Positions 1-64,000 of a stretch of DNA of 64,000 nucleotides are shown piece by piece. Where the stretch lies: the NCBI GenBank assembly GCA_963749595.1, contig CAVVNJ010000009.1, positions 1,380-65,379 on the forward strand, read 5' to 3'. The stretch is from Candidatus Woesebacteria bacterium. GTDB taxonomy: Bacteria; Patescibacteriota; Microgenomatia; UBA1400; UBA1396. The translations under genes and the position numbers were made by a program. The notes under the pieces are model-generated. The model saw only the letters and a list, made by a program, of their open reading frames with translations, was not told the DNA's origin and did not search any database. The number at the start of each line of letters is the position of its first letter. Position 1 is the stretch's first letter.

Positions 1-539
1 CAGGTGGTTTTGTGAAATGGCAAAAAGGTTCAAATAATGAAGACTCTTTCGCTTTCAGTCTGTATCCGGCGGATTATTGGAAACTACACGATTTTATTGT
101 CATTTTCGACCAAGGAAAAAAGAAAATACTTTCCTCTGAGGGTCATGAGTTAGCTGCAACCAGTCCCTTGTTGCCATCCAGGTTGGCTTATCTTCCCAAC
201 ATGACTCGGGAAATCGAACAGGCCTTGGTGGACAAAGACTTTACGAAGCTTGGCTCGATTACGGAAGCCGATACGATGAGCATGCATGCCATTATGCTGA
301 CTTCACAACAGGCCCTGTTGTACTGGGAACCAGAAACCGTGGTGCTGATGCGGCAGGTTTATGAGTGGCGCCAATCAGGTTTGGAAGTATATTTTACTAT
401 CGATGCTGGTTCGAGTGTGCATGTGATCTGCCAAGAGAATGATGCGCTCGAGTTGCAGGAGAAACTATCATTTTTTGCCGGAGCAAAACAGATTATTGTC
501 AATGTCCCCTCCGGAGGCACCCGGCTGAAGATCGGCTAG
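1..539 (+). CDS. mvaD: diphosphomevalonate decarboxylase, C-terminal part (5' end outside window)
   Basis: ORF is open to the window edge. GHMP-kinase C-terminal pattern (MHAIMLTSQQALLYWEPET, YFTIDAGSSVHV) is typical of MVD. Confidence 0.65.
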   Translation, partial: GGFVKWQKGSNNEDSFAFSLYPADYWKLHDFIVIFDQGKKKILSSEGHELAATSPLLPSRLAYLPNMTREIEQALVDKDFTKLGSITEADTMSMHAIMLTSQQALLYWEPETVVLMRQVYEWRQSGLEVYFTIDAGSSVHVICQENDALELQEKLSFFAGAKQIIVNVPSGGTRLKIG

Positions 540-560
540 AGAGCTGTTATCGGACTCACA

Positions 561-586
561 AAAAACCGCCTGGTGGCGGTTTCTTG
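561..586. terminator. hairpin terminator between convergent units
   Basis: AACCGCC-tggt-GGCGGTT stem flanked by an A-run upstream and a T-rich tail. Confidence 0.45.
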
Positions 587-682
587 ACTTGAACCACACC
601 TTCTTGCGAAGGCTGACTTGAGATTGGTGTCAAGTTACCATTTTCCGTCCAAGAAGTCAATATACGATATATATAAGACGGG

Positions 683-750
683 TGGATCTAGGGGGAATCG
701 AACCCCCGAGATTGTGGTTCTCAAGTCACATCTCCCACCACGGTAGACCC
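683..750 (-). tRNA. tRNA-like element (intact acceptor stem and T arm, truncated D region, 8-nt anticodon loop); possibly a degenerate tRNA
   Basis: Minus strand has GGGTCTA...GGGGG-TTCGATT-CCCCC-TAGATCC-A. It is only 68 nt and no canonical cloverleaf could be drawn by hand. Confidence 0.4.
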
Positions 751-805
751 ATGGCGTGAGGATAACAAATGATCCTTACCGAAAACTTACGGTTTTAAGA
801 AATAT

Positions 806-1345
806 TTATATCCCTAATCGGTTTTTTAGCCTGACCCAGGCCAATGGAAACCACGGCGCAAATTTGTGATCCGGTCGGGCTAGCTCGGCGTCAATTTCAT
901 CAGGAGTCCGCCAGTCCCAAGTCTCCACTTCATTTGGGTCCGGAATGGGGTTGGCATTGGTTTTACCAATCACGATGTGGTTAATCTCATTTTCCGACCA
1001 CTCTGGCGAATAGACCGCGTGGTACTCGTACTGAAAAACATATTCCAAATCCTGAGCCGTCAGTTCCAGCTCTTCGGTCAGCCGGCGGCGCGCCGCTTCG
1101 ATCGTGGTTTCGCCCGGTTTTTGGTGGCTGGAACAGGCTCCGTCCCAGTACAAAGGCCAGAGTGGCTTGAGGGGCGAGCGGCGCACCGCCAGGGTCTTGC
1201 CTTCATCATTGAACAAAAAGACCGTAAACGCTCGATGCAGTCGGCCCACGCCCCGGTGGGCGGTAACGATATCGGTTGATCCTGATTCGCGATCATGCCG
1301 GTCAATTAAAATTACGGGACGATTGTCGACCGGAGTAGCTGCCAT
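806..1345 (-). CDS. idi: isopentenyl-diphosphate delta-isomerase, type 1 (Nudix)
   Basis: Nudix/IDI-1 pattern (HRAFTVFLFN...WDGACSSH...EAARRRLTEELE). ATG at 1345 is preceded by AGGAGG. The longest ORF extends to 1360. Confidence 0.8.
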   Translation of the reverse strand: MAATPVDNRPVILIDRHDRESGSTDIVTAHRGVGRLHRAFTVFLFNDEGKTLAVRRSPLKPLWPLYWDGACSSHQKPGETTIEAARRRLTEELELTAQDLEYVFQYEYHAVYSPEWSENEINHIVIGKTNANPIPDPNEVETWDWRTPDEIDAELARPDHKFAPWFPLAWVRLKNRLGI

Positions 1346-1352
1346 AAACCTC

Positions 1353-3299
1353 CTATACACCCACTTGCGGCGCAGCCGTCTCGGTTTCCGTGGCCACGGT
1401 GGGTTGCTTGGCCTGGGCGGCTAATTGCTGCAAAGCAGAAGTAGTTTGCTGCACGTGTGCTGCTTGTTGGGCTCGCGCTTGCTGAATTTGCTCCAACTCT
1501 TCCGGATTAGTGGTGATCACGACGTGTTCTTCCGGCGAAGCAATAACTCGGATGGCAACGTGGTTTTGACCGGCAAAGAACAGGCCTTCACCAACGTCCG
1601 CCGCCAACAACAACCGCTGTTCGCCTTCAGAAAGATAGAAAGTTTCCGCCAAAATCGGAATGGCCGCCGACGACTGTTTGAGTAAGAGTTGAATCGAGGC
1701 GTTGGTGACGATGGCGCGCCCATAATCACTGTGCATGAAGTCTTCCACGTCCTGGGTGATGGTTGTGACGCCCAGGTAATATTTACGGGCGCGCTTGGCA
1801 ATCGAGTGCATGAACGAAGCGGTGTCCCCATACTTCATGAAATACCAGGCTTCATCGACGATTAACTGGCGGCGTTTCTTGGTTTTGCGGACCCGGGTCC
1901 AGATGAAGTCGAGGATGATGAACATTGCCACCGGACGCAGCTCGTCTTCCACATCCCGCACCGAAAAAGCGGTGAGCTGGTTGCGGATGTCGATGTTGGT
2001 GTGCTGGTCAAAAATACCGCGGAACGAACCCTTGATATATTTTTCAATCCGTACCGCCAGGTTTTGACCAGCGGCGTTTTCCATGCCGATCAGTGCTTTA
2101 TACAGGTCTTCCATCAACGGCGGTTCTTTGGTTTGGGTTTCCGGATCCGGCGTGATTCCTTTGGCTTTATACGCAGCCACCATTGCCCGGTCCAAAGTGG
2201 CTTCTTCTTCCGGCGTCATTTCACCAATCATTACTTTCAGCAGGGCGTGCAAGGAAATAATTTTTTGGCCGAGCTCGTTTTCCCCCTCCTCATATACCGC
2301 CGATAAATCGAAAGGATTGATTTTCGTTGGCGAGTTAAAGGAAAAGTTAATATATTCGCCGCCGACAAAATGACACATGTCTTCGTATTCGCGCTCGGGA
2401 TCCAGAATGATGATTTCCGTACCAAACATGGTTTGCCGCAGGGCCTCCAGTTTAATGGCGTAAGATTTACCTGCACCGGATTTGGCGAACACGACCATGT
2501 TGGCATTTTCCAGGCTATAGCGATCAAAAATGATCAACGAACCGTTGTGCTCGTTGATGCCGTAGACGATGCCTTTGTCCATGGTCAGCTCGGAGGAGGT
2601 AAAGGGAAAAGTGGTGGCCAGAGAAGTGGTATCCATGTTGCGAAGAATCTTTAGTTTGTCGACACCCATCGGCAGAGTAGTCTTGAAGCCTTCGTCCATC
2701 TGCAACGTGGCTTTTTTGGAAACCAGCAGCATCGAGCCTAGCAGCGACTGCAGCTGTTTGGTCATCTTTTCCATTTCGTCCAGATTGGGAGCGCTGAGTG
2801 TGACGTAAAGACCGAACTGATAAAAACGCTCGGCGCCTTTAGCCAGCTGTTCCTGCATGCTTTTGGCGTCTTCGAGCTTGATTTCGGTATCAATGTTGCT
2901 AATTTTTCCTGAGCGGATATCGGAGGCGATTTCCGCTTCCATTTCCGTAATTTTTCGCCGCAGATCGTGTAAAATTTCCTTGATGTCAACCGGCGTAATG
3001 TGCATGGCAATGTCTAGCGAGTAAGGAAAGTTGATGACCGGAGAAAGCCAGTTGGCCGGAACCATGCGCGGATAGCCGGCAATGAACAAAGTGCGCGTAA
3101 AGGTGGAGTTTATCTTTTGATAGGTGAAGTCAACCTCGATGCCCTCCGGAGCAATGATGTCCTGAATACTGACCAGTCCAGCGGAGAATTGCTGAATTTG
3201 TTGTTGAAGCGCTTGTTGGTGCAGCTGATCCGCCGCCGGGGCGGTTGCCACCGCTGATTTAGCGCCAAAGGGTAGTTTGAGGTTGCCAAAAAGTGCCAT
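1353..3299 (-). CDS. virB4: VirB4/TrbE-family type IV secretion ATPase
   Basis: Walker A FAKSGAGKSY, Walker B LIVDEAWYF, and a VirB4-like N-terminal domain. 648 aa. Confidence 0.85.
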   Translation of the reverse strand: MALFGNLKLPFGAKSAVATAPAADQLHQQALQQQIQQFSAGLVSIQDIIAPEGIEVDFTYQKINSTFTRTLFIAGYPRMVPANWLSPVINFPYSLDIAMHITPVDIKEILHDLRRKITEMEAEIASDIRSGKISNIDTEIKLEDAKSMQEQLAKGAERFYQFGLYVTLSAPNLDEMEKMTKQLQSLLGSMLLVSKKATLQMDEGFKTTLPMGVDKLKILRNMDTTSLATTFPFTSSELTMDKGIVYGINEHNGSLIIFDRYSLENANMVVFAKSGAGKSYAIKLEALRQTMFGTEIIILDPEREYEDMCHFVGGEYINFSFNSPTKINPFDLSAVYEEGENELGQKIISLHALLKVMIGEMTPEEEATLDRAMVAAYKAKGITPDPETQTKEPPLMEDLYKALIGMENAAGQNLAVRIEKYIKGSFRGIFDQHTNIDIRNQLTAFSVRDVEDELRPVAMFIILDFIWTRVRKTKKRRQLIVDEAWYFMKYGDTASFMHSIAKRARKYYLGVTTITQDVEDFMHSDYGRAIVTNASIQLLLKQSSAAIPILAETFYLSEGEQRLLLAADVGEGLFFAGQNHVAIRVIASPEEHVVITTNPEELEQIQQARAQQAAHVQQTTSALQQLAAQAKQPTVATETETAAPQVGV

Positions 3300-3300
3300 A

Positions 3301-4161
3301 TTAGCGTGGTCCTGTGGTAATGGGAGTTATAGTAGCGGCGGGTTCGGTGGGAATCACCGGCGCGGTCGGCGGAGGAGCGCTGGCAGTTGACTCTGTAATT
3401 GGGGGAATCGGGGTGGTAATTGGTGCTGAGGCGGCCGCAGGTGCAGGAGGCGGGGCTAAGGGAGTGGCCATTCCTTGGGCAGAAATTACGGCGGTGGAAT
3501 ATTCGCGAGTGTCCACTACTTTTGCTCCCTCCGAAGCCTGGGGATTGTAGGTCACGTAAAACAAGTAGATTAAATCCTTGGTTCCCAAAACCCTGGCCCG
3601 CAAGCCTAGCCGGGCGCATTGGTTGATCATGTGATCTCGGCGGGGAACCAAGACAGTCGTTGATTTCTCGATAACGTAGCGCTTGTCAATATTTGGCGTT
3701 GCCCTTTTTGGGGTCACGGCGGATAGTGGATTGGCGGCCGAAGCCAGACCCAGTTCCAGGGCGGATAGGGGCAGTACAACATAGAAAGTTTTGTCGAGCA
3801 CATTTTGTTCGGTAATCAGGTTTGCCACGAATTGACGATAAGCGGCGATTTGCTGGCGGCGCAGTTCGTTGGGGGCGTGAGTTAGTTGTTCGTCGATATA
3901 GCGGAGATAGTTGGTTACGTCCTTGGGCTTGGATTTGATCAGGATTTGAATCGGGAAAGAGAGAGAATTGATCATGGCCGCGTAGGCATAGATGATGGCG
4001 TCTTGTTCCGGTTCGGACAGCAAGCCGAAGTTAATGGCGCTAACCTGCAGGACCATTGAGCTGGAACCATCTTTCAGGATTACCAGGTCGTTAGTGATGT
4101 CCAGAATATCGAGATAAGTCTGGGTAGTGGAAGACAGGTGGACACCCGTGTCTTTGGCCAT
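3301..4161 (-). CDS. hypothetical T4SS-associated protein resembling the N-terminal non-ATPase region of Gram-positive VirB4-type proteins, with a Pro/Thr/Ala-rich tail
   Basis: Tightly coupled to virB4. N-terminus reads LDILDITNDLVILKDGSSSMVLQVSAINFGLLSEPEQ. Confidence 0.6.
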   Translation of the reverse strand: MAKDTGVHLSSTTQTYLDILDITNDLVILKDGSSSMVLQVSAINFGLLSEPEQDAIIYAYAAMINSLSFPIQILIKSKPKDVTNYLRYIDEQLTHAPNELRRQQIAAYRQFVANLITEQNVLDKTFYVVLPLSALELGLASAANPLSAVTPKRATPNIDKRYVIEKSTTVLVPRRDHMINQCARLGLRARVLGTKDLIYLFYVTYNPQASEGAKVVDTREYSTAVISAQGMATPLAPPPAPAAASAPITTPIPPITESTASAPPPTAPVIPTEPAATITPITTGPR

Positions 4162-4175
4162 ATGCTAGTAGTATA

Positions 4176-5393
4176 TTAGCCGGAGGCGGTGATGTCGACC
4201 GGGTCTAGAATTGTGCCTGTGCTGGAAAAGGCGTAAATAGGAAAGGTCAGCCCCTCTTTTTCGGTGTGAATAGTGTACTCGCCGTCTTTGAGCGGCGAAG
4301 ACATATAGAACTGGCCGAGGTTATTGGTTTTCATCGCCCGGACTGTTGTATTACCTTGATCAATCACCTCGACGATCGCGCCCGGAGCAATATGGCGTTC
4401 ATGATCGTGAACCATGCCGATCAATAGATTTGGTTTCTCCGAGCTGGCTGGGAAAGGTAGATCCTTGCTGAAGACAACCGGGATGATTTTTTCGCCATGA
4501 CTGATTTTTTCTTCTGTTCCAGCCTCAAGATAAGGAGCAGCCGCGATGGCGGTTAACCCCTCTTCGGAAGGTTCAGCAACCGAGGTGGCCAGCGGAGTAG
4601 GGGTAGTTGACTCAACGACAATTTTTTCCATTGGGACCACAACGGCAGTGGCGGTGCGGGGCGCTGGAACCGAGACTTCGACTTCCTCAGGGGGTAGAGG
4701 TGCCTGATCAACCCGAGGAGCGGCAGGCAAAACATTAGTGGTGGTCCCGGGAGCCGCGGCCGCAAAGATAGAAATGGCGGAGGGAGCGTTGGCCATGGTA
4801 GCGATGGTAGCTTTTTCAACTTTTTGGCGGAGCGGCCGCGGCCTGGCCTGGAGGGCAGGTTTGCGCAGAAGTTGGGTTTTACCCGGTACCACGTTGCTGG
4901 CGGCCTCCACTTGCCCGAACAAAGCTCCAATGGCGGCACTTTGCCGGAAGAGGTCTAACTGGTCAACCGGAGCGGCGATTTGTTCCGGAGTGAGGCTGGA
5001 TAAGAATTCCTTGACCTGAGTAGTGCGGTAAGGGGTGAGATCAGGGCGTTGTGATTCGGCCATTACGCCAGGAGAGGGAACAAAAGTGAAGAAGTCGGGT
5101 ACCCGGGCAATCCGTCGCCAGTAAAACTTGGTGGGGCGGTACATGGCTTTCAGAAAATTAAGCAGCCATTGGTCTAGGGAGCGCTCTTCATAGGGCAGGA
5201 AAGCCAAAGCAATGCCGACAATCACGGACAACACAATGATCGGCCACTTGATGAAGGTTGGTAAATTGGTGCTGTAAATTAGGAAACCAACCACGCCGCC
5301 GGCGCCCAACAAAACGAACTGCTTGATCGTCATGTTGCCGATTAGGCGAAATTCGTAGGCGGTGATGTTTTGCGGTACTGGGTGTTCAATCAT
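4176..5393 (-). CDS. PrgI/VirB3-like membrane protein with a C-terminal carboxypeptidase-regulatory-like beta domain
   Basis: N-terminus YEFRLIGNMTIKQF followed by two TM helices (PrgI-like). C-terminus NLGQFYMSSPLKDGEYTI. Confidence 0.55.
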   Translation of the reverse strand: MIEHPVPQNITAYEFRLIGNMTIKQFVLLGAGGVVGFLIYSTNLPTFIKWPIIVLSVIVGIALAFLPYEERSLDQWLLNFLKAMYRPTKFYWRRIARVPDFFTFVPSPGVMAESQRPDLTPYRTTQVKEFLSSLTPEQIAAPVDQLDLFRQSAAIGALFGQVEAASNVVPGKTQLLRKPALQARPRPLRQKVEKATIATMANAPSAISIFAAAAPGTTTNVLPAAPRVDQAPLPPEEVEVSVPAPRTATAVVVPMEKIVVESTTPTPLATSVAEPSEEGLTAIAAAPYLEAGTEEKISHGEKIIPVVFSKDLPFPASSEKPNLLIGMVHDHERHIAPGAIVEVIDQGNTTVRAMKTNNLGQFYMSSPLKDGEYTIHTEKEGLTFPIYAFSSTGTILDPVDITASG

Positions 5394-5411
5394 GGATTTA
5401 CTCTTTGTTCA

Positions 5412-6086
5412 TTATGGCAGATCGCTGGCAAAGACGATCTCGATCTCTGCCGGAACGCCGACTGTTTTCAGCAATTCTCGTTCAGTCTGAATAATTTTTT
5501 GCTTCTCAGAAAGGCTGAAAACCCGATTGGTACCGATGACAATTTTATTGATATCATCGTGATAATAGAGGGTATAGCTTTCTCTTTTTAGGGGAAAAGC
5601 TTGAGCGAAAGGATTGTCCTGATAAAACTTTTCCACGGTTCGAGAAAATTTTACGTCCAATTGACTTTGCAACCCTAGCGCTTGTTCTGGTGAAAGGTCG
5701 TCGAATGAGGCGGTAGACCAATTTAGTTTTCGTTCATAGCGCTCGCAGGTAATCTGCAGCTCGACTTTTGTTTCCAGCGGCCAGTAAGTTTTGGGCGTGA
5801 CACTAATAATGTTTTCGCTTGTCCGCTCGGTAATAATTTCCTGATCACCACTAGACACTTGGCAACCGTACAAATTCGGATCGCTATCGAAATTGAGTCT
5901 TACCGCGTCAAGGGGAAAGAGTTTTTTTTCAGCGGTTGGCGTGAAAGAAAGTAGTCTGATTGGTGGACGTGGCAGAACGGCCCGGATGAATAGGGTGAGG
6001 ATTAATAATCCGGCGGCCAAAACTACCAAAGCCGCCAGCCAATTTTGGTTGATCCACCGAAGCCAAAGATATAATTTCTCGCGCAT
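5412..6086 (-). CDS. membrane-anchored hypothetical protein (T4SS-like operon)
   Basis: N-terminal TM helix; operon context. Confidence 0.6.
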   Translation of the reverse strand: MREKLYLWLRWINQNWLAALVVLAAGLLILTLFIRAVLPRPPIRLLSFTPTAEKKLFPLDAVRLNFDSDPNLYGCQVSSGDQEIITERTSENIISVTPKTYWPLETKVELQITCERYERKLNWSTASFDDLSPEQALGLQSQLDVKFSRTVEKFYQDNPFAQAFPLKRESYTLYYHDDINKIVIGTNRVFSLSEKQKIIQTERELLKTVGVPAEIEIVFASDLP

Positions 6087-6094
6087 ATCTTCCT

Positions 6095-9000
6095 TTATAG
6101 TAGTACCTCTGGGGCAGCGGCGCCACCCGGTGAGGGGGAGGGTGAAGCACCGCTAGAACAGGCTCCACCCAATTCCTTGGGCGGCAAACCGAAGTAATCG
6201 ATCGTGATGTCGCCCGACATTTGGGTACGTAGCACCTCGCCGTCGCGAATGTTGTAGTTAACTTGCGTGCGGAAGTTATTGGAGTCACAAGTGGTAAAGG
6301 TGCCGGTACCGTCGCTGTTCAGGTCGATATTACAGGCGATGGCCACATGATCGTCGCCAGACTCAGGATTTTCTACACCAATGAAAACGGCTGAACCCAG
6401 GGGAATTTCCTCAGCGTCCAGATTTTCGTTCTTAATTACTTCATTAACCTTGGTTGGCCACTCTCCTCTCATGCCATGTACACTAAGATTGGTGGAAACT
6501 GGTAAAGAGTTTTCCTGGTAAGTTTTTACTACCAACCACGTGCACCAAAAGAGGTCAGCACCGTTTCTCTCCCGACCTCTTTTCTTAAGAGCGACAAAGT
6601 AATCCGGTTCCGCATAGCCCAAAATCGACTCGCCGGTTTTCGGGGTATAGGAGTTGTAGAGCTCAAAATCGAATAGTTCCGGCCAGTTAGGATGGTAATT
6701 GTAGTATTTCCACCACCGTTGCTCTAGACCGTTAGAGATCTCGATTGCCGTTTTTGCGATTCGATCATTGCCTTCAAAACAAAACGAACGTTTTGGTCCC
6801 CCGGCGCCCTCGCCAATGGCACCCAGAGGCAAATCATTGAGCGAGCCTCCGATGACGCTAAAAACTATGAAAGTCATGAAAACGGCAAAAGCCATGGGTC
6901 CAAAAACCGCGCCAAAAACCACGGCGGTCGGAGCGGCCGCTGAAACGGTGCCGGTCAGGAATGAGTTGGTCGCATCAAAAGAGGCGAGCAAAGTTGAATT
7001 AGCGGTATTAGTCGCGGCGGGCACGATCTGGCTGGTCGCAATTTTTCCAGTGGTGGCGGCGTTGGCGCCCACTTCTTTGCCTATGGCCGCGGCCGTGGAG
7101 CCACCGGTAATCGCCCCGGAGGCACCCCCGGTGATGCCATTAACAACGCCACCAAAGAAATTGGAAAGATTATTAGCCGCGCCAGCGGCAAAGTTGTACG
7201 CGGCGGCGGCGGCGTCCGCGATAGCCCTAGCGGCTTCCAGAACTTTCAACCAAAAAAGAACGGTTGGCGCCATTAGCAACGCGCCGCCGCCAATAAGATA
7301 GGGCATCAAACGCCTGGCCTCAGCAATCAAGGCCTCCCTAGCCTGAGCATCAGTCAGGAATTTTTTTAAGAGCATGGCTGGGTTACCACCACTCGCAATC
7401 AGGGCCATTAGTAAGGCGGCGCGTTGTTGGGCCACCTTCGAATCGGCGGCTTTCTGTTGTTGTTTGGCAAAATTACCATAGTTTTGACCCTGCATTTGGG
7501 CCATCTGAGCCTGTTGTTGGGGGGACAGATTGGCGCCGCCGGGAACTGGATGGCCGGCGTCGTCATAACCCGCCACCATTCCGTCCGCCAGCATAGCAAG
7601 AGTTTGCCGCGGATCGGCATAAAATTGCTGCATGACGAGAGCGATGTTGGCGTTCGGATTCTTCTCAAAAGCAAAGGAAATCACCGCCTCCATCAAGAAA
7701 GTTTCTCGGGTATGGACGGTGGCTTCCTGCTCGGTTACCTGTTCCACTTTGGCGACATTCAAGCTGGCGCCCCCGGGAGAAACAAAGCTGTTGGCAAAGA
7801 TTTTTCCACCGGCGGTTTGGCGGGCCTGGTTGATCTTATCCTGCAGAATTTGGGTGGCCTTTTGTTGGCGAGCCAGCAAAGTATGAATCTCCGCCAACTC
7901 GCTGGCGGTGAAGAGAAAATCAGTTTCGGCAGGATAATTCTTTACCATCAGCCGGAAGATTCTCGCTAACTCCTGCAACTCGCTAGCGTTTAGTCCCTCC
8001 TTGCCGTTGAGCTGAGCGAAGACCCGCTGGTCGTTAGCCGACAACTTGGGGAATTCATTTTTGAGCAGGTAGGTGATGATTTTATTGCGGTCACCGCTGC
8101 TGAAGGCGTCGGCCGCCAAGCCAGCATCGGTTTCTAAAAATTGTTTGCCGGTTAAAATTTCCTTAATTGTGTTCCGGCGCTGTTCTTGGGTTAGTAGATT
8201 GGCCTTTTGCGCCACCAAGGCTAGTTGTTCAAAGGTTTTTAGCTCGAGGTTTTCAAAAAGACCCTCGATTTCCGCGATCGAGTACCCAGCGCTGGACATG
8301 GTTTGGAGAAATTCGTCTCGCGCCTCTCGTGAGATTTTCGAAGGAGCGACTTGTTTTTCCACCGAGATCCGGTCGAGATTTTTCTGAACCACTTCCGTCC
8401 AGATCGTGGCCATATCAGAGAATTTCAGATCCCGGGCCAAACCGCCGCGCTGAAGGAATTCCAACCAGATTTGTTGAGCTACCGTTTCGCGATTGCGGGC
8501 AATGATCTCGTCGATTTCTTTGGGCGAAATTTTTTGTTTCAACAGGGCGGCGCGTAGTTCTTCTAGTCCCAAAGAAACCATGGTTTGTTGAACGTGGACG
8601 AGCTCGCTGATGGTCTTGCGCGCCTCCGGCTCCGTCAATTCCGGACCGGTCGGAACCGGTGTTACCAGTGCTCCGGGTGGGGTGACGGCCGGAGTTGGGG
8701 CGGCGCGAGCGGCTTCCTCGGTTGGCAGGAAGCGCTTGGCTGTCTCAGCTACGCTGGTCACTAGCCGGTCGACGAAATTACCCAGCTGATCGTAAGAAAT
8801 AGCGGCATTTTCTTCCCGGGAATCAAGATCTAGGTCAATGACGGCCTCTAAGTCGCCAATATTGTAAAGTTGGGCCCGCTCATAAACGATGTCCAAATTC
8901 TTGGCCGCATCGGCCAATTCCTGTAGCGCATCGTTGCGCGTGGTGAAGTCGGGGATTCCGGCCAGTTGGGCGAAGAGCGGCTTAAGCCGGGACTTGGCGC

Positions 9001-10060
9001 CAACTACTAACTCGCTTTTATCGCCGGCTTTGGCAACTTCCTCAGTTGGCTGTTCCGCTCCGCCACCTCCTTCCGGGAGTGGAGCTGCCGGTGGGGTCAG
9101 AATGGCTTGTAGAGCGGCCTCGAAAGCGGTCTGAGCCTTTTTACTTTCGTCAGCAAATTGTTTTTTTAATTCTTCAAGTTGCTTTTCTAAACGGGGAAAG
9201 TAATCAACCTGAAAGAAAGTGTCCGCTTCGAGTTCAGCGGCAAACGGATCGGCATTAAGGTCCGGAAAAGCCAGCAGAGCTTCGACTGTTGCCGCCTGTA
9301 ATTCGCCCTGCTCCTTAGCGGTCTTGAGAACCTCGTTAATCAAGCGGGCGCGACTATCGGATTGCCAAATCTGTGTCCATTGTTCTTCTAGAATTTTTTC
9401 TAGGGTTTTATCGAGCGGTTCTTGTTGCTGGTCTTTTTCTTTTTTGAAAAGGGCTTCTTTGGCTTTCTTTTCCGGTTCGGGTAGGGCATTGAGAGCCTCC
9501 CGCAACTGGCTTGTTATCTCTAGATCAACCCCTTTGTCGAAGCCACCGAGGATCTCTTTCAGTTTTGGGTAATTCTCTTTTAATCTCCTTAATATTCCCG
9601 ATTTTTCAAGCCAATCCGATAGTCTTTCCCGCCGCGGATCGATGGCTCCAGCAACCACGGCTGCCTTGGGAATCATTAGGGGATCGATCCGCTTAATCCA
9701 CTCCTCAATGGGGGTCGAAGTTTTGCTGTCCTCAAATCCAGGGGCAATTAGTTCTTCCAGTTTCTGGACCTCAGCCAATTGGGCGGGCTCTAAAGTAATG
9801 CCTGCTTTGCCGATCCAGATTTGGAAAAGTTCCGGAAACGCATCTTTAACGAATCCGTGTAACTGACGCTTAACCGACTCGACTTCAAAGACCTTGGAAC
9901 CGAGGGTAACATTTTCTTTGCCCCGATTGATCGCCTTACGCAGCGGGTTGAGAAATTCTGTCTTGAACTGGTCCCAGGTTTTATCCTCAAAACTAAAATC
10001 TTTCAGCGCATCAATCAGTCCGGTCGGATCGCGAAATTTGATGGGAGAGTCATCGGCCAT
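6095..10060 (-). CDS. giant T4SS-associated protein: helical N-terminal region, multi-TM Gly/Ala-rich segment, C-terminal CHAP-like cysteine peptidase/amidase
   Basis: CHAP-like Cys motif LFWCTWLV and His motif GDDHVAIA near the C-terminus. ATG at 10060 lies 9 nt after a TATAAT. The longest ORF uses GTG at 10102. Confidence 0.7.
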   Translation of the reverse strand: MADDSPIKFRDPTGLIDALKDFSFEDKTWDQFKTEFLNPLRKAINRGKENVTLGSKVFEVESVKRQLHGFVKDAFPELFQIWIGKAGITLEPAQLAEVQKLEELIAPGFEDSKTSTPIEEWIKRIDPLMIPKAAVVAGAIDPRRERLSDWLEKSGILRRLKENYPKLKEILGGFDKGVDLEITSQLREALNALPEPEKKAKEALFKKEKDQQQEPLDKTLEKILEEQWTQIWQSDSRARLINEVLKTAKEQGELQAATVEALLAFPDLNADPFAAELEADTFFQVDYFPRLEKQLEELKKQFADESKKAQTAFEAALQAILTPPAAPLPEGGGGAEQPTEEVAKAGDKSELVVGAKSRLKPLFAQLAGIPDFTTRNDALQELADAAKNLDIVYERAQLYNIGDLEAVIDLDLDSREENAAISYDQLGNFVDRLVTSVAETAKRFLPTEEAARAAPTPAVTPPGALVTPVPTGPELTEPEARKTISELVHVQQTMVSLGLEELRAALLKQKISPKEIDEIIARNRETVAQQIWLEFLQRGGLARDLKFSDMATIWTEVVQKNLDRISVEKQVAPSKISREARDEFLQTMSSAGYSIAEIEGLFENLELKTFEQLALVAQKANLLTQEQRRNTIKEILTGKQFLETDAGLAADAFSSGDRNKIITYLLKNEFPKLSANDQRVFAQLNGKEGLNASELQELARIFRLMVKNYPAETDFLFTASELAEIHTLLARQQKATQILQDKINQARQTAGGKIFANSFVSPGGASLNVAKVEQVTEQEATVHTRETFLMEAVISFAFEKNPNANIALVMQQFYADPRQTLAMLADGMVAGYDDAGHPVPGGANLSPQQQAQMAQMQGQNYGNFAKQQQKAADSKVAQQRAALLMALIASGGNPAMLLKKFLTDAQAREALIAEARRLMPYLIGGGALLMAPTVLFWLKVLEAARAIADAAAAAYNFAAGAANNLSNFFGGVVNGITGGASGAITGGSTAAAIGKEVGANAATTGKIATSQIVPAATNTANSTLLASFDATNSFLTGTVSAAAPTAVVFGAVFGPMAFAVFMTFIVFSVIGGSLNDLPLGAIGEGAGGPKRSFCFEGNDRIAKTAIEISNGLEQRWWKYYNYHPNWPELFDFELYNSYTPKTGESILGYAEPDYFVALKKRGRERNGADLFWCTWLVVKTYQENSLPVSTNLSVHGMRGEWPTKVNEVIKNENLDAEEIPLGSAVFIGVENPESGDDHVAIACNIDLNSDGTGTFTTCDSNNFRTQVNYNIRDGEVLRTQMSGDITIDYFGLPPKELGGACSSGASPSPSPGGAAAPEVLL

Positions 10061-10069
10061 GATATCTGA

Positions 10070-10084
10070 ATTATATGCTAGAAT
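10070..10084. promoter_or_regulatory. back-to-back divergent -10 elements for the T4SS-like operon (-) and the pilin array (+)
   Basis: Minus-strand TATAAT (10070-10075) and plus-strand TGcTAGAAT (10076-10084) lie inside a 34-bp spacer. Confidence 0.5.
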
Positions 10085-10094
10085 CGACCTAGTT

Positions 10095-10427
10095 ATGAGC
10101 ACACTCTTAGCTCAAGTTGACTTGGAAAAAGCTTTCCTTTTAAACCCGAAGGGCGACACGGTCGCCGATACTTTTGCTAACCCGGCGGCTCTCATCAACA
10201 TTATCCTGCCCAACCTACTGGTTTTTGCGGGAGTACTGCTGTTTATTTTCACGGTGGCCGCGGGTTTTAAAATGGTGATGAGTCCGAGCGGACAAAAAGA
10301 ACCCGGACGAGGGCAAAAAGCGGATCAGTTACGCGTCGGTGGATTTGTACTGTTGTTCATTTCTTACTGGATCGCTCAGATTGTGGAAAATTTCTTAGGA
10401 ATCTCGATATTAGGGGGGACGCCATGA
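10095..10427 (+). CDS. T4SS pilin-like two-TM protein (divergent member)
   Basis: Two hydrophobic helices separated by a short polar loop, like the downstream paralogs. Confidence 0.55.
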   Translation: MSTLLAQVDLEKAFLLNPKGDTVADTFANPAALINIILPNLLVFAGVLLFIFTVAAGFKMVMSPSGQKEPGRGQKADQLRVGGFVLLFISYWIAQIVENFLGISILGGTP

Positions 10428-10876
10428 TGGCTTTAATTGCTCAGGATAATCCGTTCGGCGAGATCCAGCCGCCGGAGGCGTCTGGAGAAGGGTTTTGGGA
10501 CTTTGGGCAGCGGCGGAGCAGGTTTGACCGGATTTATTTCCAACGGCGTGGTTTTGATTACCATGATCGGCGGAATCTGGGCGTTGTTTAATATTCTTGA
10601 CCGCCGGCTTGGCGGTGATCACGGCTGATGGCGACCCGAAAAAGCTTGGGCGAGATGACCGACAAGATCAAGAAAAGTTTTATCGGTTTGCTGATTATGG
10701 TGTCGGCGCCGCTGCTGGCGGCGCTAATCGGTCTCTTCTTCTTTGGCGACGCGTCATTTCTGCTCCAACCGACGATCTTAACCCCGGAGGACCATAATAT
10801 GATGCGCAACTTGTTGGCTCAGGGTCTGGAATTAGGAGGCGAGCCAATTACGGGCGCTGGTCCGCTTGGGCGATGA
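10424..10876 (+). pseudogene. T4SS pilin-like gene interrupted by three frameshifts
   Basis: The family-like sequence is only continuous by reading frame 2, then 0, then 1, then 2. Shifts lie near 10495, 10600 and 10640. Confidence 0.6.
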
Positions 10877-11199
10877 TGGCTGGCAAAGATGCTCCTCTAT
10901 TTTTTGAGGAGCAACTCTCGAACATCATCGGTTTCATCACTCTGCTGGGTGGAATTTTTTTCATCGTCTTCTTTTTGATTGCTGGTTTCGAATGGCTCCA
11001 GGCCGGAGGCGATACGGGCAAAGTCGAGAAGGCCCGGTCGCGGATGATCAATGCGGCGATCGGCTTGTTGGTGATGATCCTGGCGACGGCGCTGATCGGC
11101 ATTATCAGCGGCGTGTTTGGGTTTGATATTCTCAATCCGGCCGAGACATTCAGACAATTAATTCCCTCTACCGGAAAAAGTTTCATCAGGACGCCGTAA
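10873..11199 (+). CDS. T4SS pilin-like protein (TrbC/VirB2-type, two TM)
   Basis: AGGDTGKVEKARSRM loop between two TM helices. Confidence 0.75.
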   Translation: MMAGKDAPLFFEEQLSNIIGFITLLGGIFFIVFFLIAGFEWLQAGGDTGKVEKARSRMINAAIGLLVMILATALIGIISGVFGFDILNPAETFRQLIPSTGKSFIRTP

Positions 11200-11220
11200 A
11201 GTGGTAGGATCAATAAAAGC

Positions 11221-11643
11221 ATGAAACAACTCCTCCTGGCCCAAATCACCAATCCCGCCGTTCCGGCTCTGGAAACCGTCAGCGGCGACAGCGCGACTTT
11301 TGGCGCAACCGTACTCGGCCAATACATCGGTATCCTGATCCAGACCTCAGCCGTTCTCGGTGGATTGGCCACTTTGCTTTATATGTTCATGGGTGCGCTG
11401 CAGTGGATCACCGCCGGCGGCGATACCGGAAAGATCGACAAAGCTCGTGGTCGGATGCTGCAGGGTTTAGTAGGTCTGGGTGTTTTGGTTTCCGTGGTCG
11501 GTATTGCCAGCTTTATAGGCCCGGTTTTCGGACTCGACTTACTGGCGCCGACGTTTATTAATCAACTCTCCGGCGGGTCTGGACGCTCAGGAACGATTAA
11601 AACCTTACCTGGTCTGCCCCTAATTCGATATGAGGTACCGTAA
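11221..11643 (+). CDS. T4SS pilin-like protein
   Basis: AGGDTGKIDKARGRM loop between two TM helices. Confidence 0.75.
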   Translation: MKQLLLAQITNPAVPALETVSGDSATFGATVLGQYIGILIQTSAVLGGLATLLYMFMGALQWITAGGDTGKIDKARGRMLQGLVGLGVLVSVVGIASFIGPVFGLDLLAPTFINQLSGGSGRSGTIKTLPGLPLIRYEVP

Positions 11644-11652
11644 AGGAAATAT

Positions 11653-11961
11653 ATGTTATCTGTTTTCCAAGCCACCGTCGACATCCGAGGCAACCTAGGT
11701 GGCGGCGTGGCTGGTCAGACCGATCTTGGCGTAATAGTCGCTGGCTTTCTGGGAGCGGCGATCGTTATTGCGGCCCTATTATCTTTTGGCTATTTGGTGC
11801 TGGGAGGCCTGGCTTGGGTCATGTCTGGGGGCGACAAAGGCAAAGTCGAATCCGCTCAAAAGAAAATCACCCAAGCGATTGTTGGTCTAGCGTTAGTCGC
11901 TGCCAGCTACGCGTTGTTCCAAATCGTGCAGTACTTCTTTGGGATTCAAATTTTGGAGTAG
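11653..11961 (+). CDS. T4SS pilin-like protein
   Basis: SGGDKGKVESAQKKI loop between two TM helices. Confidence 0.75.
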   Translation: MLSVFQATVDIRGNLGGGVAGQTDLGVIVAGFLGAAIVIAALLSFGYLVLGGLAWVMSGGDKGKVESAQKKITQAIVGLALVAASYALFQIVQYFFGIQILE

Positions 11962-11968
11962 TCCTGAA

Positions 11969-11997
11969 TTGACAGCGAAAATAGGGTAATATACAGT
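11969..11997 (+). promoter_or_regulatory. putative promoter of the last pilin gene
   Basis: TTGACA at 11969, then TATACA/TACAGT 15-17 nt downstream. Confidence 0.4.
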
Positions 11998-12025
11998 TAA
12001 AAGAAGAAATAAAGAGGAGAGAAAC

Positions 12026-12439
12026 ATGAATGCGAAAAAAACTCTGGCTGCCTCCGCTGCTTCCGTAGCTGGTTTGTTGGCTTCCACTTCCTTGGCTTTT
12101 GCGCAAGAGGCGCCGACCATTACCGTCAGCTCTGAAAAAGCGAACGTCAAGATTACCGACATTGGTCAGCTGCTGTCCGGATTTATCGGTGCCATGATCT
12201 TGGTTTCGGCATTGTTGGTTTTCGGTTACTTGGTGCTTGGAGGTGTCCAGTGGATTACCTCTGGTGGTGACAAGGGCAAAACCGAAGCCGCCCGCAACAA
12301 GATTACCGCCGCTCTGGTTGGCTTGGCAATCGTGGCTTCTGCTTACGCCTTGATGCAGATCATCGCTTTCTTCTTCGGCGTCAACATATTTGGCACCGGA
12401 ATTACCGAAACCATCAACGTTATTCGGCCTTACAACTAA
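12026..12439 (+). CDS. T4SS pilin-like protein with signal peptide (candidate major pilin)
   Basis: Strong RBS AAAGAGGAGAG, signal peptide ending AFAQE, SGGDKGKTEAARNKI loop, own terminator. Confidence 0.8.
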   Translation: MNAKKTLAASAASVAGLLASTSLAFAQEAPTITVSSEKANVKITDIGQLLSGFIGAMILVSALLVFGYLVLGGVQWITSGGDKGKTEAARNKITAALVGLAIVASAYALMQIIAFFFGVNIFGTGITETINVIRPYN

Positions 12440-12454
12440 ACTCGAAATTAGAAA

Positions 12455-12483
12455 AAGAAGGGCTCCGTCAGGGCCCTTTTTTG
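12455..12483 (+). terminator. rho-independent terminator
   Basis: AAGGGC-9 nt-GCCCTT stem followed by a T-run. Confidence 0.6.
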
Positions 12484-12559
12484 TGCCGGGGTGCGGGCGG
12501 TTCATTTTTCACAATCCTTTTCACGAGTTTGGGACATCTATATCCCGCCAGGTTTTTGC

Positions 12560-12905
12560 GCCCAAAATGGTCCGTAAATGTTCCAGTGATGTTTCCTTAA
12601 CAGTCCACAATCGGTCCCGGTTTGGCCATTGTTGCCAAAATGGGGACCTTTTGGGTACCTTTAGAGTGCCGACTTAAAATTAGGGACTTTATGTGGACCT
12701 TTTACGGACCATCTCGGTCGGCTGCAGAAAGTGGTGGATATTGGGAGCCGTACTCAATCGAACTCGATAATAACCCCACTAGACTTCACATCCTGGACTC
12801 AAACAGTCCCCGAAAAGTCCCCAGTTTAAAATTGGCACCGAGATGGCTCAGAGAAAGTCCCTAAACTACCACTCTGGACCTAAATGGTACCGAAATGTTC
12901 CTCCC
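12560..12905. repeat. ORF-poor region with about 12 GGAC[CT]/[AG]GTCC motifs and a 20-nt direct repeat
   Basis: AAATGGTCCGTAAATGTTCC (12566) matches AAATGGTACCGAAATGTTCC (12882). GGACCTTTT and GTCCCC words recur. Confidence 0.5.
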
Positions 12906-13088
12906 AATGGATTTTTCCAGTGCCACTGCCAACCCATCAGAGGCGCAATTCGGCGGGCAGATATATGTTCCCAGCCATGAACTCGACCATCCGGCTCATT
13001 GGAGTTTCAGGGCTGATTTCTATGTACTAGTACATGAAAATGGGAGAAGTGTTTTTCCTGATGGGCAACCAATCGATATTAAGAGAAA

Positions 13089-14783
13089 TTAAGACTCGGC
13101 GGAAACGTTTTCGACAAATTCCGGCGTCGTCCGCACCGTCTTGCTCCACTGGGAACGCAATCGCTGGTAAATTCTTTGCAGAATGCGCAGCTCCTCAATC
13201 CGGAATAACCAACACAACCCTAGGTAAACAGCACTGCCTAGACCGGTAACTGAAATCGTTAATTGCAACAAAGCCAGTGTGCGGGAGGTTTCAAAAACGT
13301 ACAAATCGAACAACCGCTGAAAGACAAAGAGCGTTAACGCCATTAGAAATGCGGCCAGACCAGTTCTCGATAACGAATCGACTAATTCATGGACGCCATC
13401 CAACTTGATTCGCCAAACCAGCAAAATGAGGAGCAGTGACATTTCAATGATACCCGCGACCGTCAAGGCGATCGCAATTCCTTTCAAGCCGAGAGACATC
13501 TGAATCACGAACAACCAGCCCAAAAATACCGTCAAGATAAAGTAGAAAATTGAAACGATAAAAGGCGTAATGGTGTTGTTGAGGGCATAAAATGCCCGGA
13601 TTAATAGATGGGTTGCTGCCTGGGGGGCGATCGATAAGGCCAAATAGCCCAAGGCTTCAGCGGTCAAGAGAGTTGCCCGCCAGGGTAGATTATCGGTTCC
13701 ATAAGCCAGACGGACGATCGGTACGCGTAGGATTAGCAGTAAAACGGAGGCGGGGGCCGCAAAAAAAGCAATTTGCCGCAGGGAACGGAAAGTCGTTGAA
13801 CGAAATCCGGTTAAGTCGTCATGGCTGGCGGCCAAAAAAGGCAGCGCGGCTTGGCCGATCGAAAGACCAAAAAACCTGATCGGCACCGACATCAGAGCTT
13901 GGGCGTAATTTATGAGCGTTAAACTCAGTCCGCCAATGGCGGTAGTAAAGAAGGTAATGGCGAGTAAATTTAGTTGGTTCAGCCCTAGAGTCAGGGTGCG
14001 AGGTCCGGCCAGCTGAACCAGATGCTTAAGGTCGGCTTTTTTCCAGCGGGGGGACAAATCCAGACGCCACCCAAGTTTCCAGGCCAGCGGAATTTGAATT
14101 AACATGTGGAGAAAAGCTCCGAGCACCGTTCCCCAAGCTGCCGCTAATAATCCCAACTGACGGTTGGCGATCACTACCATCAGGATAATGCCAATGTTGT
14201 ACATGACCGGACTAAAAGCGGGAACGATGAAGCGCTTGGCGCTCTGCAGCATGGCTGAGAAAAAACCGGACAGGGCAAATAAAATTTGAGCCAGCATCAT
14301 GACGCGGGTCATAGTGACCGCTAAATCATGTTGCGTCTGATCAAATCCCGATCCAGTGATCAAGCTGACAAAGCCGTCTGCCCACAAGGCGATGATGATG
14401 CCGGCGACGGCGAAGATTCCCAGCAGCACCAACATTGCCTGATTAGCCAGATTAAAGGCCTCGGTTTTTTCATCTTTGTAGAGTTGAGTGAAGAGGGGTA
14501 GGAAAGCTGAAGAAACCGCTCCTAGAACGATCAGCTGGTAAGCAAACTCCGGCACCCGGAAGGCTACCCAGTAGGATTCCAGCAAATAGTGACGTGTTTC
14601 ACCGACCAAGTAACTGTACTGATCATTAATGAAAAAAGCCCCGAGGACGCGATTTTTGAGCAAGCCAAAAATCGCGGCGGCAACCGTGGCGGTCAAAATA
14701 ATAAAGGCCGCCGACAAGATCGAGGTCTGTTGCGACTCGATCCAAGAACTTTGACGGCGGAACCAGCGAGCCAGCGCTTGCAT
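13089..14783 (-). CDS. murJ: lipid II flippase MurJ/MviN
   Basis: 564-aa polytopic membrane protein with a MurJ-like N-terminus and repeated TM pattern. Confidence 0.8.
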   Translation of the reverse strand: MQALARWFRRQSSWIESQQTSILSAAFIILTATVAAAIFGLLKNRVLGAFFINDQYSYLVGETRHYLLESYWVAFRVPEFAYQLIVLGAVSSAFLPLFTQLYKDEKTEAFNLANQAMLVLLGIFAVAGIIIALWADGFVSLITGSGFDQTQHDLAVTMTRVMMLAQILFALSGFFSAMLQSAKRFIVPAFSPVMYNIGIILMVVIANRQLGLLAAAWGTVLGAFLHMLIQIPLAWKLGWRLDLSPRWKKADLKHLVQLAGPRTLTLGLNQLNLLAITFFTTAIGGLSLTLINYAQALMSVPIRFFGLSIGQAALPFLAASHDDLTGFRSTTFRSLRQIAFFAAPASVLLLILRVPIVRLAYGTDNLPWRATLLTAEALGYLALSIAPQAATHLLIRAFYALNNTITPFIVSIFYFILTVFLGWLFVIQMSLGLKGIAIALTVAGIIEMSLLLILLVWRIKLDGVHELVDSLSRTGLAAFLMALTLFVFQRLFDLYVFETSRTLALLQLTISVTGLGSAVYLGLCWLFRIEELRILQRIYQRLRSQWSKTVRTTPEFVENVSAES

Positions 14784-14841
14784 TAGCGGTAGTATTACCG
14801 ATCCTCCGGGGAACGTCCAGAGCTAGACTTTTTTTGGGATG

Positions 14842-14850
14842 TGATATAAT
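14842..14850 (+). promoter_or_regulatory. extended -10 promoter (TGaTATAAT), 8 nt before the rpsT ATG
   Basis: Sequence match; geometry implies a leaderless or near-leaderless mRNA. Confidence 0.5.
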
Positions 14851-14858
14851 TTCTGCCT

Positions 14859-15095
14859 ATGCCAGTAACTCAATCCGCCAAAAAAGCTTTACGCGTGTCT
14901 TTGCGCAAGCAGACCATGAATACTCGCGTCAAATCGCAGATGAAAACCGCCATTGACGCCTATAAGGCTCAGCCCTCAACCACGGGTTTGTCCGAGGCTT
15001 TCTCCAGAATTGACCGCTTGGTCAAACACAACCTTCTTCCCCGCAACACCGCGGCTCGCCGCAAATCGTTGCTTTCCCGTTTGCTGGCCAAATAA
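14859..15095 (+). CDS. rpsT: 30S ribosomal protein S20
   Basis: MPVTQSAKKALR...NTAARRKS pattern. Confidence 0.9.
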   Translation: MPVTQSAKKALRVSLRKQTMNTRVKSQMKTAIDAYKAQPSTTGLSEAFSRIDRLVKHNLLPRNTAARRKSLLSRLLAK

Positions 15096-15126
15096 CCTCT
15101 CATTCCAGGCATAGTACAATAGTGAC

Positions 15127-16323
15127 GTGTTCCGCGCGCGTTGGGGTTTGCTCTTAGCTTTAGTTTTACTACTCGGATTGGTCATCTGGTGGTTGATCCG
15201 TCAGCCCTGGTTTAAACCCCATCTGGTCAGTCCCTTGTCACGTCTTAGTTACATTCAAATTGATGACCGCCCGGCCAATAAGGTCGATCAGCGCATTTTG
15301 GGTTATCTGCCATATTGGACGCTGAAAGAAGCAACGATCTCTGCTCAATTGACCGATGTGGCCTATTTTTCCATTTCACTAAACGCGGATGGTAAATTGC
15401 GGGAAACGGCCAATGGCGAACGCGATTTAGGCTTAGTACGCCTCCAGGAAGCAAGTTTTACCGATTGGATGCAGGAACGCCATGCTCTGGGGCAGAGAGT
15501 TCAGATCACGGTTTCTTTGTTTGATCCTGACACGATCACTAGTCTGATTAACAGTCAGGCTTCGCGCCGTCAGGCCGCCAATTCTCTAGGCCAGTTGGTG
15601 GCCAGCTATCCTTTCGATGGCGTTCAGCTCGACGTAGAATATTCGGGCGAGGTTTCGGATAGCCTCCGTACCAACTATGTCAGTTTGGTCAAGGATATTG
15701 ATGCCGAATTAGCCAGAATTGATCCTCGAATTGAACTTAGCGTTGCGATGTATGGATCGGCCGCGTCACGCTATACTTTTTGGGATCCCGGCCGCCTTCA
15801 CTCGCTAGTCGATTTTCTGATGGTGATGGCTTACGACTATCATGTGCGCAGTTCACCGGTAGTGGGTCCGGTGGCGCCAATTTTTGGTCGGGGAGCCGGG
15901 CGTTGGGAAAATGATGTGGTGAGTAACATGCGGGATTTACTGCAGCAAGTCCCGGCCGAAAAGATTGTTTTGGGCATACCTTTTTACGGTTACGAATGGA
16001 CCTCTACCTCCGATCAGCCAGGGGCGTCAACCTTTCCCGACAGTGGATCGACCGCCACCTACCAACGGGTGACAGCAATTTTAAGTGATCCTAAACTCAA
16101 GGCCGAGGAGCGCTGGGACGAAGACGCCTTGGCTCCTTACGTGACCTACCAGGAAAACGGTCATACTCAATTCATTTATTACGAAAATACTCGCTCCCTC
16201 TCTTACAAGCTGGATTTTGTGCAGCAGTTGGGATTGCAAGGAATTGGTATTTGGGCCCTGGGCTATGAAGGAGGTCACCCCGAATTGTGGGAAGTGATTG
16301 GCCACAAGTTGCGCGGTCAATAA
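15127..16323 (+). CDS. glycoside hydrolase family 18 domain protein, membrane anchored
   Basis: GH18 catalytic motif FDGVQLDVEY; N-terminal TM helix. Confidence 0.75.
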   Translation: MFRARWGLLLALVLLLGLVIWWLIRQPWFKPHLVSPLSRLSYIQIDDRPANKVDQRILGYLPYWTLKEATISAQLTDVAYFSISLNADGKLRETANGERDLGLVRLQEASFTDWMQERHALGQRVQITVSLFDPDTITSLINSQASRRQAANSLGQLVASYPFDGVQLDVEYSGEVSDSLRTNYVSLVKDIDAELARIDPRIELSVAMYGSAASRYTFWDPGRLHSLVDFLMVMAYDYHVRSSPVVGPVAPIFGRGAGRWENDVVSNMRDLLQQVPAEKIVLGIPFYGYEWTSTSDQPGASTFPDSGSTATYQRVTAILSDPKLKAEERWDEDALAPYVTYQENGHTQFIYYENTRSLSYKLDFVQQLGLQGIGIWALGYEGGHPELWEVIGHKLRGQ

Positions 16324-16368
16324 CTCCATATTGTTTTCTGTTCCTGGTTTTGTTGAGATGAGAGCAAC

Positions 16369-18714
16369 ATGAGTAGGCTCGGCACAGTTCGACCGTTCTC
16401 TTTAGGGCGGTGGTTGAGTTTTTTGGGATTGCCTTTTGTTTGGGTGATAAGGCTGATTTTGGCGATCTTGTTGCAGCCGTTTGGTTGGTTGCGCCAAAAA
16501 ATTAGACCCAGCCATCGAACCAGTCGTTCGGCGAAAAAAAATAAATCTAGCCAACGCCGCCAGCGCTCAAACTTAGATTATGACTGGATTGAATCAACGG
16601 TTAGTTGGTCGCGCTGGCGCTCCGAATTGTTGTTTGCCTGGCAGTGGCACCGCCGTCAGTTTCGTTTCCGGCCGTCAGTTGAGCTGCCGGCACTGCCCTC
16701 CTGGATCGGCTTTAGTGTTTGGTCGGTTTTCTGCTTGAGCCTGATCAGTTTTGCGATCTATGATGCTTTTTTCCGCGATTTGCCTTCGCCGCAAGGAATT
16801 CGGGAGCGGGCACCGATCGTTTCGACCAAGATTTATGATCGCAATGGCCAGTTGCTCTACACCATTTTCAAGGATGAAAACCGCACCATTGTTCCGCTGA
16901 ACGAGATTTCCCCTTATCTGATTTCAGCGACGCTCGCGATTGAGGACACCGAGTTTTACCATCACTTTGGTATTTCGTTCAAAGGTATTGCCCGGGCCGT
17001 CTGGCACAACTTGCAACGCGAGACAATTCAAGGGGGATCGACGATCACTCAGCAGCTGGTTAAGAACACCTTGCTCAGCCGAGAGAGGACTTGGAGGCGC
17101 AAGATCCGCGAGGCCGTGTTGGCCTTGGAAGTCGATGCCCTCTACAGCAAGGAAGAAATTCTTTACCACTACCTTAACGACGTAAACTATGGCGGGTCGG
17201 TTTATGGGGTGGAGGAAGCTAGCCGATGGTATTTTTCCAAACCGGCCAAAGAATTAACATTGGCTGAGAGTACTTTTTTGGCCGGTTTGCCGGTGGCGCC
17301 GAGTGCTTATTCGCCTTTCGGCCCGACTCCATCTTTGGGTTTTGAACGACAAAAAGAAGTTTTGCGGCGGATGCGGGAGAACAATCTCATTACCGATGAG
17401 CAATTGAACCAGGCTCTGGCGGAAAAATTAACTTTCCGGACGGCGGCTTATGATATCAAGGCGCCGCACTTCGTGATGTACGTCCGCGGTCTATTGGCTC
17501 AACAATTTGGCGAGGAGTTGGTCAGTCAAGGTGGCCTGGAGGTCTATACCAGCCTAGATTTGACGGTCCAGGCCTCGGCCGAGGCGGCAGTAGCGGCCGA
17601 GCTGAAGCGTTTAGAGCGATTAAATGTTGGCAATGGCGCGGCCATGGTCACAAACCCCCGTTCCGGAGAGATTTTGGCGATGGTCGGCAGTCGCGACTAT
17701 TTTGACGCGGAGCATGATGGAACGGTTAACGTGACTCTCCGGCCGCGCCAACCCGGAAGCTCAATCAAGCCGATTACCTATGCTTTGGCTTTTGAACGCG
17801 GCTGGACACCTAGTTCGACTATCAATGATGAGCCGGTGATTTATACGGCGGCCGGCTCGCCGCCCTACGCGCCGAAAAATTATGACGGTCGTTTTCATGG
17901 CAAAGTGCCGCTGCGGGAGGCGCTGGCCAGTTCCTACAATGTGCCGGCCGTCCGCTTGCTGGTGGAGTTGGGCGTGCCATCACTGGTTGAAAAGGCGCGT
18001 CAACTTGGCATCACCACTTGGGAAGACTCTTCGCGTTTTGGTCTGTCTTTGACGCTGGGCAGCGGGGAAGTCACGATGCGGGATATGGCCCAGGTTTATG
18101 GCACTTTTGCCAATCAGGGGGTGACCGTACCCGTCAACCCGATTTTGCACGTCCGGCGCTGGGACGGACGCAATTTATACGTTAATCCGTGCGCCGCGTC
18201 CAGTCAGCCTTGTGGGGGTGAACGGACACTCACCGCGCTGACGGCCTATGAGATTACCAGTGTCTTGTCGGATAACGCGGCGCGCACGCCGGCTTTTGGT
18301 CCACGGTCGGTGCTTAACATTCCTAATCAGGAAGTGGCGGTTAAAACCGGAACCACCAACAGCTTGCGTGACAACTGGACGATTGGCTATACCAACGACC
18401 GAGTCGTTCTGACCTGGGTCGGCAACAACGACAATCGGCCGATGAGTCAGGTTGCCTCTGGAGTTACCGGCGCTTCGCCAATCTGGAATTCGATCATGAG
18501 CTCTCAATTGGTGGGCCGAACCCACGCTTTTGCTTTACCCAGCGGCGTTGAGAAAGTCAAAGTTTGCCGAGGCACGGGTACTTTACCCTGTCAGGAGTGT
18601 CCAAAGGTAACCGAGGAAGTGTTTTTGGCCGGGATGGCGCCGACCAAACAGTGCACGGCCACGATGTTCGCTCCGAAAGCCAACGAAACTGATGTCAAAA
18701 CCGCCCAGCGCTGA
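16369..18714 (+). CDS. class A penicillin-binding protein (transglycosylase/transpeptidase)
   Basis: GT51 motifs EDTEFYHH, GGSTITQQ and RKIREA. Transpeptidase motifs SSIK, SYN and KTGT. Confidence 0.9.
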   Translation: MSRLGTVRPFSLGRWLSFLGLPFVWVIRLILAILLQPFGWLRQKIRPSHRTSRSAKKNKSSQRRQRSNLDYDWIESTVSWSRWRSELLFAWQWHRRQFRFRPSVELPALPSWIGFSVWSVFCLSLISFAIYDAFFRDLPSPQGIRERAPIVSTKIYDRNGQLLYTIFKDENRTIVPLNEISPYLISATLAIEDTEFYHHFGISFKGIARAVWHNLQRETIQGGSTITQQLVKNTLLSRERTWRRKIREAVLALEVDALYSKEEILYHYLNDVNYGGSVYGVEEASRWYFSKPAKELTLAESTFLAGLPVAPSAYSPFGPTPSLGFERQKEVLRRMRENNLITDEQLNQALAEKLTFRTAAYDIKAPHFVMYVRGLLAQQFGEELVSQGGLEVYTSLDLTVQASAEAAVAAELKRLERLNVGNGAAMVTNPRSGEILAMVGSRDYFDAEHDGTVNVTLRPRQPGSSIKPITYALAFERGWTPSSTINDEPVIYTAAGSPPYAPKNYDGRFHGKVPLREALASSYNVPAVRLLVELGVPSLVEKARQLGITTWEDSSRFGLSLTLGSGEVTMRDMAQVYGTFANQGVTVPVNPILHVRRWDGRNLYVNPCAASSQPCGGERTLTALTAYEITSVLSDNAARTPAFGPRSVLNIPNQEVAVKTGTTNSLRDNWTIGYTNDRVVLTWVGNNDNRPMSQVASGVTGASPIWNSIMSSQLVGRTHAFALPSGVEKVKVCRGTGTLPCQECPKVTEEVFLAGMAPTKQCTATMFAPKANETDVKTAQR

Positions 18715-18858
18715 GGGTCTAACCCTCCAGGAGTGTAGGTGCCCCAGGGTCTTAACCTTAACCCAAAAACCAGAAGTACAACGACGCCAAAACACTTAAG
18801 ATCAGCAAAATTGGCAATACCCAACGGCCGCGCTTATAGCGTTCTTCACGGGGAGCAA

Positions 18859-19560
18859 TTATACGTTGGGATTTTTCGGCCATATTTCCCTAACTCTTTT
18901 TTCGATGAGATCCAGAGTCTCCTCAAGATTTATTTTTGACCGATCCAAATACCAGGCGTCTTCCGTAACGTGGAGCGGGTCAACCTCGCGACTGGTATCG
19001 CGCCGATCTCGGGTTTCTAATTCGGAACGGACTTCTTCCAGGGTAATGTCTTGACCCCGTTCGAGTAACTCGGTGTGACGCCATTGTGCCCGCGTTTCGT
19101 TGTTAGCCGTCAAAAAGATTTTTAATTGCGCCTTGGGCAAAACCCGGAAAGTAATGTCTCGCCCCTCCATCACTACGTTATTATTGGCGGCAATGGCCTG
19201 TTGCTGCTTGACTAACTCGCGCCGGACTTTGGCATAGAGCGCCACTTGTGAGGCGCCCTGGCTGACTTCTTCCGTCCGAATGGCCCAGGAGACATCTTCT
19301 CCATCAAGAAGTACGGTAATTTTGCGGCCGTCTTCCTGTTCTCCCTGCGGAGTGGCCAGGCTAATGGTGTGGTCGAGAAGAAGAGACGCCACCTGATTCT
19401 CATTAGCGATGGGAACCTCATTACGCAGCGCCAACAAAGCAGTGGCCCGGTACATGGCCCCAGTATCAACGTAGAGAAAACCCAAGCGCTGGGCGAGCAG
19501 GCGGGCAATCGTGCTTTTACCGACGGCAACGGGGCCGTCCAAAGCGATCTGAAAGGACAT
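18859..19560 (-). CDS. cmk: cytidylate kinase
   Basis: IALDGPVAVGKSTIA...VDTGAMYRA. Confidence 0.9.
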   Translation of the reverse strand: MSFQIALDGPVAVGKSTIARLLAQRLGFLYVDTGAMYRATALLALRNEVPIANENQVASLLLDHTISLATPQGEQEDGRKITVLLDGEDVSWAIRTEEVSQGASQVALYAKVRRELVKQQQAIAANNNVVMEGRDITFRVLPKAQLKIFLTANNETRAQWRHTELLERGQDITLEEVRSELETRDRRDTSREVDPLHVTEDAWYLDRSKINLEETLDLIEKRVREIWPKNPNV

Positions 19561-19572
19561 TAACGCGCCTTT

Positions 19573-19815
19573 TTAGCCTTGACAGCAGTCTTTTTGACCA
19601 CGTTTGGTTCTAGTTTTTTTGGCTGGCGCCGCCGACACTTCCTCATTCATTAACTCGTCGGAGCTGAGCGAAACCAAGCCAACCAATCCCAGAATTACGA
19701 AGACGATCGGCCAAAAACGCAACACGGTCGCCGGCAGAATTCCAGTAGTAGCCATAAAGGCCAGTACCCCGGCAAAGATCAGGGTTAGAGGCAGAACTAG
19801 CGGTGATTTGAACAT
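19573..19815 (-). CDS. small membrane protein, hypothetical
   Basis: Two predicted TM helices and a basic C-terminus. Confidence 0.5.
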   Translation of the reverse strand: MFKSPLVLPLTLIFAGVLAFMATTGILPATVLRFWPIVFVILGLVGLVSLSSDELMNEEVSAAPAKKTRTKRGQKDCCQG

Positions 19816-19896
19816 ATTCTCCTTTTTTTATTCGGACGTTGGGTGGCTATTGCCCAGTATAACGATCTTTCCTGGTTTCGCCAAGGTGAAGTTGAT

Positions 19897-20823
19897 TTAG
19901 AGGAATTGGCGGACAACCTCCGCCGATTTGGCCAGGGCGACTTGCTCGTCTGCTGATAAGGCGGTTTCCAAGACTTGTTCCACTCCCCGGCGGCCAACGA
20001 TTGCGGGCACGCTCAGAGAGACGCCGCTAATACCATAATAATTTTCGAGCGGAATGGAGACCGGCAGAACGCTGCGTTGGTTGCGGGCAATAACTTCCGC
20101 CAACTGCGTGACCACTGTCGCGATGGCATAATAAGTAGCCCCCTTGCCTTCGATAATGCGCGCCGCGGCCGTGCGGGCCAGATCATAGGCCGCGTTGACT
20201 TTTTGCGGCGTGTATTGCGGGAAGCGACTCAGTGGTTGGCCACCGATGCTGGCGTGTTCCAGAACCGGGAAAGAGGATTCGCCATGTTCGCCCAAAATGT
20301 AGGCGTGGACGCTGCGCGGATCGACTTCAAAGACCTGGGAGAGATGATAACGAAAACGGGCCGTGTCCAACATCGTGCCGGAGCCAAAAACACGACCCGC
20401 GGGCCAACCGGTTAATTTGGCGGCGCGAAAAGTAAGTACGTCAACCGGGTTGGTGACCATCAGTAATACGGCATCGGGAGCATTGGCCGTGATTTTTGGC
20501 ACCAGGGTTTCCAAAATGCCGATATTTTTTTTGGCTAGGTCCAATCGGCTTTCTCCCGGTTCTTGAGCGGCACCGGCCGTAAAAACTACCAGGTCAGATT
20601 CTTGGAGTTGGGCGTAGTCGTCGGTGGCAACTATTCGGCAAGGTGAAAGAAAAGGCAGAGCGTGTTCCAGATCCAGTTTTTCACTCTCCGCCTTGGCTTT
20701 GTCCCGGCTAATCAGTACCAATTCCGAGGGAATGCCCTGGGTGATTAAAGAAAAGGCGCTAGTCATGCCGACATTGCCGGTGCCGATGATTGCGATCTTA
20801 AAATTTTCGTCTGCCATATCCAT
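19897..20823 (-). CDS. ldh: L-lactate dehydrogenase
   Basis: IIGTGNVG Rossmann motif. AGAAQEPGESRLDL has the Gln typical of LDH rather than MDH. Also DTARFRY and GEHGES. Confidence 0.8.
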   Translation of the reverse strand: MDMADENFKIAIIGTGNVGMTSAFSLITQGIPSELVLISRDKAKAESEKLDLEHALPFLSPCRIVATDDYAQLQESDLVVFTAGAAQEPGESRLDLAKKNIGILETLVPKITANAPDAVLLMVTNPVDVLTFRAAKLTGWPAGRVFGSGTMLDTARFRYHLSQVFEVDPRSVHAYILGEHGESSFPVLEHASIGGQPLSRFPQYTPQKVNAAYDLARTAAARIIEGKGATYYAIATVVTQLAEVIARNQRSVLPVSIPLENYYGISGVSLSVPAIVGRRGVEQVLETALSADEQVALAKSAEVVRQFL

Positions 20824-20840
20824 TCACCATACCATACCGA

Positions 20841-20849
20841 TGCTATACT
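20841..20849 (+). promoter_or_regulatory. extended -10 promoter (TGcTATACT), 6 nt before the ddl ATG
   Basis: The ldh and ddl start codons are only 32 bp apart. Confidence 0.5.
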
Positions 20850-20855
20850 GGTCGC

Positions 20856-21962
20856 ATGATGCGCTTAGGTGTGGTTTTTGGTTCTCGCTCGGTTGAGCAC
20901 GAAGTTTCGATTATTACCGCCACCCAACTAATGAAGCACGTCGATCAGGCCAAGTATCAGCTGGTGCCCCTCTATATTGATAAGCGCGGTCGATGGTGGA
21001 CTGGACCGTCATTAACGAAGATCGAGACGTTCCGCGAGCTGGATCTGCAGGATCCGGTCGGAGATGATCGTCGGCCGATCGATTTTTCACCTGATCCGAC
21101 TAAGGATCATTCAGTGGACGTAGTAATCTTTTGTGTTCACGGCGGCCACGGGGAGGATGGAACTCTGGCCGGATTGATGGAATTGGCTAACGTGCCCTAT
21201 GTGGCTCCCGGTGTCGTGGCCGCCGGAGTGGCAATCGATAAAGTCATCACTAAGCATCTGGCTGAAGCGTCCGGGATACCGGTGACCAAATACACCTGGT
21301 TTACGCGCCAGGAATGGGAATCAGACCGCCAAGAAAAGTTGAATCAGATTACCGGTTTGGAATATCCGTTATTTGTGAAACCGGCCGGATTGGGTTCCAG
21401 TGTTGGCGTGACCAAGGTGGAATCGCCGGACGATTTGCCGGAGGCCGTTGAGCTGGCCGTTGAATTTGATCAGCGGATCGTGGTTGAGGAAATGGCTCGA
21501 GAATGCATTGAGGTCAACGTTTCCATCATTGGCTCCCAAGACAACGTCAAGGTTTCGGTGACCGAACAACCGGTGAGCACCGACGAGTTTCTCAGCTATA
21601 GGGATAAGTACGAACGCGGCGGCAAGAAAACCGGGGGAATGGCCAGCCTGAGCCGCCGGATACCGGCGCCGATTTCTCCCGAATTGTCAGATAAAATTCA
21701 GGAGTCAGCGCGCCGTTTCTGGCGTCTGATCGGCGGGGCGGGGGTAGCGCGGATTGATTTTTTCGCCAATCCCTCAACCGAAGAAATCTTTATCGGCGAG
21801 GTCAACGCCCCGCCTGGATCAATGGCTTTCTATCTTTGGGAAAACAGCGGTCTGTCTTATCCACAATTGATTGATTTTTTGGTTCACGATGCGCTGGAGA
21901 GGGCGCAGGGGCAGGTTGAGTTGCAATCGTCAATTGAATCGAATATTCTCAAAAAAACCTAA
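20856..21962 (+). CDS. ddl: D-alanine--D-alanine ligase
   Basis: GSRSVEHEVS and HGGHGEDGTLAGLMEL motifs; ATP-grasp C-terminus. Confidence 0.9.
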   Translation: MMRLGVVFGSRSVEHEVSIITATQLMKHVDQAKYQLVPLYIDKRGRWWTGPSLTKIETFRELDLQDPVGDDRRPIDFSPDPTKDHSVDVVIFCVHGGHGEDGTLAGLMELANVPYVAPGVVAAGVAIDKVITKHLAEASGIPVTKYTWFTRQEWESDRQEKLNQITGLEYPLFVKPAGLGSSVGVTKVESPDDLPEAVELAVEFDQRIVVEEMARECIEVNVSIIGSQDNVKVSVTEQPVSTDEFLSYRDKYERGGKKTGGMASLSRRIPAPISPELSDKIQESARRFWRLIGGAGVARIDFFANPSTEEIFIGEVNAPPGSMAFYLWENSGLSYPQLIDFLVHDALERAQGQVELQSSIESNILKKT

Positions 21963-21974
21963 GAGAAAGGCGAT

Positions 21975-22226
21975 ATGTCTCCGGAAAAGGGTACCTCCGA
22001 AAACGCGCTCTTGACTAATACTCTTCAGCTGGCCTGGAAAGAGATGCGGCATTCACCTCCTTCCGAAATAACTATTCCCTGGCTAAGGAACCGTTTTGTG
22101 CTTAAGAGTACTGGCGAGGTCTTACCGATCTTCAACCCCGGTGCCAACGATTCCGAGCAAGCCACGGCTAAAGTGGTCGCCCGGCAAGTGGAAAAAGCTT
22201 GGCGATCGGTCCTGAAGATCTATTGA
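21975..22226 (+). CDS. hypothetical protein
   Basis: ORF only. Confidence 0.45.
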   Translation: MSPEKGTSENALLTNTLQLAWKEMRHSPPSEITIPWLRNRFVLKSTGEVLPIFNPGANDSEQATAKVVARQVEKAWRSVLKIY

Positions 22227-22227
22227 T

Positions 22228-22617
22228 TTAAGTTGTTACGCCGCTTAAATCTTCAACCGTAGCCAACCAGTATTTTTTGTTGCCAAACTCCAGACTCCGT
22301 AGTGTCAGTAGTGTCTGGTAAGGGGTTCCGTCCCGGCGTCTGAATTGGCAGGCAAAGCGATTCAGATAGCCTTGTTTTTGGGCCAGCGCCAGAGCTCTAG
22401 CCCGCTCTTCGGGATAGGCATAGAGCCCGCCAACATTTTTGATGGCCATCATCTCTTCCCGGGTATAGCCGCCTGGTTTTAAGATCGCATCATTAAAATC
22501 GATTAAGTTGCCGTCCTGATCAGCAATTCCCATTCCGATTAACGCCTGTAGAAAAACCAAGTGATAGAAAGATTCTTTTTCTGTTTCGGATAATTCAAAA
22601 TTCTGCGTTTTGGCCAT
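22228..22617 (-). CDS. PAS-domain protein
   Basis: PAS-like fold pattern. Start trimmed to MAKTQ because the longer ORF overlaps tRNA-Cys. Confidence 0.55.
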   Translation of the reverse strand: MAKTQNFELSETEKESFYHLVFLQALIGMGIADQDGNLIDFNDAILKPGGYTREEMMAIKNVGGLYAYPEERARALALAQKQGYLNRFACQFRRRDGTPYQTLLTLRSLEFGNKKYWLATVEDLSGVTT

Positions 22618-22699
22618 AATTAACTTAGTTAAGCATATTTGCAGAGAGAAAAAAAGCGGCGAATCGGTAATTTTTCTCTCCGGCGGCGGCTGGCTTGCC

Positions 22700-22708
22700 T
22701 GATATAAT
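22700..22708 (+). promoter_or_regulatory. extended -10 promoter (TGaTATAAT), 9 nt before tRNA-Cys
   Basis: Sequence match. Confidence 0.5.
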
Positions 22709-22717
22709 AGCCGCATC

Positions 22718-22792
22718 GCCACGGTACCGGAGTGGTCTAACGGCCAGGTCTGCAAAACCTCGGATTCGCGGGTTCAAATCCCGCCCGTGGCT
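22718..22792 (+). tRNA. tRNA-Cys (GCA)
   Basis: Acceptor GCCACGG/CCGTGGC, anticodon loop CTGCAAA, T arm GCGGG-TTCAAAT-CCCGC, discriminator U73. Confidence 0.85.
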
Positions 22793-22797
22793 CCCTA

Positions 22798-22826
22798 TTG
22801 ACAACCTATAAGTCTAGGCCTAAAAT
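22798..22826 (+). promoter_or_regulatory. sigma70-type promoter of the arg leader
   Basis: TTGACA, 17-nt spacer, TAAAAT. Confidence 0.65.
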
Positions 22827-22832
22827 GGCCGA

Positions 22833-23093
22833 ATCTTGAACAATTAAAGATTAAATCCGTAAACAGTTGGGAGTCGCGTCCCAACCACCTGAAGAAGGTG
22901 CGGAGCCCCGCAAAATCGGGGACGGGACAGCCCGTTACAGCTGAAACTCTTGTCACCCATTGGGAAACAGAGAGAGTCGCTAAGCTCTGACGAGCGATCG
23001 CCAGACGAAGCAGAGTGGTACCACGGCCCGTTGAAGCCGTCTCTGCGTGTTACGAAGCAAACCGCTTCGTATCGCGCAAAGACGGCTTTTTTT
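22833..23093 (+). promoter_or_regulatory. T-box-type riboswitch leader (tRNA-sensing antiterminator)
   Basis: Antiterminator: helix GCAGAG/CTCTGC, a 7-nt bulge UGGUACC and helix ACGG/CCGU. It is mutually exclusive with the terminator. AGAGAG and CCGUUA strings lie upstream. Confidence 0.7.
23036..23093 (+). terminator. T-box leader terminator
   Basis: GCCGTCT.TGCG ... CGCA.AGACGGC long stem with an inner hairpin, then TTTTTTT. Confidence 0.8.
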
Positions 23094-23132
23094 GTACCGC
23101 GATTCATCCGGAAAAGCCAGATAAAGGGAAAT

Positions 23133-24503
23133 ATGAAGACGAAGTCAAAAAAACTTTGGTCTAAAGGTAGTGCACCGCTCGAACTAAATGTCCAAATTCT
23201 GGCGTTTACTTCGTCGGATGATTTGGTTGTGGACCAAAAGCTGATCAAGTATGACGTTTATGGATCCCTGGCTCACTTGAAAATGCTGCGACAAGTCGGT
23301 CTAATTTCCGAAACTGAAGCGGGACAGCTTCACGATGGATTGACCGATATTCTGAGCCTTTGGGAAAAGGGAAAATATCTTCTTCAACCGGATGATGAGG
23401 ATATGCACACCGGGATCGAGGGCGATCTGTCGATTAAGTATCCGATTGCCGGCCAGAAGATCCATACCGGTCGGTCCAGGAATGACCAAGTGTTAGTTGA
23501 CCTCAGACTTTACACCAAGGAGCAGCTGATTAATCTGGCACAGGAGGTGGTGGTATTGGCCAAACTTTTCCAAGGTTTCGCCCAGCAATACCAAACAGTG
23601 CCAATGCCGGGTTATACCCATATGCAGCCAGCGATGCTGTCTTCCGTCGGTTTATGGGCGGGCCAATTTAGTGAAAGCCTGCTCGATGATTTAGAGCAGC
23701 TTAAAGCGGCTTATGATTTGAATGATCAATCGCCGCTTGGATCTGGCGCCGCTTATGGGGTATCCCTCCCAATCGACCGAAAAATAACTGCTGATTTATT
23801 AGGATTTTCAAAAGTTCAAATTAACGCGCTTTATTGTCAGAATTCCAAAGGGAAAATTGAATCTTCAATCCTGAATGCCTTAGTGCAGGTGATGCTGACA
23901 CTGGGGAGGTTGGCCCAGGATTTATTGCTATTTACGATGGCGGAGTTCTCTTTTTTCAAAGTTGATACTGCCCTGACTACCGGCAGCAGCATCATGCCGC
24001 AAAAGAAGAATTTAGACGTTCTCGAGTTGGTGCGAGCGAGGGTTAAAAAAATAATTTCAGCCTATCTTGAAGCGACCTCGATTGTGGCATCCCTGCCATC
24101 CGGTTACAACCGGGATACACAGGAGATCAAAAAAATATTAATCGAGTCGGTCGAAACCACTTTGGAATCGGTCAAAATTGTGCAGCTGGTAATTCTAGGG
24201 CTAGTTCCGAATGAAAGTCAGATGGCAAAAAATATCTCCAAGGATATGTTCGCCGCCCATTTTGCTTTTGAAATTATGAAAGAGAAAGGGCTGCCTTTCA
24301 GGGAAGCCTATCAGTTTGTCGGGCAAAACTTGGAGTCCATACCTCAATACGATCCAAAATTAGTTCTTACCCAAACAACCTCTCTAGGCGCCCCTGGCAA
24401 TCTTCAGCTCAAGGAATTGGGCAAAAAAATTAAGACGGGCCAAAAGTACTGGAAAAAGCAGTCTGAGAATCATCAAGTAGTCATCGAAAAATTAATTAAA
24501 TAA
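23133..24503 (+). CDS. argH: argininosuccinate lyase
   Basis: HTGRSRNDQV and GSSIMPQKKN signature. Start trimmed to MKTKSKK (RBS AAAGGGA), because the longer ORF covers the leader RNA. Confidence 0.9.
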   Translation: MKTKSKKLWSKGSAPLELNVQILAFTSSDDLVVDQKLIKYDVYGSLAHLKMLRQVGLISETEAGQLHDGLTDILSLWEKGKYLLQPDDEDMHTGIEGDLSIKYPIAGQKIHTGRSRNDQVLVDLRLYTKEQLINLAQEVVVLAKLFQGFAQQYQTVPMPGYTHMQPAMLSSVGLWAGQFSESLLDDLEQLKAAYDLNDQSPLGSGAAYGVSLPIDRKITADLLGFSKVQINALYCQNSKGKIESSILNALVQVMLTLGRLAQDLLLFTMAEFSFFKVDTALTTGSSIMPQKKNLDVLELVRARVKKIISAYLEATSIVASLPSGYNRDTQEIKKILIESVETTLESVKIVQLVILGLVPNESQMAKNISKDMFAAHFAFEIMKEKGLPFREAYQFVGQNLESIPQYDPKLVLTQTTSLGAPGNLQLKELGKKIKTGQKYWKKQSENHQVVIEKLIK

Positions 24504-24512
24504 AGGAATTTT

Positions 24513-25784
24513 ATGAAAACAACCACTAATTATCAGAAGGTAGCCTCTCATGAGGTCAAGGAATCGAAGATCGATCAAGTCGTTCTTTTGTACTCAGGAG
24601 GACTGGACACATCAGTAATGCTGAAATGGATCCAGGAATCTTACAAGGCCAAGGTTATCGCTCTGACGGTTGATATTGGGCAGCAGGCCGATGACCTACA
24701 GGCCATTAAAGAAAAGGCCATATCCTTGGGAGCGGTTCAAACCTACACCCTGGATTGTAAGGATGAGTTTGCCACCGAGTACTTGGCCAAGGGAATTAAA
24801 GCTAATGCTGCTTATCAAGGCTCTTACCACCTGAGTACACCGCTTGGCCGGCCGTTATTGGCAAAAAAAGCGGTCGAAATCGCCCATCAAACGGGAACCA
24901 AGGTAATCGCCCATGGAGCAACCGGCAAGGGTAATGATCAGGTCCGGATTGAATCATCAATTTTATGCCTGGACCCAACCTTAAAAATTATCGCCCCGGT
25001 GCGGGAGTGGGCGATGGGCCGGGATGAGGAGCTGGTTTACGCCGAAAAACATGGTATTCCCACCGCCCAAAAAAAGAAGGGGGTGGCCTACTCCTGGGAT
25101 GACAATATGTGGGGCGTTACCGGCGAAGGTGGGGAAATTGAAGATCCCAAGCTGGTGCCCCAGTACGAAAAAATTCTGCAGGTATGTAAAACCATCGAAG
25201 AAACCCCGGACGAACCAGAGCTGGTTTCCCTGGAATTTAAGAATGGCTTGCCAGTAGCGCTTAACCAAGCTCAACTTCCTTTGGCCAAATTAATCATTCA
25301 GCTCAACCGAATTGCCGCGAAACACGGGGTTGGGGTAACCACGCTGATCGAAGATCGGTTGGTGGGGTTAAAGGTCAGGGGTGTTTATGAGTCACCGGCA
25401 GCCGAGGTCATTATCACCGCGCATTTCAATCTGGAAAAACTGGTTTCCACGCAGACTGAAAATGAGATGAAAGCCATGATTGACCAGAAATGGGCTTATC
25501 TTTGCTATTGTGCCAAATGGTTCGAGCCGACCATGGATCATTTGAATGCCTATATTAATTCGGTGAATGCCAAGGTGACCGGCAAGGTGAAGGTTAAGTT
25601 GTTTAAGGGGCAGGCGACAGTAGTCTCCATCGAATCGCCATACTCACTTTTTGATGCCGACCTGGCCACCTTCAACAAAAACGGCAAATTCAACCAGAAT
25701 TCGAGCGCCGGATTCATTGAGATCTATTCTTTAGCGATGAAGACCGCCCATTTAGTTGCGGAACATCCACCCCTTGACGTTTAG
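24513..25784 (+). CDS. argG: argininosuccinate synthase
   Basis: LLYSGGLDTS ATP-binding motif; full-length family pattern. Confidence 0.9.
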   Translation: MKTTTNYQKVASHEVKESKIDQVVLLYSGGLDTSVMLKWIQESYKAKVIALTVDIGQQADDLQAIKEKAISLGAVQTYTLDCKDEFATEYLAKGIKANAAYQGSYHLSTPLGRPLLAKKAVEIAHQTGTKVIAHGATGKGNDQVRIESSILCLDPTLKIIAPVREWAMGRDEELVYAEKHGIPTAQKKKGVAYSWDDNMWGVTGEGGEIEDPKLVPQYEKILQVCKTIEETPDEPELVSLEFKNGLPVALNQAQLPLAKLIIQLNRIAAKHGVGVTTLIEDRLVGLKVRGVYESPAAEVIITAHFNLEKLVSTQTENEMKAMIDQKWAYLCYCAKWFEPTMDHLNAYINSVNAKVTGKVKVKLFKGQATVVSIESPYSLFDADLATFNKNGKFNQNSSAGFIEIYSLAMKTAHLVAEHPPLDV

Positions 25785-25803
25785 GTGTTAATTTGATTAT
25801 ATT
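25774..25803 (+). promoter_or_regulatory. groESL promoter
   Basis: TTGACG, 18-nt spacer, TATATT. Confidence 0.5.
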
Positions 25804-25828
25804 AGCACTCGGAAAAAAGAAGTGATAA
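25802..25828 (+). promoter_or_regulatory. CIRCE-like inverted repeat (HrcA operator-like)
   Basis: TTAGCACTC-N9-AAGTGATAA compared with the consensus TTAGCACTC-N9-GAGTGCTAA. Confidence 0.55.
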
Positions 25829-25841
25829 CGAAAGGACGACT

Positions 25842-26153
25842 ATGGCAGAATTGACTGTCAAGAACATCGCTCCTCTGGCTGGATTCGTCGTAGTCGAACC
25901 CGCCGAGGCGCAACGGCAGACCTCATCCGGGATTTACCTCCCCTCCGGCGGCGAAGAAAAGCCGCAGGTCGGCAAAGTCGTGGCCGTGGGCGGTGATACC
26001 GTCAACGAACACGGGGTTGTGGTTAAGGCGCCGGTCAAAAAAGACGACACCGTTCTCTATAAAAAGTGGGGCGGCAACGAAATTAAGTTAGCCGACGGAA
26101 AAGAAGTACAAGTGATGAAGTTTGAAGACCTCATCGCGGTAATTAAGGAGTAA
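25842..26153 (+). CDS. groES: co-chaperonin GroES
   Basis: Family pattern; immediately upstream of groEL. Confidence 0.95.
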   Translation: MAELTVKNIAPLAGFVVVEPAEAQRQTSSGIYLPSGGEEKPQVGKVVAVGGDTVNEHGVVVKAPVKKDDTVLYKKWGGNEIKLADGKEVQVMKFEDLIAVIKE

Positions 26154-26155
26154 TT

Positions 26156-27781
26156 ATGCCAGCTAAACAAATTATTTTTGACGACCAAGCCCAGCAAAAA
26201 CTGGTCATTGGTGTCACCAAACTCGCTAACGCCGTCGTGGCCACTCTCGGTCCGCGCGGTGCTAACGTCGCTATCGACAAATCCTGGGGCGCCCCCACCG
26301 TCTTGCACGACGGCGTGTCCGTCGCCAAGGAAATCACCCTGGAAGACCCGTTTGAAAACATGGGCGCCCAGCTGGTGAAGGAAGCTGCTTCCAAGACTAA
26401 TGACGTAGCCGGCGACGGTACTACCACTGCCACCTTATTGGCTCAACAGCTCGTGGTTAAGGGCATGCGTAACATCACGGCCGGGGCCAACCCTATCGTC
26501 ATGCGCCGCGGCATGGATTTGGCGGTAAAGGCCGTAATCGCCGAGATTGAGAAATTGTCCAAGAAGGTCAAAGAGGAAGAATGGGTCAAAGTTGCCACCA
26601 TTTCTGCCCAGAACGAGTTGGTTGGTCAGAAAATCGCCGAAGCGCTGAAGCTGGTTGGGAAGAACGGTATTGTCGAGGTCGAAGAAGGCAAGACCATGGA
26701 CATCACCATCAAGCACACCGAGGGTATGGAGTTCGACAAGGGTTTTGCTTCCCCATACTTCGTGACTGACACCGAGCACATGGAGTCCGTGATCGAGGAT
26801 CCGTACATTCTGATCACTGATCAAAAGATTTCCAACGTGCAGGAATTGGTGCCTTTCTTGGAAAAGGTGATGCGCGTCTCCAAGAATCTGGTTCTGATCG
26901 CTGATGACATCGACGGCGAAGCATTGGCGACCCTGATCGTCAACAAACTCCGGGGGGTGTTTAACATCCTGGCCGTCAAAGCGCCTGGTTTCGGCGATCG
27001 CCGCAAGGCGATGTTGGAAGACATTGCTGTTCTGACTGGCGGTACCGTTATTAGCAACGATATCGGTCGTAAGTTGGACTCGGCAGAGTTGGAAGACTGT
27101 GGTCGATCCGGTTCGGTCCGAGCGACTAAAGACAGCACGCGGATTGTCAGCGGTGCCGGCAAGAAAGTCGATATCGACGCCCGTGTGGCTCAACTGCAAC
27201 GCCAAATCGAGCAGACCACGTCCGAATTTGACCGCGAGAAACTCGAGGAGCGCAAAGCCAAACTGTCGTCCGGCGTGGCCGTGATCCAGGTTGGCGCCGC
27301 CACCGAGGTCGAACTCAAGGAACTGCAGGAGCGCGTCAAGGACGCCAAGGAAGCCACCAAGGCGGCCATTGAAGAGGGAGTGATCCCCGGCGGCGGCGTG
27401 ACCTATTTGCAGGCGGCCAAAGTTTTGGACAAGATGACCGAGAGTGGGGACGTCCTGACCGGCATCAAGCTGGTCCGCGAAGCTCTGGAAATGCCGGTGC
27501 GCATTTTGGCCGACAACTCCGGCGCCGATGGCGGCTGGGTTGCCAGGACCATCATGGGCCAGAAGAGCGCCTCATTCGGCTTCAACGCCCAGACGCTGGA
27601 ATTCGGCAACCTGCTCGAGCAGGGCGTCATTGATCCGGCCAAGGTTGCCAAGCACGCGCTCATCAACGCGGCTTCGGTCGCCGGCAGCATCTTGACGACC
27701 CGCGTTTTGGTCACGGACATTAAAGAAGATAAGAAATCCATGCCATCCCCAGATATGGGCGGCATGGGCGGAATGATGTAG
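26156..27781 (+). CDS. groL: chaperonin GroEL
   Basis: AGDGTTTATLLA motif and a GGM C-terminal repeat. Confidence 0.97.
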   Translation: MPAKQIIFDDQAQQKLVIGVTKLANAVVATLGPRGANVAIDKSWGAPTVLHDGVSVAKEITLEDPFENMGAQLVKEAASKTNDVAGDGTTTATLLAQQLVVKGMRNITAGANPIVMRRGMDLAVKAVIAEIEKLSKKVKEEEWVKVATISAQNELVGQKIAEALKLVGKNGIVEVEEGKTMDITIKHTEGMEFDKGFASPYFVTDTEHMESVIEDPYILITDQKISNVQELVPFLEKVMRVSKNLVLIADDIDGEALATLIVNKLRGVFNILAVKAPGFGDRRKAMLEDIAVLTGGTVISNDIGRKLDSAELEDCGRSGSVRATKDSTRIVSGAGKKVDIDARVAQLQRQIEQTTSEFDREKLEERKAKLSSGVAVIQVGAATEVELKELQERVKDAKEATKAAIEEGVIPGGGVTYLQAAKVLDKMTESGDVLTGIKLVREALEMPVRILADNSGADGGWVARTIMGQKSASFGFNAQTLEFGNLLEQGVIDPAKVAKHALINAASVAGSILTTRVLVTDIKEDKKSMPSPDMGGMGGMM

Positions 27782-27818
27782 GGGTGACCTCACCCCTGGA
27801 GGGTCAGACCTTCCTCAA

Positions 27819-27841
27819 GGGGCCGGGTAACCGGCCCCTTT
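27819..27841 (+). terminator. terminator after groEL
   Basis: GGGGCCGG-gtaa-CCGGCCCC followed by TTT. Confidence 0.6.
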
Positions 27842-27849
27842 GGTATAAT
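27841..27849 (+). promoter_or_regulatory. extended -10 promoter (TGgTATAAT), 8 nt before the ATG at 27858
   Basis: Sequence match. Confidence 0.5.
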
Positions 27850-27857
27850 CCCGACCT

Positions 27858-28367
27858 ATGCCTAACTGGAAAGAAATTGCTTGCGAGTACGAGCGGCAGC
27901 AGCGGGATATTGTTCGATTCGATTCCTCGTATCTAGACCTCTGGTCGGCCAGAAACCCAATTGAAATGGTCGAACAACACCTTGCCCAGGGGTTGCTGGT
28001 TGTGGCACTCTGCCAGCATGGAATCGGACGAAGTCGCGGTGTGGTCCAAGAAATTCGCAGATTGGTACCTACAGCTTTCTTATTGGAGGGAGTTAGCGCC
28101 GCGGAAGATTTTCCTAAAAAAAAGGTCGATCAAGTGGCGGCCGCACTTTCACTCTTGCCCTATATTCTGTTTACCTTTGGCCCCGAGTCAAAGGACCGTT
28201 ATTTTTTTGCCGATGAAAAGCGGCTAGTCCAGATCGTGAGTCAAGCCCTGGGAGATAATTTCATCTATTTGTCGCCGAATCATGGCTCGCGGACCGATTC
28301 CGAAGATATTTATCGCCGCGCCAAAGATTGGGCGTTGGATTTTGTGAACGGCGAAGGCGTGCGTTAA
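27858..28367 (+). CDS. hypothetical protein with a CX5R phosphatase-like P-loop
   Basis: LCQHGIGRSRG matches the C-X5-R-(S/T) tyrosine/dual-specificity phosphatase signature. Confidence 0.55.
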   Translation: MPNWKEIACEYERQQRDIVRFDSSYLDLWSARNPIEMVEQHLAQGLLVVALCQHGIGRSRGVVQEIRRLVPTAFLLEGVSAAEDFPKKKVDQVAAALSLLPYILFTFGPESKDRYFFADEKRLVQIVSQALGDNFIYLSPNHGSRTDSEDIYRRAKDWALDFVNGEGVR

Positions 28368-28382
28368 CTTATCGGTCTTTTC

Positions 28383-28391
28383 TGTTATAAT
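28383..28391 (+). promoter_or_regulatory. extended -10 promoter (TGtTATAAT), 6 nt before the micro-ORF ATG
   Basis: Sequence match. Confidence 0.45.
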
Positions 28392-28397
28392 CAACCC

Positions 28398-28472
28398 ATG
28401 ATGAAACGAAGCAACTTCGCTTTTGCTTGGCATTATTTTACTGCTTCTTGCGGAGGGTTTCGTCGGATCTAA
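28398..28472 (+). CDS. 24-aa micro-ORF (MMKRSNFAFAWHYFTASCGGFRRI), leaderless geometry; alternatively part of a small RNA or leader
   Basis: Bounded by its own -10 element and a strong terminator. Confidence 0.3.
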   Translation: MMKRSNFAFAWHYFTASCGGFRRI

Positions 28473-28497
28473 ATAATTAAAAAGAACTGCGAACACA

Positions 28498-28520
28498 CCC
28501 CTCCGCCAGGAGGGGTTTTT
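28498..28520 (+). terminator. rho-independent terminator
   Basis: CCCCTCC-gcca-GGAGGGG followed by TTTTT. Confidence 0.75.
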
Positions 28521-28539
28521 CGTGGATCGGAAAGGTTTT

Positions 28540-29256
28540 ATGAATAACAATAATCGTCGACTAACCGTTGGCATTTTGGGTGGCATGGGTGCCCGGGCCA
28601 GCGTGCGCTTCTACGACGAAGTAATTCGGATTTGTACCGAGGAAATGGACGTGGTCGCCAATGAAGATTTTCCGCGGTTGCTAATCGCGAATTTACCGCT
28701 ACCAGATATTATTGGCAGTTCGGATTTGCGGGACAGGGCTGGTCGCATGATTGCCCAGGAGGGACAGAATCTGCAAAAGGCTGGAGCGGAGTGTCTAATT
28801 ATGGCTTGTAACACGGCCCATCTTTGTTTTTCCGAACTACAGGCCGGTGTTTCCATTCCGGTGCTAAATCTGATTGAAGAGACTGTCCAGGCTCTACCTC
28901 CAAGTGCTAAGCGAATTGGCATTTTGGCTACTCCAACCACGATTCAAACCAGTTTGTACCAGGAGGCCTTGGAACGATCGGGTCGGGAATTCATTCTACC
29001 GCTCGAAACAGAGTCGGAAATTTTGGCGGAGATAATCCGGTCGATCATTGCCGGTAAGGACGGTTTAGAAGAAAAGCGGAAGCTGCTGTCCATAGTTAAT
29101 CGCCAAATCGCCGCCGGAGCGGAAGTGATTGTTCTGGGGTGCACCGAATTGGGTCTAGCTATTGGTCAGACCGATGTTGGTATTCCGCTGGTCGATTCGG
29201 TTGTTGCCGGAGCCAGGAAGGTAGCTCGTCTGGGTCTGGGCAAGATCATCGACTAA
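28540..29256 (+). CDS. aspartate/glutamate racemase family protein
   Basis: GILGGMG, ACNTAH and GCTEL catalytic-Cys motifs. ATG at 28540 follows GGAAAGG. Confidence 0.8.
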   Translation: MNNNNRRLTVGILGGMGARASVRFYDEVIRICTEEMDVVANEDFPRLLIANLPLPDIIGSSDLRDRAGRMIAQEGQNLQKAGAECLIMACNTAHLCFSELQAGVSIPVLNLIEETVQALPPSAKRIGILATPTTIQTSLYQEALERSGREFILPLETESEILAEIIRSIIAGKDGLEEKRKLLSIVNRQIAAGAEVIVLGCTELGLAIGQTDVGIPLVDSVVAGARKVARLGLGKIID

Positions 29257-29346
29257 CCGGAAAGAGAAATATCTCTCCCATTAACCATGGCAAAAAGGCA
29301 TGGAAAATGAAGTGCTATGATGATGTCAACTTCGAAGGGAGAAGCG

Positions 29347-29721
29347 ATGTCTCGATTTCGTCGGCGGAAAAAAGAAGTACAAGTTGTTCAGCCTACAGAA
29401 TCAAAGTCGATTACCGACCCTAAGCTAATCTGGCTTTTCCTGGAAGAAGAATTTATTCCTCTGATTGTTCAACATTATTCCGATTCAAGCCAAATCAACT
29501 ACGCACTTTTTCAGTTACGGTGGAAAGAATTTTGTGCCAAACATGGGATAGCTGCTCGGGCCGATCATGTGGCGATTTATGAAGCGCTATATAGCGAGTT
29601 ACAGCATCCTAATGAAGCACGAGAGAGTCTGGAGATATTGGCGCGGGCTCAGGCGGTTTACCATCGCATAACGACTGAAAGGGTGATCGAGCTGGGTCTA
29701 ATGTCTCCCAAGCCACGATAA
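29347..29721 (+). CDS. uncharacterised paralog family protein A
   Basis: Basic N-terminus MSRFRRRKKE, then the WLFLEEEFIPLI motif shared with the next three genes. Confidence 0.65.
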   Translation: MSRFRRRKKEVQVVQPTESKSITDPKLIWLFLEEEFIPLIVQHYSDSSQINYALFQLRWKEFCAKHGIAARADHVAIYEALYSELQHPNEARESLEILARAQAVYHRITTERVIELGLMSPKPR

Positions 29722-29734
29722 TGAAAGGAAAAAA

Positions 29735-30376
29735 ATGTTTCATCGAAAGAAAAAAGAGGCGGCTCTAATCCAACCGGAAAAAAGTGAATATTCTCCCGCC
29801 AGGATTTTTCTTGAGGAAGTATTTTTCCCTTTAGTAGAACGCAATCCCAGTGGGATCTCTTTCCAACTCTTACAGATCCGTTTGGAACAATTTTCCCAAA
29901 AGGAAGGTTTGGCTGAACCGCTGGCGACCGGTCAGATTACTGACGAGCTATCTTATTTACTACTACACCCCAACGAAGGTCATCCTAGTTTGGCATTGAA
30001 GCTGTTGCGAGTTAATGCCGCCGTCGTTTGGTCACGTTTACTAATTGAGGCCATCGTGCAGGCTGTCGACCAGACCGAATTTCAAGCTCTATCAACGGCA
30101 ACGACAGCCCAAATTTTCATCAAGGACTGGTTGCTGCCAATGATCGAAAGACATAGAGACGATCTTAGTGTCGTTACGCATCGACTTCTGGAATCAAAGT
30201 TAAATTATTTTTCCAAACTCAATCCGATGGTCGACTGGAATGATGTAGTGCGGGAACTAACCAAGCTAATGGCCGATCCCAACAATCTTGAATTGAATCG
30301 TGAAGACTTGTTTCTGGCCAGAAGGGTAGTTCGGCGGGCAATACGAAATATAAAACTCAACGGTTCTAACCGATGA
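29735..30376 (+). CDS. uncharacterised paralog family protein B (two domain copies)
   Basis: RIFLEEVFFPLV and QIFIKDWLLPMI repeats. Confidence 0.65.
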   Translation: MFHRKKKEAALIQPEKSEYSPARIFLEEVFFPLVERNPSGISFQLLQIRLEQFSQKEGLAEPLATGQITDELSYLLLHPNEGHPSLALKLLRVNAAVVWSRLLIEAIVQAVDQTEFQALSTATTAQIFIKDWLLPMIERHRDDLSVVTHRLLESKLNYFSKLNPMVDWNDVVRELTKLMADPNNLELNREDLFLARRVVRRAIRNIKLNGSNR

Positions 30377-30385
30377 AAGGATAAG

Positions 30386-30769
30386 ATGAAGCGCTTATTT
30401 AGAAGAGAGAATAAAGCTCCGCTTGAATCAGAGTCAACCCAAGCTAACCCAAGCTGGTTATTCATTGAGCAGAAACTGATTCCCCTGACTAGGCAGTTTT
30501 GGGACGAACCGGAATATCTTGACCGCGAGTTTGTAGAATCTTTACTAGATGATTTTTCATTGCTAAATCGTCTAGTGCCACCCTTGACTTTATCCGAGTT
30601 ATCCCAAGAAATTGCCGCTCGTTTTTCTGCCAAATATCAGGAAGTCGGTTTGGAATTACTGACGCGAGTGATGACGATTATCTTTGATCTGGATCCAAAC
30701 CCGCCTAAGTTTGACGCTAAACCGGTTGACGGTATATCTGGATTCTACGAAATCTCGGTTACCCGCTGA
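30386..30769 (+). CDS. uncharacterised paralog family protein C
   Basis: WLFIEQKLIPLT motif. Confidence 0.65.
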   Translation: MKRLFRRENKAPLESESTQANPSWLFIEQKLIPLTRQFWDEPEYLDREFVESLLDDFSLLNRLVPPLTLSELSQEIAARFSAKYQEVGLELLTRVMTIIFDLDPNPPKFDAKPVDGISGFYEISVTR

Positions 30770-30853
30770 GGAATCATTCCTACTCAACCTCACCCCAAGA
30801 GGAATGATTCCAGATTGATTCCTCCAGGCGTGGAGTGAGGTAGGAATGATTCC
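30770..30853. repeat. three GGAAT[C/G]ATTCC palindromes plus a half site; the outer copies form a 14+6-bp inverted repeat
   Basis: Palindromes at 30770-30780, 30801-30811 and 30843-30853. GGAATCATTCCTAC pairs with GTAGGAATGATTCC. Confidence 0.7.
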
Positions 30854-30900
30854 ACCTCTGGTATGATATGATACCTTCTGTTACTAAACGAAAGGGTTGT

Positions 30901-31248
30901 ATGACTAGGCCTTTGGAACACGTAGTAAATACCGAATTATCGGCGACTAATTTAGTTCGGAAATTCATTCAAGAAGAATTGCTTCCGGCATTCGAGGCGA
31001 GCTGGGATCATCCCAATATCGTCCGTTATACTGCCATTAATCAACTTCTGACAGATTTTTGTAAACAAAACAATGTCCGTCCCCCGATTGCTTTGGAGCA
31101 AGTGGCAGCCGAGATTTCCCGCCTAATGGCAGTCCCGAGCGCTTTACCGAAAGAGTTGAAGCTGAAGTCTATGATCCACGCCGAGCTCGAGCTGAAGCGA
31201 ATTGTTGCGATCCTTGCCCGCCGCAGTCGCGATAACCGTTTTCGCTAG
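30901..31248 (+). CDS. uncharacterised paralog family protein D
   Basis: KFIQEELLPAF motif; RBS AAAGGG. Confidence 0.6.
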   Translation: MTRPLEHVVNTELSATNLVRKFIQEELLPAFEASWDHPNIVRYTAINQLLTDFCKQNNVRPPIALEQVAAEISRLMAVPSALPKELKLKSMIHAELELKRIVAILARRSRDNRFR

Positions 31249-31279
31249 AGCTTTTTGGCGGGTTAGTGGAAAAGACCTC

Positions 31280-31308
31280 TTGCAATCTGGTTAAGACCGC
31301 TGTAAAAT
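31280..31308 (+). promoter_or_regulatory. sigma70-type promoter upstream of rpoB
   Basis: TTGCAA, 17-nt spacer, TAAAAT. Confidence 0.6.
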
Positions 31309-31390
31309 GATCGGTCTAGACAAATCCGATAAAAACCGTTTCCGGAGAAACTTTGTCCAAAACCGCAATTGCTTAACGATTGTAAACTTT

Positions 31391-31419
31391 GAAAGCCCCC
31401 TCGGGCGGCTTTCTTTTTT
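31391..31419 (+). terminator. rho-independent terminator/attenuator in the rpoB leader
   Basis: GAAAGCCCCC-tc-GGGcGGCTTTC followed by TTTTTT. Confidence 0.7.
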
Positions 31420-31519
31420 GGTGCGAACAGAGGAAACGGCGAGGAAGTCTTAGGAAAAACCAATCAAGAGACGGAACGATCGTGCCAAGATCGGGCTGTC
31501 CCTAACAAGGACAAAGTTT

Positions 31520-34500
31520 ATGAAGCAAGGACGCCTGTACTGGGGAAATAATGAAACCGTGTTGCCGCCGATTGATTTGACGGCCGTGCAGCGGGAGTCC
31601 TACGACGAATTTTTGCAGAAGGGTATTCAAGAATCATTTGCCGAAATCAATGAAAACGGCGGGATTCTGGATTTTACCGGCAAAAACTGGAAGTTGGAGT
31701 TTGGCGCCCATCACCTGAGTGGCCCACGAGTTCAGCCTGAGGAAGCGCGAGAAAAAGGTTTGACCTATGACTCCGCACTTCGCGTTGAAGTCACGCTCAC
31801 CAACCTGCGTACCGGTGCCATTAACGTTCAAGAAGTTTTCATGGGCGAAGTTCCGCTCATGACCGAAAACGGTACTTTCGTCATTAATGGCGTTGATCGG
31901 GCTGTCGTCAACCAATTGGTTCGTTCCCCTGGTATTTTCTTCTCTGGTGAAGAGGACGCCCGTTCCGGTCGTTTGCTCTACCGCGGTGAACTTCGCCCTC
32001 TGCGCGGTTCCTGGCTGGAGATCAGCGTTGGCCGTCGCAATGTCTTGACCGTCAAGATCGACCGTCACCGCAAGATTGCCGGCACGGTTCTATTGCGGGC
32101 CATTGGCTACGGTTCTGATGAACAGCTGCTTGAGCTTTTTTCCGAGATTGAAACCCCGGAGAACTCCTACATTGCCGCTACGATCGAAAAAGATCCGACC
32201 AAGTCCCAAACCGAAGCCTTAATTGAGCTTTACGAAAAGATTCGCCCAGGTGAACCGGCGGTTTTGGAAAGTGCTCAAGAATTACTGACCGAGATGTTCT
32301 TTAATCCTCGCCGTTACGATTTGGGCAAGGTGGGCCGTTATAAAGTCAACCGCCGTTTGGGATTGAAAGTGGAGAACCACAAGCGTAATCATGTCCTGAC
32401 CAATGAAGACATCATCGCCGCTTTCAAATACTTGATCAAACTACAGAACGGTCAAGGAAAAGTCGATGATATTGACCACCTGTCCAACCGTCGCGTTCGC
32501 CGGGTTGGTGAGCTGGTTAATACCGTTGCTTTCCGAGTTGGACTTCTCCGTTTAGAGCGATCTATCCGTGAAAAGATGTCTTTGACCAAAACCGACGAGG
32601 AACTGACTCCGGCTTCTCTGATCAATGCCCGGCCGTTAATCGCGACCATCTCGGAATTCTTCCGTCGCAATCGTTTGTCCACCATTCTAGAACAAACCAA
32701 CCCCTTGTCCGAAGTCGACAACCTGCGCCGTCTGTCGGTGATGGGTACCGGTGGCGTGACCCGTGAGCGGGCTTCGTTCTCCATGCGCGACATTAATGCC
32801 TCGCAGTATTCTCGGATTGATCCGGTCCGCTCTCCGGAAGGTCCGAACATCGGTTTGGTGACCTACATGGCTCTTTTTGCCCGGGTTAACGAATTCGGTT
32901 TCCTGGAAGCTCCTTACCGCAAGGTGGAAAAAGTGGAAAGCAAAAAAGGCGTCAAGATGCGCGTCACCGACGAGATTGTTTATCTCCAGGCTGACGACGA
33001 GGAAGAACTGTATATTACCCACGCCGGCGTTAACATTGACGCTGACGGTTTTATTGCTCAGGAGTGGATTCCGCTGCGCCACAACAACGAATTCATCGAA
33101 GGTCCGGTGGAGCAGGTGCAGTACATTGACGTTGTTCCCCGCCAGGTGGTCGGCACCTCTGCTTCTTTAATTCCCTTTGTCTCTCACGACGAGGCCAACC
33201 GGGCCCTGATGGGCTCGCACATGCAGTGTCAGGCCGTGCCTTTGCTGCGTCCGGCGGCGCCGATCATCGGCACCGGCATGGAAAGCATCATCGCCAAGGC
33301 CATGGGCCGGACGGTGGAAGCGGAATACGCTGGCGAAGTTGAGTACGTTGATGCCAGCAAGATTCTGCTGAAGCTTAATGAAAAAGATGCTGATAAAGCG
33401 AAAAAGAGGTTTGCCAGCCGTCCGCTGGAGAACGTCACCTTAATCGGCGATACCATCACCTACACCTTGAGTAAATTTGTCCGCACCAGCCAGAGCACCT
33501 GCTATTCCCAGCGGGCAGTGGTGAAGGCCGGCGATAAAGTCAAGCCAGGCGATTTATTGGTTGACGGTCCTTCCGCCGATCGCGGCGAGTTGGCGCTTGG
33601 CCAGAACTTGGTGATTGCCTACGCTTCCTTTGACGGTTTGGGTTACGAGGACGCCATCATCGTTTCCAATCGGGTTGTAAAAGACGATTTGCTGTCCTCG
33701 ATCCACATCAGCGAGCACGAGGCTCAAGTCATGGATACTAAACTTGGTCCGGAAGAGCTAACCCGCGATATTCCTAACGTTTCGGAGGCGGAACTACGCC
33801 ACTTGAACGAAGACGGTATCGTGGCCATCGGTTCGGAAGTTAAGGCCGGCGACATCTTGGTTGGTAAAATCGCGCCCAAGGGCGAGACTGAACTGAGTGC
33901 TGAAGAACGCCTGCTGCGCGCCATCTTTGGTGAAAAGGCTCGGGAAGTGCGCGACACTTCGCTGCGCATGCCTAACGGCGAAAGCGGCACGGTGATTGGC
34001 GTGATTATTCTTGATCGCGACAAAAACGACGAACTGGAATCTGGGGTCAACAAAAAGGTAATCGTTCGCGTGGCACAACTACGCAAAGTGACGGTGGGTG
34101 ACAAAGTCGCTGGCCGCCATGGTAATAAGGGCGTTATCTCCAAGATTATTCCGCTTGAGGATATGCCTCACCTGGCAGACGGTACGCCGGTTGATATTAT
34201 CATTTCCCCGCTTTCAGTCTTGGCCCGTATGAACATGGGTCAGTTGCTCGAAGCCCATCTGGGTTGGGCGGCTCAAGAACTTGGTTACCGCGTGGCGGTG
34301 CCGGTCTTTGAAGAGTTGGAAGAGAGCAAAATCTGGGATGAGTTGGAGCGCGCCGGTTTGCCCCGTAGCGGTAAAGCTCAATTATTCGATGGCCGCACTG
34401 GTGAGCCATACAGCGAGCAGACCGTGGTTGGTATCGGCTACATCTTGAAGCTGGTCCACATGGTGGAGGATAAAACCCACGCCCGTTCGACTGGTCCTTA

Positions 34501-34948
34501 CTCCTTAGTGACCCAACAACCCTTGGGCGGTAAAGCCCAAATGGGCGGTCAGCGTCTGGGAGAGATGGAAGTCTGGGCTCTGGAAGCGCACAAAGCGGCT
34601 CATACCCTGCAAGAAATGTTGACCATCAAGTCCGACGATGTGGTCGGCCGGGCTAAGGCTTTTGAAGCCATTGTGTCTGATCAACCGATTCCCGAACCGG
34701 CGGTGCCGGAATCGTTCCGGGTTTTGATGCGCGAGCTGAATTCGCTTGGGCTGAACATCGATATGCGTGAAGCTCAGACCACGGTGGAAGTCGAAGCGGC
34801 GCCAACCGAGGCCGCGGCGTTGCAACAAGAAGAAATGGAAGTCGTGCCAGACGAAGAAGCGATGGACGAAGAAGAACCGGAATCCGAGGAGTTAGAGGCG
34901 GAGGAATTTGCCGAAAACTCAGAGAATTCGACTGAGGGAGGGGTATAA
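31520..34948 (+). CDS. rpoB: DNA-directed RNA polymerase subunit beta
   Basis: Full-length family match with an acidic C-terminal tail. Confidence 0.98.
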
Positions 34949-34949
34949 C

Positions 34950-37900
34950 ATGAACGGTACCGACATGAATATCAACACGAATTCTGGCGAGTTTATGCCT
35001 AAATTCCAGAAACCGACCGAGCGTGTGGTGGACTTTGAGTCACTGCAGGTTTCTTTGGCCTCACCTGATCAAATCCGGGAGTGGTCCCACGGCGAGGTCA
35101 CTAAAGCTGAAACAATCAACTACCGCACCCAACGGGCGGAAAAGTCTGGTTTGTTTGCCGAAGAAATCTTCGGACCGATGAAAGACTGGCAGTGTCATTG
35201 TGGTAAGTACAAGGGCTACCGCTACAAAGGCATCATCTGTGATAAATGTGGTGTGGAAATCACCCAGAGCCGCGTTCGCCGCGAGCGCTTGGGTCATCTT
35301 GATCTAGCCGTTCCGGTCGCCCACATCTGGTTCTTTAAAGGTGCACCATCGCCATTATCCCTACTGTTGGACATGAGCCCGCGCAACTTGAGCGCCATTA
35401 TCTACTTCAGCAAATATATTGTGCTGGATATTGATACTGACGAAAAAGAGCAAGTCTTAGCCCGTTTGGAGCAAGACAAGCTGCAGGCTCGCGAGCAGTT
35501 GGAGGACGAAGCCAAAGAAGCGGTGGAAACGATCAAACAACAATTGCGTCTCGACCTGGAATCGATCAAGCAGCAGATTGCCGACGAGGAAAGCCGTGCC
35601 CTAAAGCAGGAGGCGGTCGAGCTCAAAGCCAAGCAGCAGATGGCGAGCATCAAAGACCAGCTGGCCAGTGATCTGGAAAATACCAACGAGGTTTACGGCA
35701 CCGTTCAAGAAATGGTCAAGAAACTGAAGAAATACTCAATTTTGTTTGAAGACGAGTATCTTAAGTTAGCCGAATACGACGCCGTCGATCACCTACGTAC
35801 CAGCATGGGCGCGGAAGCGCTTTTGGAAATGGTCAAGGCGATTGATCTGGACGATTTGGCCAACGAAATGCGCGAAGAAGTTGCCACTTCCTCCGGTCAA
35901 CGTCGCGTTAAGGCGACCAAGCGGCTGCGCATTGTCGAGGGTTTCCGTAAATCTAACCAGCGCCCGGAATGGATGTTCCAGAGTGTCTTGCCAGTTTTGC
36001 CTCCTGATTTGCGTCCCATGGTGCAGTTGTCCGGCGGTCGCTTTGCGACCTCCGATCTTAACGATCTGTACCGCCGCGTGATCAATCGGAACAACCGTCT
36101 TAACCACTTGGTTCACCTCGGCGCGCCGGAGATCATTCTCCGTAACGAAAAACGCATGTTGCAGGAAGCGGTTGACGCTCTAATCGACAGCGCCCACGCC
36201 CGCACGGCGCGCCGCGTACGCCGCCGCCCGTTGAAGTCTCTTTCCGAGATGTTGCGCGGTAAGCAGGGGCGTTTCCGCCAAAACCTGTTGGGTAAACGCG
36301 TCGACTATTCCGGTCGTTCAGTCATTGTGGTTGGTCCTGAGCTTAAACTAAACCAGTGTGGTCTCCCCAAGGAAATGGCACTGGAAATGTTCAAGCCTTA
36401 CGTCTTGCGCGAGCTGATCAAGCTCGGCTATGCGCCCAACATTCGTTCCGCCAAGTTCATGCTGGAGCGTCGTCAGGAAGTAGTTTATGACATTCTGGAG
36501 TCAATCACCAAGGATCATCCGGTGTTGCTTAACCGCGCTCCCACGCTACATAAGCTGGGCATTCAGGCTTTCTTCCCGATCCTGATTGAAGGTAACGCGA
36601 TTCGGTTGCATCCCTGTGTTTGTTCCGGTTACAACGCTGACTTTGACGGTGACCAAATGGCCGTCCACGTTCCGCTGACCAAACAGGCGATTCGCGAGGC
36701 GGCCGAAATGATGCTGCCTCAACATAACCTGCTCAAGCCGGCGGATGCTTCCCCGATCACCGTTCCGAACAAGGAAATGGCGATGGGAGTGTACTACCTA
36801 ACTTCGGTTGATCCCAAGGCCAAGTTGCATGAGGGCATCTTCGCTTCAGCTGATGAAGCGGAACATGCTTTCCAGATCGGTTTAGTGACTCGACGCCAGC
36901 CAATTACGGTGCGTCTGCGCCGCTCAGGCGTGACCGAGCGGGTAGAAACCACTGTTGGTCGCATTCAGTTCAATAACATTTTGCCTGAGGAACTGCGTTT
37001 CCTCAACGTTGCGGTTACCGCTGGCAAGATTAAAGAATTGATTACCGAGGCAATCGGTCTTTTCCCCGAAGATCAGGTCGCCGAATTGATCGACAACATC
37101 AAAGACATCGGCTTTTTGGTCGCGACTCGTTCCGGTTTGTCCGTGGCGGTTAGCGATTGTGTCATGATTGAAGGTAAGGGCTTGATCATCACCGCGGCTA
37201 ACAAGCGGGTCGAGGAAATCCAGGAGAGCTATCTCCAGGGTCTGATCACCGCTGAAGAAAAGCGCCGTTTGATGTTCGAAGTCTGGATGCAGACCACGGA
37301 CGACGTGGCCGAAAAGACCTGGAACAACTTTGACGAAGCCAACGCCATCAAGGTGATCATTAACTCCGGTGGTACCCGTGCTTCCAAAGATCAGGTCAAA
37401 CAGTTGGCCGCCATGCGTGGACTGGTTGTTGACCCTCTGGGCCGGATCGTGGAAATGCCGACGAAGTCCAACTTCCGCGAGGGTTTGTCGATCTTTGAGT
37501 ACGTGACCTCGTCCCGTGGTTCCCGTAAAGGTCTGACCGACTCGGCTTTGAAAACCGCCGATGCCGGTTACCTTACTCGTCGCCTTTGTGACGTTGCCCA
37601 TGACGCGATCATTCGCGCTGAGGATTGCGGTACCGAGGAAGGTATCGAGATCGTCCGCAAGGGAGAACGCGAAAAGATTTTTGCCAACCGCTTTATTGGT
37701 CGAACGGCCGCAGCGGATATCACCGCTCCGGATGGCCGGGTTCTACTGGCTAAGGGTGAGTTTATTGACGACGTGATGGCTAAGCAATTAGCCGCCGATG
37801 GCGTGGAAAAGGTGACCGTTCGCTCGCCACTAACCTGTCAGATGCCGATTGGCCTTTGTCAGAAGTGTTACGGTTGGGATTTCTCGACCAAAAATCTGGT

Positions 37901-38714
37901 CACCGTTGGTACTCCGGTCGGTATTATTGCCGCCCAGTCGATCGGTGAGCCTGGTACCCAGCTGACGATGCGGGTCAAGCACTCCGGTGGTATTGTCGGT
38001 CTCGACGTTACCCAGGGTCTGCCGCGGGTTGAGGAACTGTTCGAAATTCGGGTTCCCAAAGCCGAAGCGCCAATGGCCGAGATTTCCGGTAAAGTGGCTG
38101 TGGCCGAAACCGAAGCGGGCTATAAAGTCACGATTACCTCGACTGGTAAGCCCCAAGAAGTGCGGACTTACGATATTCCGCGCGGCATTGTGCCCCAAGT
38201 TAAAGATGGCGATTTGGTGACCGCCGGTCATCAATTGGCCGCTGGTTCGCTGGACATCCGCAACGTTTTGGAGCTCCGTGGTTTGCGCGCATCGCAGCAG
38301 TACTTGCTGGACGAGATTCAGCGAGTTTACGAGTCGCAGGGTATTTCGATCAACGACAAGCACTTTGAGACAATTATCGCTAAGATGAGCGACAAAGTCT
38401 CGATTGAGACCGCTGGTGACACTTCGTTGTTGCCGGGCGAGATCGTTGACCGTATGCGCTTCCGCGAAGAGAACGAGAATGTGTTGGCCGAAGGTGGCGA
38501 ACCCGCAACCGCGCAGGTGTTGGTACTCGGTATTACCCGAGCTTCCCTTTACACCGAAAGCTGGCTGTCGGCCGCTTCTTTCCAGAACACGACTACGGTT
38601 CTAACTCAAGCGGCTACTGAAGCTCGCGAAGATCGTCTCCTGGGTCTGAAGGAAAACGTCATCATCGGACGTTTGATTCCGACCTCCCCGGAGCGGGCTG
38701 AGATCGAACTATAA
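34950..38714 (+). CDS. rpoC: DNA-directed RNA polymerase subunit beta'
   Basis: NADFDGD catalytic motif. ATG at 34950 follows GGAGG. Confidence 0.98.
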
Positions 38715-38718
38715 AAAT

Positions 38719-38762
38719 CGTAAGGGGATTGTTCTCGAAGAGATTAATCCCCGCTTCCAAAT
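38719..38762 (+). repeat. 44-nt hairpin-box element, copy 1 (variant tail GCTTCCAAAT)
   Basis: cgtaaGGGGATTgTTCTCgaaGAGAttAATCCCCgcttccaaat. Confidence 0.8.
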
Positions 38763-38774
38763 GGAAACCAAAAA

Positions 38775-38799
38775 GGCGGGGGTAACAACCCGCCTTTTT
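38775..38799 (+). terminator. terminator after rpoC
   Basis: GGCGGG-8 nt-CCCGCC followed by TTTTT. Confidence 0.7.
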
Positions 38800-38862
38800 G
38801 GTCGCGTCGGCTCTTGCCAACTCGTCGAACAACTGTTTACAATGGTCTAAAGGAATTTGACC

Positions 38863-39474
38863 ATGCCCGCACGCCGCTCATCTTTGTCCCGAAATTGGTT
38901 GTTGATTGTGGTCGGAGTTTTGGCCATCGCAGGATTCGTCGCTTCCTACTTCTTAGTCTTTCAGACTCAGGAAATTCGCCAGCAAGCGGCTGGTTGTTCG
39001 GAAGCACCCGTTAACGTTGAATTTCGCAAATACACTGGTAAAGATGAGCCTGGCTGGAAAAGCGATTTGAATAATGTTTTTCCTGGTGACAAACTAGATG
39101 TAAACTGTTTTGCAAAAAACGGCACTGCTTTGCTCAAGAACGGCAAATTTACGGCTACTCTCAATGGGAAGCCATACACTATTCCCAAGGCGGCTTTCAA
39201 ATCACCAACGGAAATCCGGGGTTGGAAGATTCCGCAAGAAGGAAAGTATGTCTTTACTTGTAGCAATGGTGCCGGTTGCAAGGATAGTGATGATATCGTC
39301 ATTCCCAAGCGGCCTACACGTCCCACCCCGACTCCCACACCAACTCCGCCCACCAGCCCAACGCCCACGCCAGTTGTCTGTGTACCCCCGCACGTGGCTG
39401 ACCTAAACCATGACTGCCTGGTCGATATTCGAGACTTCGACCTATTCCTAAAGGACTTCCTTGCCAACCAATAA
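38863..39474 (+). CDS. secreted or anchored protein with a PT linker and a C-terminal dockerin/EF-hand-like Ca-binding loop
   Basis: N-terminal TM, TPTPTPTP linker, and DLNHDCLVDIRD matching DxNxDxxxDxxD. Confidence 0.6.
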   Translation: MPARRSSLSRNWLLIVVGVLAIAGFVASYFLVFQTQEIRQQAAGCSEAPVNVEFRKYTGKDEPGWKSDLNNVFPGDKLDVNCFAKNGTALLKNGKFTATLNGKPYTIPKAAFKSPTEIRGWKIPQEGKYVFTCSNGAGCKDSDDIVIPKRPTRPTPTPTPTPPTSPTPTPVVCVPPHVADLNHDCLVDIRDFDLFLKDFLANQ

Positions 39475-40672
39475 AAAGAAAACCTATCGCCGATCTCGTT
39501 TCCAGCCCTGGTTGGTGGTAGTTGGGGCGATCGGTTTGGCGGTCCTCATTTTGGGTGGTCTGTGGTGGCAGCAACAGCGGTTAACGCAGCAGCAACTCCA
39601 GGTTTCCGAAGCTGCCAGCGAGTCGATCATGGAAGTCGGGGCGGAAGTGCCTTCAACTTTCAAAGTCGGAACCAATACACCCCTTGTTTTGAACCTGAAC
39701 ACTAAAGTTAAACGGATTTCCGCTTTGCAGCTGGTAATGTTGGTCAAAGGCATTCCTCCCACTCGAATCACCTTGTCACCGCGCACGGTGGTCGGCTTGA
39801 ACACGGTAGTTTCTACCAAGACCGCTGCCGGTAATGACACCCAGATTAAGCTGGTCTTTTTCTCCGATCCGTCGGTAGCCTCGGTTTACTCGACTAACGG
39901 GCAGGTGGTGAAGATCGCCGATATCGGTATCAATCCCAATGCTATCGGCAGTTACGAACTACAATTTAACACTACCAATTCAATAGTGACCGGTTATCCT
40001 AATCCGGAAATTTCACTGAGCTTGCCAGGCACGATTGCTCTGGCTGCGATTGCTCCGGGAGCCGGAGGTGGCGGGGCTGACGTGAAGAAGTCCTGTGACC
40101 AAAATTGTGCCACTGACACCGAATGTAAGGCCGAGCTTGTTTGCTATCAAGGTCGCTGCCGCCTCCCAGCTGATAAAGAGGATGTGAAATGTGGTGTCAA
40201 GCCTGATCAGGGGATTCACCGCAGTTGCAACCAGTATTGTGCCGATAGCAATGAGTGCTTGGACGAATTGGATTGTTATTACAATCTTTGCCGCAATCCA
40301 CGCAATCTTGAAAACGCGAGCTGTGCTGAACCTACCCCGCAACCAACCCCGAGGCCTATCTTGAGCTTCCGTCGAGCCACACCTACCCCCACTCCTCGTC
40401 CTACACCGACGCCTACGCCGACCCCCACCCCGACTCCCACGATTCGGCCAACCCTAGCTCCACAGTTCGTGGTCACCCCAGTAAGGCTTGAGGCCACGCC
40501 CACCCCGACTCCAACCCCTTCCCCGGAACCGACACCCACTCCCAAGCCAGCGAGCTCTGGCGGTGGTTTACTCGGTTCGATCTTGGTCTTCGGTGGGATC
40601 ATTGTTGCCCTGGCGGTCGGGATTTGGTTTGTGGCTAAGCGGTGGTCGCCTAAGAGTACGCCTGGATGGTAA
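39461..40672 (+). CDS. surface protein: N-terminal TM, beta-rich (possibly cohesin-like) domain, two Cys-rich modules, PT linker, C-terminal TM anchor
   Basis: TTG start. CDQNCATDTECKAELVCYQGRCRL and CNQYCADSNECLDELDCYYNLCRN modules. Confidence 0.6.
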   Translation: MPTNKKKTYRRSRFQPWLVVVGAIGLAVLILGGLWWQQQRLTQQQLQVSEAASESIMEVGAEVPSTFKVGTNTPLVLNLNTKVKRISALQLVMLVKGIPPTRITLSPRTVVGLNTVVSTKTAAGNDTQIKLVFFSDPSVASVYSTNGQVVKIADIGINPNAIGSYELQFNTTNSIVTGYPNPEISLSLPGTIALAAIAPGAGGGGADVKKSCDQNCATDTECKAELVCYQGRCRLPADKEDVKCGVKPDQGIHRSCNQYCADSNECLDELDCYYNLCRNPRNLENASCAEPTPQPTPRPILSFRRATPTPTPRPTPTPTPTPTPTPTIRPTLAPQFVVTPVRLEATPTPTPTPSPEPTPTPKPASSGGGLLGSILVFGGIIVALAVGIWFVAKRWSPKSTPGW

Positions 40673-40675
40673 GGC

Positions 40676-40684
40676 TGCTATAAT
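40676..40684 (+). promoter_or_regulatory. extended -10 promoter (TGcTATAAT), 7 nt before the ATG at 40692
   Basis: Sequence match. Confidence 0.5.
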
Positions 40685-40691
40685 TTCTGAT

Positions 40692-41111
40692 ATGGAACTT
40701 CCTTTTGCCCACGCTGCGGACCGATGGTTGATTCAGGAGGGTTTGAGTATGACTCCGGAAAGTGAGGCGAAGTTAGATCGACTGTTAACGGTAGATCAGA
40801 TTATAGCCGAGGCGAAAATAGCTGACGAAAATCAACAAAAAGTCCTCAGATTTGCTGCTGATAAGCTTGAGGCGAATAAGAAACATCAAATTTCTGTCGC
40901 TGCACTACGAGAAAAGCTGAAGTTTTTGGAGAAAAGTTGGCTCGGCTGGCAAGAGCGAGTCGGTGGGGAACATGAAAATATTCACTTGCCGTTTCTTCCA
41001 TTTTCTAATTCAACCGATCGAGGGACCGCGGATGATGATAGTCGGGAAAACCTGACTTCAGCTGTAGAAGTAGTGCAAGTTCTATTAACCAATCTGAATG
41101 CTATTTCCTAA
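40692..41111 (+). CDS. hypothetical protein
   Basis: ORF trimmed to the ATG 7 nt downstream of the -10 element. Confidence 0.5.
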   Translation: MELPFAHAADRWLIQEGLSMTPESEAKLDRLLTVDQIIAEAKIADENQQKVLRFAADKLEANKKHQISVAALREKLKFLEKSWLGWQERVGGEHENIHLPFLPFSNSTDRGTADDDSRENLTSAVEVVQVLLTNLNAIS

Positions 41112-41145
41112 AAGAACGATTGTTGATGTCTGGCAATACACAGCA

Positions 41146-41173
41146 TTGAGCTTTAGATTTTTTCTGTTATAAT
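41146..41173 (+). promoter_or_regulatory. promoter of the str operon
   Basis: TTGAGC, 16-nt spacer, TGtTATAAT. The initial transcribed ATCGGTCTAG is shared with the rpoB promoter. Confidence 0.55.
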
Positions 41174-41294
41174 TAATCGGTCTAGTGTGAAGAAATTCAG
41201 GCTGGTCGGTAACGATACCGCTTGAGTAATACTAGAAACTTCGCTCCTTTTGGATGCGTATTTTTCAGTCTTCACCCTAGTCGAAAACAAAAAC

Positions 41295-41338
41295 CGTAAG
41301 GGGATTTTTCTCGTAGAGGATAATCCCCGCTACAAAAT
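41295..41338 (+). repeat. 44-nt hairpin-box element, copy 2
   Basis: cgtaaGGGGATTttTCTCgtaGAGGatAATCCCCgctacaaaat, 13 nt before the rpsL ATG. Confidence 0.85.
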
Positions 41339-41351
41339 TAGGGAAGCAATT

Positions 41352-41768
41352 ATGCCAACTATTAACCAATTAATTCGTAAGGGACGCTCGGCTAAACCGA
41401 AGCGCGTCAAGGCTACCGCTTTGCGCCGCGGTTTTAACGCCATCAAAAACCGCGTCAACTTGACTATGAGCCCGCAGCGTCGCGGCGTTTGTACGTTGGT
41501 TAAAACCATGACTCCGAAAAAGCCGAACTCGGCTCTCCGGAAAGTAGCACGTGTTCGTTTATCCAACCGGGTTGAAGTTACCGCTTATATCATGGGTGAA
41601 GGCCATAACTTGGCCGAGCACTCCATTGTTTTGGTTCGCGGTGGCCGCGTGAAAGATTTGCCTGGTGTGAAATACCACATTGTGCGCGGTAAGTATGATG
41701 CCGCTGGTGTTGCCAACCGCAAGTCTTCCCGATCAAAGTATGGTGTCAAGAAACCAAAGAAAGCTTAA
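41352..41768 (+). CDS. rpsL: 30S ribosomal protein S12
   Basis: [12 protein letters not shown] start; full family match. Confidence 0.97.
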
Positions 41769-41785
41769 GTTTTACAAGGTAATTT

Positions 41786-42265
41786 ATGTCACGAGCCAAA
41801 TTAACCCCCAAACGTCCTTTCCAACCCGACCCGCGTTTCAACTCGGTTTTAGTCGGCAAGATCATCAACCGCGCCATGCGCGATGGTAAGAAAATCGCCG
41901 CCCAAAAGCAGATTTACCGCGCCCTGGAAATTGTTTCTGAGACCCTGAGACGCGATTCTCTCGATATCCTTGAGGAATCAATTCGCAAAATCACCCCACT
42001 AATGGAAGTTCGTTCCCGCCGGGTTGGCGGTGCGTCCTACCAGGTTCCCATGCCGGTTCGTCCGGATCGGGGCCAATCGGTGGCGATCCGCTGGTTACTC
42101 AACGAAGCCAACAAGCGCGCCAACGGTTCCTACCACAGCTTTGCCGACAAATTGGCGGCTGAGTTGATGGACGCCCTAAAAGAAGAAGGCGGCGCTTTCG
42201 GCAAGAAGATTGTCACTCACAAAATGGCCGACGCCAACAAGGCGTTCGCTCACTTCCGCTGGTAG
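41786..42265 (+). CDS. rpsG: 30S ribosomal protein S7
   Basis: Family match. Confidence 0.97.
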   Translation: MSRAKLTPKRPFQPDPRFNSVLVGKIINRAMRDGKKIAAQKQIYRALEIVSETLRRDSLDILEESIRKITPLMEVRSRRVGGASYQVPMPVRPDRGQSVAIRWLLNEANKRANGSYHSFADKLAAELMDALKEEGGAFGKKIVTHKMADANKAFAHFRW

Positions 42266-42269
42266 AAAT

Positions 42270-42623
42270 ATGACTCGTAATCCAGACATGGGCTCAAAAA
42301 TCACTCGCGCTGAAGCTGATCGGATATCCAACGAGCAGACTCATCAATTCGTAACGAAGTTGCTTACCGAAATGCGAGAAAAGCACGGTGATCAATTAGT
42401 GGTCACCCTGGGCAAGGAAAAACAAGTTGTTAATTTAGCTAAAGTGTCGCAATTAATCGGCGAGCTATTAACTCGGAGCAAATATAAAGAAATGTCTTTT
42501 ATTTATCGTTTATTGTCCAAAATCGACGGTATTTCCATCACAGCTGATACCGTGAATCGTTGGGTGCAAGAAATGGATAAAGCAATCGAGGAAGATGTTG
42601 AGGATCAATACGACCTTCGCTAA
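42270..42623 (+). CDS. hypothetical protein inserted between rpsG and fusA
   Basis: 117-aa ORF, tightly packed and co-oriented. Confidence 0.55.
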   Translation: MTRNPDMGSKITRAEADRISNEQTHQFVTKLLTEMREKHGDQLVVTLGKEKQVVNLAKVSQLIGELLTRSKYKEMSFIYRLLSKIDGISITADTVNRWVQEMDKAIEEDVEDQYDLR

Positions 42624-42636
42624 TTGAAAGAAACCT

Positions 42637-44776
42637 ATGGCCACCCCGCAAACCGTCAAAACCTCCAACCGCCACATGGCGCAGAACCGGATCCGCAATA
42701 TCGGCATCATTGCCCATATCGACGCCGGTAAAACTACCACAACCGAACGCATTCTGTATTTCACCGGCAAATCCTACAAAATCGGTGAGGTGCATGAGGG
42801 TGCGGCCATCATGGACTGGATGGAGCAGGAACGAGAGCGCGGTATTACCATTGTTTCCGCGGCCACGACTACTTTCTGGACACCGGAACTGGACACGGCT
42901 ATGCCGCATGAGCCGTTCCGCATCAATATCATTGACACTCCCGGCCACGTCGACTTCACTGCTGAGGTGGAGCGTTCGCTGCGCGTTCTGGACGGCGGTA
43001 TCACCGTTCTGGATGCCGACAAGGGCGTGCAGTCCCAGTCCGAAACCGTCTGGCGCCAGGCTGACAAGTACAAAGTTCCGCGCATTTGTTTTGTCAATAA
43101 AATGGACAAAGTCGGAGCCAACTACAACTTCGTGGTCAATGACATCCGCCAGAAATTTGGCGTCAAACCGGCCGCGATGGTCTTGCCCATGGGCGCCGAA
43201 GGCGAGTTCCGTGGCTTGATTTTACTTTTGGACATGAAAGCGGTGTACTGGAAGGACCAAGAGCCGGAAACCGATTACGAAATCATCCCGATTCCCGAAC
43301 AATTCCAGGCCGAGGCCGAGGCCATGCGCCACACTCTGGTCGAGCAGATTTGCGAGACCGATGAAGCCTTGTTGGAGAAATACTTCAACGGCGAGGAAAT
43401 CTCGGTCAACGAACTGAAAGTCCGCGCTTGCGCAAAGCCGTCATTAACTACGAGTTGGTGCCGGTGTTTGCCGGATCTTCCCTGCGCAACATGGGCGTTC
43501 AGCCTTTGTTGGACGCGGTGGTTGAGTACTTGCCCTCTCCGGAAGACATCGTCGAAATCACCGGTACCAATCCGCGCAATAACGACGAGAAGTCGTCCGC
43601 AAGTTGGTGCCGGAAGAAAAGCTGGCCATGCTGGCTTTCAAGATCCAGACCGATCCGCACGTTGGCCGCATTACCTACTGTCGTATTTATTCCGGCAAGC
43701 TGTCGGCCGGTTCCTATCTGTACAACGCCACCCGCGATCTCAAAGAGCGCGTTGGCCGCGTCCTGCTGATGCACGCCAACCAGCGCGAAGAAATTGAAAC
43801 CGCTTTTTCCGGTGAAATCGTGGCCTCTGGTCGGCTTGAAGGACACCCGCACTGGCGACACTCTTTGTGACGAAAGCGCCCCAATCCTGTTGGAAGGCAT
43901 CAGTTTTGCCGAACCGGTCATCTCTTTGGCCATTGAACCCAAGACCAAAGCCGACCAGGAAAAGATGGGCGTGGCGCTGCAACAAGCTGGCCATGGAAGA
44001 TCCCGACTTTCCGCATCAGCGTCAACCAGGAGACCAACCAGACGGTCATTGCCGGCATGGGCGAGTTACACCTGGAAATTTTGGTCGACCGCATGAAGCG
44101 CGAGTTCAAGGTTGGCGCCAACGTTGGTGCACCGCAGGTGGCTTACCGCGAAACCATTTCCAAGAACATTGAATCCGAAGGCAAATACATCAAGCAGTCC
44201 GGCGGCCGTGGCCAGTACGGTCACTGTTGGTTGCGGTTGGAGCCCAAGGACCGCGGCACCGGTTTTGAGTTTGTCAATGCTGTTACCGGTGGCGCCATTC
44301 CCCGCGAGTTCATCTCGCCGATCGAAAAAGGTGTCAAGGAAGCCATGGCGAACGGCGTAATGGCCGGTTTTCCGCTGGTGGACATGAAGGTGACGGTCTA
44401 CGACGGTTCTTACCACGACGTTGACTCTTCGGAAATTGCTTTCAAGATCGCGGCCTCGATGGCTCTGCAGGACGGCGTCAAGCGCGCCGGGATGCAGTTG
44501 CTTGAGCCGATCATGAAGATCGAAGTGACGACCCCCAAAGATTTCATGGGCGACGTGATTGGCGATTTGTCATCCCGGCGCGCGCAAATCCAAGGCTCGG
44601 ACGAGCAGGGAGCGGCCGTGATTATCAAGGCGCTGCTTCCGTTGGCTGAACTCTCGAGCTATGCTACAATTCTTCGTAGCATGACCCAGGGTCGCGCCTC
44701 CTACTACATGGAGCCGAGCCACTATGAGGTCGTGCCGTCCGGCATCGCCCAAGCGATTATCGAGAAGCAAAAATAA
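42637..44776 (+). CDS. fusA: elongation factor G, interrupted by 5 frameshifts in this assembly
   Basis: AHIDAGKTT and DTPGHVDF motifs. The EF-G sequence continues through frames 1, 0, 2, 0, 1, 2, with shifts near 43426, 43590, 43826, 43983 and 44008. Confidence 0.9.
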
Positions 44777-44780
44777 AAAC

Positions 44781-44824
44781 CGTAAAGGGATCAATCTTGG
44801 AAAGAATAATCCCCGCTACAAAAT
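44781..44824 (+). repeat. 44-nt hairpin-box element, copy 3
   Basis: cgtaaaGGGATcaaTCTTggaAAGAataATCCCCgctacaaaat, upstream of tuf. Confidence 0.85.
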
Positions 44825-44854
44825 AGAAAAAAGAAAAATAAAGGAGAAAAAAAT

Positions 44855-46033
<1,179 letters not shown>

Positions 46034-46060
46034 GATCTAGGTTTAAACCGAAAACTAAAG

Positions 46061-46083
46061 CCCCCGGGAAACCGGGGGTTTTT
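46061..46083 (+). terminator. terminator after tuf
   Basis: CCCCCGG-gaaa-CCGGGGG followed by TTTTT. Confidence 0.8.
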
Positions 46084-46143
46084 GGTAAACAGGCTGTGAT
46101 AAACTGTGGCTAATTCGATGGGAAGACTTGACGGAAAGGAATT

Positions 46144-46455
46144 ATGAACCAAAATTTTGGCGATTTGGGTGAGTCTGATCGATTTCGACGGGAAGTCGAT
46201 TCCCAAGTAATGGAAGGTCGGAAACTATTGGAGGTTGCGGCTGGCGCCATTGCCGGTCTTCGGTTGACTTATGAAGAGATGAGGACTTTCCTTACCTCGA
46301 TGATCCGCGATAGTTCATTAAAAGGTTGCGAAATCATTGAAAAACGGAACGGGTATCATTTTGACGCTTATCAGGAAATGGCTGCAACAATGGGCGGCGA
46401 TAAAAACCTTGATACAATGTCTGGTTCGCCCGAAAAGATGGCCGATGGCAGTTGA
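46144..46455 (+). CDS. hypothetical protein
   Basis: ORF only. Confidence 0.5.
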   Translation: MNQNFGDLGESDRFRREVDSQVMEGRKLLEVAAGAIAGLRLTYEEMRTFLTSMIRDSSLKGCEIIEKRNGYHFDAYQEMAATMGGDKNLDTMSGSPEKMADGS

Positions 46456-46538
46456 AGCTTGCAGCGTTTCCGCCCGAGGATAGAGTGGAGTGGTAATCGT
46501 TAGAACGAGCAAGTTCATTCCTGATACACTTCGATAGG

Positions 46539-47125
46539 ATGAATCAAAACCGCAAAAATCAGGTTTTTACCGGCGACGCACTCCAAGGCGAGAGCTTCCA
46601 AAGCGTGACCTTTGCCAACTGCCGTTTTCCGAAAGCCAATCTACGTTTCACTTCATTCCAAAATTGCATTTTTACCAGTTGCGATTGGACCGGCGTCTGG
46701 CTCGACATGACTAGTTTCGTTATTGTCGCTTTGTCGAATGCAAGCTCAGCAATCTCGACTTGACCGAAGTCGAGTTAAAGCAATGTCTCCTTCAGCGCTG
46801 TCTGATAAAAAATTCCCTGTTCCAAAAATTCAAACTGGGAGATCAGAATGTCCGGCGAAAATGGGATCTGAAACAGCTCGATTTCTCGGAAAGCGATCTC
46901 ACCGAATCAATATTTCTAAATTGTGATTTGACTGAGGCCAGTTTCGTTCAGGCCAGATTAGAGGGCACTTGTTTCGAGAAATGTAACCTGACCAAGGCCA
47001 ATTTTACGCAGGCTCATCTGGAAAGAACGAGTTTCGCGGATTCTAAGATCGATCGGACGATCATGGACGTTGAAGGCCTGATCCGTTTTGGTTTGTCAAA
47101 AGGTTTTGTGCTGAGTGAGTCGTGA
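46539..47125 (+). CDS. pentapeptide-repeat protein with one frameshift near 46717
   Basis: Pentapeptide periodicity (ANLRFTSFQNCIFTSCDW ... CDLTEASFVQARLEGTCFEKCNLTKANF) continues across the frame change. Confidence 0.65.
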
Positions 47126-47424
47126 TTTCTCATAGGGTGATAGACTTTTTCTATGACCAGGTACCGTCCACCGGAAAAAAATTTGCCCATTGAGTTGAAC
47201 CCAGCCGTCGAAACCGCCAGCTTCACTTACTTCGGTCGAAATTTCAAAACTATTAAGCGGGAATTTTTGGATCAAGATACGAAAGATTCTTCCGGCCAAT
47301 AATTCAGTTCGAAGTCGAAGACAGTGACGGCGTCAAACACGGAGAAATTATCGGTGAATTTAGGCCGGACTCATGATCGGAAAAGCTTTCATTCTGATTC
47401 TTGACGAATACTCGTTTCCGGTCG

Positions 47425-47670
47425 ATGAAGAAAGAAAAGATCCCTGGACACGTGCCCAACATTGTCCGAGAAACCATCGTTCAGCTGCTTGACCAGGGTC
47501 AGGTGGACCAATGGGTTTCAACGGATTATGTTTTACTCGAAGGCGGGATGCGCACTTACGAAGCTTTGCTGAAAGACCAGAGATTGATCGGGACGAAAAT
47601 TAAACTTTCCGAACCGGATTCGGAGGGAGATGACCGTTATCAATACATTCTCACCAAGAGAAAGTCATGA
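47425..47670 (+). CDS. hypothetical protein
   Basis: ORF only; the start is uncertain (TTG at 47401 is also possible). Confidence 0.45.
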   Translation: MKKEKIPGHVPNIVRETIVQLLDQGQVDQWVSTDYVLLEGGMRTYEALLKDQRLIGTKIKLSEPDSEGDDRYQYILTKRKS

Positions 47671-48621
47671 ATGTGGTTAGTTGAAAGTAGACCATCAATG
47701 AATACTCGGTCTATCGAAGCTAATCGTTTTCCGGACGAGTTGCCGACGAGGGAGAAGATAGAAGTTCCAGAGGTGCGGAAAAAATGTTTTCTGCGCAGGT
47801 TGGCCAAGCTTTTAACGACTCTACTGCTAGTTTCGATTTCCGCCAAGGGCGTGGCTGAGTCGACGACAGTCGACGAGCTGCTGAAGTTCCAGGGTCTCAA
47901 GGTCTATGCCGCTTATAACGAGCTGAGACTTAGTGAATTAATGTTAGACCATTTTTTAAATGGCGATGGGGAGCCATTAGATATTTCTGCCGATTTTCTG
48001 CTGGCGCTTCACTCAAAATATGAGGCTCAGTCCAAGGGCAAAAATTTGAATCTACAAAAACCAGAAGAAATCATCAATCGGTATATTCTTGAGGAATTCC
48101 AGCCTCAATATGAGTCCAGTCGACCTCAAATTTTCGCCCAGACTCTTCAGGTGGATTCCGACGGGCAATCAACATACCACTACCGGTCGACAGAGTCGAT
48201 GGAAGAACTAGCGGGACAGAACGTGCGTTTCTTTAAAGTTGCCGGGAAAAGCCGGGATCCTGATATCAACGCCAGTCTAGGACACTTCACGTTGATTTTG
48301 GAGGGAACGGTTGCCGCTGTCGATCCGGTAAAAAAAACCATTACCCTCGATAATAATGCCGTTTTTACCGTTCGCGACGAATATAACTGGGATCGGCACA
48401 ATGATCAGTTATACGTGCCTTTTTCACTCGGGAGGGCGGTTGATATGGTCAATCCAGCTCTCGCTGGAGACTGGATGAACGACATTAAACTTATCAGCGT
48501 TCATGATCGTGATGGCCGCGTCTTGGTAGAGTCGGGGAGGGCCCGGAATTTTGAGGTCTCTGCCAGATACTCTTTGCCGGAGCCGCTGATATTTTCCTAT
48601 AATCATTTCCAACAACCATAA
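47671..48621 (+). CDS. hypothetical protein with an N-terminal hydrophobic segment
   Basis: 316-aa ORF whose start overlaps the upstream stop (TGAATG). Confidence 0.6.
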   Translation: MWLVESRPSMNTRSIEANRFPDELPTREKIEVPEVRKKCFLRRLAKLLTTLLLVSISAKGVAESTTVDELLKFQGLKVYAAYNELRLSELMLDHFLNGDGEPLDISADFLLALHSKYEAQSKGKNLNLQKPEEIINRYILEEFQPQYESSRPQIFAQTLQVDSDGQSTYHYRSTESMEELAGQNVRFFKVAGKSRDPDINASLGHFTLILEGTVAAVDPVKKTITLDNNAVFTVRDEYNWDRHNDQLYVPFSLGRAVDMVNPALAGDWMNDIKLISVHDRDGRVLVESGRARNFEVSARYSLPEPLIFSYNHFQQP

Positions 48622-48697
48622 TCTGTCTCCCTAATTGTTAGAGGAAAATATATTTTCGGCTCTTGAAATAAGTCAATATCACGAGAATAATGGTTTT

Positions 48698-49195
48698 ATG
48701 GCGAAAAAAAACAGCTCGTTCCGGTTGCAAAAAAATGTTATTGCTCTCATCGCGGCAATAGTGGTGGTCATCGGTCTGGGTGCCGCCTATGTGCTATCTC
48801 AATCCAGCCAAAACATTGCCCCCAAGGCTTCTGAGACCGGAAGTCGTAATCCGCGCTGTAATCTTCGCTGTAAAACTGATGCTGACTGTCAGGATACGGC
48901 CATGACTTGCGTTAAGACCTCGCTCTTTGTTGGTTGTCGGCTGAGGAGCAATCCTGGTGATCGGCTCTGCGGTGGAAGCACGCCCTCACCTTCTCCCGAT
49001 CTGGTTTCAGGTCCCTGTGAGCCCTGTGGCAATAATGGTACGGCACCGGAGTTCGATAAGACCTGTGCTTCTGGCTTGACCTGCACTGATAAGCCTGGAG
49101 TAGGAACCAAGCCTGGGGCCTATACCAAGACTTGTGTGCCTAGTGGTAAAACTTACCAGGAAACGTGTGGCTCAGGTTGGAAATTGGGCCGTTGA
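48698..49195 (+). CDS. N-terminally anchored Cys-rich secreted protein (paralog of 49825..50166)
   Basis: A TM helix, then SQSSQNIAPKASE, then CNLRCKTDADC...C...CRL...CGG. Confidence 0.65.
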   Translation: MAKKNSSFRLQKNVIALIAAIVVVIGLGAAYVLSQSSQNIAPKASETGSRNPRCNLRCKTDADCQDTAMTCVKTSLFVGCRLRSNPGDRLCGGSTPSPSPDLVSGPCEPCGNNGTAPEFDKTCASGLTCTDKPGVGTKPGAYTKTCVPSGKTYQETCGSGWKLGR

Positions 49196-49246
49196 TTTCA
49201 TTCTGAATCTTTGTCTGGACTAGGTCGTTTGGAACCGAGCTGGAGT

Positions 49247-49765
49247 ATGGTAGGCTTCGTTCATATGAACTCATCAGAGCGGCATCATCCAAGCGAAATG
49301 ATCTCATCTTTGGAAGTTGCCGGTTTTTTACGCGAGTTGACTGATTTAATAGTCAATGTAGTCCGGTCGGTAGAGTCCGACCGCATGCCTGAGAGGATTG
49401 TGGAAGCTAGCCACATCCTGGATCGTCCAGGAAAGATCGGGGGATTAAGCGAGGGATCACCAGTGGAAGTGTATGCGGTGATGCTTCGCGACGGTCAACG
49501 GATAGAGCTGGTGATTGCGAGCGATGTTTTTTACCATCCCGTTTTGAGAAAGAATTTTCAGCGCGTCCACACAAAATTACGGCGCTCTAGCCCCGAGGGC
49601 ATGAAGGGGGTAATTAAATTTGTCACCCTGACGCCAGAAGCAAAAATGCTGCAAAAATTACCTTTCCGCCACTCTAAATCGGAGACAAAGATTAAGTTAG
49701 GCTTGTCGACTGCTCAGCAAATTCGGGCGGAAATCGATCAGCTCAAGACGGAATTTGGTTCCTGA
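49247..49765 (+). CDS. hypothetical protein
   Basis: ORF only; start uncertain (49211, 49247 or 49265). Confidence 0.5.
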   Translation: MVGFVHMNSSERHHPSEMISSLEVAGFLRELTDLIVNVVRSVESDRMPERIVEASHILDRPGKIGGLSEGSPVEVYAVMLRDGQRIELVIASDVFYHPVLRKNFQRVHTKLRRSSPEGMKGVIKFVTLTPEAKMLQKLPFRHSKSETKIKLGLSTAQQIRAEIDQLKTEFGS

Positions 49766-49824
49766 GCCAGAGTTTAATGAAAAACATGATTGACGTTTTT
49801 GGCTAAGAAGATCAGAATTGCTCT

Positions 49825-50166
49825 ATGCCAAAAAGTAAATTGTCCCAACCTAAAACCAAGTTAACTATTGCCGTTGTGGCTTTTTTGATCCTTCTTTTGG
49901 GCTTGGGCGCTGCTTACGCCTTGAGTCAATCCCGTCAGGATATCGCGCCGAAGGCCTCGGAATTTAAGAGCGCCAATTCGCGCTGTAATCTTCCCTGTAA
50001 TGTTGACGCCGAATGTCCGCAGCCCTCAGCTCAGAGCTTCGATATGGTCTGTCTCAAGACGGGTGATATCAGAAAGAAAGGGGTCTGTCGACTCAAAAGT
50101 AAGCCTAGTGATCGTTATTGCGGTCAGAGAACGGGCTCACCATCGCCGTCACCCGCTTCAACATAA
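49825..50166 (+). CDS. N-terminally anchored Cys-rich secreted protein
   Basis: A TM helix, then SQSRQDIAPKASE, then CNLPCNVDAEC...C...CRL...CGQ. Confidence 0.65.
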   Translation: MPKSKLSQPKTKLTIAVVAFLILLLGLGAAYALSQSRQDIAPKASEFKSANSRCNLPCNVDAECPQPSAQSFDMVCLKTGDIRKKGVCRLKSKPSDRYCGQRTGSPSPSPAST

Positions 50167-50379
50167 GCTTTGCCTTTGGGCAAATTACTTTGCTACTCGC
50201 GCTTTTTGTTTCACACTCCCCCGCGCGCGACAACCCCAGCCAAACTTCATAAAAATTGTGAAAGTTGTCAGCAAGCTCCAATCGGCGATTGAAATTCTCG
50301 AGATAGCCGGAACCGGACCCAATCATCCAGGCCTGAGATGGGGCAATACCCGGTTTTTGGGAGCGAGTCCCTTTTCCTC

Positions 50380-50408
50380 TTGGCAGAACGCCTGGTATTA
50401 GGTATAAT
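50380..50408 (+). promoter_or_regulatory. promoter of the S10 operon
   Basis: TTGGCA, 17-nt spacer, TATAAT. Confidence 0.65.
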
Positions 50409-50453
50409 CACACTCTGTCTTTAAGAGAATATGTACTATGACACTCGAAAACA

Positions 50454-50768
50454 ATGGTTAAATCAGCTAATAAGATCCGCGTCCGCCTGAAGGCCTTCGA
50501 CCATCGAATCCTGGATGAAGCGGTCCGCAAAATCATGCAAAGCGTCTTGGCGACCGGCTCCCAAGTCGTGGGTCCGATTCCGATGCCGACCCTGAAGAAG
50601 CGTTTCACCGTGCTGACTTCCCCTCACACCGATAAAAACGCCCGCGAACACTTCGAGATGCGCACGCATATCCGCGTGCTGGACATCGTCAATCCTAACG
50701 GCAAGACGATCGATTCCCTGATGCATCTGGAACTTCCGGCCGGTGTCGGGATCCAGATTAAGAACTGA
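50454..50768 (+). CDS. rpsJ: 30S ribosomal protein S10
   Basis: Family match. Confidence 0.97.
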
Positions 50769-50780
50769 TGAAGGTTTCCT

Positions 50781-51548
50781 ATGGTAGAGAAAGTTTTTGC
50801 TCAGAAGAAAGGTTCCCGCCAGGTCTGGACCAAAGCCGGTAAGCGCTTGGTCGTGACCCAGCTGGTCGTTTCCGGCAATACCGTGGTTCGCCCGGTTGGC
50901 ACGGAGCACGTTCAACTCGCTTTTGGTGACAAGAAGCTGAAGAACACGCCGGCCGCCCAGCGCAAGCCGATGGAGAAAGCCGGTTTTTCAATTGGTAAGC
51001 GCGTTTTCTTTGAAACCACTTCCGCTGAGGAACTTCACCGGGCCGAGTCATCTCGGTCCAAGACGTTTTTACTGCTGGCGATGTCATCAAAATTACCGGT
51101 AAAACCAAAGGTAAAGGCTTTGCTGGCGTGGTGAAGCGCCATGGTTTTGCTGGCGGTCCCCACACTCACGGTCAGTCCGACCGCGAGCGCGCCCCGGGTT
51201 CCATTGGTCAGCGCACCACTCCGGGCCGGGTTTTTCCTGGCATGCGGATGGCCGGTCACATGGGCCAAGGTCAATCAGACTCTCGAAACCATGCGAGTAG
51301 TGGCGGTTGATGCCAAGAACCAAATTGTCTGGGTTAATGGCACCTTGCCTGGTGGCTACAACTCTTTGCTTGACGGTGGCCAAGTCGAAAACCGGCAAGC
51401 CAATCGAGTTGAATGATGTCAGCCAAGCGCTTTTAAATTTGTCGACCGAAGTTGAAGAAAGCCAATCGAGGAACTAGTTCCGCCCACGAAGAAATCGTCG
51501 ACCCCAACTGAAGAAATCGCTCCGGAGGCCGAGCAAGCTCAGGAGTAA
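50781..51548 (+). CDS. rplC: 50S ribosomal protein L3, interrupted by about 4 frameshifts in this assembly
   Basis: The L3 sequence ([34 protein letters not shown]...) is only continuous across frame changes near 51040, 51265, 51380 and 51457. Confidence 0.9.
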
Positions 51549-51551
51549 CCT

Positions 51552-52196
51552 ATGAAATTAAAACTTTATTCCCTCACTGAAAAACCTACCACCGTCACCG
51601 TGCCGGAAACGGTTTTTGGCGCGGCGGTCAATTTGCCCTTGATTGCTCAAGCGGTGCACGTTTACCGTTCCAATCTGCGGCAAGGTGGCGCCAAAGCGAA
51701 GACTCGCGGTGATGTAAGTTTAACTACTAAGAAGATGTACAAGCAAAAGGGAACCGGCAACGCCCGCCATGGCGCTTTCTCGGCGCCCCAATTCGTGGGC
51801 GGCGGTGTGGCTCATGGACCGACCGGAATGGAAAACTGGAAGCGTTCTCTGACCCCGGTTTTGGCGCGCAAGGCTCTGGTTTCTGCTTTATCCGCTTTGG
51901 CGGCTGACAAAAAAGTAGCCGTGGTAGCTGATCTGGAAAAACTGGATGGCAAAACCAAAACCGCGGCTAAATTTATCACTGAGATTAGCGAAAAAACCGG
52001 CGAGAAGGTTTTGATCGTCGTTGATCAATCCCACACCAATGTTATTCGCTCGCTCCGCAACTTGGCCAATGTTAAAATTACGAGCGCTACCCGACTGAAT
52101 ACCTTGGCCGCGGTTAGCGTCCAACAGGTAGTCATCATGCAGCCTGCCTTGGAATTGTTGGCCCAACGCTTAGCTCCGGTTAAGGAGACCAAATGA
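51552..52196 (+). CDS. rplD: 50S ribosomal protein L4
   Basis: Family match and operon order. Confidence 0.95.
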   Translation: MKLKLYSLTEKPTTVTVPETVFGAAVNLPLIAQAVHVYRSNLRQGGAKAKTRGDVSLTTKKMYKQKGTGNARHGAFSAPQFVGGGVAHGPTGMENWKRSLTPVLARKALVSALSALAADKKVAVVADLEKLDGKTKTAAKFITEISEKTGEKVLIVVDQSHTNVIRSLRNLANVKITSATRLNTLAAVSVQQVVIMQPALELLAQRLAPVKETK

Positions 52197-52480
52197 ACCC
52201 ATTTGTTTTAATTCGACCAGTTATTACCGAAAAATCCCTGCAGATGGCCAAGGAGAGCAACGCTTATACTTTTTTGGTTGATCCCAAGGCTGATAAAACT
52301 GCCATTCGCGCTGCCCTGAAAGCCGCTTATAAAATCGATATCCTTGATTTGAAAACCATCACTCTACCAGGTGGAACCAAGCGAACCGGCAAGAAACGAG
52401 TCCGGGTTAATGTTGCGCCTCGTAAAAAGGCGGTAGCGATCTTACCCAAAGGACAAAAAATTGAGGCCTTTGATCTGTAA
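52193..52480 (+). CDS. rplW: 50S ribosomal protein L23
   Basis: Family match and operon order. Confidence 0.95.
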   Translation: MNPFVLIRPVITEKSLQMAKESNAYTFLVDPKADKTAIRAALKAAYKIDILDLKTITLPGGTKRTGKKRVRVNVAPRKKAVAILPKGQKIEAFDL

Positions 52481-52493
52481 AGAATGAGGAAGC

Positions 52494-53327
52494 ATGTTAA
52501 TTAAAGCTAAACCAATCAGTCCCGGAAGCCGCAACCGCATTAACAGTGCCGTGGTTCTGGCTAAAGTATCTTCGGAAAAAAGCCTGGTTGGCAAGGGTAC
52601 GCGCCGTCGCAACGGCCGCAATAACCAAGGCAAAATTACCGTTCGCCACCGTGGCGGCGGCGCGGCTCGCAAATACCGCTTAATTGATTGGAAGCGCAAC
52701 AAGACCGGTATCCCGGCCACGGTTATCCAAGTCGAGTACGATCCGAACCGCAACGCCCATATTGCTTTGCTTCATTATGTCGATGGCGACAAGCGCTACA
52801 TTCTCGCCCCGAAAGGCTTGATTGCTGGTGCCAAGTTGATGTCTGGTCCGGAAGCTCCGCTGGAAGTTGGAAACGCTTTGCCGTTAGCTAAGCTCCCGGT
52901 TGGTGTTCCGGTTCACGCGATTGAACTGCGCCCCGGTAAAGGCGCTCAGGTTGTTCGCGGCGCCGGCACGGCAGCTTTAATCCAGGCAAAAGACGAAAAA
53001 TATGCTACAATTCTGCTTCCTTCCAAGGAAGTGCGTTTAGTGCCAATCATGGCGCTGGCCACTCTGGGTGAGGTCGGTAACGCCGATCACAAGAACATCA
53101 AGCTTGGTAAAGCTGGTCGTAAGCGCCATTTGGGTATTCGCCCGACTGTGCGTGGTGCAGCGATGCACCCGGCTGCTCATCCGCATGGTGGTGGTGAAGG
53201 AAAGAACGGTGTTGGTTTGAAACATCCTAAGACTCCTTGGGGTAAGCCGGCACTGGGCAAGAAGACACGCAAGAAGAAGAAATACTCGAGTCGTTGGATT
53301 GTCCGCGACCGCCGGAGCAAAGCCTAA
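52494..53327 (+). CDS. rplB: 50S ribosomal protein L2
   Basis: [18 protein letters not shown] motif. Confidence 0.97.
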
Positions 53328-53328
53328 T

Positions 53329-53613
53329 ATGTCACGTTCAAACAAAAAAGGACCCTACGTCGACGCCAAGCTCGTCAAAAAGATTTTGGCGATGAATGCG
53401 TCCGGTTCCAAGCAGCCGATCAAGACCTGGGCCCGGGCCTCACAGATCGCTCCGGAATTTGTCGGACACACTTTTTTGGTTCACAACGGCCACAAGTTTA
53501 TTGAGGTCTTTATCTCTGAGGACATGGTTGGTCACCGCTTGGGTGAATTTTCACCCACCCGGACTTTCCGTGGCCATGGAAAGGTCGTCAAGCGCGTCTT
53601 AAGCAAGACATAA
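53329..53613 (+). CDS. rpsS: 30S ribosomal protein S19
   Basis: [12 protein letters not shown] start; family match. Confidence 0.95.
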
Positions 53614-53617
53614 AGAG

Positions 53618-53661
53618 CGTAAGGGGATTAATCTTGAAAAGAATAATCCCCGCTACAAAAT
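53618..53661 (+). repeat. 44-nt hairpin-box element, copy 4
   Basis: cgtaaGGGGATTaaTCTTgaaAAGAatAATCCCCgctacaaaat, between rpsS and rplV. Confidence 0.85.
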
Positions 53662-53683
53662 TGAGACAAAAAAAGAAAAACAT

Positions 53684-54211
53684 ATGATCGTTAAAGCCAC
53701 TCAAAAATACGTCCGGATCACCCCACGCAAGCTGCGGTTGGTAGCTGATGCCGTGCGCGGCAAAGAATTGCTTTCCATCAACGAGGCCTTGTCGACGTTG
53801 AATAAGCGCGGCGCCAAAGTGATCAACGAGACGATTCGCCAAGCCGTGGCTAACGCGGTCAATAACTTAGGCTACTCTGAGCAACAGCTGTCACTCAAAG
53901 CCTTGGTGATTGATGAGGGTCCAACCTACAAGCGATTCCTCGCCGGTGGCCGTGGACGCGCCAAACCATACCAGAAGCGAAGCTCACACGTGACAGTAGT
54001 TCTAAATATTGCCGTTCCTGAGAAGACCGTTTTGGCCAAAACCGAAACCAAGACTGAGGCCAAATCAGAGGTCAAAATTGCGGCGGCTCCTGAAGTAGTT
54101 AAATCCGAAGAGAAAAAGACTGCGACCAAAAAACCCGCCACCAAAAAGGTAGCGGCTAAAAAAGCTCCGGCGAAAAAAGCCGCCGCCAAGAAAGAAACAC
54201 AGGAAAAGTAA
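53684..54211 (+). CDS. rplV: 50S ribosomal protein L22 with a Lys/Ala-rich C-terminal extension
   Basis: L22 core plus the tail KKPATKKVAAKKAPAKKAAAKK. Confidence 0.95.
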   Translation: MIVKATQKYVRITPRKLRLVADAVRGKELLSINEALSTLNKRGAKVINETIRQAVANAVNNLGYSEQQLSLKALVIDEGPTYKRFLAGGRGRAKPYQKRSSHVTVVLNIAVPEKTVLAKTETKTEAKSEVKIAAAPEVVKSEEKKTATKKPATKKVAAKKAPAKKAAAKKETQEK

Positions 54212-54214
54212 CCT

Positions 54215-54871
54215 ATGGGTCAAAAAGTTCATCCCACCGGTTTTCGTATTGGCAACACTTTCACTTGGAAGTCGACTTGGTTTGCCGGTCCGGCTGATTA
54301 CGCCAAGCGTGTTCTGGAAGATAAAAAGATCCGGGTATTTTTTGAGAGCAAGCTGGCCAGCGCCGGTTTGGACCGGATTGAAATTGAGCGTTCGATTAAC
54401 GTCATTAAAATTAAACTGCATGTTTCCCGCCCTGGTGTTGTGATCGGTCGCGGTGGTTCCAACCTGGAACTGCTCAAGACTGAATTGGCCCGATTGTTGA
54501 AGATCAACCCCCGCGATCCAAAAGGCATGAAAGTTTCTATCGATGAAATCATTGAAGTGAAACAGCCTGATTTATCCGCTAAGTTTGTGGTTGAGCGTAT
54601 TACCGATCAGATGATTAAACGCTATCCGCACCGCCGCGCGGTGTCGCAAGCGTTGGAACGAGTGATGGCCGCTGGGGCCAAGGGCGTGAAGATTCAATTG
54701 TCTGGCCGCGTTGGCGGTGCGGAAATTGGCCGTCGGGAAAAATATTTCCTAGGCACGGTACCGACTCAAACCTTACGTTCCAATATTGATTACTATGAAG
54801 CTCCCGCCCACACCAAATCCGGCACAGTCGGTATTAAGGTGTGGATTAATAAAGGTGAGGTGACCGCGTAA
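54215..54871 (+). CDS. rpsC: 30S ribosomal protein S3
   Basis: MGQKVHPTGFR start. Confidence 0.97.
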   Translation: MGQKVHPTGFRIGNTFTWKSTWFAGPADYAKRVLEDKKIRVFFESKLASAGLDRIEIERSINVIKIKLHVSRPGVVIGRGGSNLELLKTELARLLKINPRDPKGMKVSIDEIIEVKQPDLSAKFVVERITDQMIKRYPHRRAVSQALERVMAAGAKGVKIQLSGRVGGAEIGRREKYFLGTVPTQTLRSNIDYYEAPAHTKSGTVGIKVWINKGEVTA

Positions 54872-54880
54872 AGAGGCTCT

Positions 54881-55300
54881 ATGTTGCAACCTAGTCGTAC
54901 CAAATACCGCAAACAATTTCGAGGCAAGAACCGGGGTGTCGCTACGCGCGGCGCAACGATTGCTTTTGGCGAATTTGGTTTACAGGCCACCGAGCATGGT
55001 TTTTTCTCCGCTCGTCAAATAGAAGCGGCCCGTAAAGTGATTGCTCATACCACCAAGCGTCTGGGTAAAACCTGGATCCGGATTTTCCCTGATCATCCAC
55101 TGACCAAAAAACCATTGGGCGTGAAAATGGGTTCCGGTAAGGGTGATATTGAACAGTACGTTGCTAAGATCAAGCCCAATCGAGTATTGTTTGAAATTGG
55201 CGGCATATCGGAAGAAATCGCCCGTGAAGCCCTGCGCAAGGCCGGACACAAAATCCCAATGAAGACCAAGTTTATTAAGAAGGAAGTTGAGACGGTATGA
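54881..55300 (+). CDS. rplP: 50S ribosomal protein L16
   Basis: [11 protein letters not shown] start. Confidence 0.97.
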
Positions 55301-55509
55301 AACGTGATGAGCGACAAAAACTCCTCGCGCTAACCGCCGAGGAAATCAAGAAAAAAATCGGCGAACTAGAGCTCGGGGTTATGCTTGCGCGCCAAGAACG
55401 TCGGTTGCAAGATAAAAAAGTAGTGGACATCAAGCGTCCGGCAAAGCTTTTGGCCCAGATTAAAATGCTGAAGGCCGAGCGTCGCCGTCGTGATTTGGAG
55501 AAAGTATGA
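55297..55509 (+). CDS. rpmC: 50S ribosomal protein L29
   Basis: Operon position and family pattern. Confidence 0.9.
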
Positions 55510-55739
55510 AGAGCCTGACCGGAGTGGTATTGCGCGTGAACGATCCAAAGACCGTTAAGGTTGAGGTCTCTTTCAACTGGCAACACCCCATTTACAAAAA
55601 ATATGTTAAGCGCACTAAAGGCTATCTTTGTGGTTTGGTTGAAGGCCTGACCGTAGTGGTCGGTGATCAGGTTGTCCTGAAAGAATCTCGCCCCTTATCA
55701 AAGCGCAAGCGGTTTATTGTTACGGAGAAGGTTGCTTAG
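55506..55739 (+). CDS. rpsQ: 30S ribosomal protein S17
   Basis: Operon position and family pattern. Confidence 0.93.
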   Translation: MKSLTGVVLRVNDPKTVKVEVSFNWQHPIYKKYVKRTKGYLCGLVEGLTVVVGDQVVLKESRPLSKRKRFIVTEKVA

Positions 55740-55763
55740 GGAGATTAAATCTCGCTGCAAAAT
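55737..55763 (+). repeat. short variant of the hairpin-box element, copy 5
   Basis: tagg-GAGAT-taa-ATCTC-gctgcaaaat, 9 nt before the rplN ATG. Confidence 0.6.
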
Positions 55764-55772
55764 AGGAAGACT

Positions 55773-56147
55773 ATGATTCAGATTCGTTCCATTCTTAATG
55801 TCGCCGACAACTCCGGAGCCAAACAGTTGCGTGTTTTGCACGTGCATGGTGGTTCCCGCAAGCCCAAGGGTTCTTTGGCGGACATAGTTTCGGCCTCCGC
55901 CATTGCCGTGGCTCCCAATGGCGCCCTGAAAAAAGGTGAGCTGGTAAAAGCAGTGATTGTTCGAACCAGAAAAGAAGTTCGACGGGATGACGGCAGCTAT
56001 ATTCGTTTTGACGATAACGCCGCGGTCTTGATCGATTCGATCGAAGGCAAATTGCCTCGCGGCACCCGTGTTTTTGGTCCAATTGCTCGTGAGGTAAAAG
56101 AGCGAGGATATGCTAAAATAGCGTCCTTGGCTCCAGAGGTGCTGTAG
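55773..56147 (+). CDS. rplN: 50S ribosomal protein L14
   Basis: [17 protein letters not shown] start. Confidence 0.97.
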
Positions 56148-56151
56148 ATAT

Positions 56152-56195
56152 CGCAAGAGGATTTTCCCTAAAAGGGAGAATCCTCGCTACAAAAT
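56152..56195 (+). repeat. 44-nt hairpin-box element, copy 6 (compensatory variant)
   Basis: cgcaaGAGGATTtTCCCTaaaAGGGAgAATCCTCgctacaaaat, between rplN and rplX. Confidence 0.85.
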
Positions 56196-56215
56196 GGAAA
56201 AAAGAAAACAAAAAT

Positions 56216-56518
56216 ATGAAGTTCAAAGTTGGTGATAACGTCATTGTGACCGCCGGTAAAGACAAAGGTAAGACCGCCAAAATTGTGCGCGTTTTACCTA
56301 AAGTCGATCAGGTGGTGGTTCAGGGTGTCAACGTTTATACCCGTTCCATCAAGCCGATTGCTGGTCGCACTGGCGAGCGCGTCCGCAAGGAGCGTCCATT
56401 GTCGGTTGCCAAAATCGCGGTGTTCAACCCAGAGACCAAAAAAGCCGATCGAATCGGTGTGGTCGTCAAGGACGGGAAAAAGCTCCGCGTGTTCAAGAAG
56501 ACAGGGAAGATTCTATGA
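56216..56518 (+). CDS. rplX: 50S ribosomal protein L24
   Basis: KOW motif region VGDNVIVTAGKDKGK. Confidence 0.95.
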   Translation: MKFKVGDNVIVTAGKDKGKTAKIVRVLPKVDQVVVQGVNVYTRSIKPIAGRTGERVRKERPLSVAKIAVFNPETKKADRIGVVVKDGKKLRVFKKTGKIL

Positions 56519-57066
56519 ATCGTAAGTTGCAAGCCTATCGCGAGGAAGTCGTTCCTTTCCTGATGGAAAAGTTCGCCAAGAAAAATATCTTTGCCGTGGC
56601 TCGGTTGGATAAGATTACCATCAATGTCGGCATCGGGCGCGAAAGCGCTGCCAGAGACAAAGTCGTTGCGGCTGTCTCCGAACAATTGACCGCTATTACC
56701 GGCCAAAAACCCCGCACCAACCCCATCCGTTTGTCGATCGCCGGCTTTAAAATTCGCCAGGGCGAAGTGGTTGGTTTGTCCGTCACGTTGCGTGGTGACC
56801 GGATGTGGAGTTTCTTTGATAAGTTTGTTTCCATCGTTCTGCCACAGGTGAAAGATTTCTCCGGCGTTCCCCGTACGGCTTTTGATGTTAAGGGCAACTA
56901 TTCGTTGGGCTTACGCGAACAGATCATTTTTCCGGAGATTAAATATGATGAAATCGATCGAGTTCGCGGTCTGCAGATTGGTTTCTCCATTAGCAACTCG
57001 TCCGGTCGGGAAGAATCGCTCGCTCTATTAGAAAAACTAGGTATGCCCTTCACAAAAACGGAGTAA
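56515..57066 (+). CDS. rplE: 50S ribosomal protein L5
   Basis: Family match. Confidence 0.96.
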   Translation: MNRKLQAYREEVVPFLMEKFAKKNIFAVARLDKITINVGIGRESAARDKVVAAVSEQLTAITGQKPRTNPIRLSIAGFKIRQGEVVGLSVTLRGDRMWSFFDKFVSIVLPQVKDFSGVPRTAFDVKGNYSLGLREQIIFPEIKYDEIDRVRGLQIGFSISNSSGREESLALLEKLGMPFTKTE

Positions 57067-57069
57067 ATC

Positions 57070-57255
57070 ATGGCAAAGAAATCAAAAATCGCTCAGTCAC
57101 TCAAATATGCTGACCATTCAACCAAGGCCCACCATCGTTGTGCCTTGTGCGGTCGGCCGCGAGCGTACATGCGAATGTTTGGAATTTGCCGTCTTTGTTT
57201 CCGAGAATTGGCCCATAAAGGTGAATTACCAGGTGTGGTAAAATCGAGTTTTTGA
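57070..57255 (+). CDS. rpsZ: 30S ribosomal protein S14 type Z (zinc-binding)
   Basis: 61 aa with CxxC...CxxC (CALCGRP...CRLCFRE). Confidence 0.95.
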
Positions 57256-57261
57256 GGTGAT

Positions 57262-57651
57262 ATGACTGATGCTGTTGCTGATTTAATAATCCGAATCAAA
57301 AATGCCTACTTGGCCAAGCATGACAAAGTGGTCTTGCCGGCGTCCAAACTGCGGGAAAACATTGCCCATATTTTAGTCGAAACCGGTTATGCCACTGGTG
57401 TTGAGCGGGTGACTAAGTCACCACAAGATGATCTGGTGATCACCCTGCGTTATATTAAAGGTAAGGCTGCGCTTTCCGACCTGGAGCGTGTCTCCAAACC
57501 TGGTCGCCGCATCTACGCCACGGCCGACAAGTTGCCGGTAGTGCTGTCTGGTTATGGTACCGCTGTCTTAACTACCTCCCAGGGAGTAATGACAGTTCAG
57601 CAAGCAAGAGACAAAAAACTGGGCGGGGAAATCCTGTTCAAGATCTGGTAA
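57262..57651 (+). CDS. rpsH: 30S ribosomal protein S8
   Basis: Family match. Confidence 0.96.
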   Translation: MTDAVADLIIRIKNAYLAKHDKVVLPASKLRENIAHILVETGYATGVERVTKSPQDDLVITLRYIKGKAALSDLERVSKPGRRIYATADKLPVVLSGYGTAVLTTSQGVMTVQQARDKKLGGEILFKIW

Positions 57652-57660
57652 TGGAATAAT

Positions 57661-58200
57661 ATGTCGCGTATTGGTAGAAAATTAATTCATCTTCCCACCG
57701 GCGTTACGGTGACCGTGGCCGATAATTTGGTGACGGTTAAGGGCTCCAAAGGCACACTGAGTGAGCCGCTTCCGGTTGGCATTCAAGTTAGTCAAACCGA
57801 TGATCAAATCGGTGTGACCAACCAACGTTCTGATCGTCAGTCCCGAGCCAATCATGGCTTGGTACGCGCCCAAATCAATAATATGGTCCATGGCGTTTCC
57901 GAAGGTTTTACGATTAAACTGGAAATGGTTGGCACCGGTTACCGCGTGTCAAAAAAAGGCCAGGGACTAACCCTGAGTATTGGTTTCTCTCATCCGGTAG
58001 AGATTGACCCCATTGCGGGGATCGAGCTGGGTGTTGAGGGCAACACCATCATTATTGTCTCCGGCATTAGTAAATATCTGGTCGGTCAGACTGCGGCGAA
58101 TATCCGGGCAATCCGGCCACCTGAACCCTACAAGGGCAAAGGGATTCGCTACCAGGATGAAGTGATCCGCCGTAAGCAAGGTAAGGCTGCTGCCAAATAA
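57661..58200 (+). CDS. rplF: 50S ribosomal protein L6
   Basis: MSRIGRKLI start. Confidence 0.96.
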   Translation: MSRIGRKLIHLPTGVTVTVADNLVTVKGSKGTLSEPLPVGIQVSQTDDQIGVTNQRSDRQSRANHGLVRAQINNMVHGVSEGFTIKLEMVGTGYRVSKKGQGLTLSIGFSHPVEIDPIAGIELGVEGNTIIIVSGISKYLVGQTAANIRAIRPPEPYKGKGIRYQDEVIRRKQGKAAAK

Positions 58201-58206
58201 GGATTT

Positions 58207-58557
58207 ATGAAAAGTCACGCGCTCAAACAGCTCCAAAAAACCCGCCGCGCCAAGCGTATTCGGGCGAAAATCTTTGGCACGGCCCAGCGGCCACGCCTTT
58301 CGGTGCATCGCACCAATCAGCATATCGCGCTCCAGGCGATCAATGATGAGTCCGGTGTCACCTTGGCAGCCGGTTCCGATCTCAAATTGAAGACCGGCAC
58401 CAAAACCGAACGAGCTCAGCAAGTGGCTGAGCAGGCCGCGGTTGATCTGCAAAAAGTCGGTGTTACTAAAGTCGTCTTTGACCGCGGCAGCTTCCGCTAC
58501 CATGGTCGCATTAAAGCCGTGGCCGAGACTCTTCGCCAAGCCGGAATTGAAGTTTAA
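58207..58557 (+). CDS. rplR: 50S ribosomal protein L18
   Basis: Family match. Confidence 0.95.
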   Translation: MKSHALKQLQKTRRAKRIRAKIFGTAQRPRLSVHRTNQHIALQAINDESGVTLAAGSDLKLKTGTKTERAQQVAEQAAVDLQKVGVTKVVFDRGSFRYHGRIKAVAETLRQAGIEV

Positions 58558-58565
58558 AGGGAAAA

Positions 58566-59309
58566 ATGATGAAAAACGACCAACAACGCAACCGTCCTTC
58601 TCGCCAGCCGCGGGAAGCCCGCGAATTTGAAGAGAAGGTGGTGCAAGTCAACCGCGTCTCCAAAAAGACCAAGGGTGGCAATAAGATGGGTTTTTCCGTG
58701 CTAATGGTGGTCGGTGACCGCCAGGGCAGTGTTGGTGTTGGTCTGGGAAAGGCTAAGGATGTTCTTAGTGCGATTCACAAAGGCGTCCGCAAAGCCAAGA
58801 AAAAAATGATCAAGGTTCCGATGAACGGAACAACCATCCCTTTTTCAGTTAAGGTCAAGCGTGGTGCGGCCTCAGTTTTGCTTCAACCAGCCCCTCGTGG
58901 TTCCGGCGTAATTGCCGGTGGTCCGATTCGGGCAGTGGTGGAGGCGGCTGGCATTCGGGATATTTCCAGCAAGATTTTGGGTACCAATAATAAAGCTTCT
59001 AACGTCTATGCCACTTTTGCGGCTCTTCAAGACATCCATCACATTGTTGGAGTCAAGGATATTAAACTGAAGTCCGCTTTGGAAGAAGAAGCGCAGGAGC
59101 GCCAGAAAGAACGCGAGGAACAGCGTTTGGCTCAAGAGAAGGCGACCGGTGCTGAAGTCGCCGAAGAAAAAGTTTCCCCCGCGAAAAAAGCGGTGGTGAA
59201 GAAAGTTATCACCAAGAAACCAGTAGTGGCCAAAAAGACCTTGGCAGTGAAGCCGGCTGCGGCTAAAAAGCCAGCGGCCAAAAAAGTTTCGGCCAAAAAA
59301 GAAGAGTAA
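58566..59309 (+). CDS. rpsE: 30S ribosomal protein S5 with a long Lys/Ala/Glu-rich C-terminal extension
   Basis: S5 core plus a tail of about 80 aa. Confidence 0.95.
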   Translation: MMKNDQQRNRPSRQPREAREFEEKVVQVNRVSKKTKGGNKMGFSVLMVVGDRQGSVGVGLGKAKDVLSAIHKGVRKAKKKMIKVPMNGTTIPFSVKVKRGAASVLLQPAPRGSGVIAGGPIRAVVEAAGIRDISSKILGTNNKASNVYATFAALQDIHHIVGVKDIKLKSALEEEAQERQKEREEQRLAQEKATGAEVAEEKVSPAKKAVVKKVITKKPVVAKKTLAVKPAAAKKPAAKKVSAKKEE

Positions 59310-59312
59310 CCT

Positions 59313-59753
59313 ATGAACCTGTTAAATAAACTACCATTAGTCAAGAAAAATGCCGCCAAACGCGTTGGTCGGGGCTATGGTTCCGGAATCGGTGGTCACA
59401 CCTCCGGTCGTGGTTCCAAAGGTCACGGTGCCCGCGAAGGCAAAGGCACGCCGTTGTGGTTTGAGGGTGGTCAACTGCCTTTGATCCGCCGCCTGCCTTG
59501 GTTGCGCGGTAAGGGCCGTTTCCAGTCCCTGAAAAAAATCAACGAAGTTCAGTTAGCCGCCGTTCTGGCGAAGAAATTAGCCACCGTAACGCCGGAGACT
59601 CTGGCCGAGGCCGGCTTGACTCGTCGCAATTATGGTTTACCCCGTTTGGTCGGCGCGATTGAACTGACTCAGCCGATTAAGGTTGAGCGAGTAACGGTTA
59701 CCAACCCTGTTAAGCAAGCGATTGAGAAAGCGGGAGGCAGCGTAACCTTGTGA
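59313..59753 (+). CDS. rplO: 50S ribosomal protein L15
   Basis: Family match. It directly follows rpsE, with no L30 gene between. Confidence 0.95.
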   Translation: MNLLNKLPLVKKNAAKRVGRGYGSGIGGHTSGRGSKGHGAREGKGTPLWFEGGQLPLIRRLPWLRGKGRFQSLKKINEVQLAAVLAKKLATVTPETLAEAGLTRRNYGLPRLVGAIELTQPIKVERVTVTNPVKQAIEKAGGSVTL

Positions 59754-61036
59754 ATCGCCTTTGGTCGACGATCCGCTCTCTTTGGACGTCGCGCGAAGTG
59801 CGCGCCAAGCTTATCGCAACCTTAGCTCTGACGGCTTTATTTCGGCTTTTTGCTCATGTTCCCCTTTTCGGGGTTGATTTGGAAAAATTAAGCGCCTTGT
59901 TCAAGCAAAGTCAATTTCTTGGTTTGCTGGATATCTTTTCCGGCGGCGCTTTAGCTCGTTTTTCGGTGATGGCGGTGGGCATCAGCCCTTATATCACGGC
60001 TTCTATTTTGATTCAGATGTCTGGCTTGTTTTTCCCCAAGATCAAGGAAATGCAGAAGGAAAGCGAAGGCAGTCGGGCTCAATTAAACCAGTGGACGCGC
60101 TTCCTGACCGTGCCGATCGCCGTGGCCCAATCCTTATCATTATTATTTTTGCTCCGCTCACAACAATTATTGGTTGCTGGTTCGCCACAGGAATTTGTGG
60201 CGATGATCGTTTCGTTGGTGGCCGGCTCAATGATCGTCATGTGGATCGGCGAGCAGCTGACCCGCTACGGCATTGGCAACGGAACTTCTTGGGTGATTTT
60301 TGTTGGTATCATCAGTCAAATACCAACTTCTTTTTCTCAGACCTGGGCGCTACGCTCCACCGTAAATCCCACTTACCTACTGCTTTTAGCGGCGGGCCTG
60401 GCCGCCGTGGTTTTGTCGATTGTGTTTATGAACGAGGCGATTCGCCGGGTGCCAATCCAGCAGGCCCGCCGCATCCGTGGTTCCCATACTTATGGCGGGG
60501 CGATGTCGCATATTCCGATTAAAGTCAACCAATTCGGCGTGATGCCGGTGATTTTTGCTTTGCCGATTTTAACGCTCCCAACTACCGTCGCGACGTTGCT
60601 GCTGAACGCTAAATTGCCATCCGGAATTATTGCTTTTGCCCGCCAACTGCAACTTTGGTTTGCGCCTGGTTCGCTGACTTATAATTGGCTTTACTTCCTC
60701 TTCGTATTCGGTTTCACCTTCTTTTCGATTTTTGTTTACTTTAATCCTAAAGATTTTGCCGAGGATCTGAAGAAATCCGGCGTCTATATTCCGGCGGTTC
60801 GTCCCGGTAAGCCGACGGCTGAGTTTCTCTTGCGGGTCTTACTGCGAATTTCGTTTGTCGGCGGCCTATTTTTGGGAGCGGTGGCCCTGCTGCCCATTCT
60901 GGCCCAGAAGGCCACGGGCGTTACCACGCTAACGGTTGGCGGTACTGGTTTGTTGATCGTTGTTTCGGTAGTCTTAGAAATGGTGCGTGCGGTGGAAGCG
61001 CAGCTAGTACAGGACCAATATGAGCAATACGTCTAA
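59750..61036 (+). CDS. secY: preprotein translocase subunit SecY
   Basis: 10-TM family pattern; GTG start overlaps the rplO stop. Confidence 0.95.
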   Translation: MNRLWSTIRSLWTSREVRAKLIATLALTALFRLFAHVPLFGVDLEKLSALFKQSQFLGLLDIFSGGALARFSVMAVGISPYITASILIQMSGLFFPKIKEMQKESEGSRAQLNQWTRFLTVPIAVAQSLSLLFLLRSQQLLVAGSPQEFVAMIVSLVAGSMIVMWIGEQLTRYGIGNGTSWVIFVGIISQIPTSFSQTWALRSTVNPTYLLLLAAGLAAVVLSIVFMNEAIRRVPIQQARRIRGSHTYGGAMSHIPIKVNQFGVMPVIFALPILTLPTTVATLLLNAKLPSGIIAFARQLQLWFAPGSLTYNWLYFLFVFGFTFFSIFVYFNPKDFAEDLKKSGVYIPAVRPGKPTAEFLLRVLLRISFVGGLFLGAVALLPILAQKATGVTTLTVGGTGLLIVVSVVLEMVRAVEAQLVQDQYEQYV

Positions 61037-61058
61037 AGAAAATACTAAATCCAAGGCG

Positions 61059-61617
61059 ATGAAAATCGTTTTGATCGGTATCCAAGGAGCCGGTAAGTCT
61101 ACCCAAGGCAACTTATTGGCCGAAAAATACGGCCTGCCTTATCTTATCCTCCGGCCACATTTTCCGCGAGATGGCCAAGGAAAAAACCCCGCTGGGCCGC
61201 TATATCAAAGAGACCATGAATTCTGGTGCCTTGATCCCGGATGACAAAACCCTGGAGATTGTCGAGGACTATTTGTCCCGGGCGGAATACAAGAAGGGTT
61301 ATATTCTGGATGGGTTTCCCCGCACCATTCCCCAGGCCGAAGCATTCAGCAATGGTGTGTCTGCCGTGATCTACCTCAAGGTTTCTGACCGCGAAGCCCT
61401 ATGGCGCATTGCCGGGCGGATCCTCAATGCCGCCGAAATCCGCGCTGATGAAACTCTGCCTTCAATCCGCAAGCGTATCGATATGTTCCACGAATTCACC
61501 GAACCGGTGATTAATTACTACCGTAAAAAGGGTCTCTTAGATGAGGTCGACGGTGAGCGGGACGTCCACGTGATCTTTGAAGATCTGTGCCACCAGCTGG
61601 AGGAGCGGCATCGCTAG
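61059..61617 (+). CDS. adk: adenylate kinase, one frameshift near 61145 in this assembly
   Basis: The P-loop GIQGAGKST is in one frame; GHIFREMAKEKTPLG...DGFPRT is in the next. Confidence 0.88.
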
Positions 61618-61700
61618 ATTGAGCCTTGAGGAAGTCGAGTATTTTTGATACAATTCGACTTCTGTAAAATAAAACTGCTACAAAGAAGAAAAGGAGAAAC

Positions 61701-61976
61701 CTGAAACAACCGCGCGCTGACGTCTTCGAAATCAAGGGGACGGTAACAGAGGCATTGCCCAACACGATGTTTCGGGTACAGGTTACGGAAGGAAAAGTCG
61801 AGATAATCGGCCGAATCCTTTTGTGTACGCTCACTGGGAATATGCGCCGTTTCAGCATTCGCGTGCTGCCAGGCGACATGGTCTTAGCTGACGTCTCGGT
61901 GTACGATACCGGCCGAGGGCGAATTACTCGCCGTCTGCGAGAAGGGGACTTGAATCAAAGTCCGAGAGTGGAATAG
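61701..61976 (+). CDS. infA: translation initiation factor IF-1 (no in-frame ATG before the conserved core; CTG at 61701 after AAGGAG is the best candidate start)
   Basis: The S1-like core EIKGTVTEALPNTMFRVQ lies upstream of the first ATG. Confidence 0.75.
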   Translation: MKQPRADVFEIKGTVTEALPNTMFRVQVTEGKVEIIGRILLCTLTGNMRRFSIRVLPGDMVLADVSVYDTGRGRITRRLREGDLNQSPRVE

Positions 61977-61983
61977 GAAACGT

Positions 61984-62097
61984 ATGAAGTACAAAACCAG
62001 TATCAAACCGCGCTGCTTGCAGTGCAAAATTGTGCGCCGAAAAGGGGTGCGCCAGGTCCGTTGCGTTAACCGACGCCACAACCAGACCCAGGGATAA
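61984..62097 (+). CDS. rpmJ: 50S ribosomal protein L36
   Basis: 37 aa, MKYKTSIKPRCLQCKIVRRKGVRQVRCVNRRHNQTQG. Too short to appear in the ORF track. Confidence 0.9.
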   Translation: MKYKTSIKPRCLQCKIVRRKGVRQVRCVNRRHNQTQG

Positions 62098-62106
62098 GGA
62101 AAAGTT

Positions 62107-62517
62107 ATGCCTCGTATTGCCGGTATCGATCTACCAGTTCGCAAGAAATTATTTATCGCCCTGACCTATATTTTTGGGATTGGGCGGACGAACGTTGAAG
62201 AGATCCTGAAACGGGCCAATGTTGACGGCCAGAAACGAGTTGAGCAGTTAACCTCCGAAGAAGTCAGCCGCTTGCAAAAAGTCATTGAATCCGGATATGA
62301 AGTCGAAGGTGCGTTGCGCAAAAAAGTGCGCGATTCGATTGAGCGTTTGAAGCGGATTGGTTCCTACCGTGGCATTCGCCACGTCCGGGGTTTACCGGTT
62401 CGTGGACAGCGCACTCGGACTAACGCCCGTACCGGTCGCGGCAAACGCCGGACTGTGGGTGCTCTGACCAAGGAAATGGCAGCCAAGCTGGAAACAGTAG
62501 CCACTAAGAAGGTATAA
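62107..62517 (+). CDS. rpsM: 30S ribosomal protein S13
   Basis: MPRIAGIDLP start. Confidence 0.96.
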   Translation: MPRIAGIDLPVRKKLFIALTYIFGIGRTNVEEILKRANVDGQKRVEQLTSEEVSRLQKVIESGYEVEGALRKKVRDSIERLKRIGSYRGIRHVRGLPVRGQRTRTNARTGRGKRRTVGALTKEMAAKLETVATKKV

Positions 62518-62519
62518 CC

Positions 62520-62909
62520 ATGAAACCGCAAAAATCCAAAGCCACCAAAAAAGTCCTGAAAGCCGTTCCGGCTGGTCGGATTTACGTTAACGCTACTTTC
62601 AATAATACGATTGTAACCGTTACCGACGAGCAGGGTAATGTTTTAACCAGTGCTTCGACCGGGCAAGTCGGTTTTTCCGGATCCCGCAAGTCTACCCCCT
62701 ATGCCGCTACCGTCACGGTTGAACAAGCTGTTGACAAATCCCGCGCCTATGGCTTGCGCACGGCTGAACTATTCATTAAAGGTCCCGGCCCCGGTCGTGA
62801 TGCCGCTCTGCGGGTCATCAAGAACGCCGGTATCCATTTAACCATGATCGCTGATGTTACCCCCATGCCTCATAACGGAACCAAAGCAAGAAAGATTCGC
62901 CATGGCTAG
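62520..62909 (+). CDS. rpsK: 30S ribosomal protein S11
   Basis: Family match. Confidence 0.96.
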   Translation: MKPQKSKATKKVLKAVPAGRIYVNATFNNTIVTVTDEQGNVLTSASTGQVGFSGSRKSTPYAATVTVEQAVDKSRAYGLRTAELFIKGPGPGRDAALRVIKNAGIHLTMIADVTPMPHNGTKARKIRHG

Positions 62910-63512
62910 ATATACCGGACCGAAAAATAAGCTCGCCCGCCAGTTGAGCCAAGACTTGGGCTTGAAGTCGAACCCGCTCAAAGTAGCGCGTCGCCTTAAT
63001 GTTCTGCCCGGAATGCACGGCCGCAAGATGCGCCGCAAAACTTCGGATTACGGTCGTCAACTGTTGGAAAAACAGAAACTGCGGTTTGCTTACGGCGTTC
63101 AGGAAAAATACTTACGTCAACTTTATGGTCGTAGCCATGAAGACCCCTTCCGCTACCGGTCAGGCCCTGCTAAAACTATTGGAACGCCGCCTGGACAATG
63201 TTGTCTTTCGCTTGGGTTTTGCGCCCAACCCGCGCCGCTGCCCGCCAGCTAGTTACCCACGGTCACGTCCAAGTTAATGGCAAGCGCCTAAGCATCCCGT
63301 CTTACCGCGTTTCGATTAGCGAAACCGTGGCCCTGGACGACAAGGCCGCCAAAATCCCTTACGTCGCTGAGCTCTTGACCAGCAAAACCGTTGGTCTGCC
63401 CAAATGGTTGGAGCGCCAGGCCACCGTTGGAAAAATTGCCGCTTTACCAGAACGAGAAGATATCACTGAAGGCGTGGACGAGCAACTCGTCGTTGAGTAC
63501 TATTCAAGATAA
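62902..63512 (+). CDS. rpsD: 30S ribosomal protein S4, two frameshifts in this assembly
   Basis: [13 protein letters not shown] start. The S4 sequence continues across frame changes near 63130 and 63226. Confidence 0.9.
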
Positions 63513-63520
63513 GGAGATTT

Positions 63521-64000
63521 ATGATCAAGCCAGTTTTTAACGTCACTATTGCCAAACAGGAAGCCGATTTTACTACTTTCGTCTTGGAACCTTTGGAGCA
63601 TGGTTTCGGCCACACTCTGGGCAACTCCTTGCGCCGAGTTTTGCTTTCCTCGATTGAGGGTCACGCGGTTACTCGCGCCAAGATTAAGGGAGCCGATCAT
63701 CAGTTCTCTACCATTAAAGGAGTGACCGAAGACGTAGTCGAGTTATTGCTCAACGTCAAAGAAATTCGGGTTAAATCTTCCCTCGACGATATTTCCACTC
63801 TAACCCTCTCGGTCAAGGGCGGCGAAGTCAAAGCCGGTGATATTGAATGCCCGGCCGGGGTTGAGATTATTAATCCCGAACTCCACATTGCCACTTTATC
63901 TGGCAATACGGCTTTTGAACTGGAGCTAACGGTGGAAAAGGGTATGGGCTACGGCCCGGCGACCGATCGCGAAGCGATTGGCGTATCCGGTGATCTGTTG
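63521..64000 (+). CDS. rpoA: DNA-directed RNA polymerase subunit alpha, N-terminal part (runs off the window)
   Basis: RBS AAGGAG; LEPLEHGFGHTLGNSLRRVLLSSIEG motif. Absent from the ORF track because there is no stop codon in the window. Confidence 0.93.
   Translation, partial: MIKPVFNVTIAKQEADFTTFVLEPLEHGFGHTLGNSLRRVLLSSIEGHAVTRAKIKGADHQFSTIKGVTEDVVELLLNVKEIRVKSSLDDISTLTLSVKGGEVKAGDIECPAGVEIINPELHIATLSGNTAFELELTVEKGMGYGPATDREAIGVSGDLL

Follow-up and report, generated by a model that had tools for sequence, protein, structure and literature searches.

A conserved six-gene array of putative VirB2-like pilins beside a monoderm-type type IV secretion operon in a Candidatus Woesebacteria contig

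The window analysed here, a 64,000-nt stretch of a Candidatus Woesebacteria contig, carries on its plus strand an array of six homologous two-helix genes of the PF18895 (T4SS_pilin) type, g1–g6, at 10095–12439. All six plus-strand reading frames lie where a preliminary description of this DNA had placed them, and the loop strings that it quoted are exact. Divergent from the array, on the minus strand, is a monoderm-type type IV secretion system (T4SS) operon (1353..10060) with Pfam matches to P-loop_TraG, AAA_10, CagE_TrbE_VirB and PrgI. It encodes a VirB4-like ATPase (1353–3299), a TraC-like protein (3301–4161), a PrgI/VirB3-like protein (4176–5393), orf224 (5412–6086) and a 1335-aa polytopic protein (6095–10060). 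The last of these likely starts at the ATG at 10060, the GTG at 10102 being an over-extension; its orthologues begin with MADE or MADD, and its C-terminal domain gave no Pfam match and no PDB sequence match. About 6.8 kb separate VirB4 from the array. Two related loci, L001 and L002, show the identical T4SS gene order and synteny with the array, and carry TraC-like and Peptidase_M23 marks. The nearest homologues carry the annotation Woesebacteria, Microgenomates or Patescibacteria.

The first gene, g1 (10095..10427, plus strand, as are all features of the array), encodes the most divergent pilin-like paralogue, of 110 aa. Its loop, SPSGQKEPGRGQK, lacks the GGDxGK motif, and the preliminary description took it for a degenerate copy; it is instead a conserved type among the orthologues and has a signature of its own (LPN...YWIxQ), and it scores 145 bits with a g1-specific HMM. 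The second gene, g2 (10424..10797), is broken as assembled; three-frame translation and DNA alignment to L001 and L002 give a corrected product of 123 aa with the loop ADGDPKKLGEM and the C-terminal end PGGP before the stop. It is followed by g3 (10799..11199; loop AGGDTGKVEKARSRM) and by g4 (11221..11643, 140 aa; loop AGGDTGKIDKARGRM, N-terminal signature MKQLLLAQITNPAVP), which scores 176 bits with a g4-specific HMM and is 79% identical to its orthologues in L001 and L002. The product of g5 (11653..11961, 102 aa; loop SGGDKGKVESAQKKI) is without the Cys-rich C-terminal extension present in L001, L002, L005, L006 and L011; g5 orthologues are 182–197 aa long. The last gene, g6 (12026..12439), encodes a putative major pilin of 137 aa with the hairpin tip SGGDKGKTEAARNK and, judged by sequence features, a Sec-type signal peptide at residues 1–26 (12026–12103) that ends in LAFA/QE.

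The PF18895 model, which the preliminary description had proposed as a check, has a gathering score of 26.6 bits. Four window copies match it directly at E≤1e-3, namely g3 (45.0 bits), g4 (24.8 bits, E 2.4e-5), g6 (24.2 bits) and g5 (19.7 bits, E 9e-4). Of these, g3 lies above the cut-off and g4, g5 and g6 lie below it, and g2 rises above it once frame-corrected (35.4 bits). No Pfam model matches the window copy of g1; two of its orthologues match PF18895 with 28.2 and 22.2 bits. All 46 g6 orthologues match, with a best E of 2.1e-11. By this measure all six genes are PF18895 members, directly, after frame correction or via their orthologues, and together with the neighbouring T4SS genes the scores bear out the earlier identification of T4SS_pilin paralogues beside a T4SS. 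A published definition of such arrays asks for at least two PF18895- or PF04956-positive genes, in tandem or one gene apart, near virB4 in a Patescibacteria genome (PMC12102498); here four genes have i-E<0.001 directly, and six after correction or profile analysis.

The frame of g2 is broken by 1-nt insertions at about 10480, 10596 and 10646 and by a 1-nt deletion at about 10785. In g3, a 1-nt deletion near 10870 removes the first 25 codons and leaves an ORF of 108 aa at 10873–11199. The ancestral start of g3 is the ATG at 10799, which has the Shine-Dalgarno (SD) sequence GGAGGA (dG −9.5, versus −2.2 at 10873); the frame-2 N-terminus, MMRNLLAQGLELGG, resembles orthologue N-termini, and the corrected length of 133 aa is that of the orthologues. 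A frameshifted copy had been noted before; it takes four indels, however, and is most likely an assembly artefact, and g3 carries a fifth.

The broken frames of g2 and g3 most likely stem from faulty assembly rather than from pseudogene formation, because clustered frameshifts of this kind also interrupt two essential genes in the window, fusA (three clustered single-base frame changes at about 43.75–44.0 kb) and rpsD (two frame shifts at about 63.1–63.25 kb). In that case all six proteins are probably made. We consider it unlikely that the array is instead decaying, with g2 and the 5′ end of g3 as real pseudogenes and four or five functional pilins. Decay would suit the crowding of five indels into about 400 nt, and the records for this contig hold fragmented products only. 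A search for an intact conspecific g2 returned only orthologues at 55–69% identity, and the other contigs with an exact g6 are 1.3 kb long and end within g4, which leaves g2 and g3 without an independent assembly. In addition to the state of fusA and rpsD, decay is at odds with the shifted segments themselves, which encode orthologue-like sequence with no in-frame stops, with the score of the corrected g2 above the Pfam threshold, and with the g2 orthologues, of which 19 were found (116–129 aa), all intact. The approximately 20 kb surrounding the array show no frameshifts relative to L002. The patches of indel errors in this contig serve as a warning, and the annotation is corrected to six PF18895 pilins, all probably intact.

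Related Microgenomatia loci, 80 in all, keep the order g1-g2-g3-(g4)-g5-g6, with a consensus signature particular to each position. The exact order g1-g2-g3-g4-g5-g6 is found in 33 of them; in most others g4 is lost or the g5/g6 call is ambiguous. Paralogues within the window are 19–36% identical (62% for g5 and g6), versus 47–83% for orthologues. In comparison with L002, the pilins g1–g6 are 54–79% identical and six housekeeping genes 72–79%; g6 stands at 77%, beside MurJ at 77%, PBP at 75%, PrgI at 53% and the 1335-aa T4SS protein at 35%. The most conserved position is g6 (mean pairwise identity 0.57, versus 0.40–0.46), with its invariant residues concentrated at 65–108. Judged from these alignments, each of the six genes is an ancient type conserved in its own right and not a fast-changing variant.

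The expression signals divide the array into two parts. An extended −10 promoter-like element, TGCTAGAAT (10076..10084), ends 10 nt before the ATG of g1. Of 34 loci, 20 have the pattern TGnTAnWAT at most 30 nt from the g1 start (0.22 expected), 18 of them at 6–11 nt from the ATG. No SD precedes g1 (duplex dG 0.2; median −2.9 across 33 arrays). The proximity of the element to the ATG suggests that the g1–g5 transcript is leaderless or near-leaderless. In the 33 canonical arrays, g1–g5 are spaced by 2–7 nt and have weak SDs, versus a median gap of 63 nt upstream of g6 and a median SD duplex dG of −8.9 for g6 (≤−8 in 76%). The window copy of g6 has the SD AAGAGGAG (12012..12019; duplex dG −9.0), and the gap between g5 and g6 holds a sigma70-like promoter, TTGACA-17-TACAGT (11969..11997), that matches 10 of 12 consensus positions. 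Alone this promoter is not significant (2 found versus 3.4 expected). At this junction, however, 59 of 78 loci have a −35/−10 pair, versus 13.9 expected; in L002 and L005 the pair reads TTGACT-18-TACCAT. After g6 comes an intrinsic-terminator-like hairpin, GGGCUCC-GUCA-GGGCCC followed by U6 (12460..12482; RNA fold −18.3 kcal/mol in context, z −1.86). A pattern scan for terminators gave chance-level matches within genes and overlooked this hairpin owing to its bulged stem.

Its internal promoter, 63-nt gap, strong SD and terminator make g6 the likely major subunit. The earlier suggestion of one major and several minor pilins fits this contrast between g6 and the packed g1–g5; we infer major versus minor status solely from promoter, SD and spacing signals. 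The related statement that only the last gene carries such signals holds in part: g6 does have a putative signal peptide, an SD, a promoter and a terminator, but g2 and the ancestral start of g3 have strong SDs in the window too, and g1 has its promoter element. Nor is the signal peptide a general mark of g6. Among the six window proteins its features (MNAKK, an Ala/Ser/Leu-rich h-region and AFA/Q) are seen in g6 only, but they are clade-specific, and in many lineages g6 has a mere 6–7 residue leader and no signal peptide. The leaders of g1–g5 are 6–8 residues long and end in LLAQ; from its sequence, this short conserved MxxLLAQ leader may mark a maturation site in common with the A-x-A/Q site of g6.

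VirB2/TrbC pilins have a long N-terminal Sec signal peptide that is cut by signal peptidase, and they form an extracellular pilus with bound phospholipid. The PF18895 trait of a short loop between two long hydrophobic helices is present in AF2 models both of g6 (helices 3–25, 46–78 and 83–117, loop 79–82; hairpin pLDDT 88–97) and of the g2 orthologue family (helices 32–65 and 70–105, loop 66–69). A crude hydropathy segmentation of TM segments split the long helices and was left out of topology claims. The TrbC/VirB2 model (PF04956), proposed earlier as a second check, gave no match at its cut-off: g6 scores 14.4 bits (E 0.045), under the gathering score of 27.9 bits. Weak cross-matches to PF04956 occur in 5 of 46 g6 orthologues (best E 2.2e-4) and in the g1 of L002 (17.6 bits, E 0.0046). 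A PDB sequence search with the profile of the 46 g6 orthologues returned no matches at E≤10. Foldseek searches of the two models against the PDB retrieved generic helical hairpins (best E about 2), ATP-synthase subunit c among them, and no significant match to solved conjugative pilins; two-helix hairpins hold little fold information.

We consider it moderately probable that the locus is a conserved six-gene VirB2-like PF18895 pilin cassette of a chromosomal monoderm-type T4SS, with g6 as the major and g1–g5 as minor subunits, and with frameshifts that are assembly errors. Each product would be a membrane hairpin of the helix-loop-helix type. Its tight GGDxGK-type tip, together with the basic beginning of helix 2, would point to the cytoplasm while the protein is in the membrane pool and to the lumen once it is part of an assembled tube, and the more variable N- and C-terminal tails would face outward. 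Transcription from the extended −10 promoter abutting the g1 ATG would yield a leaderless, translationally coupled g1–g5 message at low level, and g6, with its extra internal promoter, strong SD and terminator, would be made in excess. The VirB4/VirB3/VirB6-like machine would then pull the major subunit g6 out of the membrane and polymerise it. The products of g1–g5 would be non-redundant minor subunits, acting for example in priming or at the tip or base as minor pilins do in type IV filaments, and would not be interchangeable antigenic variants. Filament formation by the array products is putative. A search of 72,556 plasmids with g6 (tblastn) gave no match and thus no connection with known conjugative plasmids.

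More tentatively, the assembled product may be a heteromeric VirB2-type structure, built from the major hairpin pilin g6 and a fixed ancient set of minor pilins, g1–g5, with a seventh in some lineages. We know of no characterised T4SS with a major and five minor hairpin pilins; those systems have one pilin plus VirB5 instead. Type IV filaments do have sets of this kind, such as PilA with FimU and PilVWXE in type IV pili, GspG with GspHIJK in the T2SS and ComGC with ComGD-GG in the Com system. The likeness is an analogy only, of one highly expressed subunit with a conserved operon of divergent, non-redundant paralogues of the same fold. The fold itself is unrelated, a single N-terminal TM helix with a globular domain as opposed to a TM hairpin, and type IV filament systems use another assembly ATPase family and prepilin-peptidase processing.

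The VirB2/TrbC/TraA conjugative pilins of diderm T4SSs share with the proteins here the small two-helix hairpin, the short basic tip and VirB3/VirB4 homologues encoded alongside; the putative long Sec-type signal peptide of g6, ending in A-x-A/Q, would be a further likeness. Here, however, the host is monoderm, six paralogues take the place of one pilin plus VirB5, most of the proteins are without an apparent signal peptide, and PF04956 stays below threshold with no significant sequence or fold match to solved pilins.

The six hairpins could also form no filament at all and instead belong, as integral membrane proteins, to the T4SS translocon or to a short stalk or conduit, possibly a hetero-oligomeric ring or channel lining of fixed stoichiometry with no extracellular pilus. 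Monoderm T4SSs are otherwise without pili (PMC12102498, PMC12857230), and the solved CPR filaments in the literature that we searched are only type IV pili and the unrelated Pam pili (bioRxiv 10.64898/2026.03.03.709456), with no observed filament of PF18895 proteins. The strict conservation of six types would suit a complex in which each has its fixed place; all window proteins but g6 are without an apparent signal peptide, and the fold searches gave generic TM hairpins only. Even so, we regard such a complex as improbable: the cross-matches to TrbC/VirB2, although weak, are recurrent, and the separate high-expression signals of g6 suit a polymerising subunit better than a ring of fixed stoichiometry.

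A variant-pilin repertoire, in which the genes encode alternative major pilins for antigenic or host-range variation as proposed for Bartonella and Anaplasma VirB2 paralogues, was raised in the preliminary description and is also the reading of Quiñonero-Coronel 2025 (PMC12102498). In its favour are the low identity within the array, the outward-facing tails of g6, which are its least conserved parts, the C-terminal extensions of g4 and g5, which differ by lineage (about 100 residues in some loci, none here), and an array size of 5 to 7 or more depending on lineage. We nevertheless think it distinctly unlikely. The six types stay positional orthologues over family- to class-level divergence, and recent duplication or homogenisation is unseen save for g5 and g6. 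In an antigenic repertoire, paralogues would resemble one another more than they resemble orthologues from other genomes and would diverge faster than the rest of the genome; the window paralogues are the more distant, and in the L002 comparison the divergence of the pilins does not exceed that of housekeeping genes, which speaks against such variation. If g1–g5 are co-transcribed and translationally coupled, they would be made together and not alternately. The pilin series is, moreover, essential in Southlakia epibionticum (Tn-seq of its T4SS cluster; Wang 2023, PMC10633639). The arrays of Bartonella, Anaplasma and Rickettsia likewise place several tandem VirB2-like genes by a T4SS in host-dependent bacteria and are read as lineage-specific amplifications for antigenic variation (cited in PMC12102498), whereas the duplications here are ancient, order-conserved and not fast-evolving.

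That the six are unrelated small membrane proteins, alike merely in hydrophobic composition, is virtually impossible: the window g1 has no PF18895 match and three others score under the gathering threshold, but all six types match PF18895, the loop motif and T4SS context are conserved, and hhalign of 34-member positional groups gives every pair at least 97.7% probability (98.7–99.3% for g1 against g2–g7) versus <4% for reversed-profile controls, which already refutes the idea.

VirB2-like pilin arrays at T4SS loci of Patescibacteria are already published (PMC12102498; PMC10633639; review PMC12857230), and the array described here is of this known kind. Quiñonero-Coronel 2025 (PMC12102498) lists 441 arrays of 2–11 genes each, abundant in Microgenomatia. 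As here, these belong to the same phylum and to PF18895 and lie in tandem next to a monoderm-type T4SS with VirB4 and PrgI that has no relaxase in its vicinity; the identity reported within arrays is about 25%, close to the range in the window. S. epibionticum ML1 has six VirB2-like members, as here, which the review describes as conserved in structure and divergent in sequence; on pilus formation the review speaks only of a ‘potential to elaborate conjugative pili’ (PMC12857230). The T4SS with its pilin series is one of the few machines shown to be indispensable to a cultivated Patescibacterium in its epibiotic way of life. The six essential Saccharimonadia pilins may correspond one-to-one to the types g1–g6, and if they do, the set dates to the early CPR radiation.

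The published arrays have been read as ‘tandem amplification and variation’, possibly for host adaptation. Unlike that reading, the locus presents distinct orthologue types and a two-promoter layout. What is added here to the known arrays is the conserved order of the types, their housekeeping-like divergence, the difference in signals between g6 and g1–g5, and the probable origin of the frameshifts. If the six are a fixed, co-expressed set, the hypothesis moves from host-range variation to a multi-subunit structure.

In the surroundings of the array, an Rfam scan of 9800–13300 found no RNA genes, and the spacer at 12440–13089 gave nothing with Pfam on its ORFs or with blastn and tblastx against all fetched loci. 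Two minus-strand ORFs antisense to the array, at 10848–11372 and 11867–12505, were set aside as by-products of Ala/Gly-rich coding sequence, since they have no family evidence and L001 and L002 have similar ORFs antisense to the orthologues.

The six small plus-strand reading frames noted between 10095 and 12439 in the preliminary description are confirmed, and its quoted loop strings are exact. These genes, g1 to g6, encode homologous pilin-like proteins: g1 (10095-10427, 110 aa), g2 (10424-10797, with its reading spread across three frames), g3 (10873-11199, 108 aa as an ORF), g4 (11221-11643, 140 aa), g5 (11653-11961, 102 aa), and g6 (12026-12439, 137 aa). Against the Pfam T4SS_pilin model PF18895, which has a gathering score of 26.6 bits, g3 scores 45.0 bits and g2 scores 35.4 bits after frame correction, followed by g4 (24.8 bits), g6 (24.2 bits), and g5 (19.7 bits). 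For the g1 orthologues at the two most closely related loci, the scores are 28.2 bits (L001) and 22.2 bits (L002), and all 46 of the 46 aligned g6 orthologues match, so the identification as PF18895 pilins holds.

In AlphaFold models, g6 and the g2 orthologue family share one fold, a long helical hairpin whose turn spans four residues (SGGD at residues 79-82 in g6, ADGD at 66-69 in the g2 family), and we consider both the hairpin architecture and the family membership established. Because the turn is so short, most of the 15-residue ‘loop’ described earlier is the charged start of helix 2. The link to classical VirB2/TrbC is weak: PF04956, the Pfam model for TrbC/VirB2 pilins (a kind of model proposed earlier as a check), gives 14.4 bits against a cut-off of 27.9 and matches weakly in 5 of the 46 g6 orthologues, and PDB sequences searched by profile gave no match. 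We therefore keep to ‘PF18895 T4SS_pilin, VirB2-like’ as the safe label, with PF04956 membership unsupported.

The genomic context as a type IV secretion system (T4SS) is likewise established. Divergent from the array runs a minus-strand operon, the monoderm-type T4SS of Patescibacteria, which encodes a VirB4-like ATPase (Pfam P-loop_TraG, AAA_10, and CagE_TrbE_VirB), a 286-aa product whose orthologues carry a TraC-like mark, a PrgI/VirB3-like protein, a 224-aa ORF, and a 1335-aa polytopic protein. For g6, the nearest homologues are in MAGs labelled Woesebacteria, Microgenomates, and ‘Patescibacteria group’, and no further PF18895-like gene lies outside the array within the 64-kb window.

Tandem pilin arrays are of a known kind. 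The pilin series in the T4SS cluster of the cultivated Patescibacterium Southlakia epibionticum is reported to be essential by Tn-seq (Wang et al., PMC10633639), and a 2025 review describes its six VirB2-like pilins as conserved in structure and divergent in sequence (PMC12857230). Screening 3,035 Patescibacteria genomes for PF18895 and PF04956, Quiñonero-Coronel et al. (2025; PMC12102498) found 441 arrays of 2-11 pilin genes each, likened them to VirB2 amplification in Bartonella and Anaplasma, and suggested that they serve in adapting to differing host strains. Both the earlier observation of an array and its reading as variation match this literature; positional orthology and promoter details refine the published picture.

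The frame breaks in g2 and g3 are probably assembly errors. Alignment to L001 and L002 places three 1-nt insertions in g2, at about 10480, 10596, and 10646, and a 1-nt deletion within a C run at about 10785; once corrected, g2 ends in an orthologue-like ...TPGGP* at 10795-10797. The ancestral start of g3 is the ATG at 10799 (beginning MMRNLLAQGLELGG, with the Shine-Dalgarno [SD] sequence GGAGGA), and a 1-nt deletion near 10870 truncates the gene; corrected g3 has 24 + 1 + 108 = 133 aa, exactly the orthologue length. Real pseudogenisation would also break these frames, but we consider it unlikely, as clustered frame changes of the same kind occur in two essential genes. fusA (43700-44060) passes through frames 2→0→1→2 over roughly 250 nt around 43.75-44.0 kb, and rpsD (62910-63512) through frames 1→2→0 near 63.1-63.25 kb, each segment translating to canonical EF-G or S4 sequence. 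The contig thus appears to carry patches of indel errors, which is the economical explanation for the copy previously called frameshifted, and ‘pseudogene’ calls anywhere in the window warrant caution. In the roughly 20 kb surrounding the array, gene lengths agree with those of L002; no independent assembly spanning g2 or g3 was found.

Expression signals set g6 apart. Among 33 canonical arrays, median gaps are 2-7 nt upstream of g2-g5 and 63 nt upstream of g6; in the window, g1 overlaps g2 as ATGA, g2 and g3 are spaced by 1 nt, and 64 nt precede g6. The SD duplex energy of g6 has a median of -8.9 kcal/mol, reaching -8 or lower in 76% of arrays, compared with medians of -2.8 to -7.1 kcal/mol for g1-g5. 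The promoter-like TTGACA-17-TACAGT in the g5-g6 gap (11969-11997, +) is not significant alone, but 59 of 78 loci have a -35/-10 pair at this junction, where 13.9 would be expected, and a terminator-like GC hairpin with U6 follows g6 (12460-12482, +). The proposed division into major and minor pilins is supported by this conservation of gap, strong SD, and junction promoter pair. The claim that a promoter and a strong ribosome-binding site are confined to the last gene stands for the g6 signals and fails in its exclusivity: strong SDs also occur at g2 in the window (-9.9) and at the ancestral g3 start (-9.5), and a promoter element also precedes g1.

This second element lies in the mere 34 nt between the g1 ATG and that of the divergent gene (10060). 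It is an extended -10 element, TGCTAGAAT (10076-10084, +), ending 10 nt before the g1 ATG. Of 34 loci, 20 have TGnTAnWAT no more than 30 nt from g1 (0.22 expected), 18 of them at 6-11 nt before the ATG, and a g1 SD is absent throughout the arrays examined. An extended -10 abutting the start codon of a gene without an SD suggests, from sequence, that the g1-g5 transcript is leaderless. The conserved two-promoter and coupling layout itself we regard as established.

We infer a membrane topology with both termini outside, which would leave the basic tip of the hairpin on the cytoplasmic side. The VirB4-driven machine would extract g6 as the abundant subunit for polymerisation, g1-g5 would be specialised subunits at low abundance, and the product would be a filament or conduit reaching the host cell. 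That the proteins instead form a membrane complex other than a filament seems to us improbable.

To test the idea of variation, we scanned one genome per species, which gave 80 loci in Microgenomatia (Woese-, Collier-, and Gottesmanbacteria among them), and classified every ORF with six position-specific HMMs. The exact order g1-g2-g3-g4-g5-g6 is found in 33 of them, and most others keep it without g4 or have an ambiguous g5/g6 call. L001 and L002 (GCA_964511175.1) share the window's synteny with six intact small genes each, their g6 being 83% and 77% identical. Each position has its own consensus signature, among them LPN...YWIxQ in g1, FG.I..P...FisN...GD.Kk in g2, ItNpAvp...LwqT in g4, and WITSGGDKGKTeeARnrITAALVGLA in g6; we take order and signatures as established. 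Positional orthologues are 47-83% identical, whereas paralogues in the window are 19-36% identical (g5-g6 excepted, 62%). Identity to L002 is 54-79% for g1-g6, 72-79% for MurJ, GH18, PBP, Cmk, Ldh, and Ddl, 53% for PrgI, and 35% for the 1335-aa protein; pilins of more distant loci remain 37-66% identical, with the T4SS machinery there below BLAST detection.

Order, signatures, and identities indicate ancient duplications and genes that are not fast-evolving, which argues that each of the six has its own non-redundant role, in keeping with the reported essentiality in S. epibionticum. A repertoire of variant pilins, as imagined in the preliminary description, is correspondingly doubtful, and antigenic variation is not supported; the interpretation given in that description is borne out in part. 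Chance resemblance among the six is negligible: profile-profile comparison of per-position alignments (34 members each, from related loci) gives probabilities of 97.7-100% for every pair, g1 and g2 included, against 0.3-3.8% for reversed-profile controls that keep composition and hydrophobic runs.

A seventh, more divergent pilin-like gene lies just after g6 in 23 of the 33 canonical arrays (e.g. L009 10405-10842, L016 10472-10759), and some loci have an extra same-strand pair 5-8 kb upstream (e.g. L010 141-1203, L014 1311-2439); neither is present in the window or its closest relatives. In L001 (9367-9930) and L002 (9315-9908), the g5 orthologues are longer by a C-terminal extension of about 90 aa that is first Gly/Ser-rich and then Cys-rich, with at least six Cys; g5 in the window lacks it, and elsewhere the long tail is on g4 instead (180-201 aa in L007-L010). 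These g4/g5 tails, predicted to face outward, are the arrays' most variable part.

Within the T4SS operon, the 224-aa ORF (5412-6086, -) that separates PrgI from the 1335-aa gene matches nothing in Pfam and, by BLAST, nothing in related loci, in which a gene of 326-334 aa holds its position. The 1335-aa protein (6095-10060, -) is the locus's fastest-diverging gene (23-35% identity to relatives). Peptidase_M23 is the terminal domain in its orthologues; its own C-terminal 270 aa or so (6098-6907) have no Pfam or PDB match, and a Cys...His pattern seen there by eye (FWCTW...GDDHVAIA) recalls CHAP/NlpC-type hydrolases, so a cell-wall hydrolase module may have been swapped. Between the g6 terminator and murJ, about 650 nt (12440-13088; 117 nt in L002) hold no convincing gene and no Rfam, Pfam, or BLAST match, the last against all fetched loci. 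Antisense ORFs opposite the pilin genes (10848-11372, -, 174 aa; 11867-12505, -, 212 aa), with counterparts in L001 and L002, are probably by-products of Ala/Gly/Leu-rich codon usage rather than genes.

At its N-terminus, g6 has MNAKK, an Ala/Ser/Leu-rich h-region, and AFA|QE, with an AF2 helix at residues 3-25. This signal peptide is clade-specific: g6 of many lineages starts with M(L/F)xLLAQ without an h-region, and some lineages bear signal-peptide-like N-termini on g4 or g5 instead. A short leader ending in [LIVMF][LIVMFA]AQ, usually of 6-8 residues, is enriched in g1-g4 and g6 (in g3, 17 of 34 sequences against 1.0 expected) and aligns with the A|Q site of signal-peptide-bearing g6. The form M-x-x-L-L-A-Q recurs across most paralogue types (in the window at 10095, 10424, 10799, 11221, and 12095-12106, and in related loci), and, judged from sequence, may be a common maturation site or the remnant of a lost signal peptide.

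Follow-up and report, generated by a model that had tools for sequence, protein, structure and literature searches.

A Candidate Arginine-Specific T-Box Riboswitch with a Reduced Stem I in the argH-argG Leader of a Patescibacterium

The argH-argG locus and its attenuator

The window analyzed here, a 64,000-nt stretch of DNA from a Candidatus Woesebacteria bacterium, contains an intergenic region (22798-23132, forward strand) that is flanked by a tRNA-Cys(GCA) gene (22718-22794) and by argH (23133-24503, forward strand; TIGR00838, 312 bits). This gene is followed by argG (24513-25784, forward strand; NF001770, 503 bits), with groES-groEL further downstream. ArgH and ArgG catalyze the final two steps of arginine synthesis, starting at citrulline. 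The named relatives of the window GroEL (68-73% identity) are Pacebacteria, Woesebacteria, Microgenomates, Saccharimonadia and the "Patescibacteria group", and the relatives of the window ArgH likewise point to Patescibacteria; judged from these proteins, the host is a CPR/Patescibacteria bacterium. Positions 22798-23096 of the forward strand carry a promoter, a leader of approximately 300 nt, a T-box antiterminator and an overlapping terminator, all of them upstream of argH-argG.

A sigma-70-type promoter is found at 22798-22826 (forward strand), where TTGACA (22798-22803) and TAAAAT (22821-22826) are separated by a 17-nt spacer, as an earlier note on this DNA had described. It agrees with the consensus at 11 of 12 positions, in a scan that overall returned 3 promoters against 2.2 expected in shuffles and hence showed no enrichment. 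Promoters occupy the equivalent position in two homologous leaders that are described below (TTGACA-17-TAATAT in L174 and TATAAT in L172). Transcription would be expected to begin a few bases past TAAAAT, with a probable start near 22833.

The antiterminator (23010-23046, forward strand) was read from the sequence and placed by script. It consists of helix A1 (GCAGAG 23010-15 / CUCUGC 23041-46), helix A2 (ACGG 23023-26 / CCGU 23037-40) and, between the two, the 7-nt T-box bulge UGGUACC (23016-22), in which UGGU is complementary to the tRNA 3′ end ACCA. The earlier note had proposed exactly this arrangement of A1, 7-nt bulge and A2, which holds in the sequence, in the alignment to the Rfam T-box model RF00230 and in the script placement. 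The same note had made its reading depend on maintenance of the bulge in relatives, and the antiterminator core CAGAGUGGUACCACG is indeed unchanged across the window, L161-L167 and L172. Helix A1 of L174 reads GCAAAG/CUUUGU, which is compensatory with respect to the window, and further A1 variants upstream of arg genes also remain complementary.

The intrinsic terminator (23033-23096, forward strand) comprises a stem at 23033-23089 and a U7 run at 23087-23093; it folds at -44.6 kcal/mol (z = -5.5), a stability reached by none of 200 shuffles. The 5′ arm of the terminator takes in 23037-23046 and with it the 3′ strand of both A2 and A1, which makes antiterminator and terminator mutually exclusive. 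The alternative folds that had been suspected are thus borne out by a shared strand and a strong terminator. In L172 and L174 the terminators lie in the same register as in the window, each followed by U7. From the end of the window terminator at 23096 it is about 28 nt to an AAGGG ribosome-binding site and 37 nt to the ATG at 23133, and the hairpin that competes with the antiterminator leaves the ribosome-binding site uncovered. Because this competing hairpin carries a U run and stops about 37 nt short of the start codon, the output is predicted to be transcriptional, without Shine-Dalgarno sequestration.

The 5′ part of the discriminator (22978-23009, forward strand) is made up of the purine string GCUAAG, Stem III and CGAA, and it conforms to the T-box motif RRRxG-Stem III-AA (PMC7583486). 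Stem III itself is UCUGACGA-GCGA-UCGCCAGA (22986-23005) with a GNRA loop, and its counterpart in L172 is a 9-bp stem with a GCAA loop. A linker hairpin at 22946-22977 (forward strand), with ACUCU...AGAGU around CCC-AUU-GGG, lies before the purine string and Stem III. The AGAGAG from 22969 onward, which had previously been listed as a T-box element, is the 3′ strand of this hairpin.

Family match and the 5′ decoding module

A search with RF00230 had been named in the earlier note as one that could overturn a T-box reading, and its outcome is divided. At the gathering threshold, which for this family is 93 bits, the Rfam matches of the window include no T-box, and the leader does score below this value. 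In E-value mode, however, the match runs end to end: model positions 1-219, the first to the last, are aligned to 22850-23047 with 34.3 bits, corresponding to E = 7e-6 on a 701-nt region and to E = 6.5e-4 when the whole window was searched on both strands against all 4227 families. We rejected the conclusion "no T-box" drawn from the gathering-threshold scan in view of this match and of the homologues that carry T-boxes; because both identify a T-box, the gathering threshold appears to be too stringent for this variant. In the alignment, Stem II of the model, its Stem IIA/B and F-box (CCGUUA), its Stem III and its T-box core all have a counterpart in the leader. Distal Stem I is represented by 12 nt in the window leader versus 51 model positions, so that a Stem I formerly described as not obvious is not merely obscure but truncated.

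In place of Stem I, a three-way junction is predicted at 22856-22904 (forward strand), in which helix P1 (UCCGU 22856-60 / GCGGA 22900-04) encloses the hairpins P1a and P1b. The junction is both the minimum-free-energy and the centroid fold of 22850-22906, at -20.0 kcal/mol, with 54% of the ensemble and z = -3.2. Neither a K-turn nor an internal specifier loop nor a distal tRNA-elbow platform was found in the window leader, and its Stem I region has no GA/GA K-turn strands. Hairpin P1a (22866-22885, forward strand) is GUUGGG-AGUCGCGU-CCCAAC and carries CGC (22875-22877) in its terminal loop, followed by the purine G22878. Hairpin P1b (22886-22900, forward strand) is CACCU-GAAGA-AGGUG in the minimum-free-energy fold.

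The window has a reduced Stem II at 22906-22921 (forward strand), CCCCG-CAAAAU-CGGGG, with an A-rich loop. RF00230 aligns this 5-bp hairpin to the model Stem II, although the hairpin contains no S-turn (loop E, GAA/AGUA). The S-turn of Stem II is not universal in the T-box family, since glycine T-boxes also lack Stem II (PMC7583486). The Stem IIA/B pseudoknot (22922-22943, forward strand) comprises IIA, ACGGG-ACAG-CCCGU, and the F-box CCGUUA (22932-37), and RF00230 aligns it to CGg..cCGUUA. A supposedly non-canonical order of F-box and AGAGAG was a misreading, as the alignment shows the canonical order with CCGUUA as the F-box of IIA/B. For IIB, the loop CAG (22928-30) can pair with CUG (22941-43) over 3 bp; this pairing was placed by eye from its position, and the script used for IIB chose another pairing than CAG:CUG in the window.

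Related leaders and covariation

The closest relatives of the window ArgH, at 55-57% identity, are those of L161, L163, L164, L165 and L167, and all five have a T-box directly upstream of argH (RF00230 scores of 101.3, 99.9, 90.3, 82.5 and 82.5 bits, which attain or come near the gathering score). These are full-length T-boxes with a K-turn, a long Stem I, the specifier GAA-CGC-A and the same core as the window, and the window leader can be aligned with them from GGAGC through the terminator. The linker hairpin, Stem III, A1 and A2 were examined in a structure count over seven leaders, in which 94% of cells are paired, compared with 36-42% when the partners are slid. Compensatory change was observed in nine pairs, and none of 500 shuffles did as well as the real leaders in paired cells, in pairs and cells that change on both sides, or in covariation score. 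All seven pairs tested in Stem III show compensatory changes. In the linker hairpin 95% of cells are paired, and the window and L172 have C-G where the L161 group has G-C. Across the leaders, Stem III, the linker hairpin and helix A1 are backed by covariation.

Scans of genomes and metagenomes with ArgH returned identities of 53% at most; a search with GroEL instead yielded the homologues L172 and L174, each with a GroEL 86% identical to that of the window. In L172 (GCA_964511175.1), the leader stands upstream of argG-X-argH-argE, which is itself directly upstream of groES, as in the window, and the two leaders are 78% identical column by column. In L174 the leader is upstream of a YqcI/YcgG-family gene. 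Despite near-identical gene order, argHG is missing at this site in L173 (GroEL 96%), L170 (87%) and L174; in L173, the groES promoter directly follows the tRNA-Cys gene. Leaders of the same architecture are also present on two metagenome contigs, L132 and L083, with ArgH identities of 47-49%.

These five leaders (the window, L172, L174, L132 and L083) share P1, P1a, P1b, the short Stem II and Stem IIA. Each helix is fully paired in each sequence even though the helix sequences differ, for helices that were placed by hand in a small set. We had begun by scoring the three-way junction for covariation column by column in a MAFFT alignment, which was given up for this per-sequence check because differences in loop size shift the register. 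P1 is UCCGU/GCGGA in the window and L172, ACCG/CGGU in L174, GGCGU/ACGCC in L132 and AGCGU/ACGCU in L083. The P1a stem is different in each of the five, while its loop, of 6 to 8 nt, retains a constant core, G-Y-CGC-G. Stem II also covaries (CCUCG/CGAGG, CUUGG/CCAAG, UUCUCG/CGAGAA and CAGG/CCUG) around the loop YAAAA(A)U, and these two are the only loop cores that are constant in the five leaders. At the position of P1b, the other four also have a hairpin, with unrelated stem and loop sequences, such as AAUGUG-ACAG-CACAUU in L172 and AGC-CUAAA-GCU in L174. The loop-tail pairing of IIB covaries across leaders as well (CAGGC:GCUUG, AGUG:CACU, AGUA:UACU and GCAAA:UUUGC).

The core AGUCGCG was also found within hairpin loops of L024, L051, L087 and L092. 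Both the K-turn and the S-turn Stem II are retained in a sister subtype (L001, L004, L020, L082 and others). Stem I of this subtype is only 6 bp long, with a CGCA loop on top; where RF00230 has 86 positions, 17 nt are aligned, and a covarying pair closes the 4-nt loop that holds the CGC.

Specifier, proposed mechanism and comparison with known T-boxes

The specifier is probably CGC at 22875-22877 together with the purine G22878 in the terminal loop of P1a. This placement was chosen because CGC is the only invariant triplet in a single-stranded place and matches the specifier of the canonical relatives, whereas the P1b segment is not conserved. CGC and the following G are invariant in the P1a loop of the homologues; the codon is that of the canonical relatives, and its position is non-canonical. 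It also follows the preference of T-box specifiers for C at the third position (PMC7583486; PMC7778990). In the approximately 0.94 Mb of sequence searched, no leader of this architecture combined another codon with a non-arginine gene downstream, and the L174 copy, upstream of its YqcI/YcgG-family gene, still has CGC. Two features of the loops speak against this reading: the P1a loop varies between 6 and 8 nt, and the CGC of the sister subtype is confined to a closed 4-nt loop, an awkward setting for codon-anticodon pairing. Two other candidates were set aside. The segment CCGAAGAAAGC, which could be taken for a conserved Arg specifier in relatives, is the S-turn strand of Stem II and pairs with GCAAGUAGG. 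AGUCGC occurs both in the loop of P1a and ahead of Stem III, which suggested an interaction of that loop with the linker; this was dropped because L174 does not conserve the second copy.

A T-box with its specifier at the canonical place (22891-22899), on the 3′ side of an internal loop by the basal helix CGUA/UGCG, seems unlikely. P1a would then be a distal Stem I stub, with three possible triplets: AAG+G, which the position suggests (Lys), GAA+G (Glu) and AGA+A (Arg). The earlier note had chosen AGA, within GAAGAAGG (22891-22898). Both alignments lead to this segment: RF00230 sets GAAGAAGG on the GAA-codon-A segment of the model, and MAFFT aligns it to GAA-CGC-A of the canonical relatives. 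As judged by eye, the CPR argH leaders L013, L040, L081 and L091 moreover keep an internal loop with AGA/CGA, which lies above a K-turn and under a short hairpin only. In the window, however, the segment forms the loop and 3′ strand of P1b and pairs with CACCU in the minimum-free-energy fold; in each of the five leaders this place is taken by a hairpin unrelated in sequence, and the homologues differ (..CACAUUCGCGGAGC in L172 and ..AGCUCGGU in L174), with no common triplet. The 5′ strand of the K-turn that frames the canonical loop is missing, and AAG or GAA would imply Lys or Glu control of arginine genes. AGA was discarded together with AAG and GAA, the triplets to which position in the Rfam and MAFFT alignments points, because no triplet is conserved at P1b in the homologous leaders and the segment belongs to a non-conserved hairpin.

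With CGC as the probable specifier, the leader is very likely an Arg-specific T-box riboswitch for transcription attenuation of argH-argG in this Patescibacterium (CPR). The earlier note had made the central claim of a tRNA-sensing attenuation leader for a tRNA-Arg with discriminator A. This claim gains from the full-length RF00230 match and the canonical homologues, and further from covariation in Stem III, the linker hairpin and A1 and from patescibacterial tRNA-Arg(GCG) genes with A73. No tRNA-Arg gene was found in the 64-kb window, where the sole tRNA is tRNA-Cys. A tRNA-Arg(GCG) with A73 and an encoded CCA is present at the Patescibacteria loci L054 and L057, and its A73 and GCG anticodon suit both the UGGU bulge and the CGC codon.

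The leader has the anatomy of a T-box, homology to bona fide Arg T-boxes, covarying helices and two folds that exclude each other, and from the sequence we infer tRNA binding, the specifier nucleotides and the regulatory outcome as follows. The 5′ decoding module (22856-22943), with its three-way junction, short Stem II and IIA/B pseudoknot, would bind the anticodon of tRNA-Arg. The codon offered would most likely be CGC (22875-77) with G22878, which pairs with the anticodon GCG or ICG. If the tRNA is uncharged, its ACCA end would pair with UGGU (23016-19) in the bulge, the tRNA-bound antiterminator would hold and argH-argG would be transcribed. With a charged tRNA, or with none, the terminator (23033-23089 and U7), which is much the more stable fold, would form and transcription would stop. 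An ultra-small, genome-reduced bacterium would in this way turn on the steps from citrulline to arginine when its tRNA-Arg is uncharged. Efficient co-transcriptional capture of the tRNA is not self-evident, because transcriptional T-boxes generally need a long Stem I platform (PMC7583486).

It is very unlikely that the leader is a decaying T-box, in which the discriminator and terminator survive and the decoding module is a non-functional remnant; such an element would terminate constitutively, leak or answer to other control. The large deletion in Stem I and the loss of the K-turn could reflect decay, and the presence or absence of the arg cassette among close relatives (missing in L173, L170 and L174) fits weak selection. 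The reduced architecture, however, recurs in at least five leaders as distant as 47-49% ArgH identity (L132 and L083), where compensatory changes in all helices and two invariant loops indicate purifying selection on structure, and the promoter, antiterminator and terminator are intact. The least probable reading is a composite sensor, in which the 5′ module binds a protein, arginine or a related metabolite and sensing of the tRNA 3′ end is left to the 3′ part alone: the module may also act in some other way, since in L087 the next elements after it are a terminator and the start codon of argH, UGGNACC being absent, and many relatives have a terminator-like hairpin and U run between the module and the T-box bulge, but this internal terminator is absent from the window leader, the 5′ module retains the IIA/B pseudoknot and F-box (in the sister subtype also the K-turn and the S-turn Stem II), and the conserved loop triplet is an Arg codon, the same as the specifier of the canonical relatives.

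Taken as an Arg-specific T-box, the window leader shares with canonical class I transcriptional T-boxes (Bacillus subtilis tyrS; L161 and L164) the UGGNACC bulge between A1 and A2, Stem III with its flanking purines, the IIA/B pseudoknot with the F-box CCGUUA, the competition between terminator and antiterminator, and a location upstream of amino-acid genes. Its T-box core is identical to that of L161-L167, in which the specifier is CGC. It differs from class I in that the K-turn, the internal S-turn specifier loop and the distal Stem I elbow platform are absent, Stem II is reduced to 5 bp and a CAAAAU loop, Stem I gives way to a three-way junction of some 50 nt, and the score is 34 bits versus the gathering score of 93.

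The class II ileS T-boxes of Actinobacteria resemble the window leader in that Stem I is cut down and has no elbow platform, and in both the decoding module leans on Stem II and IIA/B. In actinobacterial ileS the specifier lies in a terminal loop, and the codon would in both cases be near the tip of a short hairpin. Class II ileS T-boxes have retained both a K-turn and an S-turn in Stem II, neither of which is present in the window leader; they control translation by sequestering the ribosome-binding site, where the window has an intrinsic terminator with U7; and they are Ile-specific (AUC) and actinobacterial, whereas the window leader would be Arg-specific (CGC) and is patescibacterial. The ileS T-boxes of Mycobacterium tuberculosis and Nocardia farcinica are translational and have an ultrashort Stem I (Sherwood et al. 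2015 and the 2019 structures, summarized in PMC7583486). If numbering in the sister subtype (L082 type) starts at base 1 of the K-turn basal stem (C-stem), CGC-A comes to lie at nt 16-19, and the Nocardia farcinica ileS specifier is numbered likewise, with C18 and A19 (PMC7583486).

Whether the window leader, L172, L174, L132 and L083, and more loosely L024, L051, L087 and L092, represent a third, transcriptional T-box decoding architecture is in our view evenly balanced. If they do, the anticodon would be caught by a loop-loop (kissing) contact of possibly five pairs (U:A37, CGC:GCG and G·U33), with the A-rich Stem II loop standing in for the purine string of the S-turn. Such an architecture would contradict the generalization that transcriptional T-boxes require a long Stem I platform. 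According to structural work on T-boxes, control of transcription requires a long Stem I so that the tRNA is caught fast enough, and only translational T-boxes can dispense with it (PMC7583486). A conserved, covarying and terminator-coupled T-box with a stub Stem I would be a natural exception to this design rule, and its decoding module of about 90 nt would offer a minimal system for asking how little RNA can read an anticodon during transcription.

Our literature search on T-boxes in CPR found no paper linking the two, and a search on Arg T-boxes of arginine biosynthesis genes found nothing. A T-box-controlled arginine regulon is reportedly present in Clostridium difficile. Like the window leader, its T-boxes are said to place arginine biosynthesis genes, not argS, under tRNA-Arg control; they reportedly have a canonical long Stem I and belong to Firmicutes, and so differ from the window in architecture and phylum. 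Because the standard model at curated thresholds misses elements such as the window leader (34 versus 93 bits), T-box regulons are under-counted in CPR/Patescibacteria, and probably elsewhere as well. T-box cores with a complementary A1 and the bulge UGGU or UGGC were found upstream of argH/argG at dozens of Patescibacteria and Chloroflexota loci, where the specifiers, as read by eye, are the Arg codons CGC, CGA, AGA and AGG. Given these dozens of loci and their Arg specifiers, T-box control of the last arginine steps appears to be common in both groups.

Distribution of the arg cassette and its leader

The promoter, T-box, argH and argG together make up a cassette roughly 3 kb long (window 22795-25790), and close relatives differ in whether they carry it. 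Comparison of the corresponding loci with the window revealed that in L173 (1260-1540), a relative with 96% GroEL identity, the groES promoter directly follows the tRNA-Cys gene, and argHG is likewise absent at this site in the relatives L170 and L174. In L172, the region upstream of groES is occupied by a different arg operon, argG-X-argH-argE, which is found behind a window-type leader.

L174 does contain a window-type leader (2330-2600), located upstream of a YqcI/YcgG-family gene (PF08892) and not of arg genes. This leader shares the AAGUCGCG loop and the UGGUACC bulge with the window, and features a terminator with U7. Its position suggests that the YqcI/YcgG-family gene of L174 is a member of the arginine-responsive regulon.

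Variation in leader architecture

A further intermediate form of the T-box in CPR was observed upstream of argH in L013, L040, L081 and L091. These leaders, of which that of L091 scores 44 bits on the Rfam T-box model RF00230, still have a K-turn, together with an internal specifier loop containing AGA or CGA, but their distal Stem I is reduced to a short hairpin such as GGAA-GAAA-UUCC. Given this intermediate form, shortening of Stem I appears to have happened more than once, or stepwise.

In eleven leaders (L001, L004, L020, L024, L031, L032, L050, L051, L082, L083 and L132), the stretch that separates the 5′ module from the T-box bulge contains a GC-rich hairpin followed by 5-7 U, enclosed within Stem III, as exemplified by UCCACC-GAAA-GGUGGA-UUUUUU in L020. 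A T-box-like 5′ module is also present at L087 (Ga0080064_1000919, 1290-1500), where it comprises the loop GUCGCGA, a hairpin whose loop is AAAAAU, the Stem IIA/B pseudoknot and GCGUGUCGGUAACGGAGCGC. The UGGNACC bulge is wholly absent from this leader (1290-1500), and the 5′ module leads straight into a GC hairpin with U6, after which comes the argH ATG.

Short arginine-codon ORFs upstream of argH

No T-box was found in the approximately 200 nt upstream of argH in the CPR relatives L002, L003, L005, L008, L009, L011, L056 and L085. The same region instead features a short ORF with 2-3 consecutive Arg codons (for example, MKILFISNSSSRRLFGEGSIFMA and MIILLSPLGFSIRRREKRESNMAKI), with a GC hairpin and a run of U downstream of it; this arrangement looks like an arginine leader-peptide attenuator.

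Other RNA features

A weak and heavily gapped match to tmRNA (RF00023) at window 680-750 on the reverse strand reached 27.5 bits (E 3e-7), compared with a gathering score of 47, and squeezes model positions 1-374 into 71 nt; ARAGORN found no tmRNA in the window. Two Patescibacteria (L054, 2606-2771, and L057, 2462-2633) encode tRNA-Arg(GCG) with A73 and an encoded CCA, adjoining tRNA-Cys(GCA) just upstream of argH and on the opposite strand to it. The arginine anticodon GCG is unusual in bacteria, most of which use ACG, read as ICG.

Follow-up and report, generated by a model that had tools for sequence, protein, structure and literature searches.

A short hairpin repeat resembling GTAG-tagged REP elements at gene borders of Woesebacteria-like bacteria

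In a 64 kb stretch of DNA from a Candidatus Woesebacteria bacterium (referred to hereafter as the window), a hairpin of constant size recurs around transcription and translation genes, raising the question of whether it is a signal serving these genes or a mobile repeat inserted beside them. The original prediction described five 44-nt copies and a short variant, all on the gene strand, and its interpretation of them as a functional RNA or DNA signal is partly supported by what follows. The coordinates and strand of all five copies were confirmed, and the short variant lies at about 55740-55763. The copies and the features next to them are listed below.

38719..38762, + strand: copy c1, type A, 5 nt 3' of the rpoC stop (70 bits)
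38775..38801, + strand: ordinary intrinsic terminator (GGCGGG..CCCGCC followed by a T-run), just 3' of c1
41146..41173, + strand: sigma-70-like promoter TTGAGC-16-TATAAT, with TG, ~120 nt upstream of c2
41295..41338, + strand: copy c2, type A, 14 nt upstream of the rpsL start (70.2 bits)
44642..44670, + strand: promoter-like site TTGGCT-17-TACAAT, with TG, inside the 3' end of fusA, upstream of c3
44781..44824, + strand: copy c3, type A, the weakest hairpin, 4 nt 3' of the fusA stop and 30 nt 5' of the tuf start (68.5 bits)
53618..53661, + strand: copy c4, type A, 4 nt 3' of the rpsS stop and 22 nt 5' of the rplV start (74.6 bits)
55740..55763, + strand: mini-variant c6, a 5-bp hairpin GAGAT-TAA-ATCTC followed by GCTGCAAAAT, directly 3' of the rpsQ stop and 9 nt 5' of the rplN start
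56152..56195, + strand: copy c5, type-B-like stem GAGG..CCCT/AGGG..CCTC, 4 nt 3' of the rplN stop and 20 nt 5' of the rplX start (69.4 bits)
61626..61654, + strand: infA promoter TTGAGG-17-(TG)A-TACAAT, upstream of the solo box and, in L001, of a full copy; conserved in the window, L001, L002 and L004
61677..61685, + strand: solo 3' box GCTACAAAG, no hairpin, in the infA 5' UTR

A covariance model built from the five window copies (R1) scores them at 68–75 bits (E ~1e-13) and, with filters off, finds no further copy in the window besides the weak c6, which reaches 13.7 bits with R1 and 26.7 bits (E 9e-4) with a broader model, R2. The exact box CGCTACAAAAT occurs four times in the window, and the pattern GGGATT-N8-20-AATCCC three times, compared to 0.15 occurrences expected by chance. 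Window copies are confined to 17.5 kb around translation and transcription genes, with none in the other 46 kb. As had been noticed originally, they open long spacers in the tight S10/spc operon: gaps with copies measure 68–70 nt, compared to -4 to 13 nt elsewhere in the cluster and 6–17 nt at the same junctions in relatives. Two further genomes, S and F, also carry the element. The carrier DNA covered therefore amounts to 64, 27 and 7.6 kb of three genomes with six, three and three copies, respectively, a total of 11 full copies plus the mini-variant c6. The carriers are a few related ultra-small CPR, Woesebacteria-like bacteria.

The unit is 44–47 nt long and consists of CGY(NN)AAG, a stem of 11–13 bp, a 3-nt loop of unconserved sequence and then CGCTACAAAA(T/G), the 3' box being degenerate in c1 (CGCTTCCAAAT) and reading CGCTGCAAAAT in c6. 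Stems fall into subtypes A, B and C, with flanks common to all three. Ten of the 11 full copies have fold energies of -15.6 to -21.3 kcal/mol, c3 being the exception (-7.9), and against shuffled sequence four of the five window hairpins show z-scores of -3.2 to -5.4 (c5, at -21.3 kcal/mol, has the z of -5.4), while c3 is weak (z -1.3). The compensatory stem changes from which selection had been proposed are present, and the covariation grows with copies from other genomes (8, then 11 copies). In the alignment of 11 copies from three genomes and independent assemblies, 91.5% of cells are paired, compared to 51–65% for slid-partner controls; both-sided changes are seen in 10 of 13 pairs, and the covariation score was reached by none of 500 shuffles. 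We conclude that the hairpin is real and under selection, backed by compensatory changes. It is also, as predicted, no intrinsic terminator, given that the hairpins are followed by CGCUACAAAAU and not by a U-tract, and it belongs to no known RNA family: comparison with Rfam 15 gave no family at the gathering threshold other than a tRNA elsewhere in the window, and the best sub-threshold match over a copy, STnc250 (28.7 bits, threshold 42), spans both c1 and its terminator.

All 11 full copies are extragenic and sense-oriented, and none lies between divergent genes. Eight start 0–5 nt after a stop codon and nine precede a start codon by 9–30 nt, three of them being 5' UTR copies without an adjoining stop, while two (c1 and F2, the latter at the DUF378 gene) lie in 3' UTRs, each followed by an ordinary terminator. 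The terminator directly after c1 places this copy in a 3' UTR and indicates that the window genome uses normal terminators; relative L052 has the orthologous terminator after rpoC and no element there. Similarly, the promoter at 41146..41173 places c2 within the rpsL 5' UTR, where relatives carry a homologous promoter and leader; c2 is inserted between ACAAAAAC and the ancestral Shine-Dalgarno AGGGAAGCA. The A-rich Shine-Dalgarno tract 3' of c3 is ancestral too. In a more distant relative, the fusA|tuf gap also contains a hairpin, but an unrelated one. Given the canonical sigma-70-like promoters upstream of several copies, the copies are transcribed, and since all 11 are sense within transcribed gaps, the hairpin is made in mRNA.

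The positions of the element are non-orthologous, differing between all three carrier genomes. Window sites are after rpoC, before rpsL, fusA|tuf, rpsS|rplV, rpsQ|rplN and rplN|rplX; those of genome S are rplB|rpsS, adk|infA and rpsL|rpsG, and those of genome F are rpsL|rpsG and both sides of a DUF378 gene adjoining atpD, the gene context of S and F being biased because their loci were fetched through ribosomal proteins. The copies around the DUF378 gene run counter to the earlier view that the motif is specific to translation genes. In three other related assemblies (the genome of L002/L050, L004 and L054), 60 kb were searched and no copy was found. Even close relatives differ: the rpsS|rplV site is empty, with a 7-nt gap, in L006 (91% L22 identity) and retains just CGTAAG in L007 (94%), and a 20-nt deletion in L006 fuses rpsQ to the box, a form related to c6. 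The solo box at infA is likely to be a remnant as well, since genome S carries a full copy there (L001:13565-13612). Comparison of filled and empty sites shows exact insert ends, CG...CAAAA(T/G), and no target-site duplication, unlike a MITE, whose terminal inverted repeats sit between such duplications. Upstream, AAAA[CT] flanks six of the 11 copies, compared to 1.2% per intergenic position, and the preferred insertion flank (A)TAAAAAY is a statistical preference seen in six of 11. Sequence identity between copies can be high: two in genome F are identical over 48 nt, and a type-A copy of genome S is ~90% identical to c2, with L22 and S7 only 73–80% identical between these genomes. We conclude that copies are gained and lost as exact units at the DNA level. 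Non-orthologous positions, empty sites, remnants, exact ends and a preferred flank together are the behaviour of a dispersed copy-and-paste repeat; these features, and the opposite-strand GTAG described below, had been missed in the original prediction.

The best explanation, which we hold with about as much doubt as confidence, is that the element represents a lineage-specific family of small palindromic repeats, closest to GTAG-tagged REP elements, which spreads by copy-and-paste and is co-transcribed with genes. Both anatomy and turnover point towards a generic REP-type repeat. GTAG REPs have a GTAG tag, an unpaired dinucleotide from tag to stem and a conserved 3-nt motif at the far side; their stems are 6–13 bp and their loops 2–3 nt long, sub-families differ by complementary stem changes, and they lie between co-directional or convergent genes, near the 3' end of the upstream gene (PMC3733652; PMC8266576). 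The closest layouts are GTAG-1/2 and the long-stem GTAG-24 family of Di Nocera et al. 2013 (PMC3733652), along with REP/TnpAREP systems (PMC8266576). Like REPs, which are palindromes of 20–50 nt, the present element is small and extragenic (a 29-nt hairpin in a 44-nt unit), and its opposite strand reads GTAG-CG-stem-loop-stem-CTT, in which the reverse complement of CGCTAC provides the tag and a 2-nt unpaired spacer, and CTT is the conserved 3-nt motif at the far side; the tag is GTAG in nine of the 11 full copies, whereas c1 and F1 have GAAG and c6 has GCAG. Stems of up to 13 bp, 3-nt loops, sub-families set apart by complementary stem changes and a location between co-directional or convergent genes, no more than 20 nt from the upstream stop, are shared with these systems, as are co-transcription with genes and the fast gain and loss of single copies within a persisting family.

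There are also differences. The element comes from a CPR (Patescibacteria) lineage and is AT-richer, its conserved flanks (10–11 nt of CGCTACAAAAT and 6–8 nt of CGY(NN)AAG) are longer than a REP tag, and it occurs as single sense units, with no inverted pairs (BIME/REPIN) or antisense units among the 11 copies, the minus-strand matches of the covariance model being palindrome cores of the same copies only. Both orientations and inverted pairs are common in REPs, and some families consist mostly of single units. Also unlike REPs, the element is enriched beside translation genes in the window, the only sample free of selection bias. REPs are partly defined by high copy number and genome-wide spread, whereas the element is known here from 64, 27 and 7.6 kb. 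A scan of ~60 window ORFs with Pfam and NCBIfam revealed no Y1/HUH (RAYT/TnpAREP) transposase. The + strand shows positive GC skew in 15 of 16 intervals, which suggests that it is the lagging-strand template; exposed single-stranded DNA would then carry CTAC and not GTAG, so that the GTAG match may be a coincidence (~5% chance by our own estimate).

Insertion leaves no target duplication and mostly takes place immediately 3' of (A)TAAAAAY. This flank is common right after TAA stops and in A-rich ribosome-binding regions, so copies land 0–5 nt after a stop and/or 9–30 nt before a start. The copying agent may be an HUH/Y1 (RAYT-like) single-strand DNA enzyme recognising the folded hairpin and its unpaired flanks. 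By analogy with REPs, the element probably acts as a hairpin barrier in mRNA and uncouples translation of neighbouring genes: the hairpin could hold back exonucleases, stabilising the adjacent mRNA segment, and its position 7–11 nt after the stop codon would interfere with the terminating ribosome, such that translational coupling is broken and the downstream gene starts on its own A-rich or Shine-Dalgarno leader.

Other known systems fit less closely. IS200/IS605 elements (e.g. IS608) combine hairpin recognition with a short specific flank and strand specificity, and make no target duplication (PMC8266576; PMC6006769). The hairpin, the lack of target-site duplication, the insertion beside a short flank and the strand-specific behaviour recall the ends of such elements and their miniature derivatives, but here a single hairpin takes the place of separate left and right ends, (A)TAAAAAY is a statistical preference (six of 11 copies) and not a fixed flank, and no transposase of this type was seen among the ~60 window ORFs scanned. 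Neisseria Correia elements and ERIC/BOX-type repeats are likewise dispersed, intergenic, transcribed with their neighbours and able to form RNA hairpins; they measure, however, 100–150 nt or more and have terminal inverted repeats as well as target duplications, unlike a 44-nt unit with conserved single-stranded tags and no duplication. Ribosomal-protein autoregulatory leaders are also structured RNAs beside ribosomal-protein gene starts, yet these keep to a single conserved place in each operon and imitate a site in rRNA, whereas the element changes position, is also present beside a DUF378 gene and within 3' UTRs and has no Rfam match. We reject a leader of this kind, as positions differ in all three carriers and close relatives have empty sites.

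It is possible, if unlikely on the present evidence, that the element is a dedicated cis-acting RNA signal, whose hairpin and flanks (CGYAAG and CGCUACAAAA) are recognised by an RNase, ribosomal protein or global RNA-binding regulator for the processing, stabilising or co-regulation of highly expressed, mostly translation, mRNAs, new copies being recruited by duplication. Agreeing with this are the uniform sense orientation, the proximity of nine copies to start codons, the conservation of flanks across stem subtypes and genomes, and the fact that all six window sites flank transcription or translation genes, compared to ~42% expected by chance (p ~0.006, own count). Plus-strand RNA also folds slightly better than minus-strand RNA in 9 of 12 cases, and the unrelated hairpin in the fusA|tuf gap of the more distant relative can be counted on this side. 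However, the sense orientation is confounded, as all genes involved are on the probable leading strand, G.U versus A.C counts (~5 vs 2) give no clear strand signal, and the loop is not conserved. Positions are unconserved even at 91–94% L22 identity, with decay by deletion; two 3' UTR copies, including the one at the DUF378 gene, directly precede terminators, and the context of genomes S and F carries the bias noted above. A bolder and rather doubtful proposal is that this CPR lineage uses the hairpin, together with its two conserved single-stranded tags, as an RNA "punctuation" or regulon signal where cistrons of highly expressed operons meet (translation genes, the ATP synthase neighbourhood), read by a dedicated RNase or RNA-binding protein and spread via selection of new copies. 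If this were true, segments of the giant rpoBC-str-S10-spc transcript would be cut, stabilised or co-regulated, and the element would be to bacteria what intercistronic processing elements are to plastids or the 5'TOP regulon is to eukaryotes.

We consider it very unlikely that the element is an attenuator or terminator without a U-tract, or a boxB-boxA (nut/rrn) antitermination site loading Nus factors on ribosomal-protein operons. The operons are long and highly expressed, and the hairpin is followed by a conserved single-stranded box beginning with CGCU, as does lambda boxA, but past CGCU the box is little like the boxA consensus GCUCUUUAACAA. The missing U-tract and the normal terminators beside two copies speak against attenuation or termination; positions are unconserved, and copies in 3' UTRs and directly before starts make little sense for either role. 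Even less probable in our view is an internal promoter, one of the roles first suggested. Its conserved hexamers would stand 16–18 nt apart, CAAAAT or TACAAA serving as the -10 and the region of the hairpin providing the -35 or an operator. Copies do precede rpsL, tuf, rplN and infA, genes with promoters before them in other bacteria, and c4 reads TTGAAA-16-CAAAAT (9/12 matches). The -35 position, however, falls in the variable loop, c4 is the only one of five copies to pass a sigma-70 scan, and stem changes are compensatory, not hexamer-preserving. The copies at rpsL, tuf and infA have good canonical promoters (TTGnnn-16/17-TAnAAT) upstream, terminators come after c1 and F2, and in c2 and c6 the Shine-Dalgarno begins 1–3 nt after the box, so that a transcript starting 7 nt downstream would lack it. 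Finally, an assembly artefact or chance similarity, which several frameshifted genes in the window assembly might suggest, deserves practically no credence, with covariance-model E-values of ~1e-13, and the artefact is already refuted, as the same element recurs in three assemblies made independently of each other (an NCBI/ENA MAG, the Logan assembly of SRR25419747 and ENA ERZ1760152).

Our comparisons show that the 44-nt hairpin element is a dispersed, structured and transcribed repeat, inserted and deleted as a unit at gene borders within a narrow CPR clade. The original prediction placed five 44-nt copies on the + strand of the window, and all five were found exactly there: after rpoC (c1), before rpsL (c2), between fusA and tuf (c3), between rpsS and rplV (c4) and between rplN and rplX (c5), with a mean column identity of 86% across 48 aligned nt. 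The box 3' of the stem reads CGCTACAAAAT exactly in four copies, CGCTTCCAAAT after rpoC and CGCTGCAAAAT in the short variant before rplN. A covariance model built on the five copies and run without filters on both strands of the whole window recovered all of them at 68–75 bits, together with only opposite-strand palindrome cores and a weak variant near 55740; a broader model gave the same outcome. The element, which the original prediction did not recognise as a described RNA family, matches none in Rfam (none at gathering thresholds, none at E<=5 over the region), and literature searches yielded no description of it.

The neighbouring genes, assigned by family searches, are rpoC, rpsL, rpsG, a frameshifted fusA, tuf, rpsJ and the S10/spc genes. 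Copies open unusually long spacers, as had been claimed: copy-bearing gaps measure 68–70 nt and that of the mini-variant 33 nt, versus the −4 to 13 nt normal in the cluster. A copy starts 0–5 nt past the upstream stop codon and ends 9–30 nt ahead of the next start codon; the exception is c1, which lies after rpoC and is followed by an ordinary hairpin-plus-T-run terminator.

The predicted compensatory changes in the stem are borne out. With 11 copies aligned to the model, 91.5% of stem cells are paired, versus 51–65% after a shift of the 3' partners by 1–3 columns, both-sided changes occur in 10 of the 13 pairs, and the covariation score was reached by none of 500 shuffles, figures to be read with an alignment fitted to the model and with copies that are paralogues, so that cells are not independent events. 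Three stem types (A, B and C) diverge in the middle (ATT/AAT, TCTC/GAGA or TTGA/TCAA) and inner stem (TCTC/GAGA, TCTT/AAGA or CCCT/AGGG) and share the flanks CGY(NN)AAG and CGCTACAAAA. Folding is far better than in shuffled controls in four of the five window copies and weak in the copy before tuf. Selection acts on the hairpin itself, in the form of either RNA or single-stranded DNA; counts of G.U versus A.C mismatches (about 5 versus 2), taken with fold energies of the two strands, lean only weakly towards sense RNA.

Homologues of L22 and S7 assign the window to CPR/Patescibacteria, the nearest proteins being labelled Woesebacteria. DNA around close homologues was fetched and scanned with the covariance models, and the element occurs in two further genomes, S (Logan SRR25419747) and F (ENA ERZ1760152), every copy in sense orientation and at a site that the window leaves unfilled; the loci of both genomes were reached via ribosomal proteins, so that the contexts listed here are biased.

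Copies of the element in genomes S and F
Genome S, L001:13565-13612, between adk and infA, type A, ~90% identical to window c2
Genome S, L001:5370-5420, between rplB and rpsS, type B
Genome S, L052:9939-9989, between rpsL and rpsG, type B
Genome F, L053:718-767, 18 nt before the DUF378 gene that follows atpD, type C
Genome F, L053:1067-1116, right after that DUF378 gene and before a terminator, type C
Genome F, L053:3405-3454, between rpsL and rpsG, type C

The last two are identical across 48 nt. Three other related assemblies (the L002/L050 genome, L004 and L054) have no copy in about 60 kb. An assembly artefact is unlikely, as the element occurs in three independent assemblies, despite several frameshifted window genes. 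We also scanned 185,579 species genomes and JGI/ENA metagenome contigs with the pattern ATTTTGTAGCGNNGAN{17,21}TCNNYTTRC, which fits only type A stems and c5. No CPR record title was found among the 19 species-genome matches, the 23 metagenome matches held nothing real against the model (best 20.5 bits, E 0.095), and a looser pattern gave five chance matches in viral contigs. What the scans show is only that type-A and c5-like copies are absent from these collections; they say little on types B and C.

Comparison of filled and empty sites reveals gain and loss among close relatives. The gap between rpsS and rplV, which holds a full unit in the window, is 7 nt long in L006 (91% L22 identity) and carries TAAAAATCGTAAGAGAAAACATG, the 5' tag alone, in L007 (94% L22 identity); between adk and infA, a full copy in genome S stands against only GCTACAAAG in the window. 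Insert ends are exact, CG...CAAAA[T/G], and these comparisons show no target duplication. The A-rich ribosome-binding tracts 3' of the box are ancestral, including the tail that precedes tuf and the rplV ribosome-binding site, which rules out an A-rich tail as part of the unit. In 6 of 11 copies the insert is directly preceded by the pentamer AAAA[CT], versus 1.2% of intergenic positions. A repeat that spreads by copy-and-paste and prefers a certain flank behaves in this way. In this DNA, stop codons and ribosome-binding sites typically read TAA plus A-rich sequence, and a preference matching them would account for the closeness of copies to gene borders.

Between rpsQ and rplN, 20 nt of window sequence are missing in L006, and S17 now ends inside the box (L006 2745-2774, ...TENLATK*), its last residues and stop codon coming from the element remnant; in this way the repeat has given a ribosomal protein a new C-terminus. 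A derivation of the box from the rpsQ coding end, first suggested by L006, was rejected, as other relatives show the window S17 end to be ancestral and the state in L006 to be a 20-nt deletion.

Read on the opposite strand, the unit is laid out as ATTTT-GTAG-CG-[stem-loop-stem]-CTT-RCG. Repetitive extragenic palindromes (REPs) include GTAG-1/2 families, in which an unpaired dinucleotide separates tag from stem and a conserved 3-bp motif lies on the opposite side, stems of 6–13 bp with loops of 2–3 nt, and sub-families differing by complementary stem changes; they lie between co-directional or convergent genes near the upstream gene end, and likely function as transcribed RNA hairpins (PMC8266576; PMC3733652). 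The element shares all of these features and differs in that no inverted pairs are seen; the window contains no gene for a RAYT, the transposase of REPs, and its first 31 kb hold neither a copy nor a Y1 transposase. High copy number and genome-wide spread also mark REPs; the stretches covered here, 64 kb of the window genome, 27 kb of S and 7.6 kb of F, carry six (with the mini-variant), three and three copies. We give an even chance to a joint reading in which a REP-like mobile repeat also acts on the RNA. Copying would be carried out by a hairpin-recognising single-strand DNA enzyme, in a REP/RAYT-like manner. In the mRNA, a hairpin 7–11 nt past the stop codon could stop exonucleases and impede the ribosome as it terminates, an effect that Liang, Rudd and Deutscher reportedly described in 2015 for REPs lying no more than 15 nt from stop codons. 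Translational coupling would be broken, and rplV and rplX, whose leaders are A-rich and have no clear Shine-Dalgarno sequence, would be left to start on their own.

The main rival, an RNA signal dedicated to highly expressed genes, seems to us rather improbable. What keeps it in play is the strict sense orientation of the copies, translation-gene enrichment in the one sample free of bias and the presence of three copies in 5' UTRs, 14–20 nt ahead of start codons. Positive GC skew along the whole window makes it probable that the + strand serves as template for the lagging strand and is at the same time the non-template strand of these genes, so that sense orientation cannot separate RNA selection from strand-specific DNA insertion; the exposed single strand would also carry CTAC, not GTAG, which weakens the GTAG argument. 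Should this rival be right, translation genes would have a novel element that controls them post-transcriptionally. Gene-expression signals have hardly been studied in CPR bacteria, whose genomes are tiny and streamlined. If the REP-like reading is true, S10/spc/str, the operons with the highest known conservation and tightest packing, are invaded by such palindromes, which turn over between close relatives and are tolerated only in sense orientation. REP-type elements would then reach a superphylum new to them, and a 13-bp hairpin between translationally coupled ribosomal-protein genes, tolerated or exploited, would become a natural experiment. The element is also handy as a marker at strain level.

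Promoter and terminator or antiterminator readings are both unlikely. An internal promoter, one of the roles first proposed, was tested and rejected, and ordinary sigma-70-like promoters lie upstream of two copies, with a further one before rpsJ.

Promoters near the copies and before infA
Window 41146-41173, sigma-70-like promoter upstream of the copy before rpsL
Window 44642-44670, sigma-70-like promoter upstream of the copy before tuf
Window 61626-61662, infA promoter (L001 ~13523-13560; also L002, L004)

The terminator reading was likewise rejected on test, in agreement with the original prediction, the terminator behind c1 being separate. With ordinary promoters and terminators nearby, the element therefore lies inside transcripts and the lineage uses normal signals. 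Membership of the MITEs, the ribosomal-protein leaders and Rfam was tested and rejected in each case.

The infA promoter, TTGAGG-17-TGATACAAT, is strongly conserved in four genomes (window, L001, L002, L004) and sits within an inverted repeat, GAAGTCGAG...TCGACTTC, spanning the −10 box; infA apparently starts with CTG after AAGGAG and is uncalled in L002. In the more distant Woesebacteria genome of L004, an unrelated GC-rich hairpin, GGAGACTGCCG-TTTC-GGTTGGTCTTC (4680-4725), occupies the fusA–tuf gap at the same place as c3, which hints that a hairpin there may be useful in itself.

Several essential window genes are broken up between two or three reading frames (fusA 42637-44776, rplC 50781-51550, adk 61020-61617, rpsD 62854-63512), the EF-G profile residues 3-242, 376-428 and 452-690 being spread over three ORFs; these are probably assembly indel errors, not pseudogenes. 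The first 31 kb encode, among others, cell-wall genes, argG/argH, groES/groEL and a type IV secretion-like cluster (1353-12439) with a VirB4/TraG-like ATPase, a TraC-like protein, PrgI, a 1335-aa protein without family match and four T4SS-pilin ORFs. The conserved rpoBC-str-S10 cluster contains lineage-specific islands at 38857-41111 (rpoC–rpsL, overlapping ORFs without family match) and 46144-50401 (tuf–rpsJ, 4.4 kb, two pentapeptide-repeat ORFs and several unknown ORFs), with different ORFs at the same places in relatives. A small ORF between rpsG and fusA encodes unrelated proteins in the window (42270-42623, 117 aa) and in L052 (10508-10855, 115 aa).

A conserved structured 5' UTR, UCUAGUGUGAAGAAAUUCAGG-[variable hairpin]-CUGAGUAAUACUAG, lies upstream of rpsL.

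Structured leader of rpsL
Window 41183-41245
L050 ~9470-9520
L052 ~9368-9425
L053 ~2845-2905
L004, weaker

In this leader, which has no Rfam match, UGAGUAAU is invariant and the outer helix shows a compensatory change in L053 (CUCG..CGAG). Its GUAAUAC resembles the 16S 530 loop, to which S12 binds, and the structure may serve as an S12 autoregulatory leader.
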